A stretch of 59,493 nt of DNA from Alphaproteobacteria bacterium (lineage in GTDB: Bacteria; Pseudomonadota; Alphaproteobacteria; Micropepsales; Micropepsaceae). This document shows positions 1 to 59,493 of this stretch, piece after piece. The stretch covers positions 1 to 59,493 of the forward strand of contig DAIDUA010000034.1 in assembly GCA_027456965.1 (NCBI GenBank), read 5' to 3'. The position numbers and the translations under genes are program-made. How positions within the stretch are numbered: the first letter of the stretch is position 1; each line of letters opens with the position of its first letter. Below the pieces are notes generated by a model. The model was given only the letters and a program-made list of their open reading frames with translations, was not told the origin of the DNA and did no database searches.

Positions 1-604
1 CCAGGAAGGCGACCGTGTTGGGCGTGATGGCCTGGTCGAGCGCCGCCGCGTCGCCGAAGGGCCCCACCTTGAAGCCGGGACCGAAGGGGCCGAAGCTCCG
101 CCGCGAGCCGGGGTCCGTCGAGAAGCCGACGATGGCGAGCGTGCGGCCGTGGAAATTGTCGCCGCAGACCACGATCTCGGCGCGATCGGCGGGCACGCCT
201 TTGACCTCGTAGCCCCATTTGCGCGAGACCTTCAGCGCCGTCTCCACCGCCTCGGCGCCGGAATTCATCGGCAGCACCTTGTGCGAATGCGTCAGCGCGC
301 AAAGCTCCTCGTAGAACAGACCGATCTGGTCGTTGCGAAAGGCGCGCGAGGTGATGGTGAGCTTCGCCGCCTGCGCCTGCATCGCCGCAAGAATTCTGGG
401 ATGGCAATGGCCCTGATTGACCGCCGAATAGGACGACAGGCAATCGAGATAGCGCCGGCCCTCCACGGCCAAGACATAAACGCCCTCGCCGCGCGTCAGT
501 ACGACGTCGAGCGGCTTGTAGTTCGAGGCGCCGTACAGCTCTTCGAGCGCGATGAACTCGGCGGTCGAAGCCGGGTGCGGGTTTGGAGAAATCATGCGAT
601 CCAT
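1..604 (-). CDS. rocD: Ornithine--oxo-acid aminotransferase, 5' part (runs off the window)
   Basis: Not in the ORF track. Manual minus-strand translation from ATG 604 (GGAGG RBS upstream) gives MDRMISP...[18 protein letters not shown]...[18 protein letters not shown]...[24 protein letters not shown]...NFHGRT, typical of class III PLP ornithine aminotransferases. Confidence 0.92.
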
Positions 605-615
605 CCTTTCCTCCC

Positions 616-1500
616 CTATTGCGCGGCGCGCTGCCCCTGTGCGTCGGCGGCACGCGCCCGGTCCAGCCGCAAGGTCATGCAATAGGCGCCGCCGCCCGCC
701 ATGATGAAGGGCGCCAGATCGACGCCGGTGACGGTGTAGCCGCGCTCGCCGAGGATGGCGCGGAGGCCATCGCGCGGCCGGGCCATGACGATCTGCCTGC
801 CCATGTTCACGGCATTGACGCAGAAGCCGGCGGCGTCCTCGTCGCCGGCCTCGATCAGCTTTTCCTTCGGCACCGTGTCGCGGATCGCGGCGAGCGCCTC
901 CCTGGTGAAGGCCGGCGGGTAATAGACGATCTCGCCGCCCGACAGCGCCAGAAAGCAGGTGTCGAGATGATAGAAGCGCGGCGACGCCAGTTCGAGCGGC
1001 ACCACCGGCACATCGAAGAAGTCCTCGGTGACGGCGATCGCTTCGCGCGCGGAGCGCTGGCCGTAGCCCGCCCAGAAATGCTGACGCGCGGCGTCCCAGA
1101 TGCAGTCGCCGGCGCCTTCCTGGAAACAGCCCGCGGGATATTGCTCGACGACTTCAAGCAGGCCGCGCGCCTTGAAACGTTCGAGGGCTTCGAGGAACAG
1201 GCGCTCTTCACCCTGGCGCTCGGGATAGCGGAAGCGGGCGACCAGCGCGCGGCCGTCGAGCACCACGGCGGCGTTGGCCGGGAACACCATGTCGGGCAGA
1301 CCGGGCGCGCCGGGCAGGCGGATCACTTCGGCGCCGGCCTTGACCAGCGCCTGCTCAAGCGCGGCGGAAGCAGCCTGCGCGGCGCGGAAATGGCCGACGC
1401 GGTCCTTCGACCAGGCGTCCGGGGTCATCCAGGGATTGATGACGTAGGAGACTTCGAAATGACCGGCGTCGATCACCAGCAGGGTCGGCTTGCAGGACAT
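616..1500 (-). CDS. Amidinotransferase/DDAH-family guanidino hydrolase (arginine dihydrolase ArgZ N-domain-like)
   Basis: Motifs [30 protein letters not shown] and C-terminal GGGAYCMTL (catalytic Cys). Start moved to ATG 1500 (AGGAG RBS). Stop lies 11 bp upstream of rocD. Confidence 0.8.
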
Positions 1501-1592
1501 GCGTGCTCCTTGAATCGCGCCTCTTTCCGCCATGGTCGGCCGGTCCGGTGTTAACAAAAAGCCCACAGGATGCTGGAAAACGCCAGAAAATA

Positions 1593-1626
1593 TGTCATTA
1601 TGTCAGAGTAGCTTGACGATTTGATA
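1593..1626. promoter_or_regulatory. Putative Lrp/AsnC operator (inverted pair of 13-mers)
   Basis: TGTCATTATGTCA (1593-1605) and TGACGATTTGATA (1614-1626, reverse complement TATCAAATCGTCA) in the AT-rich divergent intergenic region. Confidence 0.4.
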
Positions 1627-1627
1627 G

Positions 1628-2050
1628 ATGGACGACAAAGACCGCCAACTCATCACCCTGTTGCGCAAGGATGCGCGGCTGCCCGTCGCCACGCTGGCCA
1701 AGGCGCTGGGCGTGTCGCGCGGCACGGCGCAGAACCGCATCAACCGCCTGGTGGCGCAGGGCGCGATCCAGGGCTTCACCATCCGCCTGCGGCCGGAGGC
1801 GGAACCGCCGCGCGTCCGCGCCATCACCATGATCGCGGTGGAAGGCGAGCAGACAGATCGCGTCATCAAGCATCTGCGGGACTATCCCGAGATCGCCGCG
1901 GTGCACACCACCAACGGCCGCTGGGATCTGGTGCTGGAACTCAGCACCGACAATCTGGAAGCCTTCGACCAGGCACTGCGCCGCATCCGGCAGATCAAGG
2001 GCATCGCGGGCTCGGAAACCAGCCTGCTGTTGTCGAGCTATACGATGTAA
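1628..2050 (+). CDS. Lrp/AsnC family transcriptional regulator
   Basis: MDDKDRQLITLLRKDARLPVATLAKALGVSRGT HTH and C-terminal RAM domain (TTNGRWDL); 140 aa. Confidence 0.95.
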   Translation: MDDKDRQLITLLRKDARLPVATLAKALGVSRGTAQNRINRLVAQGAIQGFTIRLRPEAEPPRVRAITMIAVEGEQTDRVIKHLRDYPEIAAVHTTNGRWDLVLELSTDNLEAFDQALRRIRQIKGIAGSETSLLLSSYTM

Positions 2051-2077
2051 TGTCGTGCCGCACTGCCGGGGAATCGC

Positions 2078-3442
2078 ATGAAAACCATCATTGAGCCGTT
2101 TCGGATCAAGACCGTCGAGCCCATTCGCATGACGACGCGCGAGGAACGCGAGCGGCTGCTGGAGGCGGCTGCGTACAATCTGTTTGCGCTGAAGTCGGAC
2201 GACGTGCTGATCGATCTGCTGACCGATTCCGGCACCTCGGCGATGAGCGCGGCGCAGGTGGCGGCGCTGGTCAGCGGCGACGAATCCTATGCCGGCTCAC
2301 CCTCCTTCTTCCGTTTCGAGGCTGCGGTGAAGAACCTGTTCCCCTTCAAGCATGTGCTGCCGACCCATCAGGGCCGCGCTGCCGAAGCGATCCTGTTCTC
2401 GGTGCTGGGCGGCAAAGGCAGGAACGTGCCGTCCAACACGCATTTCGACACCACCCGGGCCAACATCGAAGCGAGCGGCGCGGAGGCCTTCGACCTGGTG
2501 ATCGCCGAGGGGCTGAACCCGCGCAGCGAACATCCCTTCAAGGGCAACATGGATGTGGCGCGGCTCGATGCGTTTCTCGCGAAGCACGGCGCGTCGGCGC
2601 CCTGCGTCATGCTGACGGTCACGAACAACGCCGGCGGCGGCCAGCCGGTGAGCCTGGAGAACATCCGCGCCACCGCCGCGACCGCCCACAGGCACGGCAA
2701 GCCCTTCATCATCGACGGCTGCCGCTTCGCGGAGAACGCCTACTTCATCAAGCTGCGCGAGCAAGGCCAGGGGGACCGCAAGGTGGAAGACATCGTGCGC
2801 GACATGTTCCGCGACGCCGACGGCATGACCATGTCGGCGAAGAAGGATGCTTTCGCCAATATCGGCGGCTGGCTGGCGCTGAACGACGATGTGCTGGCGC
2901 AGTCGGCGCGCGAACGCCTGATCCTGACCGAGGGCTTTCCGACCTACGGCGGCCTGGCGGGGCGCGATCTCGACGCCATCGCCCAAGGCCTGAAGGAAAT
3001 CGTCGACGAGGACTACCTCGCCTATCGCCTGCGGACGTCGGCTTACATTGCGGAGCGGCTGGAGGCGTTGGGCGTTCCGACCGTCAAACCCTCAGGCGGG
3101 CACGCGATCTTCGTCGACGCACGGACCTTCCTGCCGCACATCCCGCCGCTCGAATATCCCGGGCACGCGCTAGCCGCGGCGCTGTATCTCGAAGGCGGCA
3201 TCCGGTCCTGCGAGATCGGCACCGTGATGTTCGGGATGCAGAGCGACGGGCACGAACAGGCCGCGCCGATGGACCTGGTGCGCATGGCCATGCCGCGCCG
3301 CGTCTACACCCAGAGCCACGCCGACTACGTCGTCGAGGTGTTCGAAAACATCGCCGCGAAAAAAGATCGCCTGCGCGGGCTGAAGATCACCTGGCAGCCG
3401 CAGCGCATGCGCCATTTCTCGGCGAAGTTTGCGCCGCTCTGA
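2078..3442 (+). CDS. tnaA: Tryptophanase (beta-eliminating lyase)
   Basis: EPFRIK.VEPI, IDLLTDSGT, PTHQGRAAE, PLP lysine motif MSAKKD, EGFPTYGGLAGRD. C-terminal RHF (rather than RFF) favours TnaA over tyrosine phenol-lyase. Confidence 0.88.
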   Translation: MKTIIEPFRIKTVEPIRMTTREERERLLEAAAYNLFALKSDDVLIDLLTDSGTSAMSAAQVAALVSGDESYAGSPSFFRFEAAVKNLFPFKHVLPTHQGRAAEAILFSVLGGKGRNVPSNTHFDTTRANIEASGAEAFDLVIAEGLNPRSEHPFKGNMDVARLDAFLAKHGASAPCVMLTVTNNAGGGQPVSLENIRATAATAHRHGKPFIIDGCRFAENAYFIKLREQGQGDRKVEDIVRDMFRDADGMTMSAKKDAFANIGGWLALNDDVLAQSARERLILTEGFPTYGGLAGRDLDAIAQGLKEIVDEDYLAYRLRTSAYIAERLEALGVPTVKPSGGHAIFVDARTFLPHIPPLEYPGHALAAALYLEGGIRSCEIGTVMFGMQSDGHEQAAPMDLVRMAMPRRVYTQSHADYVVEVFENIAAKKDRLRGLKITWQPQRMRHFSAKFAPL

Positions 3443-3448
3443 GCAGGC

Positions 3449-3479
3449 CCGCGCGGTCATGGTGCGGGTAACCGCGCGG
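3449..3479. terminator. GC-rich hairpin between convergent genes
   Basis: CCGCGCGGT (3449-3457) pairs with ACCGCGCGG (3471-3479) just after the tnaA stop; no clear U-tract. Confidence 0.3.
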
Positions 3480-3544
3480 CGCCCCGGCCCGGCCGCCGCG
3501 GAACGCCGGGAAAACGGCGCCGGAACCAGAGGGCCCGCTTTGCC

Positions 3545-3922
3545 TCAGGTCTGGCGCGTTATCTTGCCTTCCGGCGACACGACAAGGCTGTAGTCCTTAC
3601 CGGCCTTCATGGCCTTCACCACGACGTCGCGGCCATTCGGATGCATGTTTTTGACCGTGCGATAACCCGCCGCTTCGAGAGCATTCAGCGCGTTGACCTC
3701 GCGGTCGCCTATGGTCGCCGTGGGATCCTTCCACGCCGCCTTGCGCAGCATCGAATGCACGGTGTCGCGCGTCATCGCCATCGGCGTCGACTTGTGCAGC
3801 GCGACCTTTTCGATCCTGGGATGCGTCTGCATCCGGATTTTGTCGGCGGGCGTCCCGGCAAAAGCCGCCGTGCCGGCCAGAAGAAGAGCGGATGCGAGCC
3901 CCGTTGCCATATTCCGATTCAT
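3545..3922 (-). CDS. Small secreted hypothetical protein (PepSY-like C-terminus)
   Basis: Start MNRNMATGLASALLLAGTAAFA (Sec signal, GGAG RBS); C-terminal LEAAGY...YSLVVSPEGKI resembles a PepSY fold. Confidence 0.65.
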   Translation of the reverse strand: MNRNMATGLASALLLAGTAAFAGTPADKIRMQTHPRIEKVALHKSTPMAMTRDTVHSMLRKAAWKDPTATIGDREVNALNALEAAGYRTVKNMHPNGRDVVVKAMKAGKDYSLVVSPEGKITRQT

Positions 3923-4108
3923 GGTGTCACTCCTTCGCTTGATGCCGGCACGGGTCCGCGTGCGCGCAGCTCTGCCGGACTGACGTCGAGATAGTCCCGG
4001 CGGATGAAACAGACCTGTCTCGCGCATGAATTAGCGGACAGCCGGCTCGCACGGGTCCTCGACCATGCCGCCCGCGGCGCTGCGCCTTACCCCCGTATCG
4101 GAAACCCC

Positions 4109-4143
4109 TGGCGGGCGAAGCAGGGCTCGAACCTGCGACCCGC
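4109..4143 (-). repeat. Distal att site: degenerate copy of the tRNA-Lys 3' end
   Basis: TGGCGGGCGAAGCAGGGCTCGAACCTGCGACCCGC vs TGGTGGGTGATGCAGGACTCGAACCTGCGACCCGC at 54447-54481: 31/35 identical, same orientation. Confidence 0.85.
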
Positions 4144-4181
4144 CTACCGCGCCGCCTTCACAGCGCGTCGTCGAGGCTCGC

Positions 4182-5357
4182 CTATTGTCTGAACGGCGCG
4201 TCGCCGACGCTCGCGGCGGCATCCACAATCCGTCGATCTATCTTGGCAATCTCGGTGACGCCGGTCAGCGCCATCGCCACGATCATCTCCTTGCGGATGA
4301 TCTCGATCATGCGCGCGACGCCGGCCTCTCCGCCTGCCGCCAAGGCGAAGGCCCATGCCCGTCCGAGCAGGACGCCACGCGCGCCCAGCGCCAGCATGCG
4401 CACGACGTCCAGCCCCGACCGCACGCCGCCGTCGGCCAGCACCGTCAGCCTGTCGCCGACCGCGTCGGCGATGCGCGGCAAGGCGCGGGCGGTCGACGAC
4501 ACGCCGTCCAGCTGACGCCCGCCATGGTTCGAGACGACAATTCCTTGTGCGCCGAGTTTCGCAGCCAGCAAGGCGTCTTGCGGATCCATGATCCCTTTGA
4601 TGATCAGCGTTCCCTTCCAGGTCTCGCGGATCCAGCCGAGGTCGTCCCAGGTGATGGACGGATCGAAATTGGCGCCAAGCCAGCCGATGAAATCCTCGAG
4701 ACCGCTTTTGCCCTTCAGGACCGCCGCGACATTGCCGAGCGTGTGCGGACGGCCGCAGACGCCGACGTCCCATGCCCAGCCGGGCCGCCCGACCGTCTGG
4801 CACATCCGGCGCAGCGCGCCCATGAATTTCGACGACGGGGTCAATCCCGAATGTGCATCGCGATAGCGGGCGCCCGGCACGGGCATGTCCACCGTGAACA
4901 CCAGCGTGTCGCACCCTGCCTCGACGGCGTGCGCCAGGAGTTCGCGCATGAAACCGCGGTCGCGCAGCACATAGAGTTGGAACCAGAACGGCCGCTGCAC
5001 AGCTTTGCGCACTTCTTCTATCGGGCAAGCGGACACCGTCGACAGGCAGAAGGGAATCCCGGCAGCTTCCGCTGCGCGCGCCGCCTGTACTTCACCACGC
5101 CGGGCATAAAGGCCGGAAAGGCCAACCGGACCCAGCGCGACCGGCAGATCCAGGCGCCGGCCAAACAATTCAGCCGACAAATCGATCGCCGAGACATCGC
5201 ACAGCACCCGTTGGCGCAGCGCGATAGCCGCCAGATCGTCGACGTTGCGCGCCAGCGTGACTTCCGCATAGGCGCCGCCGTCGATGTAATCGAACAAGAA
5301 GCGCGGCAACCGGCGACGGGCATGCGTGCGGAGGTCCGAAATCGAGGCAGCGATCAT
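4182..5357 (-). CDS. lldD: FMN-dependent L-lactate dehydrogenase
   Basis: [56 protein letters not shown] 5357 overlaps the kinase stop (ATGA). Confidence 0.92.
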
Positions 5358-6775
5358 GCCGTTGCGTCCGTTGTCCGCGCCATCGACCGCCACTGCGCGG
5401 CATAGCCGGAAAGGTCAAAAGGAAGAGGCTTGGTCCGCACCAGCGCCGCATGCGGCGGCAAATCCGGATCGATCAGCCGCAACGCGCCATAAGGTACGCT
5501 GTCGTGCGCATGGGACAGATAGATACTCTGTCGCGGCCGCAGGCTCGCCAGCGCCCGGGCGAATACGGGATCGTCAGCAAAGCGCCCTTCGATGACCAGA
5601 CATTCGGTGGAGCCGATCAGCGCCAGCGAGGTATCGGCCATCAGCGCCAGATAAAGGCCGGCTGCGGCACGGCGCGCCGTTTGATCCGCGGGCCGGTTCA
5701 GCCAGCGGCCTTTGCGGTCCGGGAACGGACCGACGCCCTTTTGAAAGGCCGGCAGAGCCATTGCCCCCTGTTCGACCATGCGCCGGGCAAGATCGAGGAG
5801 AACGCTTTCGTTCGCTTTCGGATCGATGGGCGCGTCCGTGGCCTGTTCCAGAATCTCGGCCTCACGCCCGCCCATGAAGCGCGCCGACGGCACCGGATTT
5901 CCGTAGACATCCACGTTGACAAGGCAATCGCGGGCCTCGGGAAACGACGACAGATCGAACTTTGCGCCCGCGGCGGCCGAATGCATCGCAACGAACCATG
6001 TGCCGGTGGAAAGAACGGTGCAGTCGCGGCCGCGGGTTTCGCCATGTCCGCGCGCGGCCAGCAGCGCGGCGTTGCTGTCGTGCAGGCCGCACAGCACCAC
6101 GCAGTTCTTCGGCAAACCGCAGCGCGTTTGCCATTCCTCGGTGACCGGGCCGAGGACATCGGCCGCACGGCGCAAGGGCGCGAAGCGCTTGGCCCATCCG
6201 CGCGCGACCGCCATGGGCGAGGGACAACCTTCTACCGGCATCCACAGATCGGTATGACACCCGAGGCTGGTGATCTCCGTTGCGGCGACACCGCACAACC
6301 GCCAAGCCCAAAACTGCGGCCAGGTGAGAATAACGCCGCGGCATGCTTTCTGCGGCGCGACCGCTTCCAGCCAATGCAATTGCGCGCCGAGATTGAGGCC
6401 TGCAGGCAACGCCGGAGAACCGGTGTGCGCAAAAGAGTCTCGTTGCGCCAGATAAGCGGCGCGCGTCTCCGCCGGCAACTCGGTTTCATAGTCCAGAGGT
6501 GCAAGCCGCAGAGCGTCACCGTCAACGATGCAAGCGGCCGCACCGTGGCCAACCGGAACGATGGCGGAGATATGTCCCTTCTCGGCGACTGCCCGAAGCG
6601 TTTGGGCAAGCCAGGCATCGATGCCCGCGACATCGAGACAGGGGTAGCCCTGGTCCGAGACGGCCCGCGCATTTGGACGCACGTGCCGGTCCTCGAGCCG
6701 CCCGTCAGCGGACCAAATCGTCAGCTTTGCCAGGGTTTTCCCGACATCCAGAACGGCGATGCGACCTTTTAGCAC
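5354..6775 (-). CDS. rhaK: FGGY-type sugar kinase (rhizobial RhaK-type L-rhamnulokinase)
   Basis: [40 protein letters not shown]; GTG start at 6775; rha gene context. Confidence 0.8.
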
Positions 6776-6789
6776 TTCCTGGCCTTTTT

Positions 6790-6829
6790 GCTTTTTGACC
6801 GATTTTGCTCGATATTGATCGAAATAGTC
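6790..6829. promoter_or_regulatory. 10-bp-period direct repeats, candidate DeoR-type RhaR operator
   Basis: GCTTTTTGAC / CGATTTTGCT / CGATATTGAT / CGAAATAGTC in the rhaK-rhaD divergent gap. Confidence 0.5.
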
Positions 6830-6855
6830 AAGACAACACGCCAAGCCAGAAGATC

Positions 6856-7743
6856 ATGACAGCATCACGTACCGCGACGTCCTGGTTCGTCTCCGACATG
6901 GTCAAGATCACCACGGACATGTGGCTCAAAGGCTGGGACGAACGCAACGGCGGCAACATCTCGTTTCGCCTCCACGATCGGGATGTGGAGCCTTATCTGG
7001 CGGAATGGCGGGAGCCGCGCGTTCTTCCGCTCAGCGATCCGCTGCCGGATCTCGCCGGCCAGTATTTCCTGGTCACCGGCTCGGGAAAATATTTCCGCAA
7101 TATCCAACTCGACCCGGAGGCCAATCTCGGCGTCATCCGCGTCCTGCCGGGCGGCAACGCCATCGAGGTCTCGTGGGGCTATAGCGACGGCGGCGTACCC
7201 ACCTCCGAACTGTCGGCGCACCTGAAATCCCACCGCGAGCGCCGGCGCGCGGCTTGTGGAGACAGGGGGGCCATCGTCCATTGCCACGCCACCAATCTGA
7301 TCGCGCTGTCTTATGTGCTGCAATTCAGCACCGAAAACGTCACCCGGGCCCTTTGGGAAGGAAGCACCGAATGCCTTGTCGTTTTTCCGGAAGGCATCGG
7401 CACGATGGAATGGATGGTGCCCGGTACGACGAGCATTGGCGACGCAACGGCGGAAAAGATGAAGAAGCATCCCCTGGTGCTCTGGCAATTCCACGGCGTA
7501 TTCGGCAGCGGCCGAACGCTTGATGAGGCGTTCGGCCTGATCGACACGGCGGAAAAGTCCGCCGAAATACTGGTGAGACTCATCGCCATGGGCGACGCTC
7601 GGCACACGATTTCGACGCAGAACCTGCTCGCCCTAGCCAAGCACTTCAACGTGACGCCGCTCGCCTCGGCGATGGCGCTGGACGGCTGGCAGATGGCCGG
7701 TGTTTCGGCTCCGACGGTTCGCGGTCTGCGGCGCAGGGCCTAG
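6856..7743 (+). CDS. rhaD: L-rhamnulose-1-phosphate aldolase (enterobacterial RhaD type, class II)
   Basis: [65 protein letters not shown]. Confidence 0.92.
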
Positions 7744-7860
7744 CCGAATCCGCGCCACAGGCCTCACAATAACCCTACCGTAAGCCTAGGTTTTCGCAGC
7801 GCATTCGGGGCCCCGATTGGCCATGTGAAAAGAAGGTAAGCGAGCGTTCCGCAGTTGTTT

Positions 7861-7899
7861 TTGAATGATTTTGGCATATTATGATCGAATTGATGAAAT
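7861..7899 (+). promoter_or_regulatory. ~10-bp-period direct repeats upstream of rhaEW, candidate RhaR operator
   Basis: TTGAATGATT / TTGGCATATT / ATGATCGAA / TTGATGAAAT in an AT-rich patch. Confidence 0.45.
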
Positions 7900-7973
7900 T
7901 AAAGGTGCAACCCGGCGGGAGTCGGGCGCCAACGCTCGCAATAAGGCGCTTCAGGCAGACAAAGGCAGTTCCT

Positions 7974-10058
7974 ATGGCATATGCAAATCCGTTCGATATT
8001 CCCCAATCCCGCTGGTCGGACAAAGCCGCTGCATCGCTCAGCCCCGAGCAACGGCTGCTATACCGGTCCAACCTGTTGGGAAGCGATCTGACGATCACCA
8101 ATTTCGGTGGCGGCAACACCTCCGGCAAGATCGCGGCCAAGGACCCGCTGACCGGCGAGACGACGCGCGTCCTGTGGGTCAAGGGCTCCGGCGGCGATAT
8201 CGGTTCCATGAAGCTCGACGGCTTCGCCACGCTCTATCTCGACAAACTGCTCCAGCTTGAAAAATTGTATCGTGGTGTCGAACACGAAGACGAAATGGTG
8301 GGTTACTTGCCCCACTGCACCTTCAACCTCAATCCACGCGCCGCCAGCATTGATACGCCGCTGCACGCCTTTCTTCCCTTTGCAGACGTCGATCACGTCC
8401 ACCCCGATGCCGTGATCGCCCTGGCCGCGTCCTCAAGCGGCCGCAGCGCCACGGAGGAAATCTACGGCAAGGAAGTCGGCTGGCTCGAATGGAAGCGGCC
8501 GGGCTTCGAACTCGGATTGCGTCTGCGGGACCACGTTGCGAGATATCCCGGCCTGCGCGGCATCGTGCTGGAAAATCACGGCTTGATCTGCTGGGGCAAC
8601 GATTCCAAAACCTGCTATCTGAACACGATCGACCTCATCGCCCGCGCGGCCCGTTATCTGAACGAGAAGATGGCCGGAAAAGACGCTTTCGGCGGTCAAA
8701 CCGTCGTCCCGCTCGGCGCCGACGGGCGCGCCAAGGTTGCCGCCCAACTGATGCCGCGTCTGCGTGCGCCGATGAGCCAGAAGCAGCTCAAGGTCGGACA
8801 TTTCAACGACGAGCCGACGACGCTGGAATTCGTCTGCTCGAAAGATTTCGAGCCGCTTGCGGCACTTGGCACGTCGTGTCCAGACCATTTTCTGCGCACG
8901 AAGATCGCGCCGCTGATGCTCGACCCGGCGAAGGTGCACGACGACGGCTATCTCGTCGAGGCGATCGACAACTACCGCAAAGCCTATGGCGCCTATTACA
9001 GCCGCATCGCGGGCCCAAACGATCCGAAGATGCGCGATCCCAATCCGGTCGTCGTGCTGCTGCCCGGTGTCGGCCGCTTCACCTTTGCCGCAGACAAGAC
9101 GACGGCGCGGCTGGCGGGCGAATTTTACGGTAACGCCATCAACGTCATGCGCGGCGCCACGGCGATCGGGAAATATGTCGGGCTGCCGGAAAAGGAAGCC
9201 TTCGGCATCGAATACTGGCAACTCGAAGAAGCCAAATTGCAGCGCATGCCAAAGCCGAAACCGCTCGTGGGCCGGATCGTCCTGGTCACCGGGGCGGCCT
9301 GCGGCATCGGCCAGGCCGTCGCAGAACGGATGCTGCGCGACGGCGCCTGCGTCATGCTCACCGATCGCGATTCCGAGGCGCTTGAAAGCACGCGGGTAGC
9401 GCTGACAAAGAAGTTCAGCGCAGACGTGGTCCGGGCAATGGTTTGCGACGTTACCGACGAAACCCAGATCCAAGCGGCGTTCGACGGCGTCGCCCGGGAG
9501 TTCGGCGGGCTCGACATCGTCGTCGCTAATGCGGGACTTGCTTCCTCCGCCGCGATCGAAGAGACCTCGATCGATCTCTGGAACCGCAATTACGACGTTC
9601 TGGCCAAGGGCTATTTCCTGACGTCACGTGCGGCGTTTCCGCTGCTAAAGAAGAGCGGAGGCTCGCTGATCTTCATCGGCTCCAAGAATGCAATCGCCGC
9701 GACTCCGAACGCCTCGGCCTATGCCTCCGCCAAGGCGGCGGCGCTGCATCTGGCGCGCTGCCTGGCGCTGGAGGGCGCGCCCTTCGGCGTCCGTGTCAAC
9801 GTGGTGAACCCCGACGCCGTTCTTCGCGGCTCGCGCATCTGGGACGGCAACTGGCGCGCTGAACGCGCCAAGGCTTACGGGGTGGACTCGGGAGCGGCGC
9901 TGGAAGAGCATTACCGGTCGCGCAGCCTTCTCAAGCGCGACGTTCTGCCAGAGGACATTGCCGATGCGGTTTACTTCTTTGCGAGCGACGCCTCGTCAAA
10001 GTCGACGGGCAACATCATGAATGTCGACGCCGGCAATGTGCAGGCGTTCACCCGTTAG
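7974..10058 (+). CDS. rhaEW: Bifunctional rhamnulose-1-phosphate aldolase / short-chain (lactaldehyde) dehydrogenase, RhaEW type
   Basis: YRSNLLGSD..ITNFGGGNTS, ASIDTPLH, DHVHPD, GTSCPDHFLRTK, EYWQLEEAKL, then SDR domain VTGAACGIG, YASAK, VNPDAV. Confidence 0.92.
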   Translation: MAYANPFDIPQSRWSDKAAASLSPEQRLLYRSNLLGSDLTITNFGGGNTSGKIAAKDPLTGETTRVLWVKGSGGDIGSMKLDGFATLYLDKLLQLEKLYRGVEHEDEMVGYLPHCTFNLNPRAASIDTPLHAFLPFADVDHVHPDAVIALAASSSGRSATEEIYGKEVGWLEWKRPGFELGLRLRDHVARYPGLRGIVLENHGLICWGNDSKTCYLNTIDLIARAARYLNEKMAGKDAFGGQTVVPLGADGRAKVAAQLMPRLRAPMSQKQLKVGHFNDEPTTLEFVCSKDFEPLAALGTSCPDHFLRTKIAPLMLDPAKVHDDGYLVEAIDNYRKAYGAYYSRIAGPNDPKMRDPNPVVVLLPGVGRFTFAADKTTARLAGEFYGNAINVMRGATAIGKYVGLPEKEAFGIEYWQLEEAKLQRMPKPKPLVGRIVLVTGAACGIGQAVAERMLRDGACVMLTDRDSEALESTRVALTKKFSADVVRAMVCDVTDETQIQAAFDGVAREFGGLDIVVANAGLASSAAIEETSIDLWNRNYDVLAKGYFLTSRAAFPLLKKSGGSLIFIGSKNAIAATPNASAYASAKAAALHLARCLALEGAPFGVRVNVVNPDAVLRGSRIWDGNWRAERAKAYGVDSGAALEEHYRSRSLLKRDVLPEDIADAVYFFASDASSKSTGNIMNVDAGNVQAFTR

Positions 10059-10143
10059 AACGGACGCCAGCCGACATCGAGGATACGTGTGTCGGCCATG
10101 ATAGGCCGCTCCGACATAACAACAGCGTCAGGAGAGGAATGCG

Positions 10144-11442
10144 ATGGCGAAAGACCGGAGACCATTGGCGCAGGAGGCAATCGAGAGCCACAACGCGCGA
10201 CATCTCGAGGCGATACGGGACGATTATGAATCGCTGGGCCGCACGCTCTCCCGCCGCAACATCGACATCGACGCCATCAAGGAACGAGTCGGCAAATTCT
10301 CGGTCGCCCTGCCCAGTTGGGGTGTAGGCGTCGGCGGCACGCGATTCGCCCGCTTTCCGATTCCCGGCGAACCGACCAACCTCGATGAAAAGCTCGTCGA
10401 TTGCGCCGTGGTACAGCAACTGTGCCGCATCACGCCCCGCGTCTCCCTGCATTTTCCCTGGGACCGCACCGATGATCCCCAAGGCCTGCGTGAAGACGCG
10501 AGCGAACTGGGTCTGGGCTTCGACGCCGTCAACTCAAACACCTTCCAGGATCAACCCAATCAGCCGCTGAGCTACCGTCACGGCAGCCTTACCGCGACCA
10601 GCGGCGCGGTGCGCGACCAGGCGATCCGCCACAATATCGACTGCATCCGCATCGGGCAGAAACTCGGCTCCAAGGCGCTGACCTTGTGGATCGGCGATGG
10701 CACGAATTTCCCCGGCCAGCAGAGCCTACGAGATTCGCTCGAACGCTATCTGGAGAGCGCACGCGCAATTTACGCCGAGCTGCCGGCCGACTGGCTGCTG
10801 CTGATCGAGCATAAGCTCTATGAACCGGCCTTCTATTCGACCGTCATCTCGGATTGGGGCACGAGCGTTCTCGCCGCCAAGGAACTTGGACCGAAGGCGA
10901 AGTGTCTCGTCGATCTCGGGCACCACGCGCCCAACGTCAACATCGAGCAAATCGTGGCGCGCTTGAACCGCTTCGGGAAACTCGGCGGCTTCCATTTCAA
11001 CGACAGCAAATACGGCGACGACGACCTCGATTCAGGCTCCATCAATCCGCACCAGCTCTTCCTCGTCTTCAATGAGCTGATGGAGGCGGAGCGCGCCAAT
11101 CCCGACGGCTTCAATCCGGCTTACATGATTGACCAGTCGCACAACGTCACCGATCCCATCGAAAGCATGCTGTCGAGCGCCGAAGCGATTGCGGGCGCTT
11201 TCGCGCGCGCGCTAATCGTCGATCGCGGGGCCCTGGAGACCTATCGCGAACAGAACGACGTCATGCAGGCGTTCCAGGCGCTGCGCCGGGCCTACAACAC
11301 GGACGTGTCGCCCATCCTGGCGATGGCGCGGATCGAGGCCGGAGGCGCAGCCGATCCCATCCTCATGTATCGCGAATCGGAATGGCGCCCGCGCAAGGCA
11401 CAGGAGCGCAAGCGGCCGCAAGGAGGCGCCGGCATCGTGTGA
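10144..11442 (+). CDS. rhaI: L-rhamnose isomerase (Pseudomonas stutzeri/rhizobial RhaI type)
   Basis: PSWGVGVGGTRFARFP, LHFPWD, NSNTFQDQ, WIGDGTNFPGQ, EHKLYEPAFYST, DLGHH, HFNDSKYGDDDL, DQSHNVTDPIES. Confidence 0.93.
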   Translation: MAKDRRPLAQEAIESHNARHLEAIRDDYESLGRTLSRRNIDIDAIKERVGKFSVALPSWGVGVGGTRFARFPIPGEPTNLDEKLVDCAVVQQLCRITPRVSLHFPWDRTDDPQGLREDASELGLGFDAVNSNTFQDQPNQPLSYRHGSLTATSGAVRDQAIRHNIDCIRIGQKLGSKALTLWIGDGTNFPGQQSLRDSLERYLESARAIYAELPADWLLLIEHKLYEPAFYSTVISDWGTSVLAAKELGPKAKCLVDLGHHAPNVNIEQIVARLNRFGKLGGFHFNDSKYGDDDLDSGSINPHQLFLVFNELMEAERANPDGFNPAYMIDQSHNVTDPIESMLSSAEAIAGAFARALIVDRGALETYREQNDVMQAFQALRRAYNTDVSPILAMARIEAGGAADPILMYRESEWRPRKAQERKRPQGGAGIV

Positions 11443-11514
11443 TACCGTGGCGCAAGGCGTGCACCTTGACATTTTTCCGGCAAAGAGAAGGCTCTTGTGC
11501 ATATGAGGATGAAA

Positions 11515-12312
11515 ATGCACGCGACTGAGCGGGACCGAGTCATTTTGAATCTTCTTGACGAGCGGGAGTTCGTGTCCTTCCGCGAGCTGTCACGTCGGCT
11601 GTCCGCCTCCCCTGCCACCCTGCGCCGGGACCTTGAACGGCTGCAACTGGACGGGAAGTTGGTCCGTGTGCGCGGCGGGGCTCAACCGAGCACCGAGACG
11701 GACCATCTGGGCGGTCTTCAACTGCAGGGCGTTCCCTTTCACGAAAACGTCAACCGCAACCGAGCGGCCAAGGAAGCGATCGGCAAGGCCGCCTCCGAGC
11801 TGTGTCGGCCGGGCGATGCCGTGATCATCGACGGCGGCAGCACGACCTTCCAGATGTGCCCTTATCTGGGGCCGTTGGGCCTGCAAGTGCTGACGAACTC
11901 GCTGCACATCGTAAGCGTACTTTTGGCGCAGCCCGGCACGCGCGTCTCGATCCCGGGAGGCGTGGTGTTCCGCGAACAGAACATCGTGCTGGATCCGTTC
12001 GACGATACGACAACCCAGAAGTTCCATGCATCGCGCATGTTTGTCGGCGCGGCGGCGGTGACGCGTCACGGATTGATGCAGAGCGATATCATCCTGGTGC
12101 AGGCGGAGCGGAAACTGCTGAGCCTAGCCGATGAATTGATTGTACTGGTCGACAGCAGCAAATTTCACGCCTCAGCAGCCCATCTGTTGTGCGAACTTTC
12201 CCACGTGCACGCCTTGATCACGGACGACGGGATCGACGACGACGCCGCCGGGATGCTGGAACGCGCCGGCATCAAACTCATCACCGTAGACGTCAGGCGC
12301 GCCGGCAGATAG
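11515..12312 (+). CDS. DeoR/GlpR family regulator (RhaR type)
   Basis: MHATERDRVIL...SPATLRRDL..L...RVRGGA HTH; IIDGGSTT, TNS, LVDSSKF. Confidence 0.9.
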   Translation: MHATERDRVILNLLDEREFVSFRELSRRLSASPATLRRDLERLQLDGKLVRVRGGAQPSTETDHLGGLQLQGVPFHENVNRNRAAKEAIGKAASELCRPGDAVIIDGGSTTFQMCPYLGPLGLQVLTNSLHIVSVLLAQPGTRVSIPGGVVFREQNIVLDPFDDTTTQKFHASRMFVGAAAVTRHGLMQSDIILVQAERKLLSLADELIVLVDSSKFHASAAHLLCELSHVHALITDDGIDDDAAGMLERAGIKLITVDVRRAGR

Positions 12313-12323
12313 AGGCAGCACGC

Positions 12324-13712
12324 TCACGGCAGTATCTTGCCGGGGTTCATGATGTTCCGCGGATCCAGCGCGGCTTTGACGGCGGCCATGACCGGCACCG
12401 CATCGGCCAGTTCTTCACGCAGCAGGTCGCGCTTTCCCATGCCGACCCCGTGTTCGCCCGTGCAGGTGCCATCCATCGAGATCGCGAGACGCGCCATGCG
12501 GTGGTGCAAGGCTTCCGCTTCCTCGACGTCTTGCGGCCGTTCCGGATCGACCAGTATGAAGGCATGGAAATTCCCATCGCCGACGTGGCCGGCAATCGTC
12601 GACCTCAGAGACGACCCATCCAGATATTCGCGCGCCTTGAGCAGGCAATCCGCCAGGCGCGAGACCGGAACGCAGACGTCGGTGATCAGCACCCGCCTGT
12701 TGGGAACAAGCGCCCTTGTCGCGTAGAGCGCGTTGTGCCGCGCCCGCCAGAGCGCCGAGCGTTCCTCAGGCGACGACGCGGACGCGGCGATGCGGCCGCG
12801 GTGCGCGGCGCAAATATCCTCGAAAAGCGCGAACTGTTCCTTGACCTGCGATTCCATGCCGTGGAATTCGAGAAAGAGCGTAGGCGCCTCCGGATACGCG
12901 GCCCTCTCGAAGCGGTTGATCGCCCCCATCATAGGAGCATCGAGGAATTCGATGCGGGCGACGTCCAGGCCGTATTGAATGGTCGCCATGGAGGCCTTCA
13001 CGGCGTCTCCCACCTCGTCGAAGACGCACACGACCGCGATCGTGTGGTCCGGAACGGGGTATATCCGCAGCGTTACTTCGGTGATGATCCCGAGGGTGCC
13101 TTCCGAGCCGACCAGCAGCGCCGTCAAATCGTACCCGGCGGCGCTTTTCGGCGCGCTGCGAGCTGTACGAACAATACGCCCGTCGGCGAGCACAACCGTG
13201 CATCCCAACACATTGTCGCGCATCGTGCCGTAGCGCACGGCGTTGGTTCCGGACGCGCGGGTGGCGGCCATGCCGCCCAGCGTCGCATCGGCGCCCGGAT
13301 CGATCGGAAAGAAGAGCCCCGTACTCCTGAGGCCGGTGTTCAACTGGATGCGCCGCACGCCGGCCTGTACCGTCACACGGAAATCCTCCGGCCGCATGCT
13401 CAAGATTTCGGTCATCTGCGAAAGATCGATGCAGACGCCGCCGTTGACCGCCAGCGCGTTGCCTTCAAGCGAGGTTCCGGCGCCCCACGGCACGATCGCA
13501 CAGTCGGCCGCCGCGCACGCCGACACGATCTGGGCGACTTCGCCCGTATTGCGCGGAGTGGCGACCAAATCCGGCGCACAGGCCGCATGGTAACCTTCGT
13601 CGTGCGCGTGATGCTGGCGCACCGACAACCCATCGGTGACACGGTCACCGACGATGCCGGCCAAGGATGTTTTCAGCTCAGACAGTTCCGCCTTCGAAAG
13701 ACTGTGCACCAT
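12324..13712 (-). CDS. FAD-linked oxidase, D-lactate dehydrogenase (cytochrome)/GlcD-like
   Basis: GAGTSLEG, FPIDPGADATLGGM..TRASGTNAVRYG, GSEGTLGII, GHVGDGNFH, TGEHGVG.GK, NPGK. Confidence 0.88.
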   Translation of the reverse strand: MVHSLSKAELSELKTSLAGIVGDRVTDGLSVRQHHAHDEGYHAACAPDLVATPRNTGEVAQIVSACAAADCAIVPWGAGTSLEGNALAVNGGVCIDLSQMTEILSMRPEDFRVTVQAGVRRIQLNTGLRSTGLFFPIDPGADATLGGMAATRASGTNAVRYGTMRDNVLGCTVVLADGRIVRTARSAPKSAAGYDLTALLVGSEGTLGIITEVTLRIYPVPDHTIAVVCVFDEVGDAVKASMATIQYGLDVARIEFLDAPMMGAINRFERAAYPEAPTLFLEFHGMESQVKEQFALFEDICAAHRGRIAASASSPEERSALWRARHNALYATRALVPNRRVLITDVCVPVSRLADCLLKAREYLDGSSLRSTIAGHVGDGNFHAFILVDPERPQDVEEAEALHHRMARLAISMDGTCTGEHGVGMGKRDLLREELADAVPVMAAVKAALDPRNIMNPGKILP

Positions 13713-13732
13713 GTCCTGGCCTGCAACGCCGC

Positions 13733-14836
13733 CTAACGACCCGCGCCCGCCGCCTCATTCCAAGGCCGCGAACGCGCAACCGATATCCCGCGCATATCAT
13801 TCGGCCATTTGCCGGACACGGCGCAGTAGAAATGATAGAGATCGCCGCGGTGGGAGATCAAGGACGGCTTATGCGCATAGTCCTCGTCGATCGAGCCCGG
13901 CGGGCCGACATCGACCATGATTTCCGGCACTTTCGTGAAATGATAAGGATCGTCCCCCAGAGCCAAGAGATCACGCGCCCTGCCCTTGGAGGATAGGCCG
14001 TAATAATAGAGCGCCCACAATTTTCCGTAGCGCACCACAGCCGGGTCGCTCACGAACCGCGCATCCCACGAGCCTTCCGGTCCATTGCGCAATATCGGGT
14101 TCCCGGGATAGCGCGTCCAGGTCATCAGGTCCGTCGAGGTGGCCAGCCCAATCTGTTCGTGCCAATCCCGGGCGGCATCGTTCTTGGCATTATAGAAGAG
14201 ATAATAAGTGTCGCCGTCTTTGAGGAGGTATGGCTTGTACAAGCCGCCGCGTTCCCATGCGGCCCCATCCTCAGGCGTAAGGATCGGGTCCGTGCGCTTC
14301 CAGTGATGGAAGTCGTCACTCCATGCCAGACCAATGACCGCCGGCCCCTGCTCGTAGCCTTCATTCGGATAGGCATGCCAGGCGCCCAGATATCGCCCGC
14401 CCACTTTCGTCAACGGCGCAGACGATTGCAGATCGTTGTCGCGCAAGATGCACATCAGCGCGATGTTGTAGCGTGTGATCACCGAGCTCGGATCGCGGGC
14501 CATGATCAACCCGACGCGGCGCCAATTGACCAGGTCGTCGGACTCCGCCAGACCGGTCTGATAGCCGATGCCGTCAAATCCGACATAGGTCATATAAAAA
14601 CGGCCATCGGCCGAAAAGACGAACGGGCAATCGACGGAATGCCAGTCGAAGCTGTTCGGCACGTCCGATCGCTGGAGCACGAGCTTGTTGTATTTATAAG
14701 GCGTGCGGAACGGCGCCAGATCTTCCGGCAACGCCGCCTCGGCCGCCGCGCCGCGGGCGGGCGCAAAGGCATTCGCTGCGAATGCCGCGCCCGCCGCCAA
14801 AATGCCACGCCGTGTCGCGAACAAACCTTCGGGCAT
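13733..14836 (-). CDS. Tat-exported five-bladed beta-propeller glycoside hydrolase, GH137-like (beta-L-arabinofuranosidase)
   Basis: Tat motif TRRGILAAG. TPYKY, VDCP.VF, YMTY, GY.T.LA.SDDL, W.RYPGNP, AHK, YHFYCAV match my recollection of the GH137 domain of B. thetaiotaomicron BT0996; no alignment run. Confidence 0.68.
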   Translation of the reverse strand: MPEGLFATRRGILAAGAAFAANAFAPARGAAAEAALPEDLAPFRTPYKYNKLVLQRSDVPNSFDWHSVDCPFVFSADGRFYMTYVGFDGIGYQTGLAESDDLVNWRRVGLIMARDPSSVITRYNIALMCILRDNDLQSSAPLTKVGGRYLGAWHAYPNEGYEQGPAVIGLAWSDDFHHWKRTDPILTPEDGAAWERGGLYKPYLLKDGDTYYLFYNAKNDAARDWHEQIGLATSTDLMTWTRYPGNPILRNGPEGSWDARFVSDPAVVRYGKLWALYYYGLSSKGRARDLLALGDDPYHFTKVPEIMVDVGPPGSIDEDYAHKPSLISHRGDLYHFYCAVSGKWPNDMRGISVARSRPWNEAAGAGR

Positions 14837-14930
14837 TGTTCTTCCTGCCAAAGCGCGCCCAAGAAAAATCCCGGCGACTCGCAGGATAAGCGAGCCGCCG
14901 AGCAAGGGAGAGGGACGCTAGAACTGCCAG

Positions 14931-17546
14931 CTACATCTTGTACCGCACGCCCACGATGATCTGGCGACCATCCTTCCAGTAGTTCGCGGGGGAATAAGTA
15001 TAGCTGAAGTAGGTATGCTGCACCGTGTCGAGCAGGTTTACGCCCTGCAGGTACACAGAGAACTGATCGTCGACGTCGTAGTTGACCGAGCCATCCAGCC
15101 AACCGTAAGGCGCCTGCCGCTCAGGGATGTTGCCTCCTCCGAGACCGGTGTAGAGCGCCTGGAGGAAGTTGCTGCGCCAAGTGTAGGCCAAGCGCACAGA
15201 GACCGGCTTCAGGTCGTACATGCCTATGATCGTGAAGCTGTGGCGCGAGAGGTTAGGCAAGGTCGTCGTCGCCGTCAGCTTGCTGCCGATATAATAAGGC
15301 TGGGTGCTGTCCACATAGGTGTAGTTGGCTTGCAGCCCCAAGCCTTTCCAAATGCCCGGCAGGAAGTCGTAGAACTGCGAATAGCCGAGCTCGAAGCCCT
15401 TGATGGTGCCGCCGGTCGTGCTCGCCAGCTGTTCGCTGATCGTATAGACCGTGCCGTTGAAGGTCTCCTGAGAGGTCGTGCTGTAAGGGAAGTTGTGCAC
15501 CGACTTGATGAATCCATCGATGAACACCGCACCGCCCTTAGCGAAGTAATCTTCGAGCGATATGTCATAGTTGGACGCATACATTGCCGGCAGGTTGATG
15601 TTGCCCTTATACCCGCTGAGGCTACCCGAAATAAGGACTGTGTCCGGGTTCATCGCGCTGAAGTCCGGCCGCGTCATCGTCCTGGACGCCGCGAAGCGAA
15701 GCTGCAGCTGATCATTGAAGTGGAACCGCAGGTTCATGCTCGGCAGGACGTCGGTATGGTCCGTATGATACGTGATCGGTGTTTGGGTCGAGCCGCTGCT
15801 CAACGTCCCCGTCGCCGAGCGATTGGTATTAACAACCCGCAGGCCGAAATTGCCGTCCAAGCTGCCCAGGTCCATCTTCGCCTCGGCATAGCCGTCCGTC
15901 AGACGTTCGGATATGCCGTACCGGTTCGTCAGCGCGAACTGAGGCGTCTGGGGGGCATTGAAGAGCACGCCTTCGTCGGCAAAATTGGCGCGCAGGATGT
16001 CGGGCTTGTATACCCAGAAATTCGTCGTCTGAACGATCGTGCCCGCGAAGTTACCCGTATCGATCAACTGGAAGTAATTCGGATAAGCCGAGGGGGTCTG
16101 GTTGGGCGCCGTCACGCTGTAGCCGCCGGTCTGGTTGTAGACCGCGTCGTGATCGGAGTAACGGAAACCGAAGTCGAACTCGTCGAACGGCCCCACCTTG
16201 TGCACCCACTGAGCGTCCATTTTCGCGGCCGTGTTCTGCGCCGAGTAGCGTTGTTGCGTGTAGGAAATGCTCCCGGAATTGTAGTTGCTCAAATTCGTCA
16301 GATCCGGCCCGGTGAACGTGACCGCCGGCACGGGGCCGGTAAGGTCATAGTTCATGGTTTCGCCACCCACTTCCATCAACCCGTAAGCGACGTTCAGCAG
16401 ATAGCTAGAGTGTTGCCAGTTCACGCTGCCGGTGACGTTCAAATCACTGGTCGGATGCCACTTGGTGCCGACCGTGTAATCCTGATTGACCTCCGTGCTG
16501 TCGCGCGCGCCCATGACCGAGGTGAAGCCGTAATAGGCAAACGGCCCTATCGGACCGAAAGACCCCTTCGCCATGTAGTTTGTGCCAGGGAAGAGCGTAT
16601 AGGTTCCAGGAACCACAAGGGTGTCGGCACCGAAACCGGCCGTGTAAGTTGGCTGATTCTGGTAGGTTGCCAAACGGGTGTAATTGGCCTCAGCGTAGAA
16701 CTCAAGTCGGTCGCTCGGCCGCCATTGAAACGCGGCGTTGAGGCCCTCGCGCGGACGACTGGCACGGAAATCGCTCGTATAAACGCCGTTCGGCGTTACG
16801 ATCGTCTGGCCAGGGATGGCAAGTGTGTTGTTAGAAGGGCTACCGGCGGAGGCGTAGTCTTCCCGCACCGCGCGGTCCTGATAGGAAATGTCGATCAGAG
16901 CGCCCATCTCGCCAATGCTGGTGCTCCAACGATCACTTAGCAGCACCGAACCGGAAGGACGGGCCGCGCCGACCAGATCGCCGTAGTTCATTGATGCGTT
17001 GGCAACCACCTCCGCTCCACTGAAGTCGAACGGCTTGAGCGTGCGGATATTGATCAGACCGCCCAGTCCGCCCTCGTCGAGATTGGCCGCCGACGATTTA
17101 TAGACGTCGATGCCAGCGACCATTTCGGCGGGCATGTCCTCGACGTCATAGGTGCGAAAGCCGGATGCCGTGAGCACTTCGTGGCCGTTGACCGTCGTCT
17201 CCACCTGCTGCAAGCCGCGGATGGCGATGCCCGAGCCTTGGTTCTGGCCAGCGCCGCCCTCGCCGAAGTCGCGCTTGATCTGTATGCCGCTGATGCGCTG
17301 AAGGGCATCGGCAACGGTCGTGTCAGGCAGTTTGCCGATGTCCTCGGCGACGATCGAATCCACGATCTCGCCCGAATTCTCCTTAATCGCCAGTGCGGAC
17401 TCTAAGCTCGCGCGCACGCCCGTCACGACCACGGTTTCCACCGCGTTCGAGCCCGTTTGACCGGCAGTCTGAGCGGCCGCCGGCATCGCTGTCGCCATCC
17501 CCGCGACCATGGCTACGCCAGTAAGCAATTGGAACTTCAACTTCAT
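14931..17546 (-). CDS. TonB-dependent receptor (carbohydrate-associated type)
   Basis: Signal peptide, TonB box ETVVVTG, plug AEDIGKLPD..ADALQRISG, SRTMTRPDF, GFELGY, NYTY, C-terminal IVGVRYKM; GGAGGT RBS before ATG 17546. Confidence 0.95.
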   Translation of the reverse strand: MKLKFQLLTGVAMVAGMATAMPAAAQTAGQTGSNAVETVVVTGVRASLESALAIKENSGEIVDSIVAEDIGKLPDTTVADALQRISGIQIKRDFGEGGAGQNQGSGIAIRGLQQVETTVNGHEVLTASGFRTYDVEDMPAEMVAGIDVYKSSAANLDEGGLGGLINIRTLKPFDFSGAEVVANASMNYGDLVGAARPSGSVLLSDRWSTSIGEMGALIDISYQDRAVREDYASAGSPSNNTLAIPGQTIVTPNGVYTSDFRASRPREGLNAAFQWRPSDRLEFYAEANYTRLATYQNQPTYTAGFGADTLVVPGTYTLFPGTNYMAKGSFGPIGPFAYYGFTSVMGARDSTEVNQDYTVGTKWHPTSDLNVTGSVNWQHSSYLLNVAYGLMEVGGETMNYDLTGPVPAVTFTGPDLTNLSNYNSGSISYTQQRYSAQNTAAKMDAQWVHKVGPFDEFDFGFRYSDHDAVYNQTGGYSVTAPNQTPSAYPNYFQLIDTGNFAGTIVQTTNFWVYKPDILRANFADEGVLFNAPQTPQFALTNRYGISERLTDGYAEAKMDLGSLDGNFGLRVVNTNRSATGTLSSGSTQTPITYHTDHTDVLPSMNLRFHFNDQLQLRFAASRTMTRPDFSAMNPDTVLISGSLSGYKGNINLPAMYASNYDISLEDYFAKGGAVFIDGFIKSVHNFPYSTTSQETFNGTVYTISEQLASTTGGTIKGFELGYSQFYDFLPGIWKGLGLQANYTYVDSTQPYYIGSKLTATTTLPNLSRHSFTIIGMYDLKPVSVRLAYTWRSNFLQALYTGLGGGNIPERQAPYGWLDGSVNYDVDDQFSVYLQGVNLLDTVQHTYFSYTYSPANYWKDGRQIIVGVRYKM

Positions 17547-17580
17547 CGATACCTCCCTGCATACCGCACGATCAGCGGCG

Positions 17581-17620
17581 TTCATTATTATTCAGATTCA
17601 GTCATTATTTGTCATATTAA
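17581..17620 (-). promoter_or_regulatory. Four 10-bp-period repeats upstream of the TBDR, candidate operator
   Basis: TTCATTATTA / TTCAGATTCA / GTCATTATTT / GTCATATTAA; TCA at 17582, 17592, 17602 and 17612. Confidence 0.55.
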
Positions 17621-17753
17621 TGGCGTGAACAATCACCTCTGACAAGCAAAAGATTTCACAATTTGGGAAAGCGTCTTATGTTTTTCGATCGTTGTGGCTT
17701 TTGGGTCGCGCCTCCGAACTGGCCCACAATTACGTCCAGATAGGAAGAAAGCA

Positions 17754-20600
17754 ATGCGTTCCAGCCGACGTACAATATTGAATCTTATGAGTTTTGCAGG
17801 TCTCTCAAATGCATGGGCGCGCCCCCTTTGGGCGGCATCGCAAAAGGTAATTCCCACAGCGGCCTGCGCCATCGAGCCAGCTTTCCCGCGCGTCGAATGG
17901 CTTCAATCGCCTAACGGACTCGACACACAACTGCCGCGCTTTACCTGGACCTTGAGGCCGCGGACAGGGGAGGCGCGAAATCTAAGCCAAAGCGCCTATC
18001 GGCTGTTGGTAGCGTCGTCGCCTGCACTTTTGCGGCAAGGCCACGGCGATATCTGGGACAGCGGCATATGCGCCGGCGGGAAACTGCTTGCCAGCCCGGC
18101 GGCCACGCTATCGCTTGGCTCCCACAAAACATATTGGTGGACGGTCAGAGTCTGGGACGAGAAGAATAGGCCATCGCGCTGGGCCGCGCCCGAACGATTC
18201 GGGACCGGGCTCATGGATGCGAGCGATTGGCGCGCTCGATGGATTGCAGCAAAACCCGATCAGCCTGTGCCCGCCGGTCCGCCGAGCGCCATGGCCGTGC
18301 ATGCCGCCGTGGAACCAGAGCCGATGCCGTTGTTCCGCCGGCAGTTCCGGCTCGCCAAGCAGATTCGGTTCGCGGTCGCCAGCATCTCCGGACTGGGGCA
18401 ATACGAGTTGCTCGTCAACGCGCAGACCGTCGGGCACGGCGTTCTCAATCCCGGTTGGACCGACTATCGCAAGACCGTGCTGTACAACACTTTTGACGTT
18501 ACGCGCCTCTTGCGCCGGGGAACCAACACCCTTGGCGTGATGCTAGGAAATGGCCTGTACAACGTTCAAAGATACCCTGGGCGCTACACGAAATTCGTCG
18601 GAACCTTCGGACAGCCAAAACTAATATTGCAGCTTAAAATCATTTTTATAGATGGCAGCGAAAAAACGATCATAAGTGATCAATCCTGGACGACGCGGCC
18701 CGGACCAATTCTGCTGTCTTCCGCCTATGGCGGCGAGGATTACGACGCGCGGAGCGAACCCCCAGCATGGGACACGAATGATCGCAATGAAGACTGGTTG
18801 CCTGCATGTGAGGTGCAGGGGCCCGGAGGAGCGCTGCGCGCGCAGGGCATACCACCGGTCACCGTGGCGCGTGTCTTTAAACCAATCGCCATCACCCAGC
18901 CGAAGCCAGGCGTCTTCGTCTACGACCTCGGCCGAAATTTCGCCGGCTGGCCGACAATCGTTGTCCGCGGGCCAGCCGGAAAGGCTGTGCGACTTCTTCC
19001 CGCCGAATTGCTGGACGAGAACGGCTTGGTGACGCAGCAGAGCGCCAACGCCCGTCCAGGCATGGACGTGGAATTCAATTACACGCTGAAAGGTCACGGC
19101 GACGAAGCCTGGCATCCGCGCTTCAGCTATTACGGATTCCGCTACGTACAGGTGGAGGGCGCCGCGCCCAAGAAACACGCCAAACCAGGTATGCCGGTCC
19201 TGCTGTCTTTGCATGGCGCCTTCCTTCACACCGCCCTGCCCCAGGTCGGCACGTTCGACAGCAGCGACAATCTGCTGACGCGCATCCATCGTCTCATCAA
19301 GAACGCCTTGCTGAACAATACGTTCAGTGTACTGACAGATTGCCCGCAGCGCGAAAAGCTTGGCTGGCTCGAACAAACCTATCTGAATGCCGACACCGTC
19401 TTCGACAACGAGGATGCCGTCACGATTTACGAGAAGATGCTGAACGACATGAAGGACAGCCAGCTGGCGGACGGGCTCGTTCCAGAGATCGCACCGGAAT
19501 ATGTGGCGTTCGATACGCCTTCACTTGCAGCATTTCGCGATTCACCGGAATGGGGTTCGGCGGTCGTCTTGAGCCCGTGGGCAGCCTATCGCCGTTACGG
19601 CAACAGCAGGATTCTACACGACGGCTATTCCGCCATGCGGCGTTACGCGGACTACCTTCAGCAGAAGGCTCATGGCGGTCTGCTCGATTACGGATTGGGC
19701 GACTGGTACGACATCGGACCGCAGCCTCCTGGCGAAGCGCAACTCACCAGCAAGATGTTGACCGCGACAGCCACCTATTACGGAATGCTGTGCACACTGG
19801 CGCGAATAGCCGCCCTGCTCGACAAGCCGGACGATGCCGACGACTATCGGCGGCGTGCCGCATCCGTCAAAGACGCATTCAACGCCAAGCTGTTCGACCC
19901 GCGGACCGGTCATTACGACCGTAACAGCCAAACCGCGAACGCCATGCCGTTGGTTCTGGGGTTGGTGCCTGATGGCCAGCGGCAGGCCGTTCTCAAAAAT
20001 CTCGTTGCCGACATCCGGGCGCGGCAGAACCATGTCTCCGCCGGGGATATCGGGTTTCACTATGTTGTGCAGGCGCTGATGGAAGGCGGCCGCGGCGACG
20101 TCCTTTTCGACATGCTGTCTCGCACAGACTCGCCGAGCTATGCCTATCAGCTTGCAAAAGGCGCGACGGCGCTTACCGAAGCCTGGGACGCCAATCCAAC
20201 GAAATCGCAGGACCATTTCATGCTCGGTCACGCCGAGACTTGGTTTTATGGCGGGCTGGGCGGCGTCCGCATCGACATGAGCGCACCGGAAGACCGCCGC
20301 ATCCTGATCGCGCCACAGATCATCGCAGGCGTCGCCGCGACGTCCGTGCGCTATCGCTCGGTTCTCGGCGAGGTCGCGTGCGCATGGCGAAAACGCGATG
20401 GCTTTCTGAAATTGCACGTCGAAGTCCCGGCGGGCGCCTGTGGGCGCGTATTGTTGGCCGGGCTGCGGCCGGAGAAGGTACGCGAAGGTAGCAAAGAGCT
20501 GTCACGCGCCTACGGCGTTCTGAAGATCGAGACGGACGATGCGGGCACGATGATCACAATCGGCTCGGGAGGCTATGATTTCACCGCCCCCCTGAACTAA
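17754..20600 (+). CDS. GH78 alpha-L-rhamnosidase (Tat signal)
   Basis: SRRTIL Tat motif; PGWTDY, YDLGRNFAG, FSYYGFRYVQ, TDCPQREKLGWLE, GLGDWYD, TALTEAW. Confidence 0.9.
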   Translation: MRSSRRTILNLMSFAGLSNAWARPLWAASQKVIPTAACAIEPAFPRVEWLQSPNGLDTQLPRFTWTLRPRTGEARNLSQSAYRLLVASSPALLRQGHGDIWDSGICAGGKLLASPAATLSLGSHKTYWWTVRVWDEKNRPSRWAAPERFGTGLMDASDWRARWIAAKPDQPVPAGPPSAMAVHAAVEPEPMPLFRRQFRLAKQIRFAVASISGLGQYELLVNAQTVGHGVLNPGWTDYRKTVLYNTFDVTRLLRRGTNTLGVMLGNGLYNVQRYPGRYTKFVGTFGQPKLILQLKIIFIDGSEKTIISDQSWTTRPGPILLSSAYGGEDYDARSEPPAWDTNDRNEDWLPACEVQGPGGALRAQGIPPVTVARVFKPIAITQPKPGVFVYDLGRNFAGWPTIVVRGPAGKAVRLLPAELLDENGLVTQQSANARPGMDVEFNYTLKGHGDEAWHPRFSYYGFRYVQVEGAAPKKHAKPGMPVLLSLHGAFLHTALPQVGTFDSSDNLLTRIHRLIKNALLNNTFSVLTDCPQREKLGWLEQTYLNADTVFDNEDAVTIYEKMLNDMKDSQLADGLVPEIAPEYVAFDTPSLAAFRDSPEWGSAVVLSPWAAYRRYGNSRILHDGYSAMRRYADYLQQKAHGGLLDYGLGDWYDIGPQPPGEAQLTSKMLTATATYYGMLCTLARIAALLDKPDDADDYRRRAASVKDAFNAKLFDPRTGHYDRNSQTANAMPLVLGLVPDGQRQAVLKNLVADIRARQNHVSAGDIGFHYVVQALMEGGRGDVLFDMLSRTDSPSYAYQLAKGATALTEAWDANPTKSQDHFMLGHAETWFYGGLGGVRIDMSAPEDRRILIAPQIIAGVAATSVRYRSVLGEVACAWRKRDGFLKLHVEVPAGACGRVLLAGLRPEKVREGSKELSRAYGVLKIETDDAGTMITIGSGGYDFTAPLN

Positions 20601-20658
20601 GTTTGTCAAACGCCAGGCCGATATTTCGACAATCCGGACACCGCGGCGTCTGGCAGCC

Positions 20659-22260
20659 TCAGGTCTCGATCCGTAACGCATAGGGAAGATCGTCGCGTTT
20701 CTCCGGCAGATGGACGGAGAGCCCAACCGAGGTTTGCGTCCACTGTAAGGGATCATGCGAACCCAGAAGACGCACCATCGTGACTGCAGACGGCAGATAG
20801 GGCGTTCCGTTGTACAGCGTTTTGATCAGGACCTGGCCGTCGGCCGGCCGCGCCAGACCGAGCGCATACAATGTCTTGCCTTTGGTCGTGAAGCGGATAT
20901 CGGCGGCCGTATAGGCCGGATTCACGACTTCCTTTTTTTCCGCCGTACCCGAGTTCGTCGAACCTTCGCCATACAGCACCCACGGCCGCGTGCCGTGAAT
21001 TGCCTCGCCGTTGACCGACAGCCATGTGCCAATCTGCTTGAGCACTTTCCGGATCTGTTCCGGTATGGTGCCATCGGAGCGCGGTCCGATATTCAGCAGC
21101 AAATTTCCGTTCTTGCTGACGACGTCGATCAGATCGACGAGGAGCGACGGAGCGGTGCGATATGCGTCATCCTTGACGTAACCCCAGGACTTGATGCTCA
21201 CCGAGGTATCGCTTTGCCACGGCCTGAGGCGCAGCTCGTCCAGCCTGCCGCGCTCGACGTCGAGGACTGCTGTTCCCGGCGGGAATGCCTCCTCCTTGTA
21301 GGTGAGGACCGGTCCCTGGCCGCGCGCCGCGGCCCGATCGTAGAAATACGCAGCCATGCGTTCGAGGTACGGCGCTAACGCCGGTTGATTGATCCACCAG
21401 TCGAAATAGATGAAATCGGGATGATATTTGTCCACCAGTTCGGTGCTGCGCGCCAACCAGTCGTCAAGGTACGCTTTTGACGGCGGCAGCCACCGCTCGA
21501 GGTGGCTTGGATCAGGCTCGCCCGGATTGTGATCGGCAGGCAATGTCAGCGGCTCCGCCGGCCCATAGAGACCAGCGTAGCGCGGATCATCGACATCGGA
21601 TTCGTAGGCTTTGCCGGGGTTGTACCACCACCAGTGTTCGGCGCGGTGCGACGAAACGCCAAAATTCAAGCCTCGGGCGCGTACCGCCTTTTCCAGTTCG
21701 CCGACAACGTCGCGCTTCGGCCCCATCTTGGCAGCGTCCCAGTCGGTGAATTGCGAATCGTACATCGGAAAACCGTCACAATGCTCCCCCACGGGCACGA
21801 CGTAGCGCGCGCCGGCTGCCGCAAACAGATCGACCCAGGCCTCCGGATCGAATTTGTCGGCCGTGAACATCGGAATGAAATTCTTGTAACCGAACTTCGA
21901 TTGCGGCCCGTACACCGCCCGGTGATATTCGTATTCCGGTGAACCTTCGACATACATGTTCCGCGAATACCATTCGTTGGCGAAGGCCGGCACGGAATAG
22001 ACGCCCCAGTGAATGAAGATGCCGAACTTGGCGTCACGAAACCACGCCGGCTCGCGATAGGTCTCCAGTGACTTCCAATCGGCCTTGAACGGACCGCGCC
22101 TGATGGTTTGGTCGACGGCCGCGAGCTGGGCACGAAGTCGCCGCGCGTATCCCGCAGATTCACCGCCTGCCCGAGCGGCGGCCACGGCGAGCGTCGTCGC
22201 CAGGCCGGAGGTGAAAGTCCGGCGCGAAACATGCGGCAAACAGCGGCGATCAGTGCGCAT
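20659..22260 (-). CDS. GH29 alpha-L-fucosidase (Tat signal)
   Basis: SRRTFT Tat motif; WFRDAKFGIFIHWGVYSVPA, EHCDGF, IYFDWW nucleophile region, VSKNGNLLLNIGP..DG.IP. Confidence 0.92.
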   Translation of the reverse strand: MRTDRRCLPHVSRRTFTSGLATTLAVAAARAGGESAGYARRLRAQLAAVDQTIRRGPFKADWKSLETYREPAWFRDAKFGIFIHWGVYSVPAFANEWYSRNMYVEGSPEYEYHRAVYGPQSKFGYKNFIPMFTADKFDPEAWVDLFAAAGARYVVPVGEHCDGFPMYDSQFTDWDAAKMGPKRDVVGELEKAVRARGLNFGVSSHRAEHWWWYNPGKAYESDVDDPRYAGLYGPAEPLTLPADHNPGEPDPSHLERWLPPSKAYLDDWLARSTELVDKYHPDFIYFDWWINQPALAPYLERMAAYFYDRAAARGQGPVLTYKEEAFPPGTAVLDVERGRLDELRLRPWQSDTSVSIKSWGYVKDDAYRTAPSLLVDLIDVVSKNGNLLLNIGPRSDGTIPEQIRKVLKQIGTWLSVNGEAIHGTRPWVLYGEGSTNSGTAEKKEVVNPAYTAADIRFTTKGKTLYALGLARPADGQVLIKTLYNGTPYLPSAVTMVRLLGSHDPLQWTQTSVGLSVHLPEKRDDLPYALRIET

Positions 22261-24358
22261 TCGACTCCTCCAGAACGGCCACGCCCTGGGTGGCCAGATG
22301 GACGGTCCGGACGTCCCGACCGCCCCGGAGAATATCGTGCATCACCACGGGAAGCCGCACCACACGGTTGCCCGGGCCGTGATTGATCAGGATGAAGATC
22401 GCGTGCGACTTGCCGACTCGCCGCATCAGTTCCACGTCGGAGGGCAGCGGTGGAAACAGCGCGGCGACATGGGCGTCATGCAGTTCCTGGACGATGAAAC
22501 GGCGCATCAGCGCGGGATCCAGCAATGCGCCGAGATAGGTGATCGAACCCTTTCCGTAAGAGTTCGTAATTGCCGCAGGTTCACCGCTGAGCCACGTGCG
22601 ATTTTTTCCGTATTTCAGCAATATTTTCGCCGAAGGCGACTGCACGGACAGCGTCTCGCCCAAGATCGAAGCCGTTCCGCTGCCGATAGAACCCGACACG
22701 GCAAGCGGTTGGTCCAGCGCATAGAATTGTTCGACACGACCTCCGAGCACGCCCACCAGCGGGCCAGGCTGGCGCTGTATGTTGAGGCGGTTGAACTGGT
22801 CCTTCATGCCGCTGCGGGGACCAAGCACCAGATGACCGCCATGACGCACATAGTCAGCCAGATGTTGCGCCAGGTCGGCGGGAATCACATTGAGGCTCGG
22901 CGCGAATACCACCTTGTACCGGTCGAGCGGCGCGTAAGCATTCACGACATCGACAGAATGCGTCAGATCGTCGAGCGGTCGATAATAATCGAGCAGAACC
23001 GCGAGCTGGTCGTAAAGCTTGTTGTGAGGCTGGAAGTCGATCGCCCAACGGCTGTCATATGTCGTGATGATGGCGATATCGGATTGCGGCGTCGTGCCGG
23101 CGATCGCCGCCGATGCGGTCTCAAATTCGCGACCGATCTGGGCGACCTCGGAATAAAGCGGCAAGGGTTCCCCGTCCGGCCCGACAAGGGCGCCGTGATA
23201 CTGCTCTTGCCCATTGAGTGCACTGCGCCATTGCCAATAGAGAACCGCATCGGCGCCGTGGCCCACGGATTCCCATGCCATCGCGCGCACTTCGCCTTTG
23301 TACAGCGCGTTATTGACCGGCGCCCAATTGACGAAGCCAGGCTGGGTCTCCATGACCCAAAAGTCCTGCCGTTTCCACCCTCGCACATAGTCGCTGACCG
23401 CTCCGTGCCGGTAGAAATCGAGATGACCTTCGCCCACATAGGGGTCCCAGGCTGCGATATCGAGAGGACGCGTAATCGCGTAATGGTCCCAATTGTCGCT
23501 CAAGCCCAGCCCGCCGATGTTCGTGGTGATGAACTGCCGCGGATTGACATAGGGGCGCATGGCATCGATCTGGTTCTGCTGATAACTCACCCAAGTTGCA
23601 GTTACGAAGCGCTTGTGATCGAGCATCCATCCGGGATTACCGGACTTGTCATTGAGCGGAATCTGATTCCATGCGGTATAGGTCTGGCTCCAATAGGTCG
23701 TCGTCCACGCCGTATTTAGCGCGTCGAGCGTCTTGTAACGCTGCTGCAACCAGTCCTGAAACATCTTGCGCGTATCGGGGTCGAAGGATTCGTCACTGTA
23801 TTCGTTGTCGATTTGCCAACCGATGACGTCCGGATCATGCCCAAACCGTTGTGCCAGCCTGGAAGCGATGTCACGGCAGAACTTGCGGTAAAGCGAACTG
23901 GAATAGGAAAATTGCCGACGGTTCCCGTGTTCGGCGCGACGGCCGTCGCCGTCAACACGCAAAACCTGCGGATATTTGCTTGTCAGCCAGGCCGGTGGAG
24001 CGTCGGTGGGCGTACCGATGACGACAAAGATATGGTGCTTCTGCGCCAGCCGGATGGCGCGCGCCAACCAATCAAAATCGTACTTACCTTCGGCGGGTTC
24101 CAAACTACTCCAGGCGAATTCACCGACGCGCACAACGTTCACGCCCGCTGCCTGCATCAAGGCGAGGTCTTTGTCCCAGCGCTGCTCCGGCCATTGCTCA
24201 GGATACCATGCCGCGCCCATCCAGAGACGGCCTAACGCCGTGGCCGTCGCGGGCGTGGCCCGCGCCGTATCGGCGGACATGAACCAACCGCCCAATAGAC
24301 ATGTGACACCGAGGCAGACGGCCCGCAGACGACGGTTCCGAAGCATGGGATGGATCAT
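22250..24358 (-). CDS. GH42 beta-galactosidase / alpha-L-arabinopyranosidase
   Basis: YPEQWP, VRVGEFAWS.LEP, GTPT.APPAW, WQIDNEY, WVMETQPG.VNW, YWQWR...G.EQYHG. Start uncertain (24358 or 24346). Confidence 0.9.
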   Translation of the reverse strand: MIHPMLRNRRLRAVCLGVTCLLGGWFMSADTARATPATATALGRLWMGAAWYPEQWPEQRWDKDLALMQAAGVNVVRVGEFAWSSLEPAEGKYDFDWLARAIRLAQKHHIFVVIGTPTDAPPAWLTSKYPQVLRVDGDGRRAEHGNRRQFSYSSSLYRKFCRDIASRLAQRFGHDPDVIGWQIDNEYSDESFDPDTRKMFQDWLQQRYKTLDALNTAWTTTYWSQTYTAWNQIPLNDKSGNPGWMLDHKRFVTATWVSYQQNQIDAMRPYVNPRQFITTNIGGLGLSDNWDHYAITRPLDIAAWDPYVGEGHLDFYRHGAVSDYVRGWKRQDFWVMETQPGFVNWAPVNNALYKGEVRAMAWESVGHGADAVLYWQWRSALNGQEQYHGALVGPDGEPLPLYSEVAQIGREFETASAAIAGTTPQSDIAIITTYDSRWAIDFQPHNKLYDQLAVLLDYYRPLDDLTHSVDVVNAYAPLDRYKVVFAPSLNVIPADLAQHLADYVRHGGHLVLGPRSGMKDQFNRLNIQRQPGPLVGVLGGRVEQFYALDQPLAVSGSIGSGTASILGETLSVQSPSAKILLKYGKNRTWLSGEPAAITNSYGKGSITYLGALLDPALMRRFIVQELHDAHVAALFPPLPSDVELMRRVGKSHAIFILINHGPGNRVVRLPVVMHDILRGGRDVRTVHLATQGVAVLEESNAH

Positions 24359-24483
24359 CTCCGTGAAACGACCGATTGGAACGTTTTCAAACCTGCCGCG
24401 CCTTCCGACGTGCGCCGGTTCGCAGCGATAGCAATTCGTGGCGTATCCTCGCAAGTGCCTGTTTCATTTATTGCATCAAATGA

Positions 24484-24494
24484 TCACAATATGG
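24484..24494. promoter_or_regulatory. Imperfect palindrome TCACAATATGG, candidate IclR operator
   Basis: Shares AATATGGAAT with the site at 41775-41788; lies in the GH42/GH106 divergent gap. Confidence 0.45.
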
Positions 24495-24523
24495 AATACC
24501 CTGAGTGCGGCCGCGGAGTGTCC

Positions 24524-27500
24524 ATGTCCAAGAACGAAGCCTCCCAAGACTTACAGTCATCGCGGTGGAAGATAGACCGTCGATTTCTTCTACGCCTGAT
24601 GGCCGCCAGCGGACTGACGCCGGCACTGGCACGGAAAGCCGAAGCCCGGGCGCCCGCGGGCGCATCCACGCTTGAAGGCAAAACGGCGCTTGCGTGGGAT
24701 TTTCGTAACCCGCCGCCAGACGCGCATCCCGGTGCATATTGGTATTGGCTCGGTGGAAACGTAACTCCCGAAGGGATTACGGCCGATCTTGAAGCCATGC
24801 ACGCCGCCGGCATTTCAAGGCCAATGCTCTTCACGATTGGAAAGAGCGGCAAAGACACGCTCGTAAGCCCGCCCGCAACAACGCTGTCGCCTTACTGGTG
24901 GAAACTGTTCGAGCATGCGGTTGCGGAAGCAGATCGTCTTGGAATCGTTCTGGCGATGAATTGTTGTGACGGCTGGGGCACCGCAGCCGGCCCATGGATC
25001 ACGCCCGAACTGTCGATGCAACACGTCGTCTGGAGCGAGCAAACGATCGAAGGCGGTAGCCGCTATCAAGGCCCGCCGCAGCAGCCTACGAGCCTTTACG
25101 ACTACTATCGCGATATCGCCATCATTGCATTCCCGTTTCCGGAGAACTGGAGCGAAACCAGTCTTACTCGGAAAGCGACGATCACGAGCAATCTTCCGCT
25201 TCTGGTGAGCGACGCAAACAAGGTCACCGACCCGGCAAATACAGACGAGATCGTCAATACGGAAGAGCCTGGATGGTTCACCTATGCATTCGAGAAACCG
25301 TTCACGCTTCGCTCCATCACGGTGCATACACCGCCAGCGCCTGGCTATGCGCCGGGCGTCTATCGCGCGGCCAACAGCCTCGACGTCGAGGCCAGCGATG
25401 ACGGCGAGACCTTCCGCCGGATCGGTAGCCTCGAATATCCGAAACACGGTTGGCAGACCGACTTGACGACGCTGACGCACGCCTTGCCACAAACCACGGC
25501 GCGCTATTTTCGCCTCGTTCACCATACGATTCCGCCACAGCCTTATGAAGAGGAATACGATTTCGGGCAGGACACCCGCTTGCGCTTCTTCAGCATTGTC
25601 CTATCCAGCGAACCGCGCATTCATCAATGGCAGGGCAAAACCGGCGAGCAATGGGCCATCAGCCGGCGAACGACTTCTAAGGACGTACCCGACAGCGCTT
25701 GCGTGCAGCTCAACGACGTTGTCGATCTGACGTCCCGCTTTTCGGCTGACGGGACGCTGACTTGGGCGGCACCGGAAGGCCGCTGGCGCATCCTCCGCAT
25801 CGGTTACACAACCACCGGCAAGATGAACTCCGCGGCCGGCGACGCGGAGGGGCTCGAATGCGATCGTTTCAATTCCGAAGCCGCCACGCTGCTGTTCGAC
25901 AATTGGTTCGGACAAGCCTTGAAGCGTGTGGGACCCCGATACGCCGGGAAAGTCCTGCACGCATTTCATGTCGACAGTTGGGAAGCCGGCACGCAGAACT
26001 GGTCTCCAAGCTTCCGCGACAATTTCCGGATGCTAAAGGGCTACCATCTGTTACCTTATATAGCATTGATGACCGGCGTTCCCATGGTGAGCGCGGACGT
26101 CAGCGAGCGCGTGCTGCTAGACGTGCGGCATGCGATCAACACCCTCATGCAGCAAAACTTCTTCAAGACGATGGCGACTCTGGCGCATGAGCACGGCTGT
26201 GTTTTCAGCGCAGAGCCCGCGAACCCGACCTTCCCGGCCGACGGCATGGAGCATGCCCGATACGTTGACTTGCCGATGGGGGAATTCTGGCTGCATACCC
26301 CGCGCAACGATAAGCCAACCGATATCAAGGATGCCGTGAACGGCTCTCGTCTCTATGGCAAGAAGTGCGCTGGTGCCGAGTCGTTTACCGAAGGTCTGAT
26401 GGACTGGAGAGAAAATCCGTTCATCTTCAAGGCGCTCGGCGATCACAACTATTGCGAAGGCATCAACAGACTGATGCTTCACGTCTACGCGCAACAGCCG
26501 TGGACCAACCGTGCGCCGGGCATCACGCTGAACGGGATCGGCACCTTCTTCAGCCGCACCCAGACATGGTGGAAACCGGGAAAAGCTTGGTTCGATTACC
26601 TCAAGCGCTGCCACGCGATGCTGCAATCGGGGCGGGCGGTCAGCGATCTCTGTTATTTTACCGGCGAGAACATTCCGGCACGGTCGCTGTTGCCACGCCA
26701 GCTCAGCATCCCCCTGCCGGACGGCTACGCTTATGATTCCATCAATCGCGACGCGATCCTGCATCTGTCGCGCGTCAAGGACGGCATGATCGTGCTCGAC
26801 AGCGGGGCGCGCTACCGCGTGCTGATCCTGCCAGATGACCGGCTCCTAACGCCAGAGATCGCCGAAAAGCTGCGCGAGTTTGCGAACGGCGGTGTAACCA
26901 TCGTCGGACCGCGCCCCGAACGCTCTCCAAGTTTCGTCGAATGGCCGACGGCCGACCGCGCCGTGCAGACCGTCGCGCAGGAACTGTGGGGTGACTTGGA
27001 CGGCGTGCAGCGCATAGAACGTCGTGTAGGCGCCGGCCGCGTCGTCTGGGGCAAGCCACTTCCGGATGTTCTTGCCGAACTTAGCCTTGTTCCGGATATC
27101 GACATCAGACTGGAAACGGGCGCAGCCCTGCCAGCCGGACATGTCGAATGGACGCACCGCCACAGCGACGAATGGGACCTCTATTTCCTCAGCAACCAGA
27201 CCAACGGTCCGTTGCGCATCGACGCGGCCTTCAGGGTCCACGGACGCGTGCCCGAACTCTGGCATCCGGATACCGGCAATGTCGAAACGCTCGCTTTCTG
27301 GCAAGAACGGGACGGACGTACCAATGTGCCGTTGACACTCGACCCCGCAGGATCCGTCTTCGTCCTGTTTGCGCGACCGTCGGAAAATACAGAATTCGTG
27401 ACAGCGATCACGGGTTCGAATCCTGCGGCTGTACTCCTCCGTCAGGAAAATGGGCGTATTGAGGCGTTGCTGGAAGAGCCTGGCACATGGACTTTGCGCA

Positions 27501-28063
27501 GCAGCTCCGGGCGCGCTCTACCGTTGACGCTTCGAGAACAGCCGGAAACATTCATCGTCGAAGGCCCCTGGGCATTGCGCTTCAGCGAGCGCCTCCCCCA
27601 GCCGATTACGCTTCGTCTTCAGACCCTCGAATCCTGGACCACGCAAACGAACCCGGACGTCAAATATTATTCAGGGACCGCCAGCTATAGCGTGAGGTTC
27701 ACCCTGCCGAACCTACGGCCCGATCACCGCCTGTATCTGGAACTCGGCGAGGTACATGATTTGGCGCATGTCCGCCTGAACGGCCACGACCTCGGCGTGC
27801 TCTGGAAACCACCCTTCACGATCGACGTCACACGTGCCGCGAAGGCAGGGCGCAATACGATGGAAATCGCCATCACCAACACTTGGCGCAACCGGTTGAT
27901 CGGTGATTACGGCAAGCCGCAGGACGAGCGCACGACATTTGTCGTTCCCATGCTGCGCAAGGGCCAATCATGGCTTCCCGGCGGACCCGGTACCGAACTC
28001 TCTCCGGCGGGCCTTTTGGGGCCCGTGCGAATCCGCAGCATGGCAATCGTGCGGCTCGGCTGA
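24524..28063 (+). CDS. GH106 alpha-L-rhamnosidase (Tat signal)
   Basis: DRRFLL Tat motif; W.W..GNVT.EGITADLEAM, GPWITPE.SMQ, GLECD.F, DSWEAG.QNW, PMGEFW, YYSGTA.Y, N.W.NRLIGD; resembles BT0986 as recalled. Confidence 0.9.
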   Translation: MSKNEASQDLQSSRWKIDRRFLLRLMAASGLTPALARKAEARAPAGASTLEGKTALAWDFRNPPPDAHPGAYWYWLGGNVTPEGITADLEAMHAAGISRPMLFTIGKSGKDTLVSPPATTLSPYWWKLFEHAVAEADRLGIVLAMNCCDGWGTAAGPWITPELSMQHVVWSEQTIEGGSRYQGPPQQPTSLYDYYRDIAIIAFPFPENWSETSLTRKATITSNLPLLVSDANKVTDPANTDEIVNTEEPGWFTYAFEKPFTLRSITVHTPPAPGYAPGVYRAANSLDVEASDDGETFRRIGSLEYPKHGWQTDLTTLTHALPQTTARYFRLVHHTIPPQPYEEEYDFGQDTRLRFFSIVLSSEPRIHQWQGKTGEQWAISRRTTSKDVPDSACVQLNDVVDLTSRFSADGTLTWAAPEGRWRILRIGYTTTGKMNSAAGDAEGLECDRFNSEAATLLFDNWFGQALKRVGPRYAGKVLHAFHVDSWEAGTQNWSPSFRDNFRMLKGYHLLPYIALMTGVPMVSADVSERVLLDVRHAINTLMQQNFFKTMATLAHEHGCVFSAEPANPTFPADGMEHARYVDLPMGEFWLHTPRNDKPTDIKDAVNGSRLYGKKCAGAESFTEGLMDWRENPFIFKALGDHNYCEGINRLMLHVYAQQPWTNRAPGITLNGIGTFFSRTQTWWKPGKAWFDYLKRCHAMLQSGRAVSDLCYFTGENIPARSLLPRQLSIPLPDGYAYDSINRDAILHLSRVKDGMIVLDSGARYRVLILPDDRLLTPEIAEKLREFANGGVTIVGPRPERSPSFVEWPTADRAVQTVAQELWGDLDGVQRIERRVGAGRVVWGKPLPDVLAELSLVPDIDIRLETGAALPAGHVEWTHRHSDEWDLYFLSNQTNGPLRIDAAFRVHGRVPELWHPDTGNVETLAFWQERDGRTNVPLTLDPAGSVFVLFARPSENTEFVTAITGSNPAAVLLRQENGRIEALLEEPGTWTLRSSSGRALPLTLREQPETFIVEGPWALRFSERLPQPITLRLQTLESWTTQTNPDVKYYSGTASYSVRFTLPNLRPDHRLYLELGEVHDLAHVRLNGHDLGVLWKPPFTIDVTRAAKAGRNTMEIAITNTWRNRLIGDYGKPQDERTTFVVPMLRKGQSWLPGGPGTELSPAGLLGPVRIRSMAIVRLG

Positions 28064-28084
28064 AAAGCGCGCCGCGGCGGTCGG

Positions 28085-28984
28085 CTATCTGTACTTGACC
28101 GAAGCAACGCGTCCGCGTTGACGCGCCACTTTCGTCCGCGACGAAGCAACCAAGCGCTTCGATTTTCTTTTTTTGGATGCCGGACGGCCGCCCGTCCAGC
28201 CGAGATTCATGCTGATGCGATCGGCCGTTTCCGTCACGATCTTCGACAACATCTTCATCCGCTCGTCGCTCATGTACTGCGCAGCGCTGGAGACGCTTAT
28301 CGCCGCGATGATCCGCCCTTCGACATCGCGAACGGGCGCCGCCACGCATCGAATCTGGTCCTCGTTTTCTTCGAGGTCGAAGGCACAGCCGTCCTGCGCA
28401 AAATTCCGCATCCGCGCAAGCCACTCGACCAGCGGAACACCTGCGCGCCCGGCCCCGCCTTCTTCGTGAAAGAACTTCACCCAGTCGTCTTCGTCGTGAT
28501 CGAGAATCAACGCTTTACCAAGCCCGCTCAGCGAGATCGGCTCCAACTCCCCGATGCGGGACCTGATCGAGATACGGCGGCGTCCCGGAATCTTGTCGAG
28601 ATAGAGAACCCGGCCGCGATCCAGGACACCCAGATGGATCGTGTCTTCGGTCGCCACGGCGAGGCGTTCGAGATGCGGCGATGCGATGCGCGGCAGATCG
28701 AGTTCGTCGCGGACCTTGTAGCCCAATTCAAGCAGCTTTGGGCCCAAACCGTAACCGATGCGCGGAACAAAGGTCAGATAGCGGCGGTCCACCAACGCGG
28801 CCGCCAGACGATGCGCCGTACTGCGGGTCAATTCCAACCGCTCGGCCAACTCACTGAGCGTGACCGGCCCCTGCGCCACAACTTCAACGACGTCGAGGCC
28901 GCGGAACAAGGTCTGGCTCCCCAGCCGGACACGAGCCTCCCCGGAGGTTTCGTCATCGCCGTTAATTGACCGCTTCTTTCCCAT
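28085..28984 (-). CDS. IclR family transcriptional regulator
   Basis: GSQTLFRGL.V.E, STAHRL, Y.LG, GLGKAL, E.NE....CVAAPV. Confidence 0.93.
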   Translation of the reverse strand: MGKKRSINGDDETSGEARVRLGSQTLFRGLDVVEVVAQGPVTLSELAERLELTRSTAHRLAAALVDRRYLTFVPRIGYGLGPKLLELGYKVRDELDLPRIASPHLERLAVATEDTIHLGVLDRGRVLYLDKIPGRRRISIRSRIGELEPISLSGLGKALILDHDEDDWVKFFHEEGGAGRAGVPLVEWLARMRNFAQDGCAFDLEENEDQIRCVAAPVRDVEGRIIAAISVSSAAQYMSDERMKMLSKIVTETADRISMNLGWTGGRPASKKRKSKRLVASSRTKVARQRGRVASVKYR

Positions 28985-29467
28985 AATGTAATACCGATAT
29001 TAGAATGTGGGACTAAAGGACGTAGATGCTGCGTCCTTGAGACGAAATCCGTCATGACAGTGCATCGGCGACCTTTTCACGAATTGTGCCTATCCCGAGA
29101 GTCTCACCAGAGCATATAGGACATTCTGTCCATAACTACAGCGTACGCAATCGAAGACGAGAATAGTCCTATGTCCCGTCGCAATATACGACATACCGGC
29201 GACTTTGTCGTTCATGCAAAGGTGGCGGTTCGTCGCGATCGGGGACGCCGACGCCCCGAAGACCAAATTGTGGGCCACCGTCCTAAATACCGTGGAATTG
29301 TAGAGCGCGGTCGGCCTCTTAGCCGATTCGCGGGTGTGCGGCCATGATCGCCAACGGCCGTGGCTGCAACATCCGGGCGGACCGTCTTTGCGGCCCGCAT
29401 AGTCGTACATGCGAACGATAAACAACTCGAAGCGGCGCGCGCAGATGACAGGGAATGGGAGGAAAGC

Positions 29468-30544
29468 ATGGTGCCAAACCCATTATTGGGCGTGGTCTTC
29501 CATTGGATCGGCGGACTGGCATCGGCCAGCTTTTATGTGCCGTATCGTTCGGTCAAAGGCTGGTCCTGGGAGATTTTCTGGCTAGTCGGCGGGTTCTTCA
29601 GCTGGATTATCGCGCCCTGGCTTTTCGCCGCCCTAAGAACGCACGACCTCCTCCTCGTCCTGTCGCAGACGCCGCCAGCTACGCTGGGCGAGTGTTACCT
29701 CTTCGGCGCGCTGTGGGGGTTCGGCGGGCTGACTTTCGGCCTCACCATGCGTTATCTCGGCATCTCGCTGGGAACGGCCGTCGCGCTCGGCCTCACGGCC
29801 GCCTTCGGAACACTCATCCCGCCCCTGGTCAGCGGTCAGCTTTTCGGAAGCCTCATCCATACCACCGGCGGGATCGTCATACTTCTAGGCGTCGCGACCG
29901 CGCTTTTCGGAATCTGGATCGTCGGGATTGCAGGACACAATAAGGAAATCGAGCAGACGCAGAAGGGCGAAGACACGCCACTCAAGATCACCAACTTCCG
30001 CAAAGGCATACTGGTCGCGATCTTCTCCGGAATCATGAGCGCCTGCTTCGCCTATGGTCTGGATGCCGGAGATCCGATTCGCCGGCTGACCCTGGAGCAC
30101 GGCACCGACCCGCTGTCGCAGGGGTTGCCGGTCCTGGTCGTTGTTTTGCTCGGCGGTTTCACCACCAACGCTCTGTGGTGCCTTTTGCTGATTCTGAAGA
30201 ATCGGACAGCTCGCGATTTCGTCGGCGGGGCCTCTGCCGATGCGTCCCTTGTTGCCGCACCGCTGACCCGAAACTACCTACTTTGCGCCCTGGGCGGCAC
30301 GGCCTGGTACTTCCAGTTCTTTTTCTACACGATGGGAGAGAGCCAGATGGGCCGTTACGCGTTCTCCAGTTGGACGCTGCATATGGCCAGCATCATTATC
30401 TTCGCAACCTTTTGGGGACTGGCGCTACGGGAATGGCGGGGCGCCAGCAGACGCAGCCTGACGCTCTTAACTCTCGGTCTTGCAGTCCTGGTGGGGTCGA
30501 CGGTTGTCATCGGTCTCGGCAACGCGCTCGCCGCGCATCACTGA
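29468..30544 (+). CDS. rhaT: L-rhamnose/proton symporter
   Basis: SASFYVPY..VK.WSWE, GALWGFGGLTFGLTMRYLG.SLG, GGFTTN..WC, WYFQFFFY.MG, SWTLHMA. Confidence 0.93.
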   Translation: MVPNPLLGVVFHWIGGLASASFYVPYRSVKGWSWEIFWLVGGFFSWIIAPWLFAALRTHDLLLVLSQTPPATLGECYLFGALWGFGGLTFGLTMRYLGISLGTAVALGLTAAFGTLIPPLVSGQLFGSLIHTTGGIVILLGVATALFGIWIVGIAGHNKEIEQTQKGEDTPLKITNFRKGILVAIFSGIMSACFAYGLDAGDPIRRLTLEHGTDPLSQGLPVLVVVLLGGFTTNALWCLLLILKNRTARDFVGGASADASLVAAPLTRNYLLCALGGTAWYFQFFFYTMGESQMGRYAFSSWTLHMASIIIFATFWGLALREWRGASRRSLTLLTLGLAVLVGSTVVIGLGNALAAHH

Positions 30545-30566
30545 ACCCGTCCGAAGGAGAAATTCG

Positions 30567-31955
30567 ATGAAAATACCTCATGTCCTATTCATAGCAGCCA
30601 TTGTTGTCGCCCTGAGCGCCCCGCCCGCAGCCCAAGCCGCGCCGGCCTCAACCGCCGCGCCGGCGCACTGGATTGCTGCATGGTATTCGCCGCCGTTCCC
30701 GCCAACTTCAGTTCTGACATGGAATGATGTGCGGATATTCGACCACCAGACAGTCCGCCAGGTTCTCCGCCTCGAAGCGGGCGGCGATCGACTGCGCGTG
30801 CGGCTGACGAACGAATTGGGACTATCACCCGTCAAGATCGGTTCCGTGCATATCGCATTGTCCTCGCCCAACGGCGTAACCGAACCCGAGACCGATCACC
30901 AAATCACCTTCGACGGCCGTCCGGACGCCATCATTCCAACCGGGCAGGCATTGGTCAGCGACCCTATAAATATGAAAACGCATGCGTTCGACGAGGTCGC
31001 TATCTCGATTTACTATCCCGGCAGGCTCGCGCCGGCCGCGCATTTGACGTTGGTCAAAATCTCCGGTCACGGCGACCATGGCTCGGAAGCAATACTGCCC
31101 AGCTGGACGATCGCAAGAGCGCCGGCGCTGGCGTCCGGCGTCGACGTCGAAACCGACAAACCGCGCCACGTCATCGTCGCCTTCGGCGATTCGATCACCG
31201 AAGGAGCGGGCGTGACACCGGGCCTCAACTTGGCCTGGCCCGAACAACTGGCGCTACGCCTTTCCAAGGACCCAGCGACCGAGAATTTGGTCGTCGTCAA
31301 TTCGGGGATCAGCGGCAATCGCCTGCTGCACGATGGCGCCGGTCCAAAGGCGCTGGATCGCTTTGAACGCGACGCACTGGATATCCCAGGGGTCACCGAC
31401 ATCATCTTGCTCGAAGGCATCAACGATATCGGCTGGGCCTATTCGCCCGACGGCGATACCGGCCCTCTCAGCGTCGACGACATTATCGGCGCGTACAAAG
31501 AACTCATCGCCCGCGCCCACGCCCGCGGCCTGAAGATCTTTGGCGGCACCATGACGCCGTACGAAGGTGCCGTCTATTACAGCCCGAAAGGCGAAGAGGT
31601 CCGCGAAGCTGTCAACAAGTGGATTCGTACCAGCGGCGCCTTTGACGGCGTTATCGATTTCGATTCCGCGCTACGCGACCCGGCGCATCCATTGCGCTTC
31701 ATCGGTGCTTATCAGTTCGGCGACAACCTGCATCCGAACGATGCCGGCAACACCGCGATGGCCGAGGCGATAGACTTGAAGCAGTTCGCCGCTCCCAGCG
31801 GAGCGACGGCCCCAATGGTGGACAACCCCGCCGATACAAAGCCAACGCCGACGAAGCCGACATACGCCTGCCGCGTCCACAAAGACAGAACCGGTCACAT
31901 GCGGCGGATTTGCCGACGGCTGAAGCCTGCCGCGGCAGCAAAAACACAGCACTGA
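30567..31955 (+). CDS. Secreted SGNH/GDSL hydrolase (putative carbohydrate acetylesterase)
   Basis: Signal peptide; blocks FGDSITEG, NSGISGN, EGINDIG, DNLHPN. Confidence 0.88.
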   Translation: MKIPHVLFIAAIVVALSAPPAAQAAPASTAAPAHWIAAWYSPPFPPTSVLTWNDVRIFDHQTVRQVLRLEAGGDRLRVRLTNELGLSPVKIGSVHIALSSPNGVTEPETDHQITFDGRPDAIIPTGQALVSDPINMKTHAFDEVAISIYYPGRLAPAAHLTLVKISGHGDHGSEAILPSWTIARAPALASGVDVETDKPRHVIVAFGDSITEGAGVTPGLNLAWPEQLALRLSKDPATENLVVVNSGISGNRLLHDGAGPKALDRFERDALDIPGVTDIILLEGINDIGWAYSPDGDTGPLSVDDIIGAYKELIARAHARGLKIFGGTMTPYEGAVYYSPKGEEVREAVNKWIRTSGAFDGVIDFDSALRDPAHPLRFIGAYQFGDNLHPNDAGNTAMAEAIDLKQFAAPSGATAPMVDNPADTKPTPTKPTYACRVHKDRTGHMRRICRRLKPAAAAKTQH

Positions 31956-32008
31956 TTCGTCTTCACGATAGCCGTTTTAACAACAGCCGTTTTGAAAGTG
32001 AGCAGCCC

Positions 32009-35000
32009 ATGCTGAAGATCGATCGTCGAGACTTTATGATAGCAGCAGGTTTGATCGCGGCGGCCCCCGGGCCGGCACGCGCGCGGGCAAACGGGTTGCA
32101 GGCTACGGCGCTTAAGACGGAGTTCATCGACCGACCGCTTGGGCTCGACACGCTTAAGCCGCGATTCTCGTGGCAACTGCAGTCCGGACGGCGAGGCGCG
32201 AAGCAATCGGCCTATCGCATCACGGCGGCATCGTCGGAGACAAAGCTGAAAGCGGGCGTGGCGGATATCTGGGACAGCGGACGCGTCAAATCGGACCGCT
32301 GTTTCGAGGTCCCGTATGAAGGCCGACCGCTGCAGTCGGCCGAACGCGCTTGGTGGCGGGTTCAAATCTGGGACGAGACAGGCCGCCGGTCCGCCCATAG
32401 CGACGCCAGTTGGTTTGAAATGGGCCTATTAGCTCCATCCGATTGGACGGGAGACTGGCTGATTGCGCAGGAGCCCGAAGAAGCCGCAGACCGTGCGGCC
32501 GGGCTGCATTGGATATGGGACGGCAAGCCACTTGATCCACGGCCGCGGAAATTCCGCTTCCGTTTTTCTCTACCGGCGGACCCCGCCGACGCCAAGCTTC
32601 TTCTCTCGGCCAAGGACAATCTGGTCGGCGTTTGGACAAACGGTCGACCGGCGCAGTTGCCCGGCCAAGTGTTCTGGGGAACGATGCAGACGATTCCGGT
32701 TTCTCTCGTCGGCGGCGACAACGTCATTTGCGTCGAGGCGACGGCGCTGACGGACGGCTTCCTACCGCCCGACGGCGGCGCCGTGGCAGCGCTCCTGCGC
32801 GTAACGTCAAGGGACGGCCATGTAACGCGGTTTACGTCAGGTCCGGACTGGCGCGTTTCGAATCTAGATGCCTCGGACTGGACCACGACGTCGTTCGACG
32901 ACAGCGCCTGGCAGCATTCGCAGTCGTCGCATGCGCACGCATGGTGCGAACCCTGGCCGGCAGCCGACGCGATGCTCTTTCGCCGTTCTTTCTCAGTCGC
33001 CAAGCCGATAGCACGCGCACGTCTGTATGCGACAGCGCTGGGGGCCTACGAAGCCTATCTGAATGGCCGCCGCGTCGGAGACGCACGTCTTGCGCCGGAG
33101 ATTGCGGTTGCGAGCGATCACGTATTTTACCAAACCTACGACGTCACGGATTTTCTGCAAAGCAGCGAGAATGTGATCGGACTTCTGATCGGCGACGGCT
33201 GGTATGCCAGCGCTTTCGCGTGGCGCAACGAGCGCTTTTCGCTCGGCAACGGCCCGCGACGTTTCCTGACGCGGCTTGTGCTCGATTACCAGGACGGCAG
33301 CCAAGACATCGTCACCACCGACGGGAATTGGCGCACGACGCCATCCGCCATACGGACGTCGGAAATCTACAATGGCGAGACCTACGACGCGCGGTTGGAG
33401 CAGTCGACTTGGAACAGAGCAGATTTTGATGACAGTCATTGGCGCCCAGTAGACACCGGTGAAAAGCCGCTCGTCCGCCTTATACCTCAGGTGAGTCCGC
33501 CGATCCGCGAAATGCAGGCACTTTCCGCCAAGAGCGTGACCGAACCGCGCCCCGGTACGTTCGTCCTCGACTTCGGGCAGAACTTCGCAGGCTGGTGCCG
33601 CTTGCGCGCGAAGGGCACCACCGGCACCGCCATTACTCTGCGTCACGCGGAGATCCTCAAGCCCTCCGGCGAGATCGACACAAGCAATCTGCGCGGCGCC
33701 AAGGCAACGGACACGTATGTGCTTCGCGGCGATCCGGCTGGCGAGGCTTACGAACCGCACTTCACCTATCACGGCTTTCGCTATGTGGAAGTCACAGGTT
33801 ACCCGGGCCGACCCGACGCAAAGTCCCTCGATGGCGTCGTCGTCCACACCGACGCCCCTGCGACCGGCACGTTCACCGTCGAAAATGCTCTTGTCCAGCA
33901 TATCTGGCACAACGCACTGTGGAGCCAACGTTCGAATTTCTTCGGCGTGCCGACTGACTGTCCACAGCGCGACGAACGCATGGGTTGGATGGGTGACATT
34001 CAGGTTTTCCTAGATGCCGCTGCTTTCAATATGGACGTCGATGCCTTCATCCGACGCTTCCTGGCCGAAGTGCGCGCCGGACAGACGCCCGACGGCGCTT
34101 TCCCGGTTGTCACGCCGCAGCCGCGTTCTTTCCCGCCGATGCTGACTGCAGGATGGAGCGAAGCCGGCGTTATCCTGCCGTGGACGCTCTACCGCCGTTA
34201 CGGCGATATGCGGGTCATCGAGGACAATTGGGCCGCGATGTCCGCCTGGATCGCTTTTGTCTCCGACGCAAACCCCGACTTTCTGTGGCGCAACAAGCGC
34301 GGCCTGGACCTCGGCGACTGGCTGTCGGTGGATGCCAAGCAGCCGTGGGATGAAACCACACCTCGGATGCTCGTGGCGACTGCCTATTGGGCCTACGTCG
34401 CCAGCCTTATGGCCGAGATGGCCAAGGCAATCGGACTGGTCGGCGACGCCACTCGTTACACAGAGATGCGGGGAAAGATCGGTCAGGCCTTCGCTTCGAC
34501 TTTCGTGCGGCCGGATGGCACGATCGGCAACGGCAGCCAGACAAGTTACGTGCTGGCACTGCGTTTCGGGCTAGTACCCGAACATTTGCGCGCCGCGGCC
34601 GGCGACCATCTCGCGGCCGGCATCCGGGCGCGTGGCACGAAGCTTTCAACCGGATTCTTGGGAACGCCCTACCTACTGGACGCGCTCAGCGACACCGGGC
34701 ACGCCGATGTTGCCGTGTCGCTGCTGCTGCAGACGGAGTATCCGTCCTGGGGTTACATGATACGCAAGGGCGCGACCACGATGTGGGAGCGCTGGAACGG
34801 CGACGTCGGCGACGTCTCAATGAATTCTTACAATCACTACGCGTTTGGCGCGGTAGTGGGCTTTCTGTACCGACGGCTAGCCGGGATCAGTCCGGCGGCA
34901 CCGGGCTTCAGGCGGATTGACGTAAATCCGATCTTCGACACACGCGTGGGCCGTGTGCACGCGGAGTATCAATCCTGCCTCGGGCGCATCACGACCGACG

Positions 35001-35206
35001 TGAGCGGCGACGCTGCAGGCCTTTCCCGCCTTCGCCTCTCCGTTCCTGCCAATGCCATCGCACGAATCCAGCTGCCGGCACGCAGCACCGTTTGGCATGA
35101 AAGCGGCCGCCTCCTGGATCGCCGCCCCGATCTGAAGGTCCTCGACAGGAACACGTCGTTGTTGACCGTCGAGGTAGGTTCCGGAGACTACGATTTCGGT
35201 GCCTGA
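32009..35206 (+). CDS. GH78 alpha-L-rhamnosidase (Tat signal)
   Basis: DRRDFM Tat motif; ARLYATALG.Y, DFGQNFAG, FTYHGFRYVE, PTDCPQRDERMGWMGD, GDWL, GATTMWERW, MNS.NHYAFG. Confidence 0.93.
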   Translation: MLKIDRRDFMIAAGLIAAAPGPARARANGLQATALKTEFIDRPLGLDTLKPRFSWQLQSGRRGAKQSAYRITAASSETKLKAGVADIWDSGRVKSDRCFEVPYEGRPLQSAERAWWRVQIWDETGRRSAHSDASWFEMGLLAPSDWTGDWLIAQEPEEAADRAAGLHWIWDGKPLDPRPRKFRFRFSLPADPADAKLLLSAKDNLVGVWTNGRPAQLPGQVFWGTMQTIPVSLVGGDNVICVEATALTDGFLPPDGGAVAALLRVTSRDGHVTRFTSGPDWRVSNLDASDWTTTSFDDSAWQHSQSSHAHAWCEPWPAADAMLFRRSFSVAKPIARARLYATALGAYEAYLNGRRVGDARLAPEIAVASDHVFYQTYDVTDFLQSSENVIGLLIGDGWYASAFAWRNERFSLGNGPRRFLTRLVLDYQDGSQDIVTTDGNWRTTPSAIRTSEIYNGETYDARLEQSTWNRADFDDSHWRPVDTGEKPLVRLIPQVSPPIREMQALSAKSVTEPRPGTFVLDFGQNFAGWCRLRAKGTTGTAITLRHAEILKPSGEIDTSNLRGAKATDTYVLRGDPAGEAYEPHFTYHGFRYVEVTGYPGRPDAKSLDGVVVHTDAPATGTFTVENALVQHIWHNALWSQRSNFFGVPTDCPQRDERMGWMGDIQVFLDAAAFNMDVDAFIRRFLAEVRAGQTPDGAFPVVTPQPRSFPPMLTAGWSEAGVILPWTLYRRYGDMRVIEDNWAAMSAWIAFVSDANPDFLWRNKRGLDLGDWLSVDAKQPWDETTPRMLVATAYWAYVASLMAEMAKAIGLVGDATRYTEMRGKIGQAFASTFVRPDGTIGNGSQTSYVLALRFGLVPEHLRAAAGDHLAAGIRARGTKLSTGFLGTPYLLDALSDTGHADVAVSLLLQTEYPSWGYMIRKGATTMWERWNGDVGDVSMNSYNHYAFGAVVGFLYRRLAGISPAAPGFRRIDVNPIFDTRVGRVHAEYQSCLGRITTDVSGDAAGLSRLRLSVPANAIARIQLPARSTVWHESGRLLDRRPDLKVLDRNTSLLTVEVGSGDYDFGA

Positions 35207-35241
35207 CTGTTTCCTGCCGCCATCAGCAATTTTGCGATATG

Positions 35242-35252
35242 TCATTATATGA
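35242..35252. promoter_or_regulatory. Palindrome TCAT-TAT-ATGA, candidate IclR operator
   Basis: Same 4-3-4 geometry as the sites at 41775 and 24484; AT-rich patch upstream of the racemase-fold/MFS operon. Confidence 0.45.
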
Positions 35253-35364
35253 TACTTGAATTCATATCTTGACTATGTTGCCGCATGGCAGTTGAGTGAG
35301 CGAAGGCTGCAGCGACGCCGGTGTCGCGAGCAGGCAAAAGCACTTCGGGAGGGGCAACGGTCAA

Positions 35365-36036
35365 ATGGCAAAAAAGCTCGCGCTGCTGCACACCTCACCA
35401 ATGCTCACGCCATTGTTCGGCACACTTTGTGCGCAATGGATGCCGGAGACGCGCATCTTTCACATGGTCGACGAAAGTCTGATCAAGAACACGATCGAAA
35501 CCGGCCATCTGCAGAATACCACGATCCGGCGGCTGATCTGGATGATAGGGTCCGGCTTCGAAGCTGGCGCTGATGCGGTGCTAGTCACCTGTTCGTCGAT
35601 CGGGCCAGGCGTTGACGTCGCCCGGAAGATATTCGATCGCCCGGTCATTCGAGTCGACGAGGCCATGGCGGCGAAGGCTGTGGGCCTCGGAACGCGTATC
35701 GGCGTTGTTGCGACGTTGCGGACGACGCTGGACCCGACCATCGCTCTAGTCCATCGCAAAGCCGCGGAAGCTGGCAGGCAAATCGAGATTACCGACTGCC
35801 TCTGCGACGGCGCGTTCGAAGCCGTCATCGCCGGCGACACGGCGACGCACGACCGGATCGTCGCCGATGCCCTCACGAACAAAATGCGCGGCGTCGACGT
35901 CATCGTACTTGCCCAGGCATCCATGGCACGTCTCGCCGGGGCGCTTGCTCCGGGCGCCGTGTCCGCGCCGATCCTCTCGAGCCCGGAACTCGGCGTAAAG
36001 CACGTTCGCGACGTTCTGCACGGGGGCGTCGCTTGA
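35365..36036 (+). CDS. Asp/Glu/hydantoin racemase-superfamily protein, function unknown
   Basis: LALLHTS, HMVDESL, ADAVLVTCSSIG, RVDE.MA, GVVATL.TTL.PT, DVIVLAQASMA; second catalytic Cys position is Gln. Confidence 0.8.
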   Translation: MAKKLALLHTSPMLTPLFGTLCAQWMPETRIFHMVDESLIKNTIETGHLQNTTIRRLIWMIGSGFEAGADAVLVTCSSIGPGVDVARKIFDRPVIRVDEAMAAKAVGLGTRIGVVATLRTTLDPTIALVHRKAAEAGRQIEITDCLCDGAFEAVIAGDTATHDRIVADALTNKMRGVDVIVLAQASMARLAGALAPGAVSAPILSSPELGVKHVRDVLHGGVA

Positions 36037-37301
36037 AGAAGCGCTACATCGTCGTCGGCCTGCTCAGCGTTGTCTCCATCATCACCTTTCTCGACCGCAT
36101 GGCCATCGCGGTCGCCGGACCGCAGATCCAGCAGGACTTACATATTAGCCCTGACAAGTGGGGCTGGGTGCTCAGCGCTTACGTCATCGCCTACGGCATC
36201 TTCGAAATCCCTTCCGGCGCCATGGGCGACAAGAACGGCCATCGGCGGGAGTTGACGCGCATCGCCGTCTGGTGGTCAGCATTCACGGCACTGACCGGAT
36301 GGTGCCAGAACTTCCTTCAACTGGCTGCGACGCGATTTCTGTTAGGCATCGGCGCGGCTGGCGCTTATCCAAATTCCGCCGGCGTGTTGTGGCGCTGGTT
36401 ACCCGCACACGAACGCGCGCGCGGACAAGGCGCCATCTGGGCCGCCAGCCGGCTCGGCGGTGCGCTGGCGCCTTTGCTGCTGGTGCCACTGGAGGAATAT
36501 CTCGGCTGGCGTGCGGTATTCTGGGCATTGGCCGGCGTCGGATTGGTCTGGGCCATCTTCTGGCACCGCTGGTATCACGATCAACCTGCGCAGCAGCCCG
36601 GCATTACCCCCGAAGAAGTGGGCGCGATCGGTAAGCAAGGTGACGACGGGCTGCATCGCTCGCCGCCCTGGAAGAAACTGCTGCGGCTTCGGCAGCTTTG
36701 GCTCATCACGGTCGCCTACGGATTCTACGCCTGGGGCAGTTGGTTCTATTTCAACTGGTTTCCAACCTGGATGCTCCATGCCGGCCATTTCACGATGGCG
36801 CAAATGGGCGTTTATGCCTCATTCCCCTTCCTGCTCGGCATCGGGAGCAACATTCTGGGCGGCATGCTGTGCGACGCCCTCGCCAAACGGATCGGCGTCC
36901 AATATGCCTACCGCATCATCACATCCACCTGCCTTGTCGTGGTCAGCGTGCTGCTGCTCCTGATGAGTATGTCGAGCGGCCACATCGCCATCGTCGTACT
37001 GGCAAGTGCGAGTTTCGCGGTAATGGACCTGATGTTGCCGGCGGCATGGGCGATGTGCATGAGCATCGGAGGCCAATTCGGCGGCGTCGCGACCGGCATC
37101 ATGAATACTTCAGGCCAACTCGGCGGACTATTCTGCACCCTCGCATTCGGTTACATCGTGAGCGCGACCGGAAATTACGATCTGCCGGTCCGCGTCGTGG
37201 CCTTGATGGTGTTCGTCGCTGCGCTGATATTTTCGCAGATCAATTGCACGAACGGGCTTACAACCGACGAAGAGCGGGCATCTGTTCTGCAGACGGCTTA
37301 A
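36033..37301 (+). CDS. MFS transporter, anion:cation symporter (sugar-acid, GudP-like) family
   Basis: ITFLDR..I.VA, FEIPSG..GD..G.R, RFLLG.G.AG.YP, GIMNT.GQLGG; ~12 hydrophobic segments; TTG start overlaps the upstream TGA. Confidence 0.88.
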   Translation: MKKRYIVVGLLSVVSIITFLDRMAIAVAGPQIQQDLHISPDKWGWVLSAYVIAYGIFEIPSGAMGDKNGHRRELTRIAVWWSAFTALTGWCQNFLQLAATRFLLGIGAAGAYPNSAGVLWRWLPAHERARGQGAIWAASRLGGALAPLLLVPLEEYLGWRAVFWALAGVGLVWAIFWHRWYHDQPAQQPGITPEEVGAIGKQGDDGLHRSPPWKKLLRLRQLWLITVAYGFYAWGSWFYFNWFPTWMLHAGHFTMAQMGVYASFPFLLGIGSNILGGMLCDALAKRIGVQYAYRIITSTCLVVVSVLLLLMSMSSGHIAIVVLASASFAVMDLMLPAAWAMCMSIGGQFGGVATGIMNTSGQLGGLFCTLAFGYIVSATGNYDLPVRVVALMVFVAALIFSQINCTNGLTTDEERASVLQTA

Positions 37302-38612
37302 TTATCCGGCCCCAAGAAGCACTCTTTCGAAGAAGTCCTCCGAGCCGATCTGGCCGCCCTTGAGCACAAGCTCAAGACCGTCGAGCGCTGCGTCATCCGA
37401 ATGCCCCCGGCAAAGAGGTGCGCCGGGTTGCAGGTTGCCCGCCCAAGTGAGCGCGTGAAGGCCAAGCTGCGCGACCGCGTGGCTCGATGTATCACCACCA
37501 GCAAGCAGAACCCGCCTTACGCCGCTGCGTAGGATGACGTTACGCAGCAACCCGCCGACTTTCCGGCCAAGCGCGTCACCGAATGACGGCGTTTCCGCGG
37601 CGAGCGGCCCGAGCGCACTGTAAAGCACGACCTTCCCGCTCTTTCGCAACATCGCGATCGCTGCACCGCTGTACTGTTCCATCGCCGCATCTGCCGCATG
37701 AATCAGATGTTGCGGATCGAGAACAATATTCTCGAAGCCATGTGCAGCGGCCCAGCGGATTTGGCCTGCCGTCACGGGCGAACAACTCCCGCTGACGACC
37801 AACAGGGAGTCCGCTGCTGACGGTCGAACCGACGGAGCGCTGTCCGGGATCAAGCCGTCCGCCTGCCATTGCGATATCAACGCCTGCGTCAGACCTGAAC
37901 TTCCAACCGCAAACAGATGTTTGCGCCGGGCCCCTAACGACAGCACGCGTCCGATTTCGTTCAGCATCCGTCGATCGATACCGTCGAACAATATGGCTTT
38001 CCGTCCCTCTGCGAGTTGGCCAGCAAGAACGCCCTCGGATTCGCCCGCTTGAAGGGTCTGCAAATCGATCAACCCGATGGGCATTGCCGTTTGCAACGCG
38101 AGGTGGCGGCGCAAGTCAGCTTCGTGCATGGGCGTGACAGGATGACAGCTCATCGTCGGATGGCGATCGATCCGATAGATATTCTCGCCAGCAGCCGCAA
38201 ACAGATTTCCGAAGACAACATAACGGCGAAGATGCGGCGCGCCCACGACGATCGGCACGAACTCCGGCGCGAAGACCGACAGCCCGATTTCCATCGCGCG
38301 CCCGATAGAGCCGCGCGATGGCGCGCTGTCGAAGGTGGAGCAGACCTTATAATGCGTCACCGGAGCATCGAATGATCTGAGCAGCGCAAATATCCGCGGC
38401 AAGTTCTCATCCATCCAAGCGGGTGTGCGGCTGCGGCTGTCGCCGGCAATGCCAATCACTTGGCAATCCGAGAAGCGTTGGAGATGTTCTGCCGATGGCT
38501 CGCCGAGGAACAGTACGCTGCGCAACCCTGCACCCGCAACATTCTCCAGCACATCGGTCGAGCCTGTGAAATCGTCGCCGTAAAAGGAGTAGATCAATGC
38601 GCTCTGCGGCAT
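37302..38612 (-). CDS. Four-carbon acid sugar kinase family (DUF1537), OiaK-like
   Basis: YGDDFTGSTD, HYKVCSTFDS, R.DRHPTM..HPVTPM.EADL, SGSCS.VT..Q, AGGDTS, LKGGQ.G. Confidence 0.9.
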   Translation of the reverse strand: MPQSALIYSFYGDDFTGSTDVLENVAGAGLRSVLFLGEPSAEHLQRFSDCQVIGIAGDSRSRTPAWMDENLPRIFALLRSFDAPVTHYKVCSTFDSAPSRGSIGRAMEIGLSVFAPEFVPIVVGAPHLRRYVVFGNLFAAAGENIYRIDRHPTMSCHPVTPMHEADLRRHLALQTAMPIGLIDLQTLQAGESEGVLAGQLAEGRKAILFDGIDRRMLNEIGRVLSLGARRKHLFAVGSSGLTQALISQWQADGLIPDSAPSVRPSAADSLLVVSGSCSPVTAGQIRWAAAHGFENIVLDPQHLIHAADAAMEQYSGAAIAMLRKSGKVVLYSALGPLAAETPSFGDALGRKVGGLLRNVILRSGVRRVLLAGGDTSSHAVAQLGLHALTWAGNLQPGAPLCRGHSDDAALDGLELVLKGGQIGSEDFFERVLLGAG

Positions 38613-38619
38613 GATCGCA

Positions 38620-39891
38620 TCACGCGGCAAAGCGTTCGAGCGCCGACCGCAAGTCGCCGTGGGACTTCGCGTAGTCGGCAAGAGGGATGCCAGCAACCGC
38701 GGCATCCCAGGCCTCGCGCAAGCTGCGCACCCCGGCGGCAATACCTTTTGGATGTGCCATGATGCCGCCGCCGCAAGCGAAGATCAGGTCCGTCGAACCG
38801 AGGGCGCGGAAGGTGTCGGCCGCCTGCCGTACGGTCTGACCCGACGAAAACACCGGCATGACCTCGCAACCCCGCCCGGCCGCATCGAACATCGGCGTCA
38901 GACATTCCTTCGCGGACGCTATGACGGAAGCATCGTCTTCGCAGAACTTGTTGCGCAGGCCATTGACATGCGTGTGATCTATCCCCGCCAGACGCCAGAA
39001 TTTCTGGAAGGCGACGAAGCTCATGCCGATAGCCGGCGAGCGCCCGAACATACCCCAGCCGTTGCGATGCCCATGGATCGCAAGTCGCGAATGCTTCCGC
39101 AGCACTTTGAGCGCCGGCAGGCCGATGCTGTTCATACTGATCATGATGCATGTGCCGCCTTCGCGAGCCACCAGATCGTGCCGATAGAGCATTTCATCCA
39201 CTTCGCCGGTGATATTGGCCGCGTACATCACCTTCTTGCCCGTACGCTCGGCGTGCACTCGCAGGACGCGCATGACGGCCGGTACACGCGACGCGAAGGG
39301 GCAGTGCGGCCCGTCGGCCTGCAACTCGTCATCCTTGATGAAGTCTATCCCCGCCTCTGCGAGAATGCGCACGCGTTCCGCCGTCTCTTCCGGAGAAAGC
39401 CCGACGCTTGGCTTGATGATGGTCCCCAGCAAGACACCCTTGGGAACACCGCACAAACGGCGCGTGCCGACGACGCCGAACTGCGGCCCCTGATACGCAT
39501 CGAGAAACGCCGACGGCAATTTCACGTCAAGCAATTTCAGACCCGAGAACGCCTTCAACTCCCAGAGATTGCCCGCAATGGTGGCGAGCAGATTGGGAAG
39601 AGATGGCCCCATATTGTCCAGCGACCAAGAGAACGTCACTTCTGCCGTATGTCTTTGACCGTCCCAGGCCTTCGGCAACCCGGAGCCGGGCAGCGAAGGC
39701 TCATCAGCATTGGCGAGTTCAACGATCCTTTCGACACGTGCGGCGCAACGTGAGCGTAACGCGTCCGTTTCTCCAGGGACGGAAACAAAAGTACCCGTGG
39801 ATTGTTCGCCAGCGATCGAGGCTGCGGCAAGCTCCAGAGGATAGGCCGTTTCGATCCAATACCGCGCTTCAATCCTGTTCGTCATGGTCAC
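38620..39891 (-). CDS. RuBisCO-like protein (form IV), OiaX/OiaT-like
   Basis: AGEQSTGTF, GTIIKPSVGL, carbamylation motif GIDFIKDDEL, HGHRNG, PVFSSGQ, GGGIMAHP.G; no small subunit or PRK nearby. Confidence 0.92.
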   Translation of the reverse strand: MTMTNRIEARYWIETAYPLELAAASIAGEQSTGTFVSVPGETDALRSRCAARVERIVELANADEPSLPGSGLPKAWDGQRHTAEVTFSWSLDNMGPSLPNLLATIAGNLWELKAFSGLKLLDVKLPSAFLDAYQGPQFGVVGTRRLCGVPKGVLLGTIIKPSVGLSPEETAERVRILAEAGIDFIKDDELQADGPHCPFASRVPAVMRVLRVHAERTGKKVMYAANITGEVDEMLYRHDLVAREGGTCIMISMNSIGLPALKVLRKHSRLAIHGHRNGWGMFGRSPAIGMSFVAFQKFWRLAGIDHTHVNGLRNKFCEDDASVIASAKECLTPMFDAAGRGCEVMPVFSSGQTVRQAADTFRALGSTDLIFACGGGIMAHPKGIAAGVRSLREAWDAAVAGIPLADYAKSHGDLRSALERFAA

Positions 39892-41696
39892 GTCTGCTGA
39901 AAATACGTGTCGTAATCTTCATCTTGCACTTGATAGAACGGCACAAAGACAAGGTCCCTACTCGACTCGGACTGCGTGTAGGTCTGCTGCGATCGCGACA
40001 GGCGCGACAATCCCAAGGGATTGGGCAACACCGTCATTGCCTGCTCCGACGTCTGATTGAGCGAGACATACATCACCGGTCCCTTCATTAGGGCAACCGT
40101 ATCCTTATGAAGTTCGTCGATCGGTTCCGTGCGAAAGACCTGCGGCAACCGCAGTTCGATATGGTCACCGGTCCTCCAGGTACGATGAATCGCTACAAAG
40201 CTTCCTGGCCTGGCAGCTACTTCGAACGGCCGCCCGTTCACGAGGATATTTGGTGAACCTTCGACCCATCCCGGGACTCGCAGATGGAGCGTGAACGCCA
40301 CCGCTGAACGGGTTGTCAGACGCAAGACGATCTTGTCATCCGCCGGATAATTCGTTTCTTGAACCAGCCGTACCGAGGTCCCCTGCACGTCCCATCGCAC
40401 CTCCGATGGCGTGAACATGTTTACATAAAGATTACCTGCCGAATGAAAATAGAGATTGAGAACATAATCTGCCACGCCCTGCACCAATGTTCCGGAACAA
40501 CACGGCCACTTTTGCGGATAGAATTCCTTGCGCGCATCCGCACTGTATGTGGAGTAATATGGATACCCGCCGTCACCGTCTGGGTACTTCGTACCAAGAA
40601 TGGTGTTGTAGACGACCCGTTCGAGTCCGTCGCCATAGCGCGCGTCGCCGGTGACACGCAGCAGATAACGGGCGAATTTCATGCTCGCATAACTGCCGCA
40701 GGGCGTCTCAAAATGCGCTTTGGTGTTGAACAGGCTATCGTAGAGCGCGCCTAGATGCGGGCTGACAAGCATTTCGTCGGGCCCCCAGCCGCCAGACGCG
40801 TAACGCTGCAACTCCAGAAAGCGCCATGCGTTCACGAGAGCCGCCTTGTACTTTCTGTCGCCGAGCGTCAGATATGCTTTGCCCGCCGAGCTCAGGGCCA
40901 TAACGTGACTGTAGGCATGTTTGCCCGGCAAGACGTCCTCGCCTCGCGCCAGCGGGTCGAAGTATTCCTCATCCAGAAGGTACTTCACTGCCATATCGTG
41001 GAACTGGCGATTCCCAGTTATTTCCGAAGCGATAAAGAGGTTCTCTGGAAGAATGTAAGTCTCGTCGTAAGGTGGGTCTTTTTTGCCGATACGGTCGCGG
41101 CTTACCGGCGAAATAAACGGCTTGGCGCCGTCGATGACGCGCGGCAGAAGGGTCTTGGCTTTATCGACACCGCTCAGCCGGTAGGCGTCGATGAGGCCTA
41201 TCTCATGCTTGTCTAGAATGTATGCCGGCCATACTTTTTCCGCGTTTGGCCCGGCGTACGGATTGGGATTGCGGTCAAGCGCAGCGCCGAACCCGTCCAC
41301 CAGCGCGTGGACCTTTTCGTGGCAGGCTGCGTCGCCTGTGCAGCTGCCAAGACGCGCCAGACCGGAGACGTATTGTCCCAATGAGTGCCCCGGGACAAAT
41401 CCATCTGTGTCGTACCAGCCCCCCATATCCTTGCCCGGTGCATCGAGCTCGGCATGCTGGCGATAGACTTTCAGCAGACGATTATTGTCGAGCGAAAGAT
41501 AATGCGCGTGGATTCGGTCGTAGTGACCCTTCAACGGGCCGCCGGTCAATCGCACATCGCGATAGGCGAATTCATGCATCACCTCCGTAGATGAACTCGC
41601 ATCGCCCGCAAGGCTTTGAAGAGAGAGAGCTCTGCCAAGGGCCGTCGCATAAGCGGCGTTTTTCAAAAGCAGGCGGCGCGAAAAGTCCAGCGACAT
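39888..41696 (-). CDS. GH127/GH146-like (DUF1680) cysteine glycosidase (Tat signal)
   Basis: SRRLLLK Tat motif; RLL..YR....L.APG..MGGW, GH.LGQY.S.LA, HAYSH, ETPC.SY, ER..YN.ILG, WPCC.GT; stop overlaps the RLP start. Confidence 0.85.
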   Translation of the reverse strand: MSLDFSRRLLLKNAAYATALGRALSLQSLAGDASSSTEVMHEFAYRDVRLTGGPLKGHYDRIHAHYLSLDNNRLLKVYRQHAELDAPGKDMGGWYDTDGFVPGHSLGQYVSGLARLGSCTGDAACHEKVHALVDGFGAALDRNPNPYAGPNAEKVWPAYILDKHEIGLIDAYRLSGVDKAKTLLPRVIDGAKPFISPVSRDRIGKKDPPYDETYILPENLFIASEITGNRQFHDMAVKYLLDEEYFDPLARGEDVLPGKHAYSHVMALSSAGKAYLTLGDRKYKAALVNAWRFLELQRYASGGWGPDEMLVSPHLGALYDSLFNTKAHFETPCGSYASMKFARYLLRVTGDARYGDGLERVVYNTILGTKYPDGDGGYPYYSTYSADARKEFYPQKWPCCSGTLVQGVADYVLNLYFHSAGNLYVNMFTPSEVRWDVQGTSVRLVQETNYPADDKIVLRLTTRSAVAFTLHLRVPGWVEGSPNILVNGRPFEVAARPGSFVAIHRTWRTGDHIELRLPQVFRTEPIDELHKDTVALMKGPVMYVSLNQTSEQAMTVLPNPLGLSRLSRSQQTYTQSESSRDLVFVPFYQVQDEDYDTYFQQT

Positions 41697-41774
41697 ACTT
41701 CCACTCTTCTCAACCTTGGGATCATCGGGCGGAAACGGTCGCGGGAGAGTGACATAACAATGTGAGATTTTCTA

Positions 41775-41785
41775 CCATAATATGG
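41775..41785. promoter_or_regulatory. Perfect palindrome CCATA-A-TATGG, candidate IclR operator
   Basis: About 80 bp upstream of the GH127-like start; a related half-match TAACAATGTGA lies at 41755-41765. Confidence 0.5.
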
Positions 41786-41833
41786 AATTATGCTGATTGA
41801 CGCGATGTCCGGCCGTCGCATACGAACAACGCA

Positions 41834-43024
41834 TCATGTGCGGCGCTCCAGGCCGAATTCCTTGCGGATTTTCGCCGTGTGCTCTCCGACCTTCGGCGCC
41901 GCGACCGCCGTCGCGGACCGCTGGCCATTAATGCGAATCGGGCTGCGCGTGGCCGTCAATCGCGTACCGTCGTTTCCAACAATCGTATTGAGCATATCGA
42001 GGCGCCGGAACGCCTCGCTGACAAGCAGATCCGACCAACCAAGCACCGGAGCGCACCAGACGCCGGCAGGCTGAAGGAGCGACAACCATGCCGCCGTCGG
42101 CTTCTGCAGGAGTCTATCGGCGATCATGCGCTTGATCTCGTCTCGCCGCGCAAAGGAGGCCTGCGGATTACGCACCATCTGCGCCAAGCCCGGTAGATCG
42201 ATAAGACCCGCGAGATGCTCTAGCGAGACCATGGCCAAGGCGATATGGCCATTCTGCGTCTCATAGACGCCATAGGGTGCGGCCAAATAAGCATGCGCAT
42301 TGTTGAACGCAGAACGCCTGGGCGGGCGCCCCTTATCGTTCAGATGAGTCGATAAAACTTCGAATTGAAAGTCGACAATTGCCTCCAAGAGGCTCGTCTG
42401 AACATGCGCGCCTTCACCGGTGACGCCGCGACGCACCAACGCAGCCAGAATGCCCTCCAGCACAATGTGGCCTGCCAGCATGTCGGCGATCGACAAACCA
42501 ACGGGAACCGGGCCATCCGCGTCGCTGCCATTGAGCCACATTACGCCAGACAGCGCCTGGGCCAACAAGTCCTGCCCAGGCCAATCCGCCCAAGGGCCAG
42601 TTTCCCCGTAGCCGGATATGCTCGCGTACACAACGCGCGGATTGACACTGTGCGCGGCCATGTGATCGAGTCCGAGCCGTTCAGCGACGCCGGGCCGAAA
42701 ATTCTGGATCACCACGTCGGCACGAGCAAAAAGCTGCAAGGCCGCCTCCACGCCTTCTTGCGTCTTCAGATCGGCAGCAAAACTTTCCTTATTGCGATTA
42801 ATTGCGTGAAAGAGTGTCGAGTCGCCGCCCATATCGGTATTCGTCAGATAAAGCTGACGACAGATATCCCCCGTTCCCGGCCGTTCGATCTTGATCACGC
42901 GCGCGCCGAGATCGCCCAGACGTAGCGCCGCGGACGGCCCGGATAGAAATTGTGCCATGTCGATGACGAGCAATCCGGAAAGTGGGCGGATATCCGGTGG
43001 AGAATTGCGGCCTGTTTCGGTCAT
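41834..43024 (-). CDS. Family III CoA-transferase (CaiB/BaiF)
   Basis: PLSG..VID..QFL.GP, LGDLGA.VIKIERP..GD, NRNK.S...DLK, NFRPG, SISGYG..GP, catalytic Asp in SIADMLAG. Confidence 0.92.
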   Translation of the reverse strand: MTETGRNSPPDIRPLSGLLVIDMAQFLSGPSAALRLGDLGARVIKIERPGTGDICRQLYLTNTDMGGDSTLFHAINRNKESFAADLKTQEGVEAALQLFARADVVIQNFRPGVAERLGLDHMAAHSVNPRVVYASISGYGETGPWADWPGQDLLAQALSGVMWLNGSDADGPVPVGLSIADMLAGHIVLEGILAALVRRGVTGEGAHVQTSLLEAIVDFQFEVLSTHLNDKGRPPRRSAFNNAHAYLAAPYGVYETQNGHIALAMVSLEHLAGLIDLPGLAQMVRNPQASFARRDEIKRMIADRLLQKPTAAWLSLLQPAGVWCAPVLGWSDLLVSEAFRRLDMLNTIVGNDGTRLTATRSPIRINGQRSATAVAAPKVGEHTAKIRKEFGLERRT

Positions 43025-44166
43025 GACGGCAGTGTTTCACGAAAGAGATCGTTCAAGCGCGCTATCAGCGTCCGTGGTGAAGCGTTGATTTGAAGCGCGG
43101 CATTGAGTTCCTGCGATGCGACGTCTTGAAATCGCATATATCCGTCGTGACGCGGGCGAACCCATGCTCCCTCCAACGTCGCACGGGTTGCCCGATAAAA
43201 GTCCAAGACGGGACCATTCACCTCGGAGTCGTTCCATGCCACATCATGGCCAGGTTGCCCACCCGCAGCGGCGTAGGGACCGCGCTGTGTATCCGCACCT
43301 GCGAGCCAAAACGCGAAGTCCATTGCGGCATCGGCGAACGACGAGTTGGAGGACACGGCAATTCCAGTTCCGCCAAGCGCCGAGCCGCGGCGTCCGACTT
43401 TGTCCTCTACGACAAGAATATCGGCAAAGGCGATGCGATGCGGGCGGAATCCGGCTTTTGCATAGCTTACGTAACCATAAATCAACGGCGCACACGCGAC
43501 CGCCGATCCGTCCTGTGCCATTTCGTCGAAGACGGCTATCGGATCCTGTGAAAAAGCCGCGGGGTCGAGGCATGAACATAGTTCGCGCATCATCGCGAAC
43601 GCGCGAGCGCCGGTTTCGGCGTCGATGTGGTCCAGCCCCTCGACCCGGCATGATCGCCCCAATTGCCCGCACAGCGTATAGAACGACATCAGCGAATGTG
43701 GCGGCCGCAATGGCCAGCCTACACATCCCTTTTCTGCGAGCAGGACAATCTCCCGCCAGGTTCTAAGCGGTGCGGCCAGCTTATCGGGTCGCCATGCCTG
43801 GACTTGCGATGCGGCATCGATCGGCAGCGCCCATTGGCGGCCAGCCCAGCGATAACTCTCAAAGGACGGCCCGATCGACGCTTTTTGCAGCGCGTAAAGC
43901 GCATCTTGCCGCTCTTCCTGATCCATAGGCAGCAGGCAATGCTCATCAGTCACGCGCCCCATATGCGGGTGATCGACGACAATAAGGTCGTACTGCTCCG
44001 CAAGCCGTTTTATCGGAAAAGACTCGAAGTCCTGCAGGGAGCGGCGGTCCCATCGGACTTCAACGCCCGATTGCGCACGCCAGATTTTCGAGCAGGCAAG
44101 CAACGGATCGAAACCGCGTGGGTGGTCCCATGTCATGCCCCGCAGCGTGGCCACAGCTTTCGTCAT
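43021..44166 (-). CDS. Family 1 solute-binding-fold protein lacking a signal peptide
   Basis: LRGMTWDHPRG, YDLIVVDHP, WALPIDAA.Q, LGGTGIAVS; begins directly with a beta-strand; GAGGA RBS; stop overlaps the CoA-transferase start. Confidence 0.8.
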   Translation of the reverse strand: MTKAVATLRGMTWDHPRGFDPLLACSKIWRAQSGVEVRWDRRSLQDFESFPIKRLAEQYDLIVVDHPHMGRVTDEHCLLPMDQEERQDALYALQKASIGPSFESYRWAGRQWALPIDAASQVQAWRPDKLAAPLRTWREIVLLAEKGCVGWPLRPPHSLMSFYTLCGQLGRSCRVEGLDHIDAETGARAFAMMRELCSCLDPAAFSQDPIAVFDEMAQDGSAVACAPLIYGYVSYAKAGFRPHRIAFADILVVEDKVGRRGSALGGTGIAVSSNSSFADAAMDFAFWLAGADTQRGPYAAAGGQPGHDVAWNDSEVNGPVLDFYRATRATLEGAWVRPRHDGYMRFQDVASQELNAALQINASPRTLIARLNDLFRETLPS

Positions 44167-44279
44167 GCTCGTCCTCAACTGCGCAACGACCGATGTCCGC
44201 GCGCGACCGACCGGCGACGCCCGCGGCACAGGGGCGGGAGAAAACAATTTGTTGACACCGTTTGTCAACAAACATAGCG

Positions 44280-44291
44280 TTCATATATAAA
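44280..44291. promoter_or_regulatory. Near-palindrome TTCATATATAAA in a divergent promoter, candidate operator for the second IclR
   Basis: AT-rich patch between the divergent SBP-like and CoA-transferase genes; one mismatch from TTCATATATGAA. Confidence 0.35.
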
Positions 44292-44315
44292 TACAATAAG
44301 AAATGGGAAACGAGG

Positions 44316-45524
44316 ATGAGGGCACAGCGCGAAGACCGCGCCCCAGCAGCATCGTCCGCACGACAGCCTCTCGAAGGGCTGATTGTGCTGGATTTCAGCC
44401 AATTTCTGGCCGGGCCTTCCTGCGCATTGCGGCTGGCAGATCTTGGCGCTGACGTCATAAAGATCGAACGGCCGTCCGGCGGGGACGCCTGCCGCCAACT
44501 TTTCATCGCGGATCAATCGTTGGACGGAACGAGCGCCCTCTTCCACACGATCAACCGCAATAAAAGAAGTTTTGCCGCGGATCTGAAAAATCCGCAGGAT
44601 TTGGCGCGCGTCAAAGCCCTCATCGCCCAAGCGGATGTGATGATCCACAATTTCCGACCGGGTGTGATGGAACGCCTCGGGCTCGGGTTCGATGTCCTGG
44701 AAACAGCCAACCCAAGGCTGATCTACGCGGCGATTACCGGGTTTGGATCAGACGGCCCATGGCGCGACAAACCAGGGCAGGATCTTCTCGTCCAAGCACT
44801 ATCTGGCATAACTTGGCTGTCAGGAAATGGCTCCCAAGGGCCTGTCCCGGTAGGCATGTCGATAACGGACATGGCGGCCGGCGCCCATCTCTGCCAAGGC
44901 ATCTTGGCCATGCTCGTTCGCCGTGCCGCAACAGGGCGTGGCGGACGTGTTGAAATCAGTCTGTTCGAGTCTGCCGTCGACCTGCAATTTGAACAGTTTT
45001 CCGCGTTCTTGAATAGTCAACGGATCCAGCCGACCCGCGGAGAAATCGCCGGCGCCAATGTGTATCTCGGCGCGCCGTACGGCGTTTATGCAACCGCGGA
45101 TGGTCATATTGCACTTGCAATGGTCGCCATCCCGCGTCTGCGGCAGCTTTTGGGTTGTGACGAGTTGGCCGCCTACGACGACCCGGCAACATGGTTTCGG
45201 GATCGCGATGCGATCAAGGCGATCATTGCGACACACCTTATGAAAAACGACACCGCGCACTGGCTCAGGCTCCTCGATCCCGCCGACGTATGGGCTGCGC
45301 AGGTGCTCGACTGGCCTAGTCTGCTTCAGCAGGACGGCTACGCAGCCCTCCAACTGACGCAGGAGGTACGCAATTCCCAGGGGAATGAAATGCTGACCAC
45401 GCGTTGTCCGATACGCATAGACGGCAGCATTCTCGGCTCGAGTCGTGGCGCGCCCCTTCTTGGAGCAGATACCGAGGAGATCATTCGCGCCTTCAATCTC
45501 ACGGGCGGAGGGGCGGATATATGA
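44316..45524 (+). CDS. Family III CoA-transferase (CaiB/BaiF), second paralogue
   Basis: [37 protein letters not shown]...DLK, NFRPG, catalytic Asp in SITDMAAG. Confidence 0.92.
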
Positions 45525-45985
45525 TCGTTCCGCAATTTTTTGAGGATTATGAAATCGGATTCAGCCGCACGACTTTCGGCCGCACGGTTACAGAGGCCGA
45601 CATCGTGACGCACGCTGGTCAGACAGGCGACTTTTTCCCGCACCACATGGATGCCGAGTGGTGCGCAAAACAAGACTTCAAGCGCCGCATGGCGCATGGC
45701 ACGCTGATCTTGAGCATCGGCATTGGCATGACCGCGTCGACGATAAATCCGCACGCGATGTCTTATGGCTATGACCGCTTGCGTTTCATTCGGCCGGTCT
45801 TCATCGACGACACGATAACAACCGTTGCGACAATATCCGATAAACGCGATCACCAGAGGCGGCAAACGCACGGCATCGTCATAGAAGACATCCTGATAAC
45901 CAACCAGACACAGGAGCCGGTGCTGGCGTGTCAGCATCTCTATCTCGTCGAACGCAAACATACGGCCACGCCCACGAAGGCTTGA
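45521..45985 (+). CDS. MaoC-family (hot-dog fold) dehydratase
   Basis: [14 protein letters not shown]...A..TGDF.P.H.D, AHG.L, YG.D.LRF..PVF..DT; ATG overlaps the upstream stop. Confidence 0.9.
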
Positions 45986-46026
45986 TGCGCGGCACGATAC
46001 ACTAGAAGGCGGCAGGAGGCATCTCG

Positions 46027-46989
46027 ATGGCACGGATGGCGGCAAGTGTTGCAGCGGCGTATCTCATCAGCGTGCTGGCGCTGTCTCCTGCATATGCGGG
46101 CAAGATAACGGTGGGATTGTCGAGCGTCGGGCTCAGTTATCCCTTCGCCGCCGCCATCGCGAAGGGATTTCGGGACGCCGCCACTAGGGTCGGTGCGAAC
46201 GCCATTGTGCTCGATGCCCAAGGCAGTGTGCAGAAGCAGGCAGACGACATTCAGGATTTGATCGGCGAGAAGGTCAACGGCATCGTATTGATGCCACTCG
46301 ATTCCGTCGTGGCGAAAAGCTGGGTGAATCGCGCTGTAGCCGCGGGTATTCCCGTGGTGGCCGTCGCTTCTCAAATCGGCAATCCGAGAACACGCCCGCT
46401 GCGCGACGTCTATCCCAAACTCACCGCCTTGGTGACACAGGACGAGGTGGCGGCGGGAGTTGAGGCGGGTCGCGTCGCACTCACACTACTCCCGAGAGGG
46501 AAGCCGGCAGAAATTGCCATCATCGAGGGCGCCGCCGGCTTCCCGGAAGTACTCCAGCGCGCGCAGGGCTTCAAACAAGCGCTCGACACCGCCCATGTCC
46601 AATACCGCGTTGTGGCATCCCAGCCCGGCGACTGGACACCAGAAAAGGCCGATGCGGCATGCCAGAACATTCTCGCCGCACACCCGAATGTCGATCTCTT
46701 CTTCAACGAATCCGATGATATGGCAGTCGGCTGTGCGCGGGCCGTTCGCGCCGCCGGTTCGCACGCCAAGCTGATCGGGATCGGCGGTTCGAAGCTGGCG
46801 ATTGCGGCCATCAAAGCCGGTCTGGTCGACGGAACCGTCTGCTACAGGCCGGAGACGTTGGGCGCGATGGCCTTTAACGCACTTTATTCCCACATCACGC
46901 AGAAAAAGAAGGCGCCGGCCGCGTTTCTCACCTACCGATCGCCAGGCGTCACTCGCGCAGACGTCAACCAATGTGTCGGACAATGGTGA
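46027..46989 (+). CDS. Sugar ABC transporter substrate-binding protein (RbsB/CUT2 type)
   Basis: Signal peptide ending PAYA; DAQGS..KQ..DI.DLI, R..GF, QPGDW, D.MA.G. Confidence 0.9.
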   Translation: MARMAASVAAAYLISVLALSPAYAGKITVGLSSVGLSYPFAAAIAKGFRDAATRVGANAIVLDAQGSVQKQADDIQDLIGEKVNGIVLMPLDSVVAKSWVNRAVAAGIPVVAVASQIGNPRTRPLRDVYPKLTALVTQDEVAAGVEAGRVALTLLPRGKPAEIAIIEGAAGFPEVLQRAQGFKQALDTAHVQYRVVASQPGDWTPEKADAACQNILAAHPNVDLFFNESDDMAVGCARAVRAAGSHAKLIGIGGSKLAIAAIKAGLVDGTVCYRPETLGAMAFNALYSHITQKKKAPAAFLTYRSPGVTRADVNQCVGQW

Positions 46990-47002
46990 CAGCGAAGTGT
47001 CG

Positions 47003-48565
47003 ATGACCAAACCCGGTGTGCCAATTCTCGAACTCGTGGGCGTCGAGAAGGTCTTCCCGAACGGGACCTGCGCGTTGCGCGGCGTCGACCTCGCCGTATG
47101 GTCGGGAAAAGTTCACGGTCTGCTGGGCGCGAACGGCGCCGGAAAATCAACACTCATCAAGGTCTTGTCGGGTGCCATTCCGGCATCTAAAGGTGCGGTG
47201 ATCTGGCGCGGAAGCCGCGTAAACTGGAGCACCCCTGCCGAGGTCAAGGCCGCGGGCATAGCAACGCTGCACCAGCACATCCCCCTGGTTCCGACACTGT
47301 CCGTGCTCGAGAATGTCTTCCTCGGCGATCATGGAATCTGGCGGTGCTCCCCCGTCGATGGCGCCCGGTTCGACCAACTGACTGCATCGATTGGTTATGA
47401 CATCGATCCTTATGCGCTGGTGGCAGATCTTTCAATCGGACAGCGCCAAATGGTGGCGATACTGCAGGCGCTCGCCGCAGGAGCCGATCTGATCGTCATG
47501 GACGAACCAACGGCCTCTCTCGCCAGCGAAGAGCGCGAAGTGGTTTATCGCGTCGTACGCCATCTGGCTGCTTCGGAAGGTAAAGCCGTTGTTTTCGTTT
47601 CGCATTTTCTGGATGAAATCATTGCGCTTACGGACGAAGTGACGATTCTGCGCGATGGGACGTCCGTGCTCCATGCCCGTACGAAGGACTTGGACGAGGA
47701 AAACATCGCGACTGCGATTGCCGGCCAGCCAGTCGTATCGCTCTCGCCCCCCGACACGCGCGTATCGGTTTTTCGCGATGAACCATTTCTGGTAGTCGAT
47801 GAACTGTCTTCTCCCGATACATTGGCCCCTTGTTCATTCAAGGTGTTCCGCGGTGAGATTGTCGGCGTCGCGGGGTTCCTCGGCTCCGGGAGAAGCGAGC
47901 TGTTGCACGCGATCTTCCGTGCAGACCCTCATGCGGCAGGCAGCGTTCGACTCTGTGGCACGCAGGTAGGAAATTCGGTTTCCGCAGCCATCCATGCCGG
48001 CATTGCGCTCGTTCCGGAAGACCGCATGAGGCAAGGCTTGGTGCCCGATTTCGAACTCTGGAAAAATATGACGCTTCCGCATCTGCAGAATGTGGCGCGA
48101 GCCGGCGTCTTTCCAGTCCGTGCGCGCGAGTTCGAGTGGGCGCAGGAAGCCGTTCGCCGACTTTCGGTTCGGACGATCAGCGTCGATATTCCTGTCAGTG
48201 AACTCTCCGGCGGCAATGCCCAGAAGATAGCCATTGCGAAATGGTTGTTCGGCGGCACTAGACTTTTCTTACTCGACGAGCCAACCGCCGGCATTGATGT
48301 CGGAGCGAGAGCCAACATTCTACAGCTTGTTCGCGAGATTGCCGCCTCGGGCTCGGCGGTCATCTTGGTGTCGTCCGACTTCGAAGAGCTTCTGTCGGTA
48401 AGCGATCGCGTCGTCGTGATGCACAAGGGACGTATCGTCGCGGAACGACATGCGCATGAGACCAGCGAGCACGAACTCATTCTGCTCTCTGGCGGCGTGA
48501 CCTCCGCGGTGCGCCACCAGCCCGCGACTTCGTGCATTCAACAGCCGACACGAGAGATACCATGA
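47003..48565 (+). CDS. Sugar ABC transporter ATP-binding protein (tandem NBD)
   Basis: Walker A GANGAGKST, LSIGQRQ, MDEPTASL, VPEDR, LSGGNAQK, LDEPTAGIDVGA. Confidence 0.95.
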   Translation: MTKPGVPILELVGVEKVFPNGTCALRGVDLAVWSGKVHGLLGANGAGKSTLIKVLSGAIPASKGAVIWRGSRVNWSTPAEVKAAGIATLHQHIPLVPTLSVLENVFLGDHGIWRCSPVDGARFDQLTASIGYDIDPYALVADLSIGQRQMVAILQALAAGADLIVMDEPTASLASEEREVVYRVVRHLAASEGKAVVFVSHFLDEIIALTDEVTILRDGTSVLHARTKDLDEENIATAIAGQPVVSLSPPDTRVSVFRDEPFLVVDELSSPDTLAPCSFKVFRGEIVGVAGFLGSGRSELLHAIFRADPHAAGSVRLCGTQVGNSVSAAIHAGIALVPEDRMRQGLVPDFELWKNMTLPHLQNVARAGVFPVRAREFEWAQEAVRRLSVRTISVDIPVSELSGGNAQKIAIAKWLFGGTRLFLLDEPTAGIDVGARANILQLVREIAASGSAVILVSSDFEELLSVSDRVVVMHKGRIVAERHAHETSEHELILLSGGVTSAVRHQPATSCIQQPTREIP

Positions 48566-49785
48566 CCACGCGAGCGGCGTTGATACGATATTTGTCGTTG
48601 CGGGAGGCGGGCGTCTACTACGCGTTTCTGCTGCTTCTTGCCGTTCTTGCCATTGCATCGGCGATGGACGGACGTCCGAACTATCTGAGCGCGACGAACC
48701 TGACCAACATTCTCGATCAGGCATCTCTTGTCGGCATCATGGGCGTTGCCATGACCGTGATCCTGATCACTGGCAATTTCGACCTTTCTGTTGCATCGGT
48801 GGCGGCGCTCGCAGCCGCCATTCTTGTGGGCACTACCGACATCATTGGGTTCTGGCCCGCCCTCGTCGCGGCGCTCGCCGCTGCCGCCTGTGTCGGCCTG
48901 CTGAACGGCATAATCGTACAATTCCTGGGCATCAACGCGTTCATTGTCACACTTGGCACATTGACCGCCATACGCGGCCTTGTACTGATCATCACGGATG
49001 GCCGCTCGCTGATGGTGCAGAACCCCGACGCGCTTATTGCAATGACCAATTTCGAAAGCGGCCGCGTCGATCTATATTGGCCGCTTCTGACCGCCGGCGT
49101 TCTTCTTGCCCTAACTAGCATAGTCGCAATATTACGGCATCGCGTCATGCGATCGCTTCCTGCCATGTGGCCTTTTGGAACGGCCGCGACCGGCATCGCG
49201 ATGGCAGGCCTCGCTCTCCTTGCAGGCCCGACGCTCAGCGTCGCCAATCCCGTGATCTATCTGTTTGCCTTTGCATTTCTTGCCTGGCTGGTATTGACCT
49301 TCACGACGGTCGGCAGACGCCTTTATGCCGTCGGAGGAAATGCTGAGGCCGCCCGCCTGTCCGGCATAAACGTCAATGCCTACAAGCTCGGCGCTTTCCT
49401 GCTCTGCAGTGTTGCCGCGGGCTTCGCGGGCGTGCTGTTTGGATGCCGGTTCGGAGCGGTGAATCCAACAGCGCTTCAAGGCGGCGAACTTACCGTTATC
49501 GCGGCAGCCATCCTCGGCGGAACATCATTGTTCGGTGGCGCTGGCAGCGTGGTCAAGACGGTGATAGGCGCGCTTCTGCTTTTCACGCTGACAAACGGAT
49601 TCAATATCCTCAACCTCGGGGCAAACTATCAGGGTGTGATCGAGGGAACCGTCATCATTGTTGCCGCAGCAATCTATACCGTGGGTGGAAAGCGCCGACA
49701 CGCAACAGGACGCAACAAGGCGAGTGGTCGGGCGACCACCGAGAAAGCCGCCATTTCCGCAACGCCTACAGAGGACGCGATCTGA
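48562..49785 (+). CDS. Sugar ABC transporter permease (RbsC type)
   Basis: ITGNFDLSV, FIVTLG, GRRLYAVGGNAEAARLSGI, EL.VIAAAILGGTSL.GG.G. Confidence 0.93.
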   Translation: MTTRAALIRYLSLREAGVYYAFLLLLAVLAIASAMDGRPNYLSATNLTNILDQASLVGIMGVAMTVILITGNFDLSVASVAALAAAILVGTTDIIGFWPALVAALAAAACVGLLNGIIVQFLGINAFIVTLGTLTAIRGLVLIITDGRSLMVQNPDALIAMTNFESGRVDLYWPLLTAGVLLALTSIVAILRHRVMRSLPAMWPFGTAATGIAMAGLALLAGPTLSVANPVIYLFAFAFLAWLVLTFTTVGRRLYAVGGNAEAARLSGINVNAYKLGAFLLCSVAAGFAGVLFGCRFGAVNPTALQGGELTVIAAAILGGTSLFGGAGSVVKTVIGALLLFTLTNGFNILNLGANYQGVIEGTVIIVAAAIYTVGGKRRHATGRNKASGRATTEKAAISATPTEDAI

Positions 49786-50582
49786 TGCTAGAAAAAGCTC
49801 TCGCGCTGGAAGACCGCCGCGCAAAATATTCCGTGCCGGCCCTGGAAAAGGCCTTGGACGTTCTGGAGTATCTCTCCGAACAAGCGATACCGATGACACA
49901 GGCACAGCTTGCACGGGCCCTTAAGCGGCAACCCGGCGAAATATTCCGCATGCTGGCATGCCTGGAAAGTCGTGGCTATCTACGCCGTGACCCGGAAACG
50001 GGCGGTTATTCGCTGACACTGAAACTCTTCGAGTTATCGCGTACGCACTCGCCTTATGAAGAACTCCTGACTGTCGCGAGGCCTCTCATGCAGCGCCTTG
50101 CAGAAGCGTTGCGCGAATCCTGCCACCTCAGCGTCCTGCACCGCGATCGCGTTCTCGTCCTGGCGCAAGCCGAGAGCCCGGCACCTTTTCGGTTATCCAT
50201 TGAAGTCGGTTCTCTGCATTCACCGCTCTCAACAACTTCGGGTCGCCTTCTGTTGGCATATTTGGGTGAAACAGCGCGTGCCGAAATATTATCCCAGCAG
50301 CCCGAATGGCGCAGAATGAAAAACACCGCACGAGCGGTGATCTTGAAGCGGCTCGATAAGATCCGCGACCGGGGGCACGAGCGCGCCGACGGAGAACGTT
50401 TCGTCGGCGGCCTCGATGTTGGCGTCCTGATTGGTTCCACCTCATCTGCCATTAAGGCGGCTCTCACGGTCGCTACACTGAAAGATCGCGATGGACCAGA
50501 CCTTGATGCCATGCTGCCTCATCTTCTCGATTGTGCGTTCACAATCAGCAAACAGGCTGGCCTGCGGCAAGAAGAGACGTGA
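49785..50582 (+). CDS. IclR family transcriptional regulator
   Basis: YSVPALEKALDVLE, EIFRML..LE.RGY, Y.LTLKL, ESCHL, SGR.LLA. Confidence 0.92.
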   Translation: MLEKALALEDRRAKYSVPALEKALDVLEYLSEQAIPMTQAQLARALKRQPGEIFRMLACLESRGYLRRDPETGGYSLTLKLFELSRTHSPYEELLTVARPLMQRLAEALRESCHLSVLHRDRVLVLAQAESPAPFRLSIEVGSLHSPLSTTSGRLLLAYLGETARAEILSQQPEWRRMKNTARAVILKRLDKIRDRGHERADGERFVGGLDVGVLIGSTSSAIKAALTVATLKDRDGPDLDAMLPHLLDCAFTISKQAGLRQEET

Positions 50583-50585
50583 GCC

Positions 50586-51779
50586 ATGACCACGCAAATT
50601 CGCATTGCTGTCCGGAAATTCAGCCCTTTCGAGTCCGCAATTCGGAAGCAATTCGCCGATTTTTCTGCAACATACCTGAACGACGTGCGTATCGAGATCG
50701 AAGCGTTGGACCTTAATCCGTTGCACGATGCGTTGTTTGCGCGAAACGGCCTTAGAGATGGTTCTTTCGATATTGCATTCCTATCGACGGACTGGATTTC
50801 ACAGGCGCAGCAGGCAAATCTTATCGAAGACCTGACGCCTTATCTCGAGCGGACGCCAATCGCAGATTTTCCGGGCGCGTGGAGCCCATCGCTTCTCAAA
50901 TTTCAGCAGTTCCGAGGCGGCTTCTGGGGCATGCCCTACCATGATGGGCCGGAATGCCTGATTTTCAGAAAGGACCTTCTGGCCGAGGCAGAACTGCCCG
51001 TTCCGACGACTTGGTCGGAATTCCATGCCGCTGCCCGTCGCCTGCATGCGCCCGAACAGGGACGATACGGAACAGTCCTCGCCCTCTTTCCGGATGGACA
51101 TAACACGCTCTATGACTTCTGCATCCATGTCTGGACCCGCGGCGGTGAGCCATTCAATGCGGATGCACATCCAAACCTGCAGACGCCACAGGCGATTGCG
51201 GCGCTTGATTTCATTCGTAACTTGGCACGCGATGAGCACGCCATGGCCCCGCATGCCCGCAATCTTGACAGCGTCAAAGCCGGGCTCATGTTCTGCGAAG
51301 GAAAGGTCGCACTGATGGCCAACTGGTTTGGTTTTGCAGCATTGGGCGAGACCTGGACGGAGAGTGCCGTTAAAGGCCTAGTCGATATCGCGCCACTTCC
51401 AGCAGGTGACGGCGGAGTCAGCGCGTCCTTGAACGTATATTGGGTACTGGCCATAGCCGCCGGTTCGAAGGAGAAGGAACTTGCATGGTCGTTCCTGCGT
51501 CACTTGGCGACAGCGCCCATGGACAAGCTGACGACAACGGAGGGCGCAATCGGCGTGCGGTATTCGACTTGGCGCGATGCCGACATCAACCGCATCATTC
51601 CTTATTATCATAAGCTCTCGGGACTCCATGAGCGGGCCCGAGAGCTACCACGCCACCCGAAGCTGGCCGACATTTCCCACGTGATCGATGATGTTCTGAA
51701 GGAGGCCGTTCTCGGCAATGTTCCGAGCGGCGTCCTTCTTGCCTCCGCTCAACGCCGGGTCGAGAGTATTATCGCGTGA
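50586..51779 (+). CDS. Family 1 solute-binding-fold protein lacking a signal peptide
   Basis: MTTQIRIAVRKF (no hydrophobic h-region); G.PYHDGP..L..RKDL, PTTW.EF...A, F..GKVAL..NW. Confidence 0.82.
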   Translation: MTTQIRIAVRKFSPFESAIRKQFADFSATYLNDVRIEIEALDLNPLHDALFARNGLRDGSFDIAFLSTDWISQAQQANLIEDLTPYLERTPIADFPGAWSPSLLKFQQFRGGFWGMPYHDGPECLIFRKDLLAEAELPVPTTWSEFHAAARRLHAPEQGRYGTVLALFPDGHNTLYDFCIHVWTRGGEPFNADAHPNLQTPQAIAALDFIRNLARDEHAMAPHARNLDSVKAGLMFCEGKVALMANWFGFAALGETWTESAVKGLVDIAPLPAGDGGVSASLNVYWVLAIAAGSKEKELAWSFLRHLATAPMDKLTTTEGAIGVRYSTWRDADINRIIPYYHKLSGLHERARELPRHPKLADISHVIDDVLKEAVLGNVPSGVLLASAQRRVESIIA

Positions 51780-52837
51780 ACCGACCTAGCGACCTTCGCC
51801 AGAGCTACCCTCTCCCATCAATCCCCAAACCGATTGTGATTATCGGCAGCGGCGGCATCGTCAAGGATGCTCATCTACCCGCTTATGCCAAAGCGAATTT
51901 TCCGGTGGCCGGCGTGTTCGACATCGACCAGACGAGAGCGGAGACGGTGGCGAAGGCGTGGGGCATTCCAAAGGTATTCCGCTGCCTTGATGAGGCTGCC
52001 GCGACGCCAGGTTGCGTCTTCGACGTAGCGGTACCTCCGGTCGACCAAGGCATCGTCCTCTCGAACCTTCCGGAGGGGGCAGCAGTGCTGATCCAAAAGC
52101 CGCTTGGACTTGATCTCGCGGAGGCTACCAAGATACGGGCCGTTTGCCGAGGCCGGCGTTTATGTGCGGCCGTCAATTTCCAACTCAGGTTTGCCCCGAT
52201 GATGCTGGCGGTTGCTGATGCCGTTGACCGCGGTCTACTGGGACGACTGATCGATATCGAGGTTCATCTCAATCTTGTGACACCCTGGCATCTCTTTCCA
52301 CATCTGAGGCCGAATCCACGCGTCGAAATCGTGTCGCATTCCATTCATTATCTCGATTTGATCCGCGGCATCGCAGGCGATCCCCATGGCGTTCTTGCGC
52401 GCACTTACAAACACCCTTCCAGCGACCTAGCGCAGACCAGGACTTCGGCCATTCTCGATTATGGAACGGACCTGCGGGTAACGCTTTCCATCAATCACCA
52501 TCATGATTTCGGACCACGCTTCCAAGACGCCTCTTTCCGCTTTGAAGGTGACAGGGGTGCCGCCATGGTCAAACTGGGTCTCCTGCTCAATTACCCTGAA
52601 GGCGAACCAGACGAACTGTGGATCGCGTCCAAAGGAGGCCCCTGGGAAAAAATAACCTTGGAAGGACGTTGGTTCCCAGATGCCTTCATCGGAACCATGG
52701 CGAACCTGCAACGCTTTTCGGCAGGTGAAGACGAGATTCTCCACACGTCTGTAGAAGACGCATGGCATACAATGGCACTCGTCGAGGCCTGCTACCAATC
52801 CAACGCCTCTGCATCGGTGCCGGTCCCAAAAAACTGA
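51776..52837 (+). CDS. Gfo/Idh/MocA family NAD(P)-dependent oxidoreductase
   Basis: IIGSGGI...AHLP.Y, QKPLG, VNFQLRF.P, HSIHYLD; GTG start overlaps the upstream stop. Confidence 0.9.
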   Translation: MNRPSDLRQSYPLPSIPKPIVIIGSGGIVKDAHLPAYAKANFPVAGVFDIDQTRAETVAKAWGIPKVFRCLDEAAATPGCVFDVAVPPVDQGIVLSNLPEGAAVLIQKPLGLDLAEATKIRAVCRGRRLCAAVNFQLRFAPMMLAVADAVDRGLLGRLIDIEVHLNLVTPWHLFPHLRPNPRVEIVSHSIHYLDLIRGIAGDPHGVLARTYKHPSSDLAQTRTSAILDYGTDLRVTLSINHHHDFGPRFQDASFRFEGDRGAAMVKLGLLLNYPEGEPDELWIASKGGPWEKITLEGRWFPDAFIGTMANLQRFSAGEDEILHTSVEDAWHTMALVEACYQSNASASVPVPKN

Positions 52838-52881
52838 TTGGCCGAATTGGCATAGGCACCCACTGAGGTTTAGGAGTGATG

Positions 52882-53613
52882 ATGGCGAATTTAACCGGGC
52901 AGACGGCGGTGGTTACGGCAGCGGCGCAAGGCATCGGACGCGCCTCTGCTATCGCCCTTGCGAAAAACGGCGCACATGTCATCGCAACCGATATCAACGA
53001 GAAGAGGTTGCTGGAACTGGAAGGCACGGCGGGGATCGAAATCCGAAAGCTCGACGTGCGTGACGATGTCGCAATCAAATCGCTCTTTGCCGGACTGCGT
53101 GGCGTCGATGTCTTGTTCAATTGTGCCGGCTACGTCCACAACGGAACGGTTTTGGATTGCACGGATGAGGAGCTGGACTTCGCTTACGATATTAACGTGA
53201 AATCCATGGTACGGACGATACGCGCAGTTCTTCCAGGAATGTTGGCACGCGGCGGCGGCGCAATCATCAATATGGCTTCGGTAGCCAGCAGCGTTACAGG
53301 CGTACCGTCACGTTTTGTTTATACAACGACCAAAGCCGCTGTCATCGGATTGACGAAATCGGTTGCTGCCGATTTCGTCAAACAGGGAATTCGCTGCAAC
53401 GCGATCTGCCCCGGTACGGTCGAAACGCCGTCCCTCCACGACCGCCTCAGGGCACAAGGGGACTATGAGAAGGCACATGCGGCATTCGTCGCCCGTCAAC
53501 CGATCGGCCGCATAGGAGAACCGGACGAAGTCGCCGATCTCGTGGTCTATCTTGCGACAGCAACATACACAACCGGTCAGATCCACGTCATTGACGGCGG
53601 ATGGTGCTTGTAA
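52882..53613 (+). CDS. SDR oxidoreductase, BDH2/2-keto-3-deoxy-L-fuconate dehydrogenase-like
   Basis: VTAAAQGIG, ATDIN, LFNCAG.VH.G..LDC, Y.TTKAAVIGLTK.VAADF, CPGTV.TPS, RQP.GR.G. Confidence 0.85.
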   Translation: MANLTGQTAVVTAAAQGIGRASAIALAKNGAHVIATDINEKRLLELEGTAGIEIRKLDVRDDVAIKSLFAGLRGVDVLFNCAGYVHNGTVLDCTDEELDFAYDINVKSMVRTIRAVLPGMLARGGGAIINMASVASSVTGVPSRFVYTTTKAAVIGLTKSVAADFVKQGIRCNAICPGTVETPSLHDRLRAQGDYEKAHAAFVARQPIGRIGEPDEVADLVVYLATATYTTGQIHVIDGGWCL

Positions 53614-53868
53614 ATAAGCGCGTGTCTTGGGTGCTTGCCGCGCGATGCGTCGGTTGCAAGCGGAATGGATATGAGCAGGTAGCTGGCCGGGCGCAACAAA
53701 CAAAGACCTGCACCGCGCGAAATTGGGGACGCAATCCGATAGAGGCGCATCCGGCGTTGTCGAGATAAGGGGCTTTGTCCACGAGTCGCTTACCGCGCAG
53801 GCAATGACCGTGGGTGTGCGTCGTGTTGGTTTCGAGCACCACGACGCCAAAGGCGCATTCGTGTAGGT

Positions 53869-54325
53869 GCGACGTCACCTTTTGTCTTCAGTGCCATGAA
53901 TGAACGCAGCGTCCTGCTGCCTACTCAAGCTCATTGCATGCAACAATAGCAAGATCGGTACCTATGCCAAGCTGGTGGACGACCGGAATGGCACGGCGTA
54001 TTCCAATGGCAACATCTTCTTCAGCACGCAATCCGCACTCGACGTCAAGATTTTGCGGGTGGCGGATGAACTCCAGACCCATTCCATGCCTGTGATCGAA
54101 CACTGCTACCGCGAGTTTTTGCGTCACAATCACGACCCTGAAGAGCGTGACTATCCCGATCCTGCTGACCAGATACGCGAGGTCCTGATCCACGGTCACT
54201 ACATGTCAGTGAAAGACATCGAGATTCGTTTGGGATACGACTTGACCGATTTCCAAGGACGTCCCGAGGTTTTTCAGATCGAAGCACTGCATAAAAAGCA
54301 GCGCGATACCTGTGGCGACGTCTAG
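53869..54325 (+). pseudogene. Probable 5'-truncated, frameshifted remnant of a hypothetical (possibly HEPN-like) gene
   Basis: One frame reads ATSPFVFSAMNERSVL and, after a +1 shift near 53917, continues LLKLIACNNSKIGTYAKLVDDRNGTAYSNGNIFFS; no RBS before ATG 53900; lower GC. Confidence 0.5.
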
Positions 54326-54446
54326 CCGGTCGGATCGCCTGCTTCCCCCAGCTGAAATTCTGACCGCAAGTGGTGCCACGGCCTGAAACGGCTCATCGCC
54401 GCCCCGACCACACCGGACGTAACCTACTATTCTATCAAAGGAAATT

Positions 54447-54522
<76 letters not shown>

Positions 54523-54536
54523 GCCGGGGGAGGCGC

Positions 54537-54565
54537 GCTATAGCAGAGGGTTTTCGCCGAGTCCA
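54537..54565 (-). promoter_or_regulatory. Sigma70-type promoter for tRNA-Lys
   Basis: Minus strand TGGACT-17 nt-TATAGC followed by a GC-rich discriminator, 14 nt before the mature tRNA. Confidence 0.6.
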
Positions 54566-54579
54566 TGCGCCCGAAAGGG

Positions 54580-55734
54580 TTAGATGATCCCCGCCGAATG
54601 ACGGGGGATTTCGACCTGACGGTGCACGTGCACGCTGAGCAGGAGCCCGAAGCCGAACATCACCGTCAGCATCGCCGTTCCGCCGTAGGAGATCAGCGGC
54701 ATGGGGATGCCCACCACGGGAATCAGCCCCATCACCATCGATGCGTTGATCATGATGTAGAAGAAAAAGTTGAGGATAATCCCGATCGCCAGAAGGCGGC
54801 CGAACTGGCTGCGCGCGCTCATCGCAATCTGCACGCCATAGCCGATCACCACGGCGAAGAGGATGAGCAGCGCAATGCAGCCGACGAAGCCGAATTCCTC
54901 GCCGTAATTCGTGAAGATGAAGTCGGTCTCCTTCTCGGGCAGGAAGTTGAGCCGGCTCTGGGTGCCCTGCAGGAACCCCTTGCCGGTGACGCCGCCCGAG
55001 CCGATGGCGATCTTGGCCTGGGTGATGTTCCACCCTGCCCCCAGCGCATCGGATTCCGGATCGAGGAAGGTCAGCACGCGGGCCTTCTGGTAATCGTGCA
55101 GTACGAACTGCCAAGCCAGGGGAATGGCGGCGGCCACGGCCGCGACCGTCGGCCCGATCCACCACCAGGACAGCCCTGCAAGGAACAGCAGCGAGACGCC
55201 ATCCGCCACCAGGATCAGCGTCGTCCCGAGGTTGGGCTGGATTGCGACCAGCGCCGCCGGCATACCGATCATGATCAGCGGAATCGCCAGACGCAGCGGC
55301 TTGGAGACATCCTCCACGCTGAGGCCGTGCAGATAGCGCGCCAGCGCCAGCACCAGGGCAATCTTCATCGGTTCGGACGGCTGAAGTTCCAGCGGGCCGA
55401 GGGTAATCCAGCGCTGCGCGCCCAGACCGACATGCCCGGCGATCTCCACCGCGACAAGAAGCAGGAGCGAAACCAAATAGGCCGGATAGGCGAAGCTCAT
55501 CCAGAAACGCACATCTACGAGCGCCACGACGATCATCAGCAGGAAACCGACGACGAAGCGTATCATCTGCTTGTCGGCCCAGGGCGAGAACGAAGCGCCA
55601 GCCACCGAATAGAGCATCGAGAAACCGATGCAGGCAATGATGGTGACCAGCAGCACCACGCCCCAATTGATCTCGTAGAGCTTGTCCACGTAGGAGAGCG
55701 TGCGCCGTGCGATGGCGTAGGGGCGCGTGATCAT
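54580..55734 (-). CDS. rodA: Rod shape-determining protein RodA
   Basis: GAQRWI.LG...QPSE..K, QP.LGT, AIGSGG..GKG, FLPE..TDFIF, PVVG.P.PL.SYGG. Confidence 0.97.
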   Translation of the reverse strand: MITRPYAIARRTLSYVDKLYEINWGVVLLVTIIACIGFSMLYSVAGASFSPWADKQMIRFVVGFLLMIVVALVDVRFWMSFAYPAYLVSLLLLVAVEIAGHVGLGAQRWITLGPLELQPSEPMKIALVLALARYLHGLSVEDVSKPLRLAIPLIMIGMPAALVAIQPNLGTTLILVADGVSLLFLAGLSWWWIGPTVAAVAAAIPLAWQFVLHDYQKARVLTFLDPESDALGAGWNITQAKIAIGSGGVTGKGFLQGTQSRLNFLPEKETDFIFTNYGEEFGFVGCIALLILFAVVIGYGVQIAMSARSQFGRLLAIGIILNFFFYIMINASMVMGLIPVVGIPMPLISYGGTAMLTVMFGFGLLLSVHVHRQVEIPRHSAGII

Positions 55735-57626
55735 GCTCCCGACCTCGCGACCGCCGGAACCAGCTGGGCGGCATGTGCCGGATAGGCGGTCGGCATCCTC
55801 GCCGGATCGCGCTGCTGCGCGTGCAACAGGATGTCGCGCGCCATCTGCACCTGGTAGTGGGCGATCGCCGCGCCATGCTCGATGATGACCGAACAGGCAT
55901 AGCGCGGATTGTCGACCGGCGCGTAGGCGATGAACAGGGCATGCTCGCGCAGATTCCAGGGCAACTGCCTGTTCCTCTTCATGCCGGTAAGGCGTTCTTC
56001 GCGCGTGATGCGCCGGACCTGAGCAGTGCCCGTCTTGCCGGCCATCTCGAAACCGGGCTCCGGAATGCGCCAGGCATAGGCGGTACCGATGACCTCGTTG
56101 GTGACGGCGTTCAGGCCGCCGCGCACGGCAGCGAAGGCCGTATCGGAAAACGGCAGTTTGGCTGGAACCGTCCGCGGCTGCAGTGTCGTGCCGACCTCGT
56201 GGACGATGCGCGGCACAAGCGCTTTGCCGCTGGCAATACGCGCGGACAGCATGCAGAGTTGCAGCGGGGTCGTCAGCACATAGCCTTGGCCGATGCCGTT
56301 GATCAGGGTTTCGCCCTGTTGCCAGGGGACACCGAACCTCGCCAGCTTCCAGGCGCGGCTCGGTATGAAGCCGCCGACCTCTCCGGGCATTTCAATGCCG
56401 GTCGGCGCGCCAAGGCCGAGCGCGCGCGCCGCAGCGCTCATCTTGTCGATGCCGAGCCGGCGCGCCACTTCATAAAAGAAGATGTCGCAGGACTCGGCGA
56501 TGCCGCTGTGCAGGTTGACCTCGCCGTGGCCGCCCTTCTTCCAGCAATGGAAATCGTGATCTCCGAGCGTCAGTGTGCCGGTGCAGAAGACCTGGAGATC
56601 GGCGAGCCCGTTGTCGACGGCAGCCAGCGCCATGGCCGGCTTGAAGGTCGAGCCCGGCGGATAGGTACCGCTGATGGCCTTGTTGAGCAGGGGCTTGTGA
56701 TCGTCGTCGAGCAAGGCGTGCCATTGCTCGTTGCTGATGCCGATGTTGAAGAGGTTGGGGTCGTAGCCAGGCGTCGAAGCCAGCGCCAGCACGTCGCCGT
56801 TGGTCGTGTCCATGACGACGCAGGCCGCGCTGTTGTCGCCCAGCTGCTGCTCGACGAAGCGCTGCAGATCGCAGTCGATTGTGAGATAGACGTCCTCTCC
56901 CGGCACGCCCGGCACGCTGCTCAACTGACGGATGACGCGGCCATAGGCGTTGACTTCGACACGGCTAAGGCCGCCCTTTCCGCGCATCTGCCGGTCGAAC
57001 TCTTTCTCGATGCCGCGCTTGCCGACGCGGAATCCCGGCAGGTCCAGAAGCGGATCGTCGTCACCCTTCTTGTCGTCCGGGCTCGCCGCCGCGACGTAGC
57101 CCAGCACATGGGAGAGCTGCTCGCCGTACGGATAGGATCGCGTCTCGCCAACATCGGGCTGGACGCCGGGCAGATAGGGAAGGTGCAGATTGATGCGCGC
57201 GAATTCATCCCAACTTAGATTCTCCACAACGGGCACCGGAGCGAATTTCTTGTTCTGGGCGATGTCGTGGAGCACGCGCTCCTTCTGCCGCGGCGTCAAA
57301 AGGATGATCTTGCCGATCTCGTTCAGGGCGGTCTCGACGCCGTCGGTCGCCTGCTCGGCGATGATGACCACGCGATAGTTCCGCCGATTGCTGGCCAGTG
57401 CGACGCCGAAGCGGTCGTATATGGTGCCTCTCGGCGGCGCGACCAGCCGCTGGTTGACGCGGTTGTCCTCGGCTTCGGTCATGTATTCGCTGCCGTTGAC
57501 GATCTGCAACTGATAGAGCCGCCCGGCGAGCAGCCCGAAGACGGCCGTCATGCCGCCAGTCAGCATCAGCGAGCGGCGCGTGAAACTCGCGTAGCGGCTT
57601 TTGTCCTTGCGGTCGAACAGAGGCAT
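55731..57626 (-). CDS. mrdA: Penicillin-binding protein 2
   Basis: PRG.IYDR.G, YPPGSTFK (SxxK), SCD.FFY (SxD), AGKTGTAQV (KTG); true start MPLFDRK at 57626. Confidence 0.97.
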   Translation of the reverse strand: MPLFDRKDKSRYASFTRRSLMLTGGMTAVFGLLAGRLYQLQIVNGSEYMTEAEDNRVNQRLVAPPRGTIYDRFGVALASNRRNYRVVIIAEQATDGVETALNEIGKIILLTPRQKERVLHDIAQNKKFAPVPVVENLSWDEFARINLHLPYLPGVQPDVGETRSYPYGEQLSHVLGYVAAASPDDKKGDDDPLLDLPGFRVGKRGIEKEFDRQMRGKGGLSRVEVNAYGRVIRQLSSVPGVPGEDVYLTIDCDLQRFVEQQLGDNSAACVVMDTTNGDVLALASTPGYDPNLFNIGISNEQWHALLDDDHKPLLNKAISGTYPPGSTFKPAMALAAVDNGLADLQVFCTGTLTLGDHDFHCWKKGGHGEVNLHSGIAESCDIFFYEVARRLGIDKMSAAARALGLGAPTGIEMPGEVGGFIPSRAWKLARFGVPWQQGETLINGIGQGYVLTTPLQLCMLSARIASGKALVPRIVHEVGTTLQPRTVPAKLPFSDTAFAAVRGGLNAVTNEVIGTAYAWRIPEPGFEMAGKTGTAQVRRITREERLTGMKRNRQLPWNLREHALFIAYAPVDNPRYACSVIIEHGAAIAHYQVQMARDILLHAQQRDPARMPTAYPAHAAQLVPAVARSGA

Positions 57627-58153
57627 CAGATGTCGCTCCGCAACGGCCCGACGAGGCGGCGGTGCACGAAGCCCAGCAGGAACGCCATCGGCACGTAGAA
57701 CAGCACCGTCACGAAGAATTCCTTCACGTACGGCGCCAGCGGAACCAGCCTCCCGAAGTAGACCCCGACAATCGTATAGTCCGTGCTGCAGGCGATGAGC
57801 GCCGCCGTCGCGAAGCCAAGCACCGCGGCCCAGCCGGACAGTCCGGCAAAAGCGTCGCGCTGGCGGTCGATGACGGCATAGGTGGCGACGAACGACGCGG
57901 CCCAGATGCCGGGCGGCCCGCCGGACATGATGTCCTCCAGGACTCCGATCGCGAACGCCCAGCCCGGCGACATCAGGTCCGGACGCACCAGGCACCAAAA
58001 ATAAACTGGCATCAGCGAGAGCAGCGGCGGCGGCACCCAACCGCCCAGAAAGGAAATCGGCAGATTGGCCACAAGCACGCCCAGCACCCCGAACAACACT
58101 GGGATGATGCTGGAGACCAATTTGCTGCCCATGATGCTACCGACGCGTTCCAT
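57626..58153 (-). CDS. mreD: Rod shape-determining protein MreD
   Basis: Hydrophobic 175 aa protein, VYFW...RP, F.IG.L.D...G.P.G; lies between mreC and mrdA. Confidence 0.9.
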   Translation of the reverse strand: MERVGSIMGSKLVSSIIPVLFGVLGVLVANLPISFLGGWVPPPLLSLMPVYFWCLVRPDLMSPGWAFAIGVLEDIMSGGPPGIWAASFVATYAVIDRQRDAFAGLSGWAAVLGFATAALIACSTDYTIVGVYFGRLVPLAPYVKEFFVTVLFYVPMAFLLGFVHRRLVGPLRSDI

Positions 58154-58162
58154 GGTGCGATC

Positions 58163-59245
58163 TCACTCGACACCGTCATCGGCGGTGCCGCCAGCGGGAG
58201 CAGGCTGCGTCGCACCCGGGACCTTCTTGGCGGCCGGAGGCTGGACAGGCGCAACGGTAACGGCCGGCGTGGCCGGCGGCGCCTGTGCCAAGTCTGCGCC
58301 CGGCCCTGCTGGCGTCGGACCGCCCCCCTGCGGCGTTGCCGGGGTCGTGGTATCCGGCGGCGGCGCCTCGGGCGGCAGTCCCGCAGCCGTGACTGGAAGA
58401 TCGTTCGACGTCAGCGCCGGCGGCTGCTCGGGCGGCTGCTTGAAATCGAGGATCTCTACGTCCTGCGCCGTGCTCAGGTCGGCGAACAGCGCCACGCGGT
58501 AACCCTTGCCGTCGGCGACGACCGTGCCGATCGGCAGACCGGCCGGCAGGATGCCCCCGTCGCCCGAACTGACCACCTGATCGCCTACGGCCAACTGCCT
58601 GCCCTGCGAGAAGGTGTCGATCACCGGAGAAGCGGAATTGTCGCCCGCGATGATGGCATGGACGCTGCCGGGCTCGATGGTCACCGGGATGCGGCTGTTC
58701 AGGTCGGTGAGCAGGATAACCCAGGAGGTGCGCTCTCCGGCGAGGAAAATGCGCCCAATCATGCCGCGCGCGTCCACCACAGACTGCCCCGGCTTGATCC
58801 CGTTGTTCTTGCCGGCGTCGAGAATCATCGTCTGCAGGAAGGGATGGCTGGCCCGTCCGATCACGCGCGCCACCACGGAGGACAGTGCCGGATCTGGCAC
58901 CGCGTGCAGCAGAAGCTGGTAGCGCTTGAGCCGGTCGTCCAGGGCGATGGCCGTGCTGTGCCATTGGCGCAGGCGCGCGTTTTCCTCCTTGAGCCGCAGG
59001 TTTTCCTGATAGACGGTGAAAATCTCGCCGATCGAACCGATCCAGCGGTTGGCCACATTGACCGGCGCGCGGGAGGCCTCGAGCGCCGGCATCATCCAGT
59101 CCATGACATGCGCACGTGCGCGATCGAAGATCGACGATTGCGCCTTGCCGATTAGAATGAGCGCCACCGCAAGCGCGGCGACGATGATCAGCGGGAGGTG
59201 CGCGCTACCTCGCGTTCGCGCAATTCTCCATGTCCCGTTCGCCAT
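58163..59245 (-). CDS. mreC: Rod shape-determining protein MreC
   Basis: N-terminal TM helix, coiled coil EN.RL..EN..L, ARVI, L.TD.NS.IPV, SG.GG..P.G.P.G.V. Confidence 0.95.
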   Translation of the reverse strand: MANGTWRIARTRGSAHLPLIIVAALAVALILIGKAQSSIFDRARAHVMDWMMPALEASRAPVNVANRWIGSIGEIFTVYQENLRLKEENARLRQWHSTAIALDDRLKRYQLLLHAVPDPALSSVVARVIGRASHPFLQTMILDAGKNNGIKPGQSVVDARGMIGRIFLAGERTSWVILLTDLNSRIPVTIEPGSVHAIIAGDNSASPVIDTFSQGRQLAVGDQVVSSGDGGILPAGLPIGTVVADGKGYRVALFADLSTAQDVEILDFKQPPEQPPALTSNDLPVTAAGLPPEAPPPDTTTPATPQGGGPTPAGPGADLAQAPPATPAVTVAPVQPPAAKKVPGATQPAPAGGTADDGVE

Positions 59246-59283
59246 GCTCGACCCAGCCTACGCAACATTAACCCCCGGTGAAA

Positions 59284-59493
<210 letters not shown>

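Follow-up and report, generated by a model that had tools for sequence, protein, structure and literature searches.

Rhamnogalacturonan-II (RG-II) side chain B is dismantled in Bacteroides thetaiotaomicron by enzymes that comprise BT0996-N (GH137), BT1019 and BT1001 (both GH78), BT0986 (GH106), BT0983 (GH2), BT0984 (GH139), BT0985 (CE20), BT1003 (GH127) and BT1012 (GH140) (bioRxiv 10.64898/2026.03.13.711244, PMC13501991). BT0993 (GH2) also belongs to this set. The window is the whole 59,493-nucleotide stretch of alphaproteobacterial DNA that was analysed, and all CAZyme genes named in an earlier note on it are intact ORFs inside 13733-41696. The locus resembles the B. thetaiotaomicron RG-II PULs in its GH137, BT0986-like GH106, GH78s, acetylesterase and clan GH-P cysteine glycosidase, all clustered with genes for an outer-membrane receptor and for the breakdown of rhamnose. 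It differs in having GH29 for GH139, GH42 for GH2, SGNH for CE20 and a GH146-like lineage for BT1003, a TonB receptor without SusD, and a cluster without chain A, C, D or backbone enzymes. It also carries candidate pathways for sugars that B. thetaiotaomicron reportedly secretes. As an overall explanation, a utilisation island for RG-II side chain B is probable. Here and below, genes, families, motifs and conserved linkage are as observed, and all substrates and reactions are predictions.

4182..12312, no single strand: L-rhamnose catabolism, with FMN lactate dehydrogenase-like protein, FGGY (rhamnulo)kinase, RhaD, RhaEW, RhaI and DeoR regulator (Pfam, NCBIfam)
12324..13712, minus strand: FAD-linked 2-hydroxy-acid (lactate/glycolate-type) dehydrogenase, directly downstream of GH137 (profiles; substrate predicted)
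13733..14836, minus strand: GH137-like five-bladed propeller with Tat-like leader; predicted terminal beta-L-arabinofuranosidase (structure-database match)
14931..17546, minus strand: TonB-dependent receptor; predicted oligosaccharide uptake (TIGR01782 above cut-off)
17694..20600, plus strand: GH78 alpha-L-rhamnosidase a (domain search)
20659..22260, minus strand: GH29, His-to-Cys161 at the O2-binding site; predicted 2-O-methyl-alpha-L-fucosidase (motif and homologue comparison)
22250..24346, minus strand: GH42, QEQYH His; predicted beta-D-galactosidase, start codon uncertain (motif comparison)
24524..28063, plus strand: GH106 alpha-L-rhamnosidase, BT0986-like (PDB match)
28085..28984, minus strand: IclR regulator (domain search)
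29468..30544, plus strand: RhaT-family symporter (NF010024 above cut-off)
30567..31955, plus strand: SGNH/GDSL esterase with Sec-type leader; predicted O-acetylesterase (domain search)
32009..35206, plus strand: GH78 alpha-L-rhamnosidase b (Pfam/NCBIfam profiles)
35365..36036, plus strand: Asp/Glu-racemase-fold protein, CSS and AQASM motifs; candidate aceric acid aldose-ketose isomerase (domain, motifs; role predicted)
36033..37301, plus strand: MFS transporter closest to anion:cation (sugar-acid) symporters (best NCBIfam TIGR00893, below cut-off)
37302..38612, minus strand: DUF1537 four-carbon acid-sugar kinase, OiaK-like (NF042436, 461.6 bits, cut-off 700)
38620..39891, minus strand: RuBisCO-like protein (RLP), OiaX-like (NF042437, 460.1 bits, cut-off 700); its start overlaps the GH127/146 stop
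39888..41696, minus strand: GH146-like cysteine glycosidase with Tat-like leader (E308; E330, C333, C399, C400; His328); predicted aceric acid hydrolase of a separate lineage (PDB match, motifs)
41834..45985, no single strand: two family III CoA-transferases, leaderless binding-protein-fold gene and MaoC dehydratase (45521-45985); candidate 2-O-methyl-fucose module (domain search and context)
46027..53613, plus strand: sugar ABC transporter, IclR, second leaderless binding-protein-fold gene, Gfo/Idh/MocA dehydrogenase and SDR (profiles)
54447..54522, minus strand: tRNA-Lys, right edge of a low-GC block

The GH137-like protein has the BT0996 N-domain (5mt2, E 1.2e-35) as its best PDB match, retains a Glu where 5mui has Gln, and is 36% identical to the GH137 of a Rufibacter RG-II locus. 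The best match of the GH106 is 5mqm (E 2.6e-227; next family member 9.9e-144), which we take to be BT0986; the protein is 40% identical to the Rufibacter RG-II GH106, and GH78 a shares 41% identity with the GH78 that neighbours GH137 there. The closest solved relatives of GH137 and GH106 are both Bacteroides chain-B enzymes. Two same-genus genomes (G103 and G137) carry a 42% orthologue of the TonB receptor beside GH137 as well as 64-65% orthologues of the SGNH esterase, and the RhaD and RhaEW of the window exceed their NCBIfam cut-offs. The TonB receptor would take up chain-B fragments, and exported enzymes would shorten them from the non-reducing end, with GH137 cutting off beta-L-Araf, the two GH78s and the BT0986-like GH106 cutting off L-Rha, and the SGNH esterase stripping O-acetyl groups. 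The released sugars would then be consumed in the cytoplasm, rhamnose by the adjacent rha genes.

The GH42 may take beta-D-Gal in place of GH2, the galactosidase role that we presume BT0993 to fill in B. thetaiotaomicron. The earlier proposal of a beta-galactosidase is supported. The single GH42 of the window retains the His that binds C6; relatives carry a His-to-Tyr paralogue that is missing here, and no arabinopyranosidase-type GH42 was found in the window or the incomplete genome; alpha-L-Arap is therefore left without a clear enzyme. The short GH78 type accompanying the Acidobacterial clusters and a recognisable apiose pathway were likewise not found in the window or the incomplete genome, and with all three lacking, degradation could stall at Arap. 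The residue-by-residue map of chain B drawn in the earlier note does not hold, as arabinopyranosidase-type GH42, BT1001-type GH78 and apiosidase are absent from the window.

The GH29 matches the domain of GH29A alpha-L-fucosidases (nearest solved 7snk and 7ljj; exo-alpha-L-galactosidase) and keeps their FIHWG, EW and FDW motifs, but Cys161 stands where a His (His129 in TmFuc) hydrogen-bonds fucose O2. That His is present in all seven solved GH29A enzymes tabulated (PMC11796335). Cys occupies the site in the window protein and in 7/7 cluster orthologues, and the 120 top GH29 homologues have Cys (108) or Ser (12). Such a replacement fits 2-O-methyl-fucose as substrate. The GH139 N-domain was not found in four of five cluster genomes, a GH139 orthologue used as query gave no match in the source genome, and in Rufibacter, which has GH139, the GH29 keeps the O2 His. 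Counted against this reading are a weak PF18961 match in G697 (E 6e-5) and the nearest solved GH29 being an alpha-L-galactosidase/fucosidase. We lean clearly towards the Cys-type GH29 acting on 2-O-methyl-L-fucose in place of GH139, a substitution already suggested in the earlier note and strengthened by the His-to-Cys change, the GH139 searches and the shared gene context. Set against the GH139 2-O-methyl-alpha-L-fucosidase BT0984 (PMC12282258), the protein would have a like substrate and position in the chain-B pathway, yet is unrelated in fold and mechanism. It is predicted to be a second kind of methyl-fucose-cutting enzyme, an activity published so far as GH139-only.

The GH127/146 protein finds its best PDB match in 5opj (E 8.9e-42), which we take to be BT0349, and matches 5mqo, presumably BT1003, at only 2.2e-22. 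Like the GH146 beta-L-arabinofuranosidases BT0349 and Bll3HypBA1, it has the acid/base Glu and the Zn-site Glu, Cys and Cys-Cys. As a BT1003 orthologue it was rejected, scoring 119 bits against a cut-off of 950 with Glu, not Gln, at the acid/base position; it is only about 29% identical to a BT1003 orthologue and is GH146-like instead. It differs from BT0349, Bll3HypBA1 and BT1003 alike as a separate subfamily, with a one-residue insertion (ETPC) and linkage to a cassette for sugar-acid catabolism. Of the 15 clade members, 12 have an OiaK-like kinase no more than about 10 kb away, against 0 of 19 outgroup paralogues; one member (L114) entered via the kinase search, L034 lacks a kinase at up to 10 kb, and L033 and L035 lie near contig ends. 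A blind phylum search found two clade members, both with the cassette in the gene order of the window. His328, two residues before the Zn-Glu, is a feature common to the window protein and BT1003-type proteins, occurring in 15/15 clade members and 119/120 BT1003-type homologues; the outgroup has Ser in 16/19 and His in 2/19, and L044 also has the His. We slightly favour the GH146-like enzyme acting on L-aceric acid, in place of BT1003-type GH127.

The GH146-like gene heads an operon with the RLP (best PDB match 3nwr) and the OiaK-like kinase, facing the racemase-fold gene and the anion MFS; CSS and AQASM motifs occur together in 112/120 homologues of the racemase-fold protein. The Rufibacter RG-II locus likewise contains the RLP-kinase-racemase trio, along with a true BT1003 orthologue. 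In place of the RLP, G103 and G137 carry PdxA, a class I aldolase, a VOC protein and a TRAP transporter. The operon and facing genes form a candidate aceric-acid pathway, to which we give an even chance. The MFS would import aceric acid, the racemase-fold protein would isomerise it to the corresponding 2-ketose, formally a methyl homologue of 3-oxo-isoapionate, the kinase would phosphorylate the ketose, and the RLP would decarboxylate or cleave the product to DHAP and acetaldehyde, or to 3-phosphoglycerate and lactate. Oxidative D-apionate routes (ApnO-OiaK-OiaX/OiaT) were reportedly described by Carter in 2018. The kinase and RLP belong to the same broad clades as those of these routes (NCBIfam names; PMC13753588), but no ApnO, ApsD or ApnL orthologue was found here, the racemase-fold gene, anion MFS and glycosidase standing in their place. 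It is unlikely that the glycosidases act on chain B while kinase and RLP consume apiose/apionate by the OiaK/OiaX route, or another C4/C5 sugar acid, with aceric acid discarded. OiaK and OiaX are the best NCBIfam models for the two proteins, an ApnO-like gene follows the kinase in two clade loci (L027, L028) as in the apionate route, a canonical Rhizobium apionate-locus kinase also falls below the OiaK cut-off (482 of 700), which makes the kinase score compatible with OiaK function, and no other apiose route was found in the source genome. However, PF16896, the apionate oxidoisomerase domain that supplies OiaK with substrate in the apiose route, turned up in only one of ten genomes searched; a transketolase-type apiose gene set is present in G103, G137, G201, G202 and G204, and, lacking an isomerase match, on a Croceibacterium plasmid; canonical OiaX scores 781 against 460 for the window RLP (45% identical); and the cassette is linked to the GH146-like clade rather than to apiosidase genes.

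Two catabolic modules, in and beside the span of the earlier note, had been missed there, and our literature search found no description of a breakdown route for aceric acid or methyl-fucose. The CoA-transferase/MaoC/dehydrogenase block (41.8-53.6 kb) is a candidate methyl-fucose pathway, and its CoA route is proposed only tentatively: methyl-fucose might be oxidised to 2-O-methyl-fuconate and CoA-activated, and MaoC might dehydrate this to an enol ether, whose loss of methanol would give 2-keto-3-deoxy-L-fuconate, the substrate for the SDR. The SDR is closest to L-2-keto-3-deoxyfuconate 4-dehydrogenase (8xwk, E 3.6e-88). The CoA module follows GH139 on the same strand in Rufibacter, runs into GH42-GH29(Cys) in Croceibacterium, lies inside L-fuconate operons in rhizobia and stands beside a His-to-Ala GH29 in Persicobacter. 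No MaoC match was found in G103, G137 or G697, though the Cys-type GH29 is present there, and the window shows no recognisable gene for a fuconate dehydratase, lactonase or FAH. Compared with the non-phosphorylative L-fucose pathway (PMC11199699), whose accessible text mentions neither MaoC nor CoA, the SDR type is alike and the rhizobial module sits within that pathway's operon, but the window adds two CoA-transferases, MaoC and the leaderless binding-protein folds.

A search of 200 family genomes for GH137 orthologues gave 2/200 positives, both of the same genus (G103, G137), and in both the eight CAZymes and the TonB receptor form one cluster, with CAZymes 54-77% identical to those of the window. 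This joint recurrence argues that the cluster is not due to chance. The CAZyme set also recurs in Acidobacteria and on the Croceibacterium plasmid (NZ_CP156083.1), which has most of it together with GH33, GH28, pectate lyase, GH95 and a BT0996-like GH2; its neighbours in relatives are mostly apiosidase-like, apiose-catabolic or other RG-II genes, and the compared genomes are related, so that counts across genomes and loci depend on kinship. This gene context supports the substrate first suggested, and we hold with good confidence that the island targets side chain B of RG-II. GH28, PL1, GH105 and GH140 domains are absent from the 40 window ORFs scanned; their reported lack therefore stands for the window but not for the genome, which has a GH140-like gene at C177:5037-6194 (E 2.7e-30), neighboured by GH52 and ManD rather than RG-II genes, and a GH28 gene on C141. 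In both same-genus relatives a GH140-like gene adjoins the cluster. PL1 and GH105 were not found in the genome, which is 67% complete, a figure consistent with the organism degrading whole RG-II, instead of scavenging chain B, by backbone and chain A, C and D genes in the unassembled third. The Croceibacterium and Acidobacterial carriers indeed have GH33 and several GH28s, but we regard this as improbable: neither G103 (100% complete) nor G137 (96%) has a GH33 match or a BT0996-type GH2 match above 183 bits (Croceibacterium scores 959), and G137 has one weak GH28. That the BT0996-type chain-A glucuronidase and GH33 were not found in these two genomes supports the proposed chain-B specialisation.

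Least probable is a locus for other Rha/Ara/Gal/Fuc glycans (arabinogalactan-proteins/extensins, saponins, flavonoid rhamnosides/apiosides, or a microbial exopolysaccharide with 2-substituted fucose or L-galactose). In its favour, such substrates are targets of the GH78, GH42, GH29 and GH146 families (PMC10850190, PMC8106489), rhizobial fucose operons and a marine sulfated-glycan locus without RG-II genes nearby also contain the CoA module, and the window lacks RG-II backbone enzymes. Against it, RG-II enzymes are the closest to GH137 and to the BT0986-like GH106, relatives carry the set among RG-II marker genes, and RG-I (C141) and arabinan-type (C72) loci exist separately in the genome, the latter holding a GH146-like paralogue of its own next to araA, GH43 and GH51.

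With side chain B as the substrate, this alphaproteobacterium likely dismantles and consumes it with enzyme families partly different from those of gut Bacteroides. If true, the locus would provide candidate catabolic routes for two rare sugars that B. thetaiotaomicron is reported to secrete.

The genome to which the window contributes one entire contig measures 2.36 Mb and is 67% complete. The earlier note had read a run of glycosidases as acting on side chain B of rhamnogalacturonan-II (RG-II), and each gene it named was recovered by Pfam among 40 window ORFs. The G+C content is 60% at 13.7-41.7 kb and 58% at 41.7-54.4 kb, compared with 65-66% in the flanks, and the low-G+C block ends at a tRNA-Lys; together these fit an acquired island. 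A tRNA repeat is not claimed as an attachment site, as its match is just 14-18 bp and falls within a coding region near 4126. Between the SDR gene and the tRNA-Lys lies a 141-aa ORF without a Pfam match (53900-54325), and the left end of the window (616-3442) carries an amidinotransferase/DDAH-like gene, an Lrp regulator and a tryptophanase-type beta-eliminating lyase, all unrelated to the island. By our reading of the sequences, the glycosidases start with a twin-arginine-like leader, and a Sec-like one precedes the esterase. The GH137 propeller is homologous in sequence over its full length to the N-terminal propeller of BT0996 from Bacteroides thetaiotaomicron, its nearest solved structure (E 1.2e-35, residues 58-386; next family match E 2e-8), and is predicted to be a candidate beta-L-arabinofuranosidase on chain B. 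The GH106 protein, assigned by Pfam, has 5mqm as nearest solved structure (E 2.6e-227), which we take to be BT0986; it is closer to BT0986 than to other members and scores 258 bits against the BT4145 model (cut-off 1300). The features discussed below are as follows.

39888-41696, minus strand: GH146-like gene of the cassette with a RuBisCO-like protein (RLP), an OiaK-like kinase, a racemase-fold gene and an anion-type MFS transporter
41834-53613: CoA block, beyond the span covered by the earlier note, with two CoA-transferases, MaoC and two leaderless binding-protein folds
41834-53613: remaining genes of the CoA block, namely an ABC transporter, a Gfo dehydrogenase and an SDR

The locus is real and conserved. 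A close GH137 orthologue occurs in 2 of 200 family genomes, both of the same genus (G103 and G137), where all eight CAZymes and the receptor lie within one cluster that adjoins an apiosidase-like (DUF5060/DUF5605) gene and a set of fucose-isomerase-fold, split-transketolase and FGGY genes. Overlapping gene sets are found in Acidobacterial genomes. The Croceibacterium plasmid NZ_CP156083.1 carries two GH42 genes, GH29, SGNH, GH137 and the GH146-like gene, with the RLP, kinase, racemase and MFS as well as the CoA block. It also has GH33, GH28, a pectate lyase, GH95 and a BT0996-like GH2. The RG-II locus of the Rufibacter plasmid NZ_CP012644.1 (Bacteroidota) contains a BT1003 orthologue above the cut-off, GH139 and GH140; its other genes include the CoA block and the trio of RLP, kinase and racemase. 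It is mainly because of this gene context in Croceibacterium, Rufibacter, Acidobacteria and G103/G137 that we accept RG-II as the substrate, and the island is probably a chain-B utilisation locus, as predicted. Judged from sequence, it is a previously undescribed form of RG-II chain-B utilisation with several candidate new enzyme functions. Two further observations concern the relatives. The Croceibacterium RG-II region also encodes a 2144-aa protein without a Pfam or NCBIfam match (L114:32954-39388), and in the cluster of another carrier, G201, the isomerase copy is broken across several frames (L059:3278-4643), with an intact copy on a different contig.

The earlier proposal that GH29 replaces GH139 is supported, in that the histidine at the O2 site has become cysteine and GH139 is unmatched in this genome. 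The GH29 protein scores 338 bits against PF01120, above the cut-off, and lacks the His-His pair that binds fucose O4 and O2, having His160-Cys161 instead; aligned with 7snk, the motif EHHDG of 7snk reads EHCDG in the window protein. The O2 hydrogen-bond partner is His in 7/7 solved GH29A enzymes, according to PMC11796335. All seven distinct cluster orthologues have Cys at this site, which is Cys in 108 and Ser in 12 of the 120 best of 7644 GH29 homologues. As a control, the GH29 of Rufibacter, whose locus includes GH139, keeps the O2-site His. A 2-O-methyl substrate would require the loss of a bulky O2 ligand. With a GH139 orthologue as query, no BT0984 homologue was matched in this 67%-complete genome; by the GH139 N-domain model, G103, G137, G201 and G807 were negative and G697 had a weak, partial match. 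According to PMC12282258, methyl-fucose is left uncut by known GH29 enzymes, and GH139 is both the only family described as cleaving it and a marker of RG-II degraders. The Cys161 site may also be compatible with other 2-substituents, or with L-galactose. Elsewhere, a GH29 of Persicobacter, in which Ala replaces the O2-site His, adjoins the same CoA/MaoC block in a sulfatase/GH16 locus (L123:17610-19103), which may hint at 2-O-methylated L-sugars of algal glycans.

A route for the released methyl-fucose can be proposed from the CoA block. Its SDR has L-2-keto-3-deoxyfuconate 4-dehydrogenase as nearest solved match, and the block lies after GH139 in Rufibacter, before GH42-GH29 in Croceibacterium and, in Ensifer and Nitratireductor, within fuconate operons. 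With a methyl ether at C2, the usual fuconate dehydratase would be blocked; activation with CoA followed by MaoC elimination would get round this step and release methanol. We infer such a CoA/MaoC route from gene content. Against it, G103, G137 and G697 gave no MaoC match, and neither a lactonase nor an FAH gene could be recognised within the window.

The GH127/146 gene is not a BT1003 orthologue: it scores 119 bits against NF049879 (cut-off 950; Rufibacter control 1189). Its nearest solved structure is 5opj (E 8.9e-42), presumably BT0349, with 5mqo, presumably BT1003, at E 2.2e-22. The acid/base position is Glu308 in the window protein and Gln in 112/120 BT1003-type homologues, Gln being what we take as the signature of BT1003-type GH127. 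Alongside the acid/base E308, the zinc ligands E330, C333, C399 and C400 (vicinal Cys-Cys) complete the GH146 catalytic set, so that by its residues the protein is GH146-like and of clan GH-P type. These catalytic residues are described in PMC10850190. A tree sets the GH146-like proteins apart as a clade of 12 rows (support 100/98), later 15. Among clade members, 12/15 have an OiaK-like kinase no more than about 10 kb away and 10/15 an RLP at such a distance, against 0/19 outgroup paralogues in both cases; several of the latter adjoin GH43/GH51 arabinose genes. The exceptions in the clade are L034, without the kinase, and L033 and L035, close to contig ends. A search of 251 Acidobacteriota-side genomes returned two clade members, both with the cassette in the gene order of the window, and among 301 Bacillota-side genomes no BT1003 orthologue exceeded the cut-off and 0/20 loci had the kinase or racemase within 1.5 kb. 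Every clade member has His328, as do 119/120 BT1003-type homologues at the corresponding site, which is mostly Ser in the outgroup and Tyr in the HypBA1-like proteins of the loci examined. An apiosidase reading of the enzyme was rejected because natural apiosides are 1,2-trans and known substrates of clan GH-P 1,2-cis, and because relatives carry a separate GH140-like gene. On another contig of this genome, an arabinan-type locus (G000:C72, L022, 612-20000) contains a GH146-like paralogue 41% identical to that of the window, with Ser at the His328 site, alongside araA/araB/araD-like genes, three SSF transporters, two GH43, GH51 and a TonB receptor.

In the cassette, the GH146-like stop overlaps the RLP start, the OiaK-like kinase follows, and this run converges on the racemase-fold gene and the anion-type MFS. 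G103 and G137 retain the kinase; in them RLP, racemase and MFS give way to PdxA, a class I aldolase, a VOC protein and a TRAP transporter. Both transporter types suggest an acid as the substrate. The RLP scores 460 bits against NF042437 (OiaX; cut-off 700; canonical control 781), and the kinase 461 bits against NF042436 (OiaK; cut-off 700), compared with 482 for the kinase of a canonical apionate locus. The two proteins could serve an apionate route, and an ApnO-like gene follows the kinase in the genome of L028 and in locus L027. ApnO itself (PF16896) has no match in this 67%-complete genome and is present in one of ten genomes, that of L028. Formally, the 2-ketose derived from aceric acid would be 3-oxo-isoapionate with one additional methyl, a likeness that would explain OiaK- and OiaX-like enzymes without ApnO. 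The racemase-fold protein, searched against metagenomes, matched one 1.3-kb contig. Among 400 Alphaproteobacteria six distant matches lay in unrelated contexts, and a Rhizobium plasmid homologue (48% identical) lies away from glycosidases; the fold by itself is therefore no marker. The kinase and RLP trees are quick FastTree trees without a firm root, the kinase tree being poorly resolved, and no donor is claimed. The alternative cassette (L019:1193-7030, L020:15066-19790), with OiaK-like kinase, PdxA, class I aldolase, VOC protein, DeoR and TRAP transporter, is accompanied by a 746-aa exported protein (L019:7078-9315, also L020, L039 and L060) without a Pfam/NCBIfam match and with faint GH5 likeness. 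This protein, whose gene in G103 and G137 separates the aldolase from the GH146-like gene and which recurs in Acidobacterial clusters, is a candidate new glycoside hydrolase family.

The suggestion that GH42 replaces GH2 held in part: a galactosidase-type GH42 is present, but the window has that type alone. It keeps the QEQYH motif, with the His of the beta-galactosidase type, a residue that from its motif position would bind the C6-OH. The arabinopyranosidase BlArap42B has His-to-Trp at this site, according to PMC8106489; an aromatic residue in place of the C6-site His is absent from the window GH42. A second GH42 in G103, G137 and Croceibacterium has Tyr there, resembling the change in BlArap42B; in G201 and G697 the second copy has His. 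With the Tyr-type enzyme, GH42 plausibly covers both GH2 roles in these relatives. The Tyr-type copies at L023:421-2571 and L114:12403-14490 are candidates for an alpha-L-arabinopyranosidase of a new type.

The claimed lack of GH140 and GH28 does not extend to the whole genome, which has a GH140-like gene in a xylose/uronate context and one RG-I-type GH28. No match to PL1 or GH105 was found in this 67%-complete genome, nor any orthologue-level match to RG-II backbone or chain A, C and D enzymes, the own models of GH138, GH141, GH142 and GH143 being outside that search. G103 and G137 gave no match to BT0996-type GH2 or GH33 and have five and one GH28 matches, respectively. This gene content makes a chain-B scavenger a reasonable reading for the lineage and a tentative one for this 67%-complete genome. 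According to 10.64898/2026.03.13.711244, primary degraders secrete methyl-fucose as well as fragments of chain B, and this would offer a scavenger its niche. Two candidates elsewhere in the genome were set aside: the split transketolase on C148 as AptAB (32-40% identical to E. coli genes, among polysaccharide-biosynthesis genes), and the GH28 on C141 as an RG-II enzyme (its score exceeds the cut-off of the BT4146 rhamnogalacturonidase model). Contig C141 (L025, 3-10645) also carries a second rhamnose operon with RhaD, partial RhaEW, RhaI in two reading frames and DeoR, its genes 65-79% identical to those of the window; it adjoins the BT4146-type GH28, another GH106 and a TonB receptor and forms a separate RG-I locus. 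On C177 (L046, 4605-6542), a DUF5060/apiosidase-domain protein is encoded downstream of ManD and divergent from GH52.

To our knowledge, RG-II breakdown is known almost solely from Bacteroidota. We tentatively put forward, as a somewhat unlikely whole, a second and independently assembled chain-B machinery in Alphaproteobacteria and Acidobacteria that would combine all four of the following: a GH29 2-O-methyl-fucosidase through loss of the O2 His; convergence of a GH146-like enzyme on aceric acid; the missing aceric route, by a racemase-fold isomerase, a DUF1537 kinase and an RLP decarboxylase or hydrolase; and O-methyl removal by CoA/MaoC elimination and hydrolysis, not by a demethylase. The literature searched, largely without subscription papers and in part-text, showed no aceric-acid or methyl-fucose catabolic pathway, GH29 methyl-fucosidase or locus of this type; 10.64898/2026.03.13.711244 describes a 2-O-methyl-fucose pathway as neither known in B. 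theta nor confirmed in other gut microbes. Since defined chain-B substrates (CDRO_B5, CDRO_B7) and named cultured strains with the genes (L030, L114, L091/L116) exist, the aceric-acid and methyl-fucose questions are directly testable. If the reading is true, GH29 and GH146 would each gain one new activity, and screens based on GH139 and BT1003 would overlook some soil and aquatic degraders. A new RLP reaction on a branched sugar acid would inform how the chemistry of that fold diversified.

Follow-up and report, generated by a model that had tools for sequence, protein, structure and literature searches.

Five neighbouring genes in a 59,493-nucleotide stretch of alphaproteobacterial DNA (hereafter the window, meaning the whole stretch that was analysed) form a conserved cassette within a pectin-digesting gene cluster, and the likely role of this cassette is to free aceric acid and to degrade it with a RuBisCO-like protein (RLP). 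Aceric acid is a rare sugar of RG-II whose release by the enzyme BT1003 is known; no catabolic route for it was found in the searchable literature, with subscription journals outside the reach of the search. Given the location of the cassette in an RG-II side-chain-B locus and the homology of its products, we put the probability at roughly 0.7 that aceric acid is the substrate and that the route runs, overall, through isomerisation, phosphorylation and cleavage by the RLP. The central claim of the original prediction, that the substrate is aceric acid and not apiose, is strongly supported by gene context as a prediction.

All five open reading frames are intact and lie completely within the window, which is matched without indels by contigs from public DNA runs. 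On the forward strand, a racemase-fold gene (35365-36036; PF01177, 71.5 bits) overlaps by 4 bp the gene of an MFS transporter (36033-37301; PF07690), whose best NCBIfam match is TIGR00893 (D-galactonate transporter type; 215 bits, below its cut-off). On the reverse strand, a glycosidase (39888-41696; PF07944 and PF20736) is followed by the RLP (38620-39891; PF00016 and PF02788) and a DUF1537 kinase (37302-38612; PF07005 and PF17042). The tight coupling and convergence noticed at the outset can be read directly from the junctions: the glycosidase stop overlaps the GTG start of the RLP gene by 4 bp, 7 bp separate the RLP stop from the kinase ATG, and the stop codons of the MFS and kinase genes abut with zero gap, the two gene groups converging on each other. 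A scan for promoters and terminators gave signal at chance level. Directly upstream of the racemase-fold gene lies a GH78 alpha-L-rhamnosidase (31910-35206, forward strand), found at the same position in eight of the metagenome loci described below, and a side-chain-B toolkit occupies 13733-31955 (GH137-like, TonB receptor, GH78, GH29, GH42, GH106, RhaT, GDSL esterase).

To assess how widely the arrangement is conserved, we examined 80 metagenome loci that were fetched with a racemase-fold profile, and so picked by similarity to it and including many kin; 63 hold the transporter, 46 the kinase and 32 the RLP. Among the 32 RLP-bearing loci, the window's glycosidase clade occurs in 23, a true BT1003-type hydrolase in two and ApnO in five; collapsed at 80% identity, either hydrolase is present in 15 of 18 lineages and ApnO in 4 of 18. 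Of the 26 loci that contain both a GH-P glycosidase and the RLP, 23 have the glycosidase immediately upstream of the RLP gene, an adjacency that exceeds chance. The glycosidase clade itself was matched in 2 of 400 Pseudomonadota genomes (G1592 and G1545), both 100% complete and both with the whole cassette; neither has the ApnO domain or a BT1003-type enzyme over cut-off. Hence the co-occurrence proposed originally, of RLP/kinase pairs lacking ApnO with the racemase-fold gene, the glycosidase and RG-II CAZymes, is borne out both in the metagenome loci and in two complete genomes. True BT1003 orthologues adjoin the same operon in L077, where GH127, RLP, kinase and racemase genes are contiguous, and in L082 (998.5 and 1137 bits with the aceric acid hydrolase model NF049879, cut-off 950). 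A Rufibacter plasmid, the only one above 60% identity among 236 plasmid records that match the L082 hydrolase (1189 bits), also carries RLP, kinase, racemase and a BASS transporter, and the ApnO domain is absent from it. Broader surveys yielded little. Searches of 150 order-level relatives gave no match to the racemase-fold gene; 13 of 400 Alphaproteobacteria have distant members only, with no RLP within 16-20 kb; among Acidobacteriota, sets of 151 and 201 genomes gave two matches each, one of which (G717) is a distant member that has no RLP close by; the BT1003-type model had no match in 401 Actinomycetota genomes; and a contig scan with one protein as query gave two loci.

In the pathway that we propose, the Cys nucleophile of the glycosidase would cleave AceA-alpha1,3-Rha in the periplasm, and the MFS transporter would take up the aceric acid. 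The racemase-fold protein would then most likely shift a proton from C2 to C1 via an enediol, because aceric acid has no primary alcohol on which a DUF1537 kinase could act and no dehydrogenase is encoded in the cassette. The product would be a 2-substituted 3-oxo-tetronate, a methyl homologue of 3-oxo-isoapionate. The original wording, an exact methyl homologue, holds for the connectivity; judging from the sugar name and from KARI stereochemistry, the branch carbon of the aceric ketose may be opposite in hand to that of 3-oxo-isoapionate, which counts against the aceric acid reading. The kinase would phosphorylate the new CH2OH, and the RLP would remove CO2 to leave an enediolate; in an OiaT-type continuation, CO2 would be added back at the neighbouring carbon and hydrolysis would yield 3-phosphoglycerate and L-lactate.

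The racemase-fold protein is the predicted aldose-ketose isomerase; the Asp/Glu racemase superfamily is not known to include a sugar isomerase. Its model (pLDDT 94.4) has the fold of that superfamily (1jfl, Z 21.9, rmsd 2.4, 208 residues aligned), and it has a single Cys, C76, with Q184 aligned to the second Cys of 3qvj in place of the two-Cys pair of Asp/Glu racemases. C76, Q184 and H162 are constant in 52 of 52 kinase-linked members; C76 and Q184 are also found in members from unrelated contexts (14 of 15 and 15 of 15, respectively), which counts against the aceric acid reading. The kinase is a predicted OiaK-like DUF1537 four-carbon acid-sugar kinase that would act on the 2-ketose of aceric acid, scoring 461.6 bits with OiaK against 191.7 with OtnK and 74.8 with DtnK. 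It falls under the OiaK equivalog cut-off (NF042436, 700 bits), as does an ApnO-linked control kinase at 575, and the model is therefore narrow. We predict the transporter, an anion:cation symporter-type MFS protein, to be the aceric acid importer; a BASS transporter takes its place in four loci.

By its sequence, we class the RLP as a form IV RuBisCO-like protein of the OiaX/OiaT group and predict that it performs the C-C cleavage step. It lies below the RuBisCO cut-offs of TIGR03326 and NF003252, its best PDB match is 3nwr, and it keeps K160, K186-D-D-E189 (which we take to be the carbamate/Mg site), H275-R276 and K315; with the OiaX model NF042437 it scores 460 bits (cut-off 700; Rhizobium etli control 784). 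In trees with long branches at L091 and L094, ApnO-linked RLPs that have no LerI/DerI form the sister group of the window's RLP clade. Racemase-linked RLPs do not form one clade, which counts against the aceric acid reading. Of 31 racemase-linked RLPs, 30 have Gly at position 274, where all 5 ApnO-only RLPs have Ala or Cys; we keep this position as a hint of specificity only, because it is variable in four loci.

Whether this RLP moves the carboxyl group or simply removes it separates two versions of the same aceric acid route. In the second version, the RLP only decarboxylates the aceric-derived ketose to 5-deoxy-L-xylulose (or -ribulose) 1-phosphate; splitting of this product by an aldolase such as RhaD would give DHAP and acetaldehyde. 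The original prediction included this branch and pointed to a spare RhaD. The window does hold a stand-alone RhaD (378 bits, cut-off 170), but a second rha cluster likewise has one, the window's RhaD belongs to the rhamnose operon, and none of the 80 homologous loci carries RhaD; TPI/RpiB is likewise found in 0 of 80. The RLPs of L004 and L082 group with R. etli OiaX (93/92, long branch) and have part of its motifs in common, whereas the window RLP is 62% identical to an ApnO-linked RLP without LerI/DerI against 46% to R. etli OiaX. A class I aldolase occurs in a parallel module of two relatives (G083 and G045) that have the close glycosidase clade and no RLP or racemase gene. In their similar locus this module comprises VOC, an OiaK-like kinase, PdxA, a DhnA-type aldolase and TRAP, once more a kinase unaccompanied by a sugar dehydrogenase acting before it, which counts for the aceric acid reading; the minimal operons RLP-kinase-racemase-BASS and TRAP-VOC-RLP-kinase are without an aldolase. 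Plain decarboxylation is therefore the lesser version, with perhaps one chance in a few, and we favour the 3-phosphoglycerate and L-lactate branch, also foreseen originally, by about two to one. The window's FMN L-lactate dehydrogenase LldD (4182-5393, reverse strand; NF033901, 584.5 bits, cut-off 550) could use the L-lactate, and rhamnose also requires LldD.

Alternatively, the kinase and RLP could be ordinary OiaK/OiaT-type apionate enzymes, fed by an ApnO encoded elsewhere or by another source of 3-oxo-isoapionate, with the racemase in an accessory role and the glycosidase taking no part. OiaK and OiaX are indeed their best NCBIfam matches, and the sister position of the RLP clade agrees with this. 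ApnO, which the original prediction found lacking and which is indeed lacking in the window, occurs in 7 of 80 loci, in some within the cassette, so that 3-oxo-isoapionate is probably still a substrate of these enzymes of the cassette, kinase and RLP alike. Moreover, glcDEF-type genes adjoin the cassette in two genomes (G1592 and G1545) and two metagenome loci, which counts against the aceric acid reading; OiaT forms glycolate in the apionate route. The window's own genome gave no tblastn match to ApnO (3 references), ApsD (1), ApnL (1), DUF2291 or GH140-type enzymes (2) and none to PF16896, the ApnO domain, but it is 67% complete and an ApnO may therefore be missed. Against this explanation, PF16896 is absent from G1592 (one contig, 100%) and G1545 (100%), with the positive control detected, as well as from G247 and two cassette-bearing plasmids; ApsD and ApnL occur in 0 of 80 loci; and in two lineages far from each other the operon has a true aceric acid hydrolase beside it. 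In addition, five related metagenome loci, G1545 and a Croceibacterium plasmid (transketolase C-half at 61%) have a split transketolase and an FGGY kinase next to the cassette, so that apiose has an alternative route at hand, which counts for aceric acid. Conversely, the glycosidase was not found in the fetched stretches of five ApnO loci that were found via the RLP and are without the racemase gene. We consider an apionate role for the cassette improbable.

With 119 bits against the NF049879 cut-off of 950, the glycosidase falls outside the BT1003 type, and by sequence and fold it belongs to a GH146-leaning GH-P clade and is not a BT1003 orthologue (best match GH146 BT0349, TM 0.80, 24% identity; BT1003, TM 0.70, 17% identity). 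It has the Cys3-Glu Zn site and acid/base Glu of clan GH-P: E308, E330, C333, C399 and C400, aligned to BT0349 and Bll3HypBA1, are unchanged in 70 of 70 sequences. Its N-terminus is twin-arginine-like. All characterised GH146 enzymes are arabinofuranosidases, and this, like the 17% identity to BT1003, counts against aceric acid. The original caveat was thus right about the family, while its suggestion of a plain arabinofuranosidase is disfavoured by context. The terminal beta-L-Araf is predicted to have its own GH137-like enzyme (13733-14905, matching the N-terminal part of NF049877), of a type that the window shares with 21 of the 80 loci, and this counts for an aceric acid role. A paralogue clade (about 42% identity) has araBAD as its neighbour on another contig and in four of nine regions from relatives, and no cassette genes are found in the nine. 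The Asn630-equivalent of the -1 subsite is Tyr262; we dropped it as an aceric acid marker because the arabinose-linked paralogue shares it. We predict an aceric acid hydrolase that replaces BT1003. That the glycosidase is instead a beta-L-arabinofuranosidase, with kinase, RLP and racemase handling another RG-II sugar acid (e.g. from Dha, Kdo or a 2-O-methyl sugar), fits its GH146-like fold, the match of W94 and E212 to Bll3HypBA1 W429 and E578 (numbering offset inferred), the fact that no pathway is known for 2-O-Me-fucose either, and the Kdo-type sialidase-family genes in 2 of 80 loci. We nevertheless consider it improbable: the Araf cap is covered by GH137-like enzymes, the paralogue linked to arabinose genes forms its own clade, a BT1003-type enzyme over cut-off occurs in 0 of 5 clade-bearing genomes despite their enzymes for neighbouring linkages, and handling those other sugars would call for dehydrogenases, which are missing from the cassette.

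The complete pathway would comprise three unrecorded activities: a second clade of aceric acid hydrolases that evolved independently, on the GH146 side of clan GH-P, the first aldose-ketose isomerase of the Asp/Glu racemase superfamily, and a carboxyl-moving RLP that yields 3-phosphoglycerate and L-lactate with no carbon lost. The DUF1537 kinase would be the constant part, which bacteria combine with either a racemase-fold or a VOC isomerase and with either an RLP or aldolase/PdxA. In this full form the proposal is tentative, and we hold it doubtful that every part is correct. A 2026 paper describes the degradation of branched sugars other than apiose as little known (PMC13753588), and according to a preprint the AceA-Rha-Api substrate can be obtained with a BT1003 mutant (bioRxiv 10.64898/2026.03.13.711244). 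Four soluble enzymes suffice to make the question testable. If true, the aceric acid reading would add a new RLP substrate, a new racemase-fold chemistry and a second enzyme for an RG-II linkage, and it would correct the labels 'OiaK/OiaX' and 'beta-L-arabinofuranosidase' in many soil, peat and freshwater genomes.

The closest known systems are the oxidative D-apionate routes, reportedly set out by Carter et al. in 2018. Routes 1 and 2 pass through ApnO and OiaK and then through either OiaX (a decarboxylase) or OiaT (a transcarboxylase/hydrolase) (PMC6302742, PMC13753588). The window cassette has in common with them a same-subfamily pair of DUF1537 kinase and RLP, the logic of a branched 3-oxo acid and an acid-sugar transporter, but it is without ApnO, ApsD, ApnL, LerI and DerI and instead has a one-Cys racemase-fold gene and a GH-P glycosidase amid RG-II side-chain-B CAZymes. 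With BT1003 (GH127, Bacteroides thetaiotaomicron, PDB 5MQO) the glycosidase shares the clan GH-P fold, the Cys3-Glu site and the same predicted linkage, whereas it is nearer GH146. GH146 BT0349 (5OPJ/8QF8) and Bll3HypBA1 (8K7X/8K7Y) are its best structural matches, with catalytic and Zn residues kept, yet the window enzyme has about 600 aa and differs in Tyr262, in a conserved basic loop (R200/R202/K206) and in its RG-II context. Similarly, the racemase-fold protein keeps the fold and first Cys of the Asp/Glu/hydantoin racemases (1JFL, 3QVJ), whereas Gln replaces the second Cys and identity is 16-22%. Finally, the D-hamamelose pathway of Ochrobactrum anthropi (Kim et al. 2018, via PMC8914248 and PMC10176493) also has an RLP working on a branched plant-sugar acid; its sugar is different, and the accessible parts of these two sources report no link to a glycosidase or racemase-fold gene of the kind that the window cassette displays.

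The five open reading frames of the original prediction are all intact in the window and lie where it placed them: a glycosidase (39888-41696, minus strand), a RuBisCO-like protein (RLP; 38620-39891, minus), a DUF1537 kinase (37302-38612, minus), an MFS transporter (36033-37301, plus) and a racemase-fold gene (35365-36036, plus). The tight coupling claimed for the first three is borne out, with a 4-bp overlap between the glycosidase stop and the RLP start and 7 bp from the RLP stop to the kinase start. Read from the sequence, the racemase-fold and MFS genes also overlap by 4 bp, and the stop codons of the MFS and kinase genes abut. Mine-drainage DNA runs of two studies contain contigs that cover this stretch, none with an indel, and one of the runs may derive from the source sample. 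The stretch is contig C34 of a 2.36 Mb genome that is 67% complete and likely belongs to a Rhizomicrobium-type alphaproteobacterium, judging by its one-family order and a named homologue at 59%. Upstream of the cassette lie a GH137-like enzyme, two GH78 enzymes, one each of GH29, GH42 and GH106, a GDSL esterase and RhaT, as well as a rhamnose operon that includes LldD. Aceric acid is a component of side chain B of RG-II, and we take this enzyme set to match the linkages of that side chain. Two rhamnose utilisation clusters, one at 4182-12312 and the other on contig C141 of the same genome, each encode RhaD both as a stand-alone protein and fused to a dehydrogenase. A stand-alone GlcD/D-lactate-dehydrogenase-like FAD oxidase (12324-13712, minus) forms an apparent operon with a TonB receptor and the GH137-like gene; the fetched loci contain no close homologue of it.

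The cassette is real and conserved. The racemase-fold profile matched 571 metagenome loci, of which we examined the best 80. A transporter is encoded in 63 of these, the kinase in 46 and the RLP in 32; 24 have the window's glycosidase clade, 7 have ApnO, and 2 have a hydrolase of the type of BT1003 (the GH127 aceric acid hydrolase of B. thetaiotaomicron). ApsD, ApnL, RhaD and TPI/RpiB were each absent from all 80. CAZymes of these loci comprise GH42 (31), GH78 (29), GH137 (21), GH29 (17) and GH140-type enzymes (8). Many of the 80 are short; of the 35 that reach 12 kb, 26 carry the RLP and three have no partner gene at all. Within the 32 RLP loci, the glycosidase clade occurs in 23, the BT1003 type in 2 and ApnO in 5, and in 23/26 loci with both genes the hydrolase gene immediately precedes that of the RLP. 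These counts are not independent trials, because selection went by the racemase-fold gene and many of the loci are related; collapsing them at 80% racemase identity leaves 18 lineages, 15 with either hydrolase and four with ApnO.

Other observations are less tied to that selection. Two loci encode hydrolases that exceed the aceric acid hydrolase cut-off of 950 (L082, 1137; L077, 998.5), and L077 has the gene order hydrolase-RLP-kinase-racemase. When the L082 hydrolase was compared with 236 plasmid records, identity above 60% was found in a Rufibacter plasmid alone, which also bears RLP-kinase-racemase-BASS among pectin CAZymes and has no ApnO domain. A glycosidase-profile search of 400 Pseudomonadota genomes gave two matches, both in 100% complete genomes with the whole cassette and without the ApnO domain PF16896. 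None of five clade-bearing genomes contains a BT1003-type enzyme over the cut-off. Croceibacterium sp. TMG7-5b and Rufibacter tibetensis are cultured bearers of the cassette, as would be Granulicella sp. WH15 if its locus is complete.

The glycosidase model (pLDDT 85.8) is nearest to the GH146 enzyme BT0349 (TM 0.80, 24% identity) and more remote from BT1003 (TM 0.70, 17%). All of the 70 homologues compared keep its acid/base Glu and Cys3-Glu site, and its N-terminus resembles a twin-arginine signal. No carboxylate-binding residue could be demonstrated in it, which we count against an aceric acid substrate. Across 150 genomes of the window's order, the close clade (60-61% identity) occurs in two and a 39-47% paralogue in ten, one genome (G083) having both. 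The window's own genome has such a paralogue (41-43%) at C72:564-10745, beside araB-, araA- and araD-like genes and sodium:solute symporters, as named from ORF starts rather than a family scan; arabinose genes likewise adjoin it in four of nine fetched regions of relatives. The C72 paralogue is likely a beta-L-arabinofuranosidase of the window enzyme's unclassified GH-P group. The two close-clade genomes, G083 and G045 (96-100% complete), lack the RLP, the racemase-fold gene and ApnO, and thus the glycosidase does not always accompany the cassette.

These two genomes have instead a parallel module in an RG-II locus of similar kind (L146:9335-19999 and L150:1-11000). It consists of TRAP, VOC, PdxA-like dehydrogenase, OiaK-like kinase, DeoR, DhnA-type aldolase and a 747-aa protein that has no annotation; close by lie an FGGY kinase, an isomerase and a split transketolase. 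The module is possibly a second aceric acid route. The 747-aa protein (L146:17075-19315) has no Pfam match, has homologues at 51-55% identity in RG-II loci L070, L074, L167 and L170, and may be an unclassified CAZyme. Minimal LacI-TRAP-VOC-RLP-kinase operons occur in Azospirillum, Neorhizobium, Alloyangia and Paracoccus (L094, L162, L163, L164); their fetched stretches contain no glycosidase, and their bearers are possible scavengers of the free acid. Two haloarchaeal plasmids (L092, L176) also hold the RLP and kinase, accompanied by VOC and a 268-aa gene that has no annotation; a racemase-fold gene is present on one of them, and ApnO, pyruvate kinase and enolase are on the other.

Beside the cassette lies a cluster (41834-53613) of two CaiB CoA-transferases, a MaoC dehydratase, three solute-binding proteins, a sugar ABC transporter, IclR, Gfo/Idh/MocA and SDR genes. 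It recurs by RG-II loci (a Croceibacterium plasmid, L068 and the two complete cassette carriers, G1592 and G1545), MaoC and Gfo are present on the Rufibacter plasmid too, and the cluster is also frequent on rhizobial plasmids. We speculate that it serves 2-O-methyl-fucose/xylose catabolism, for which bioRxiv 10.64898/2026.03.13.711244 reports no confirmed pathway.

Modelled at pLDDT 94.4, the racemase-fold protein resembles aspartate racemase (Z 21.9) but has Gln184 where the second catalytic Cys would stand. Such a one-base active site would be more apt for a 1,2-proton shift than for racemisation. The one-Cys pattern runs through the whole family and also occurs in rhizobial peptide-transport contexts, which counts against the aceric acid assignment; elsewhere a VOC protein fills the same operon slot. 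Aceric acid (3-C-carboxy-5-deoxy-L-xylose) lacks a primary alcohol. Tetronate-type acids are phosphorylated at C4 by DUF1537 kinases, as summarised in PMC13753588. Since the cassette also has no conserved dehydrogenase, an aldose-ketose step would come first, yielding a 2-substituted 3-oxo-tetronate. The kinase product would then undergo transcarboxylation and hydrolysis by the RLP to 3-phosphoglycerate and L-lactate, the more economical ending because the cassette has no aldolase; the window encodes an LldD that could use this predicted L-lactate. The OiaT-type ending is predicted indirectly, from sister-clade position and gene context.

The kinase scores 461.6 bits against OiaK, 191.7 against OtnK and 74.8 against DtnK, and the RLP 460 bits against OiaX, both below the OiaK and OiaX cut-offs of 700. 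The RLP keeps K160, K186-D-D-E189, H275-R276 and K315. Its clade (29 rows, 98/92) has as sister group a set of ApnO-linked RLPs from loci that show no LerI/DerI; the window RLP is 62% identical to one of these, against 46% to R. etli OiaX. Racemase-linked RLPs split rather than forming a single clade, a further point against aceric acid. An apionate role for the kinase and RLP also fits: ApnO lies in or beside the cassette in the seven loci of the best 80, which we read as dual use, and glcDEF-type genes flank it in four, although we assume that these may instead serve an adjoining dehydratase/SDR/FAA sugar-acid route. We found no catabolic pathway for aceric acid in the searchable full-text literature. 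The cassette is at present the best candidate for such catabolism, a reading to which we give a probability of roughly 70%. Its hydrolase clade is distinct from BT1003, and the cassette belongs with the RLP/DUF1537 pathways for branched acid sugars as a variant, not as a member of the apionate routes.
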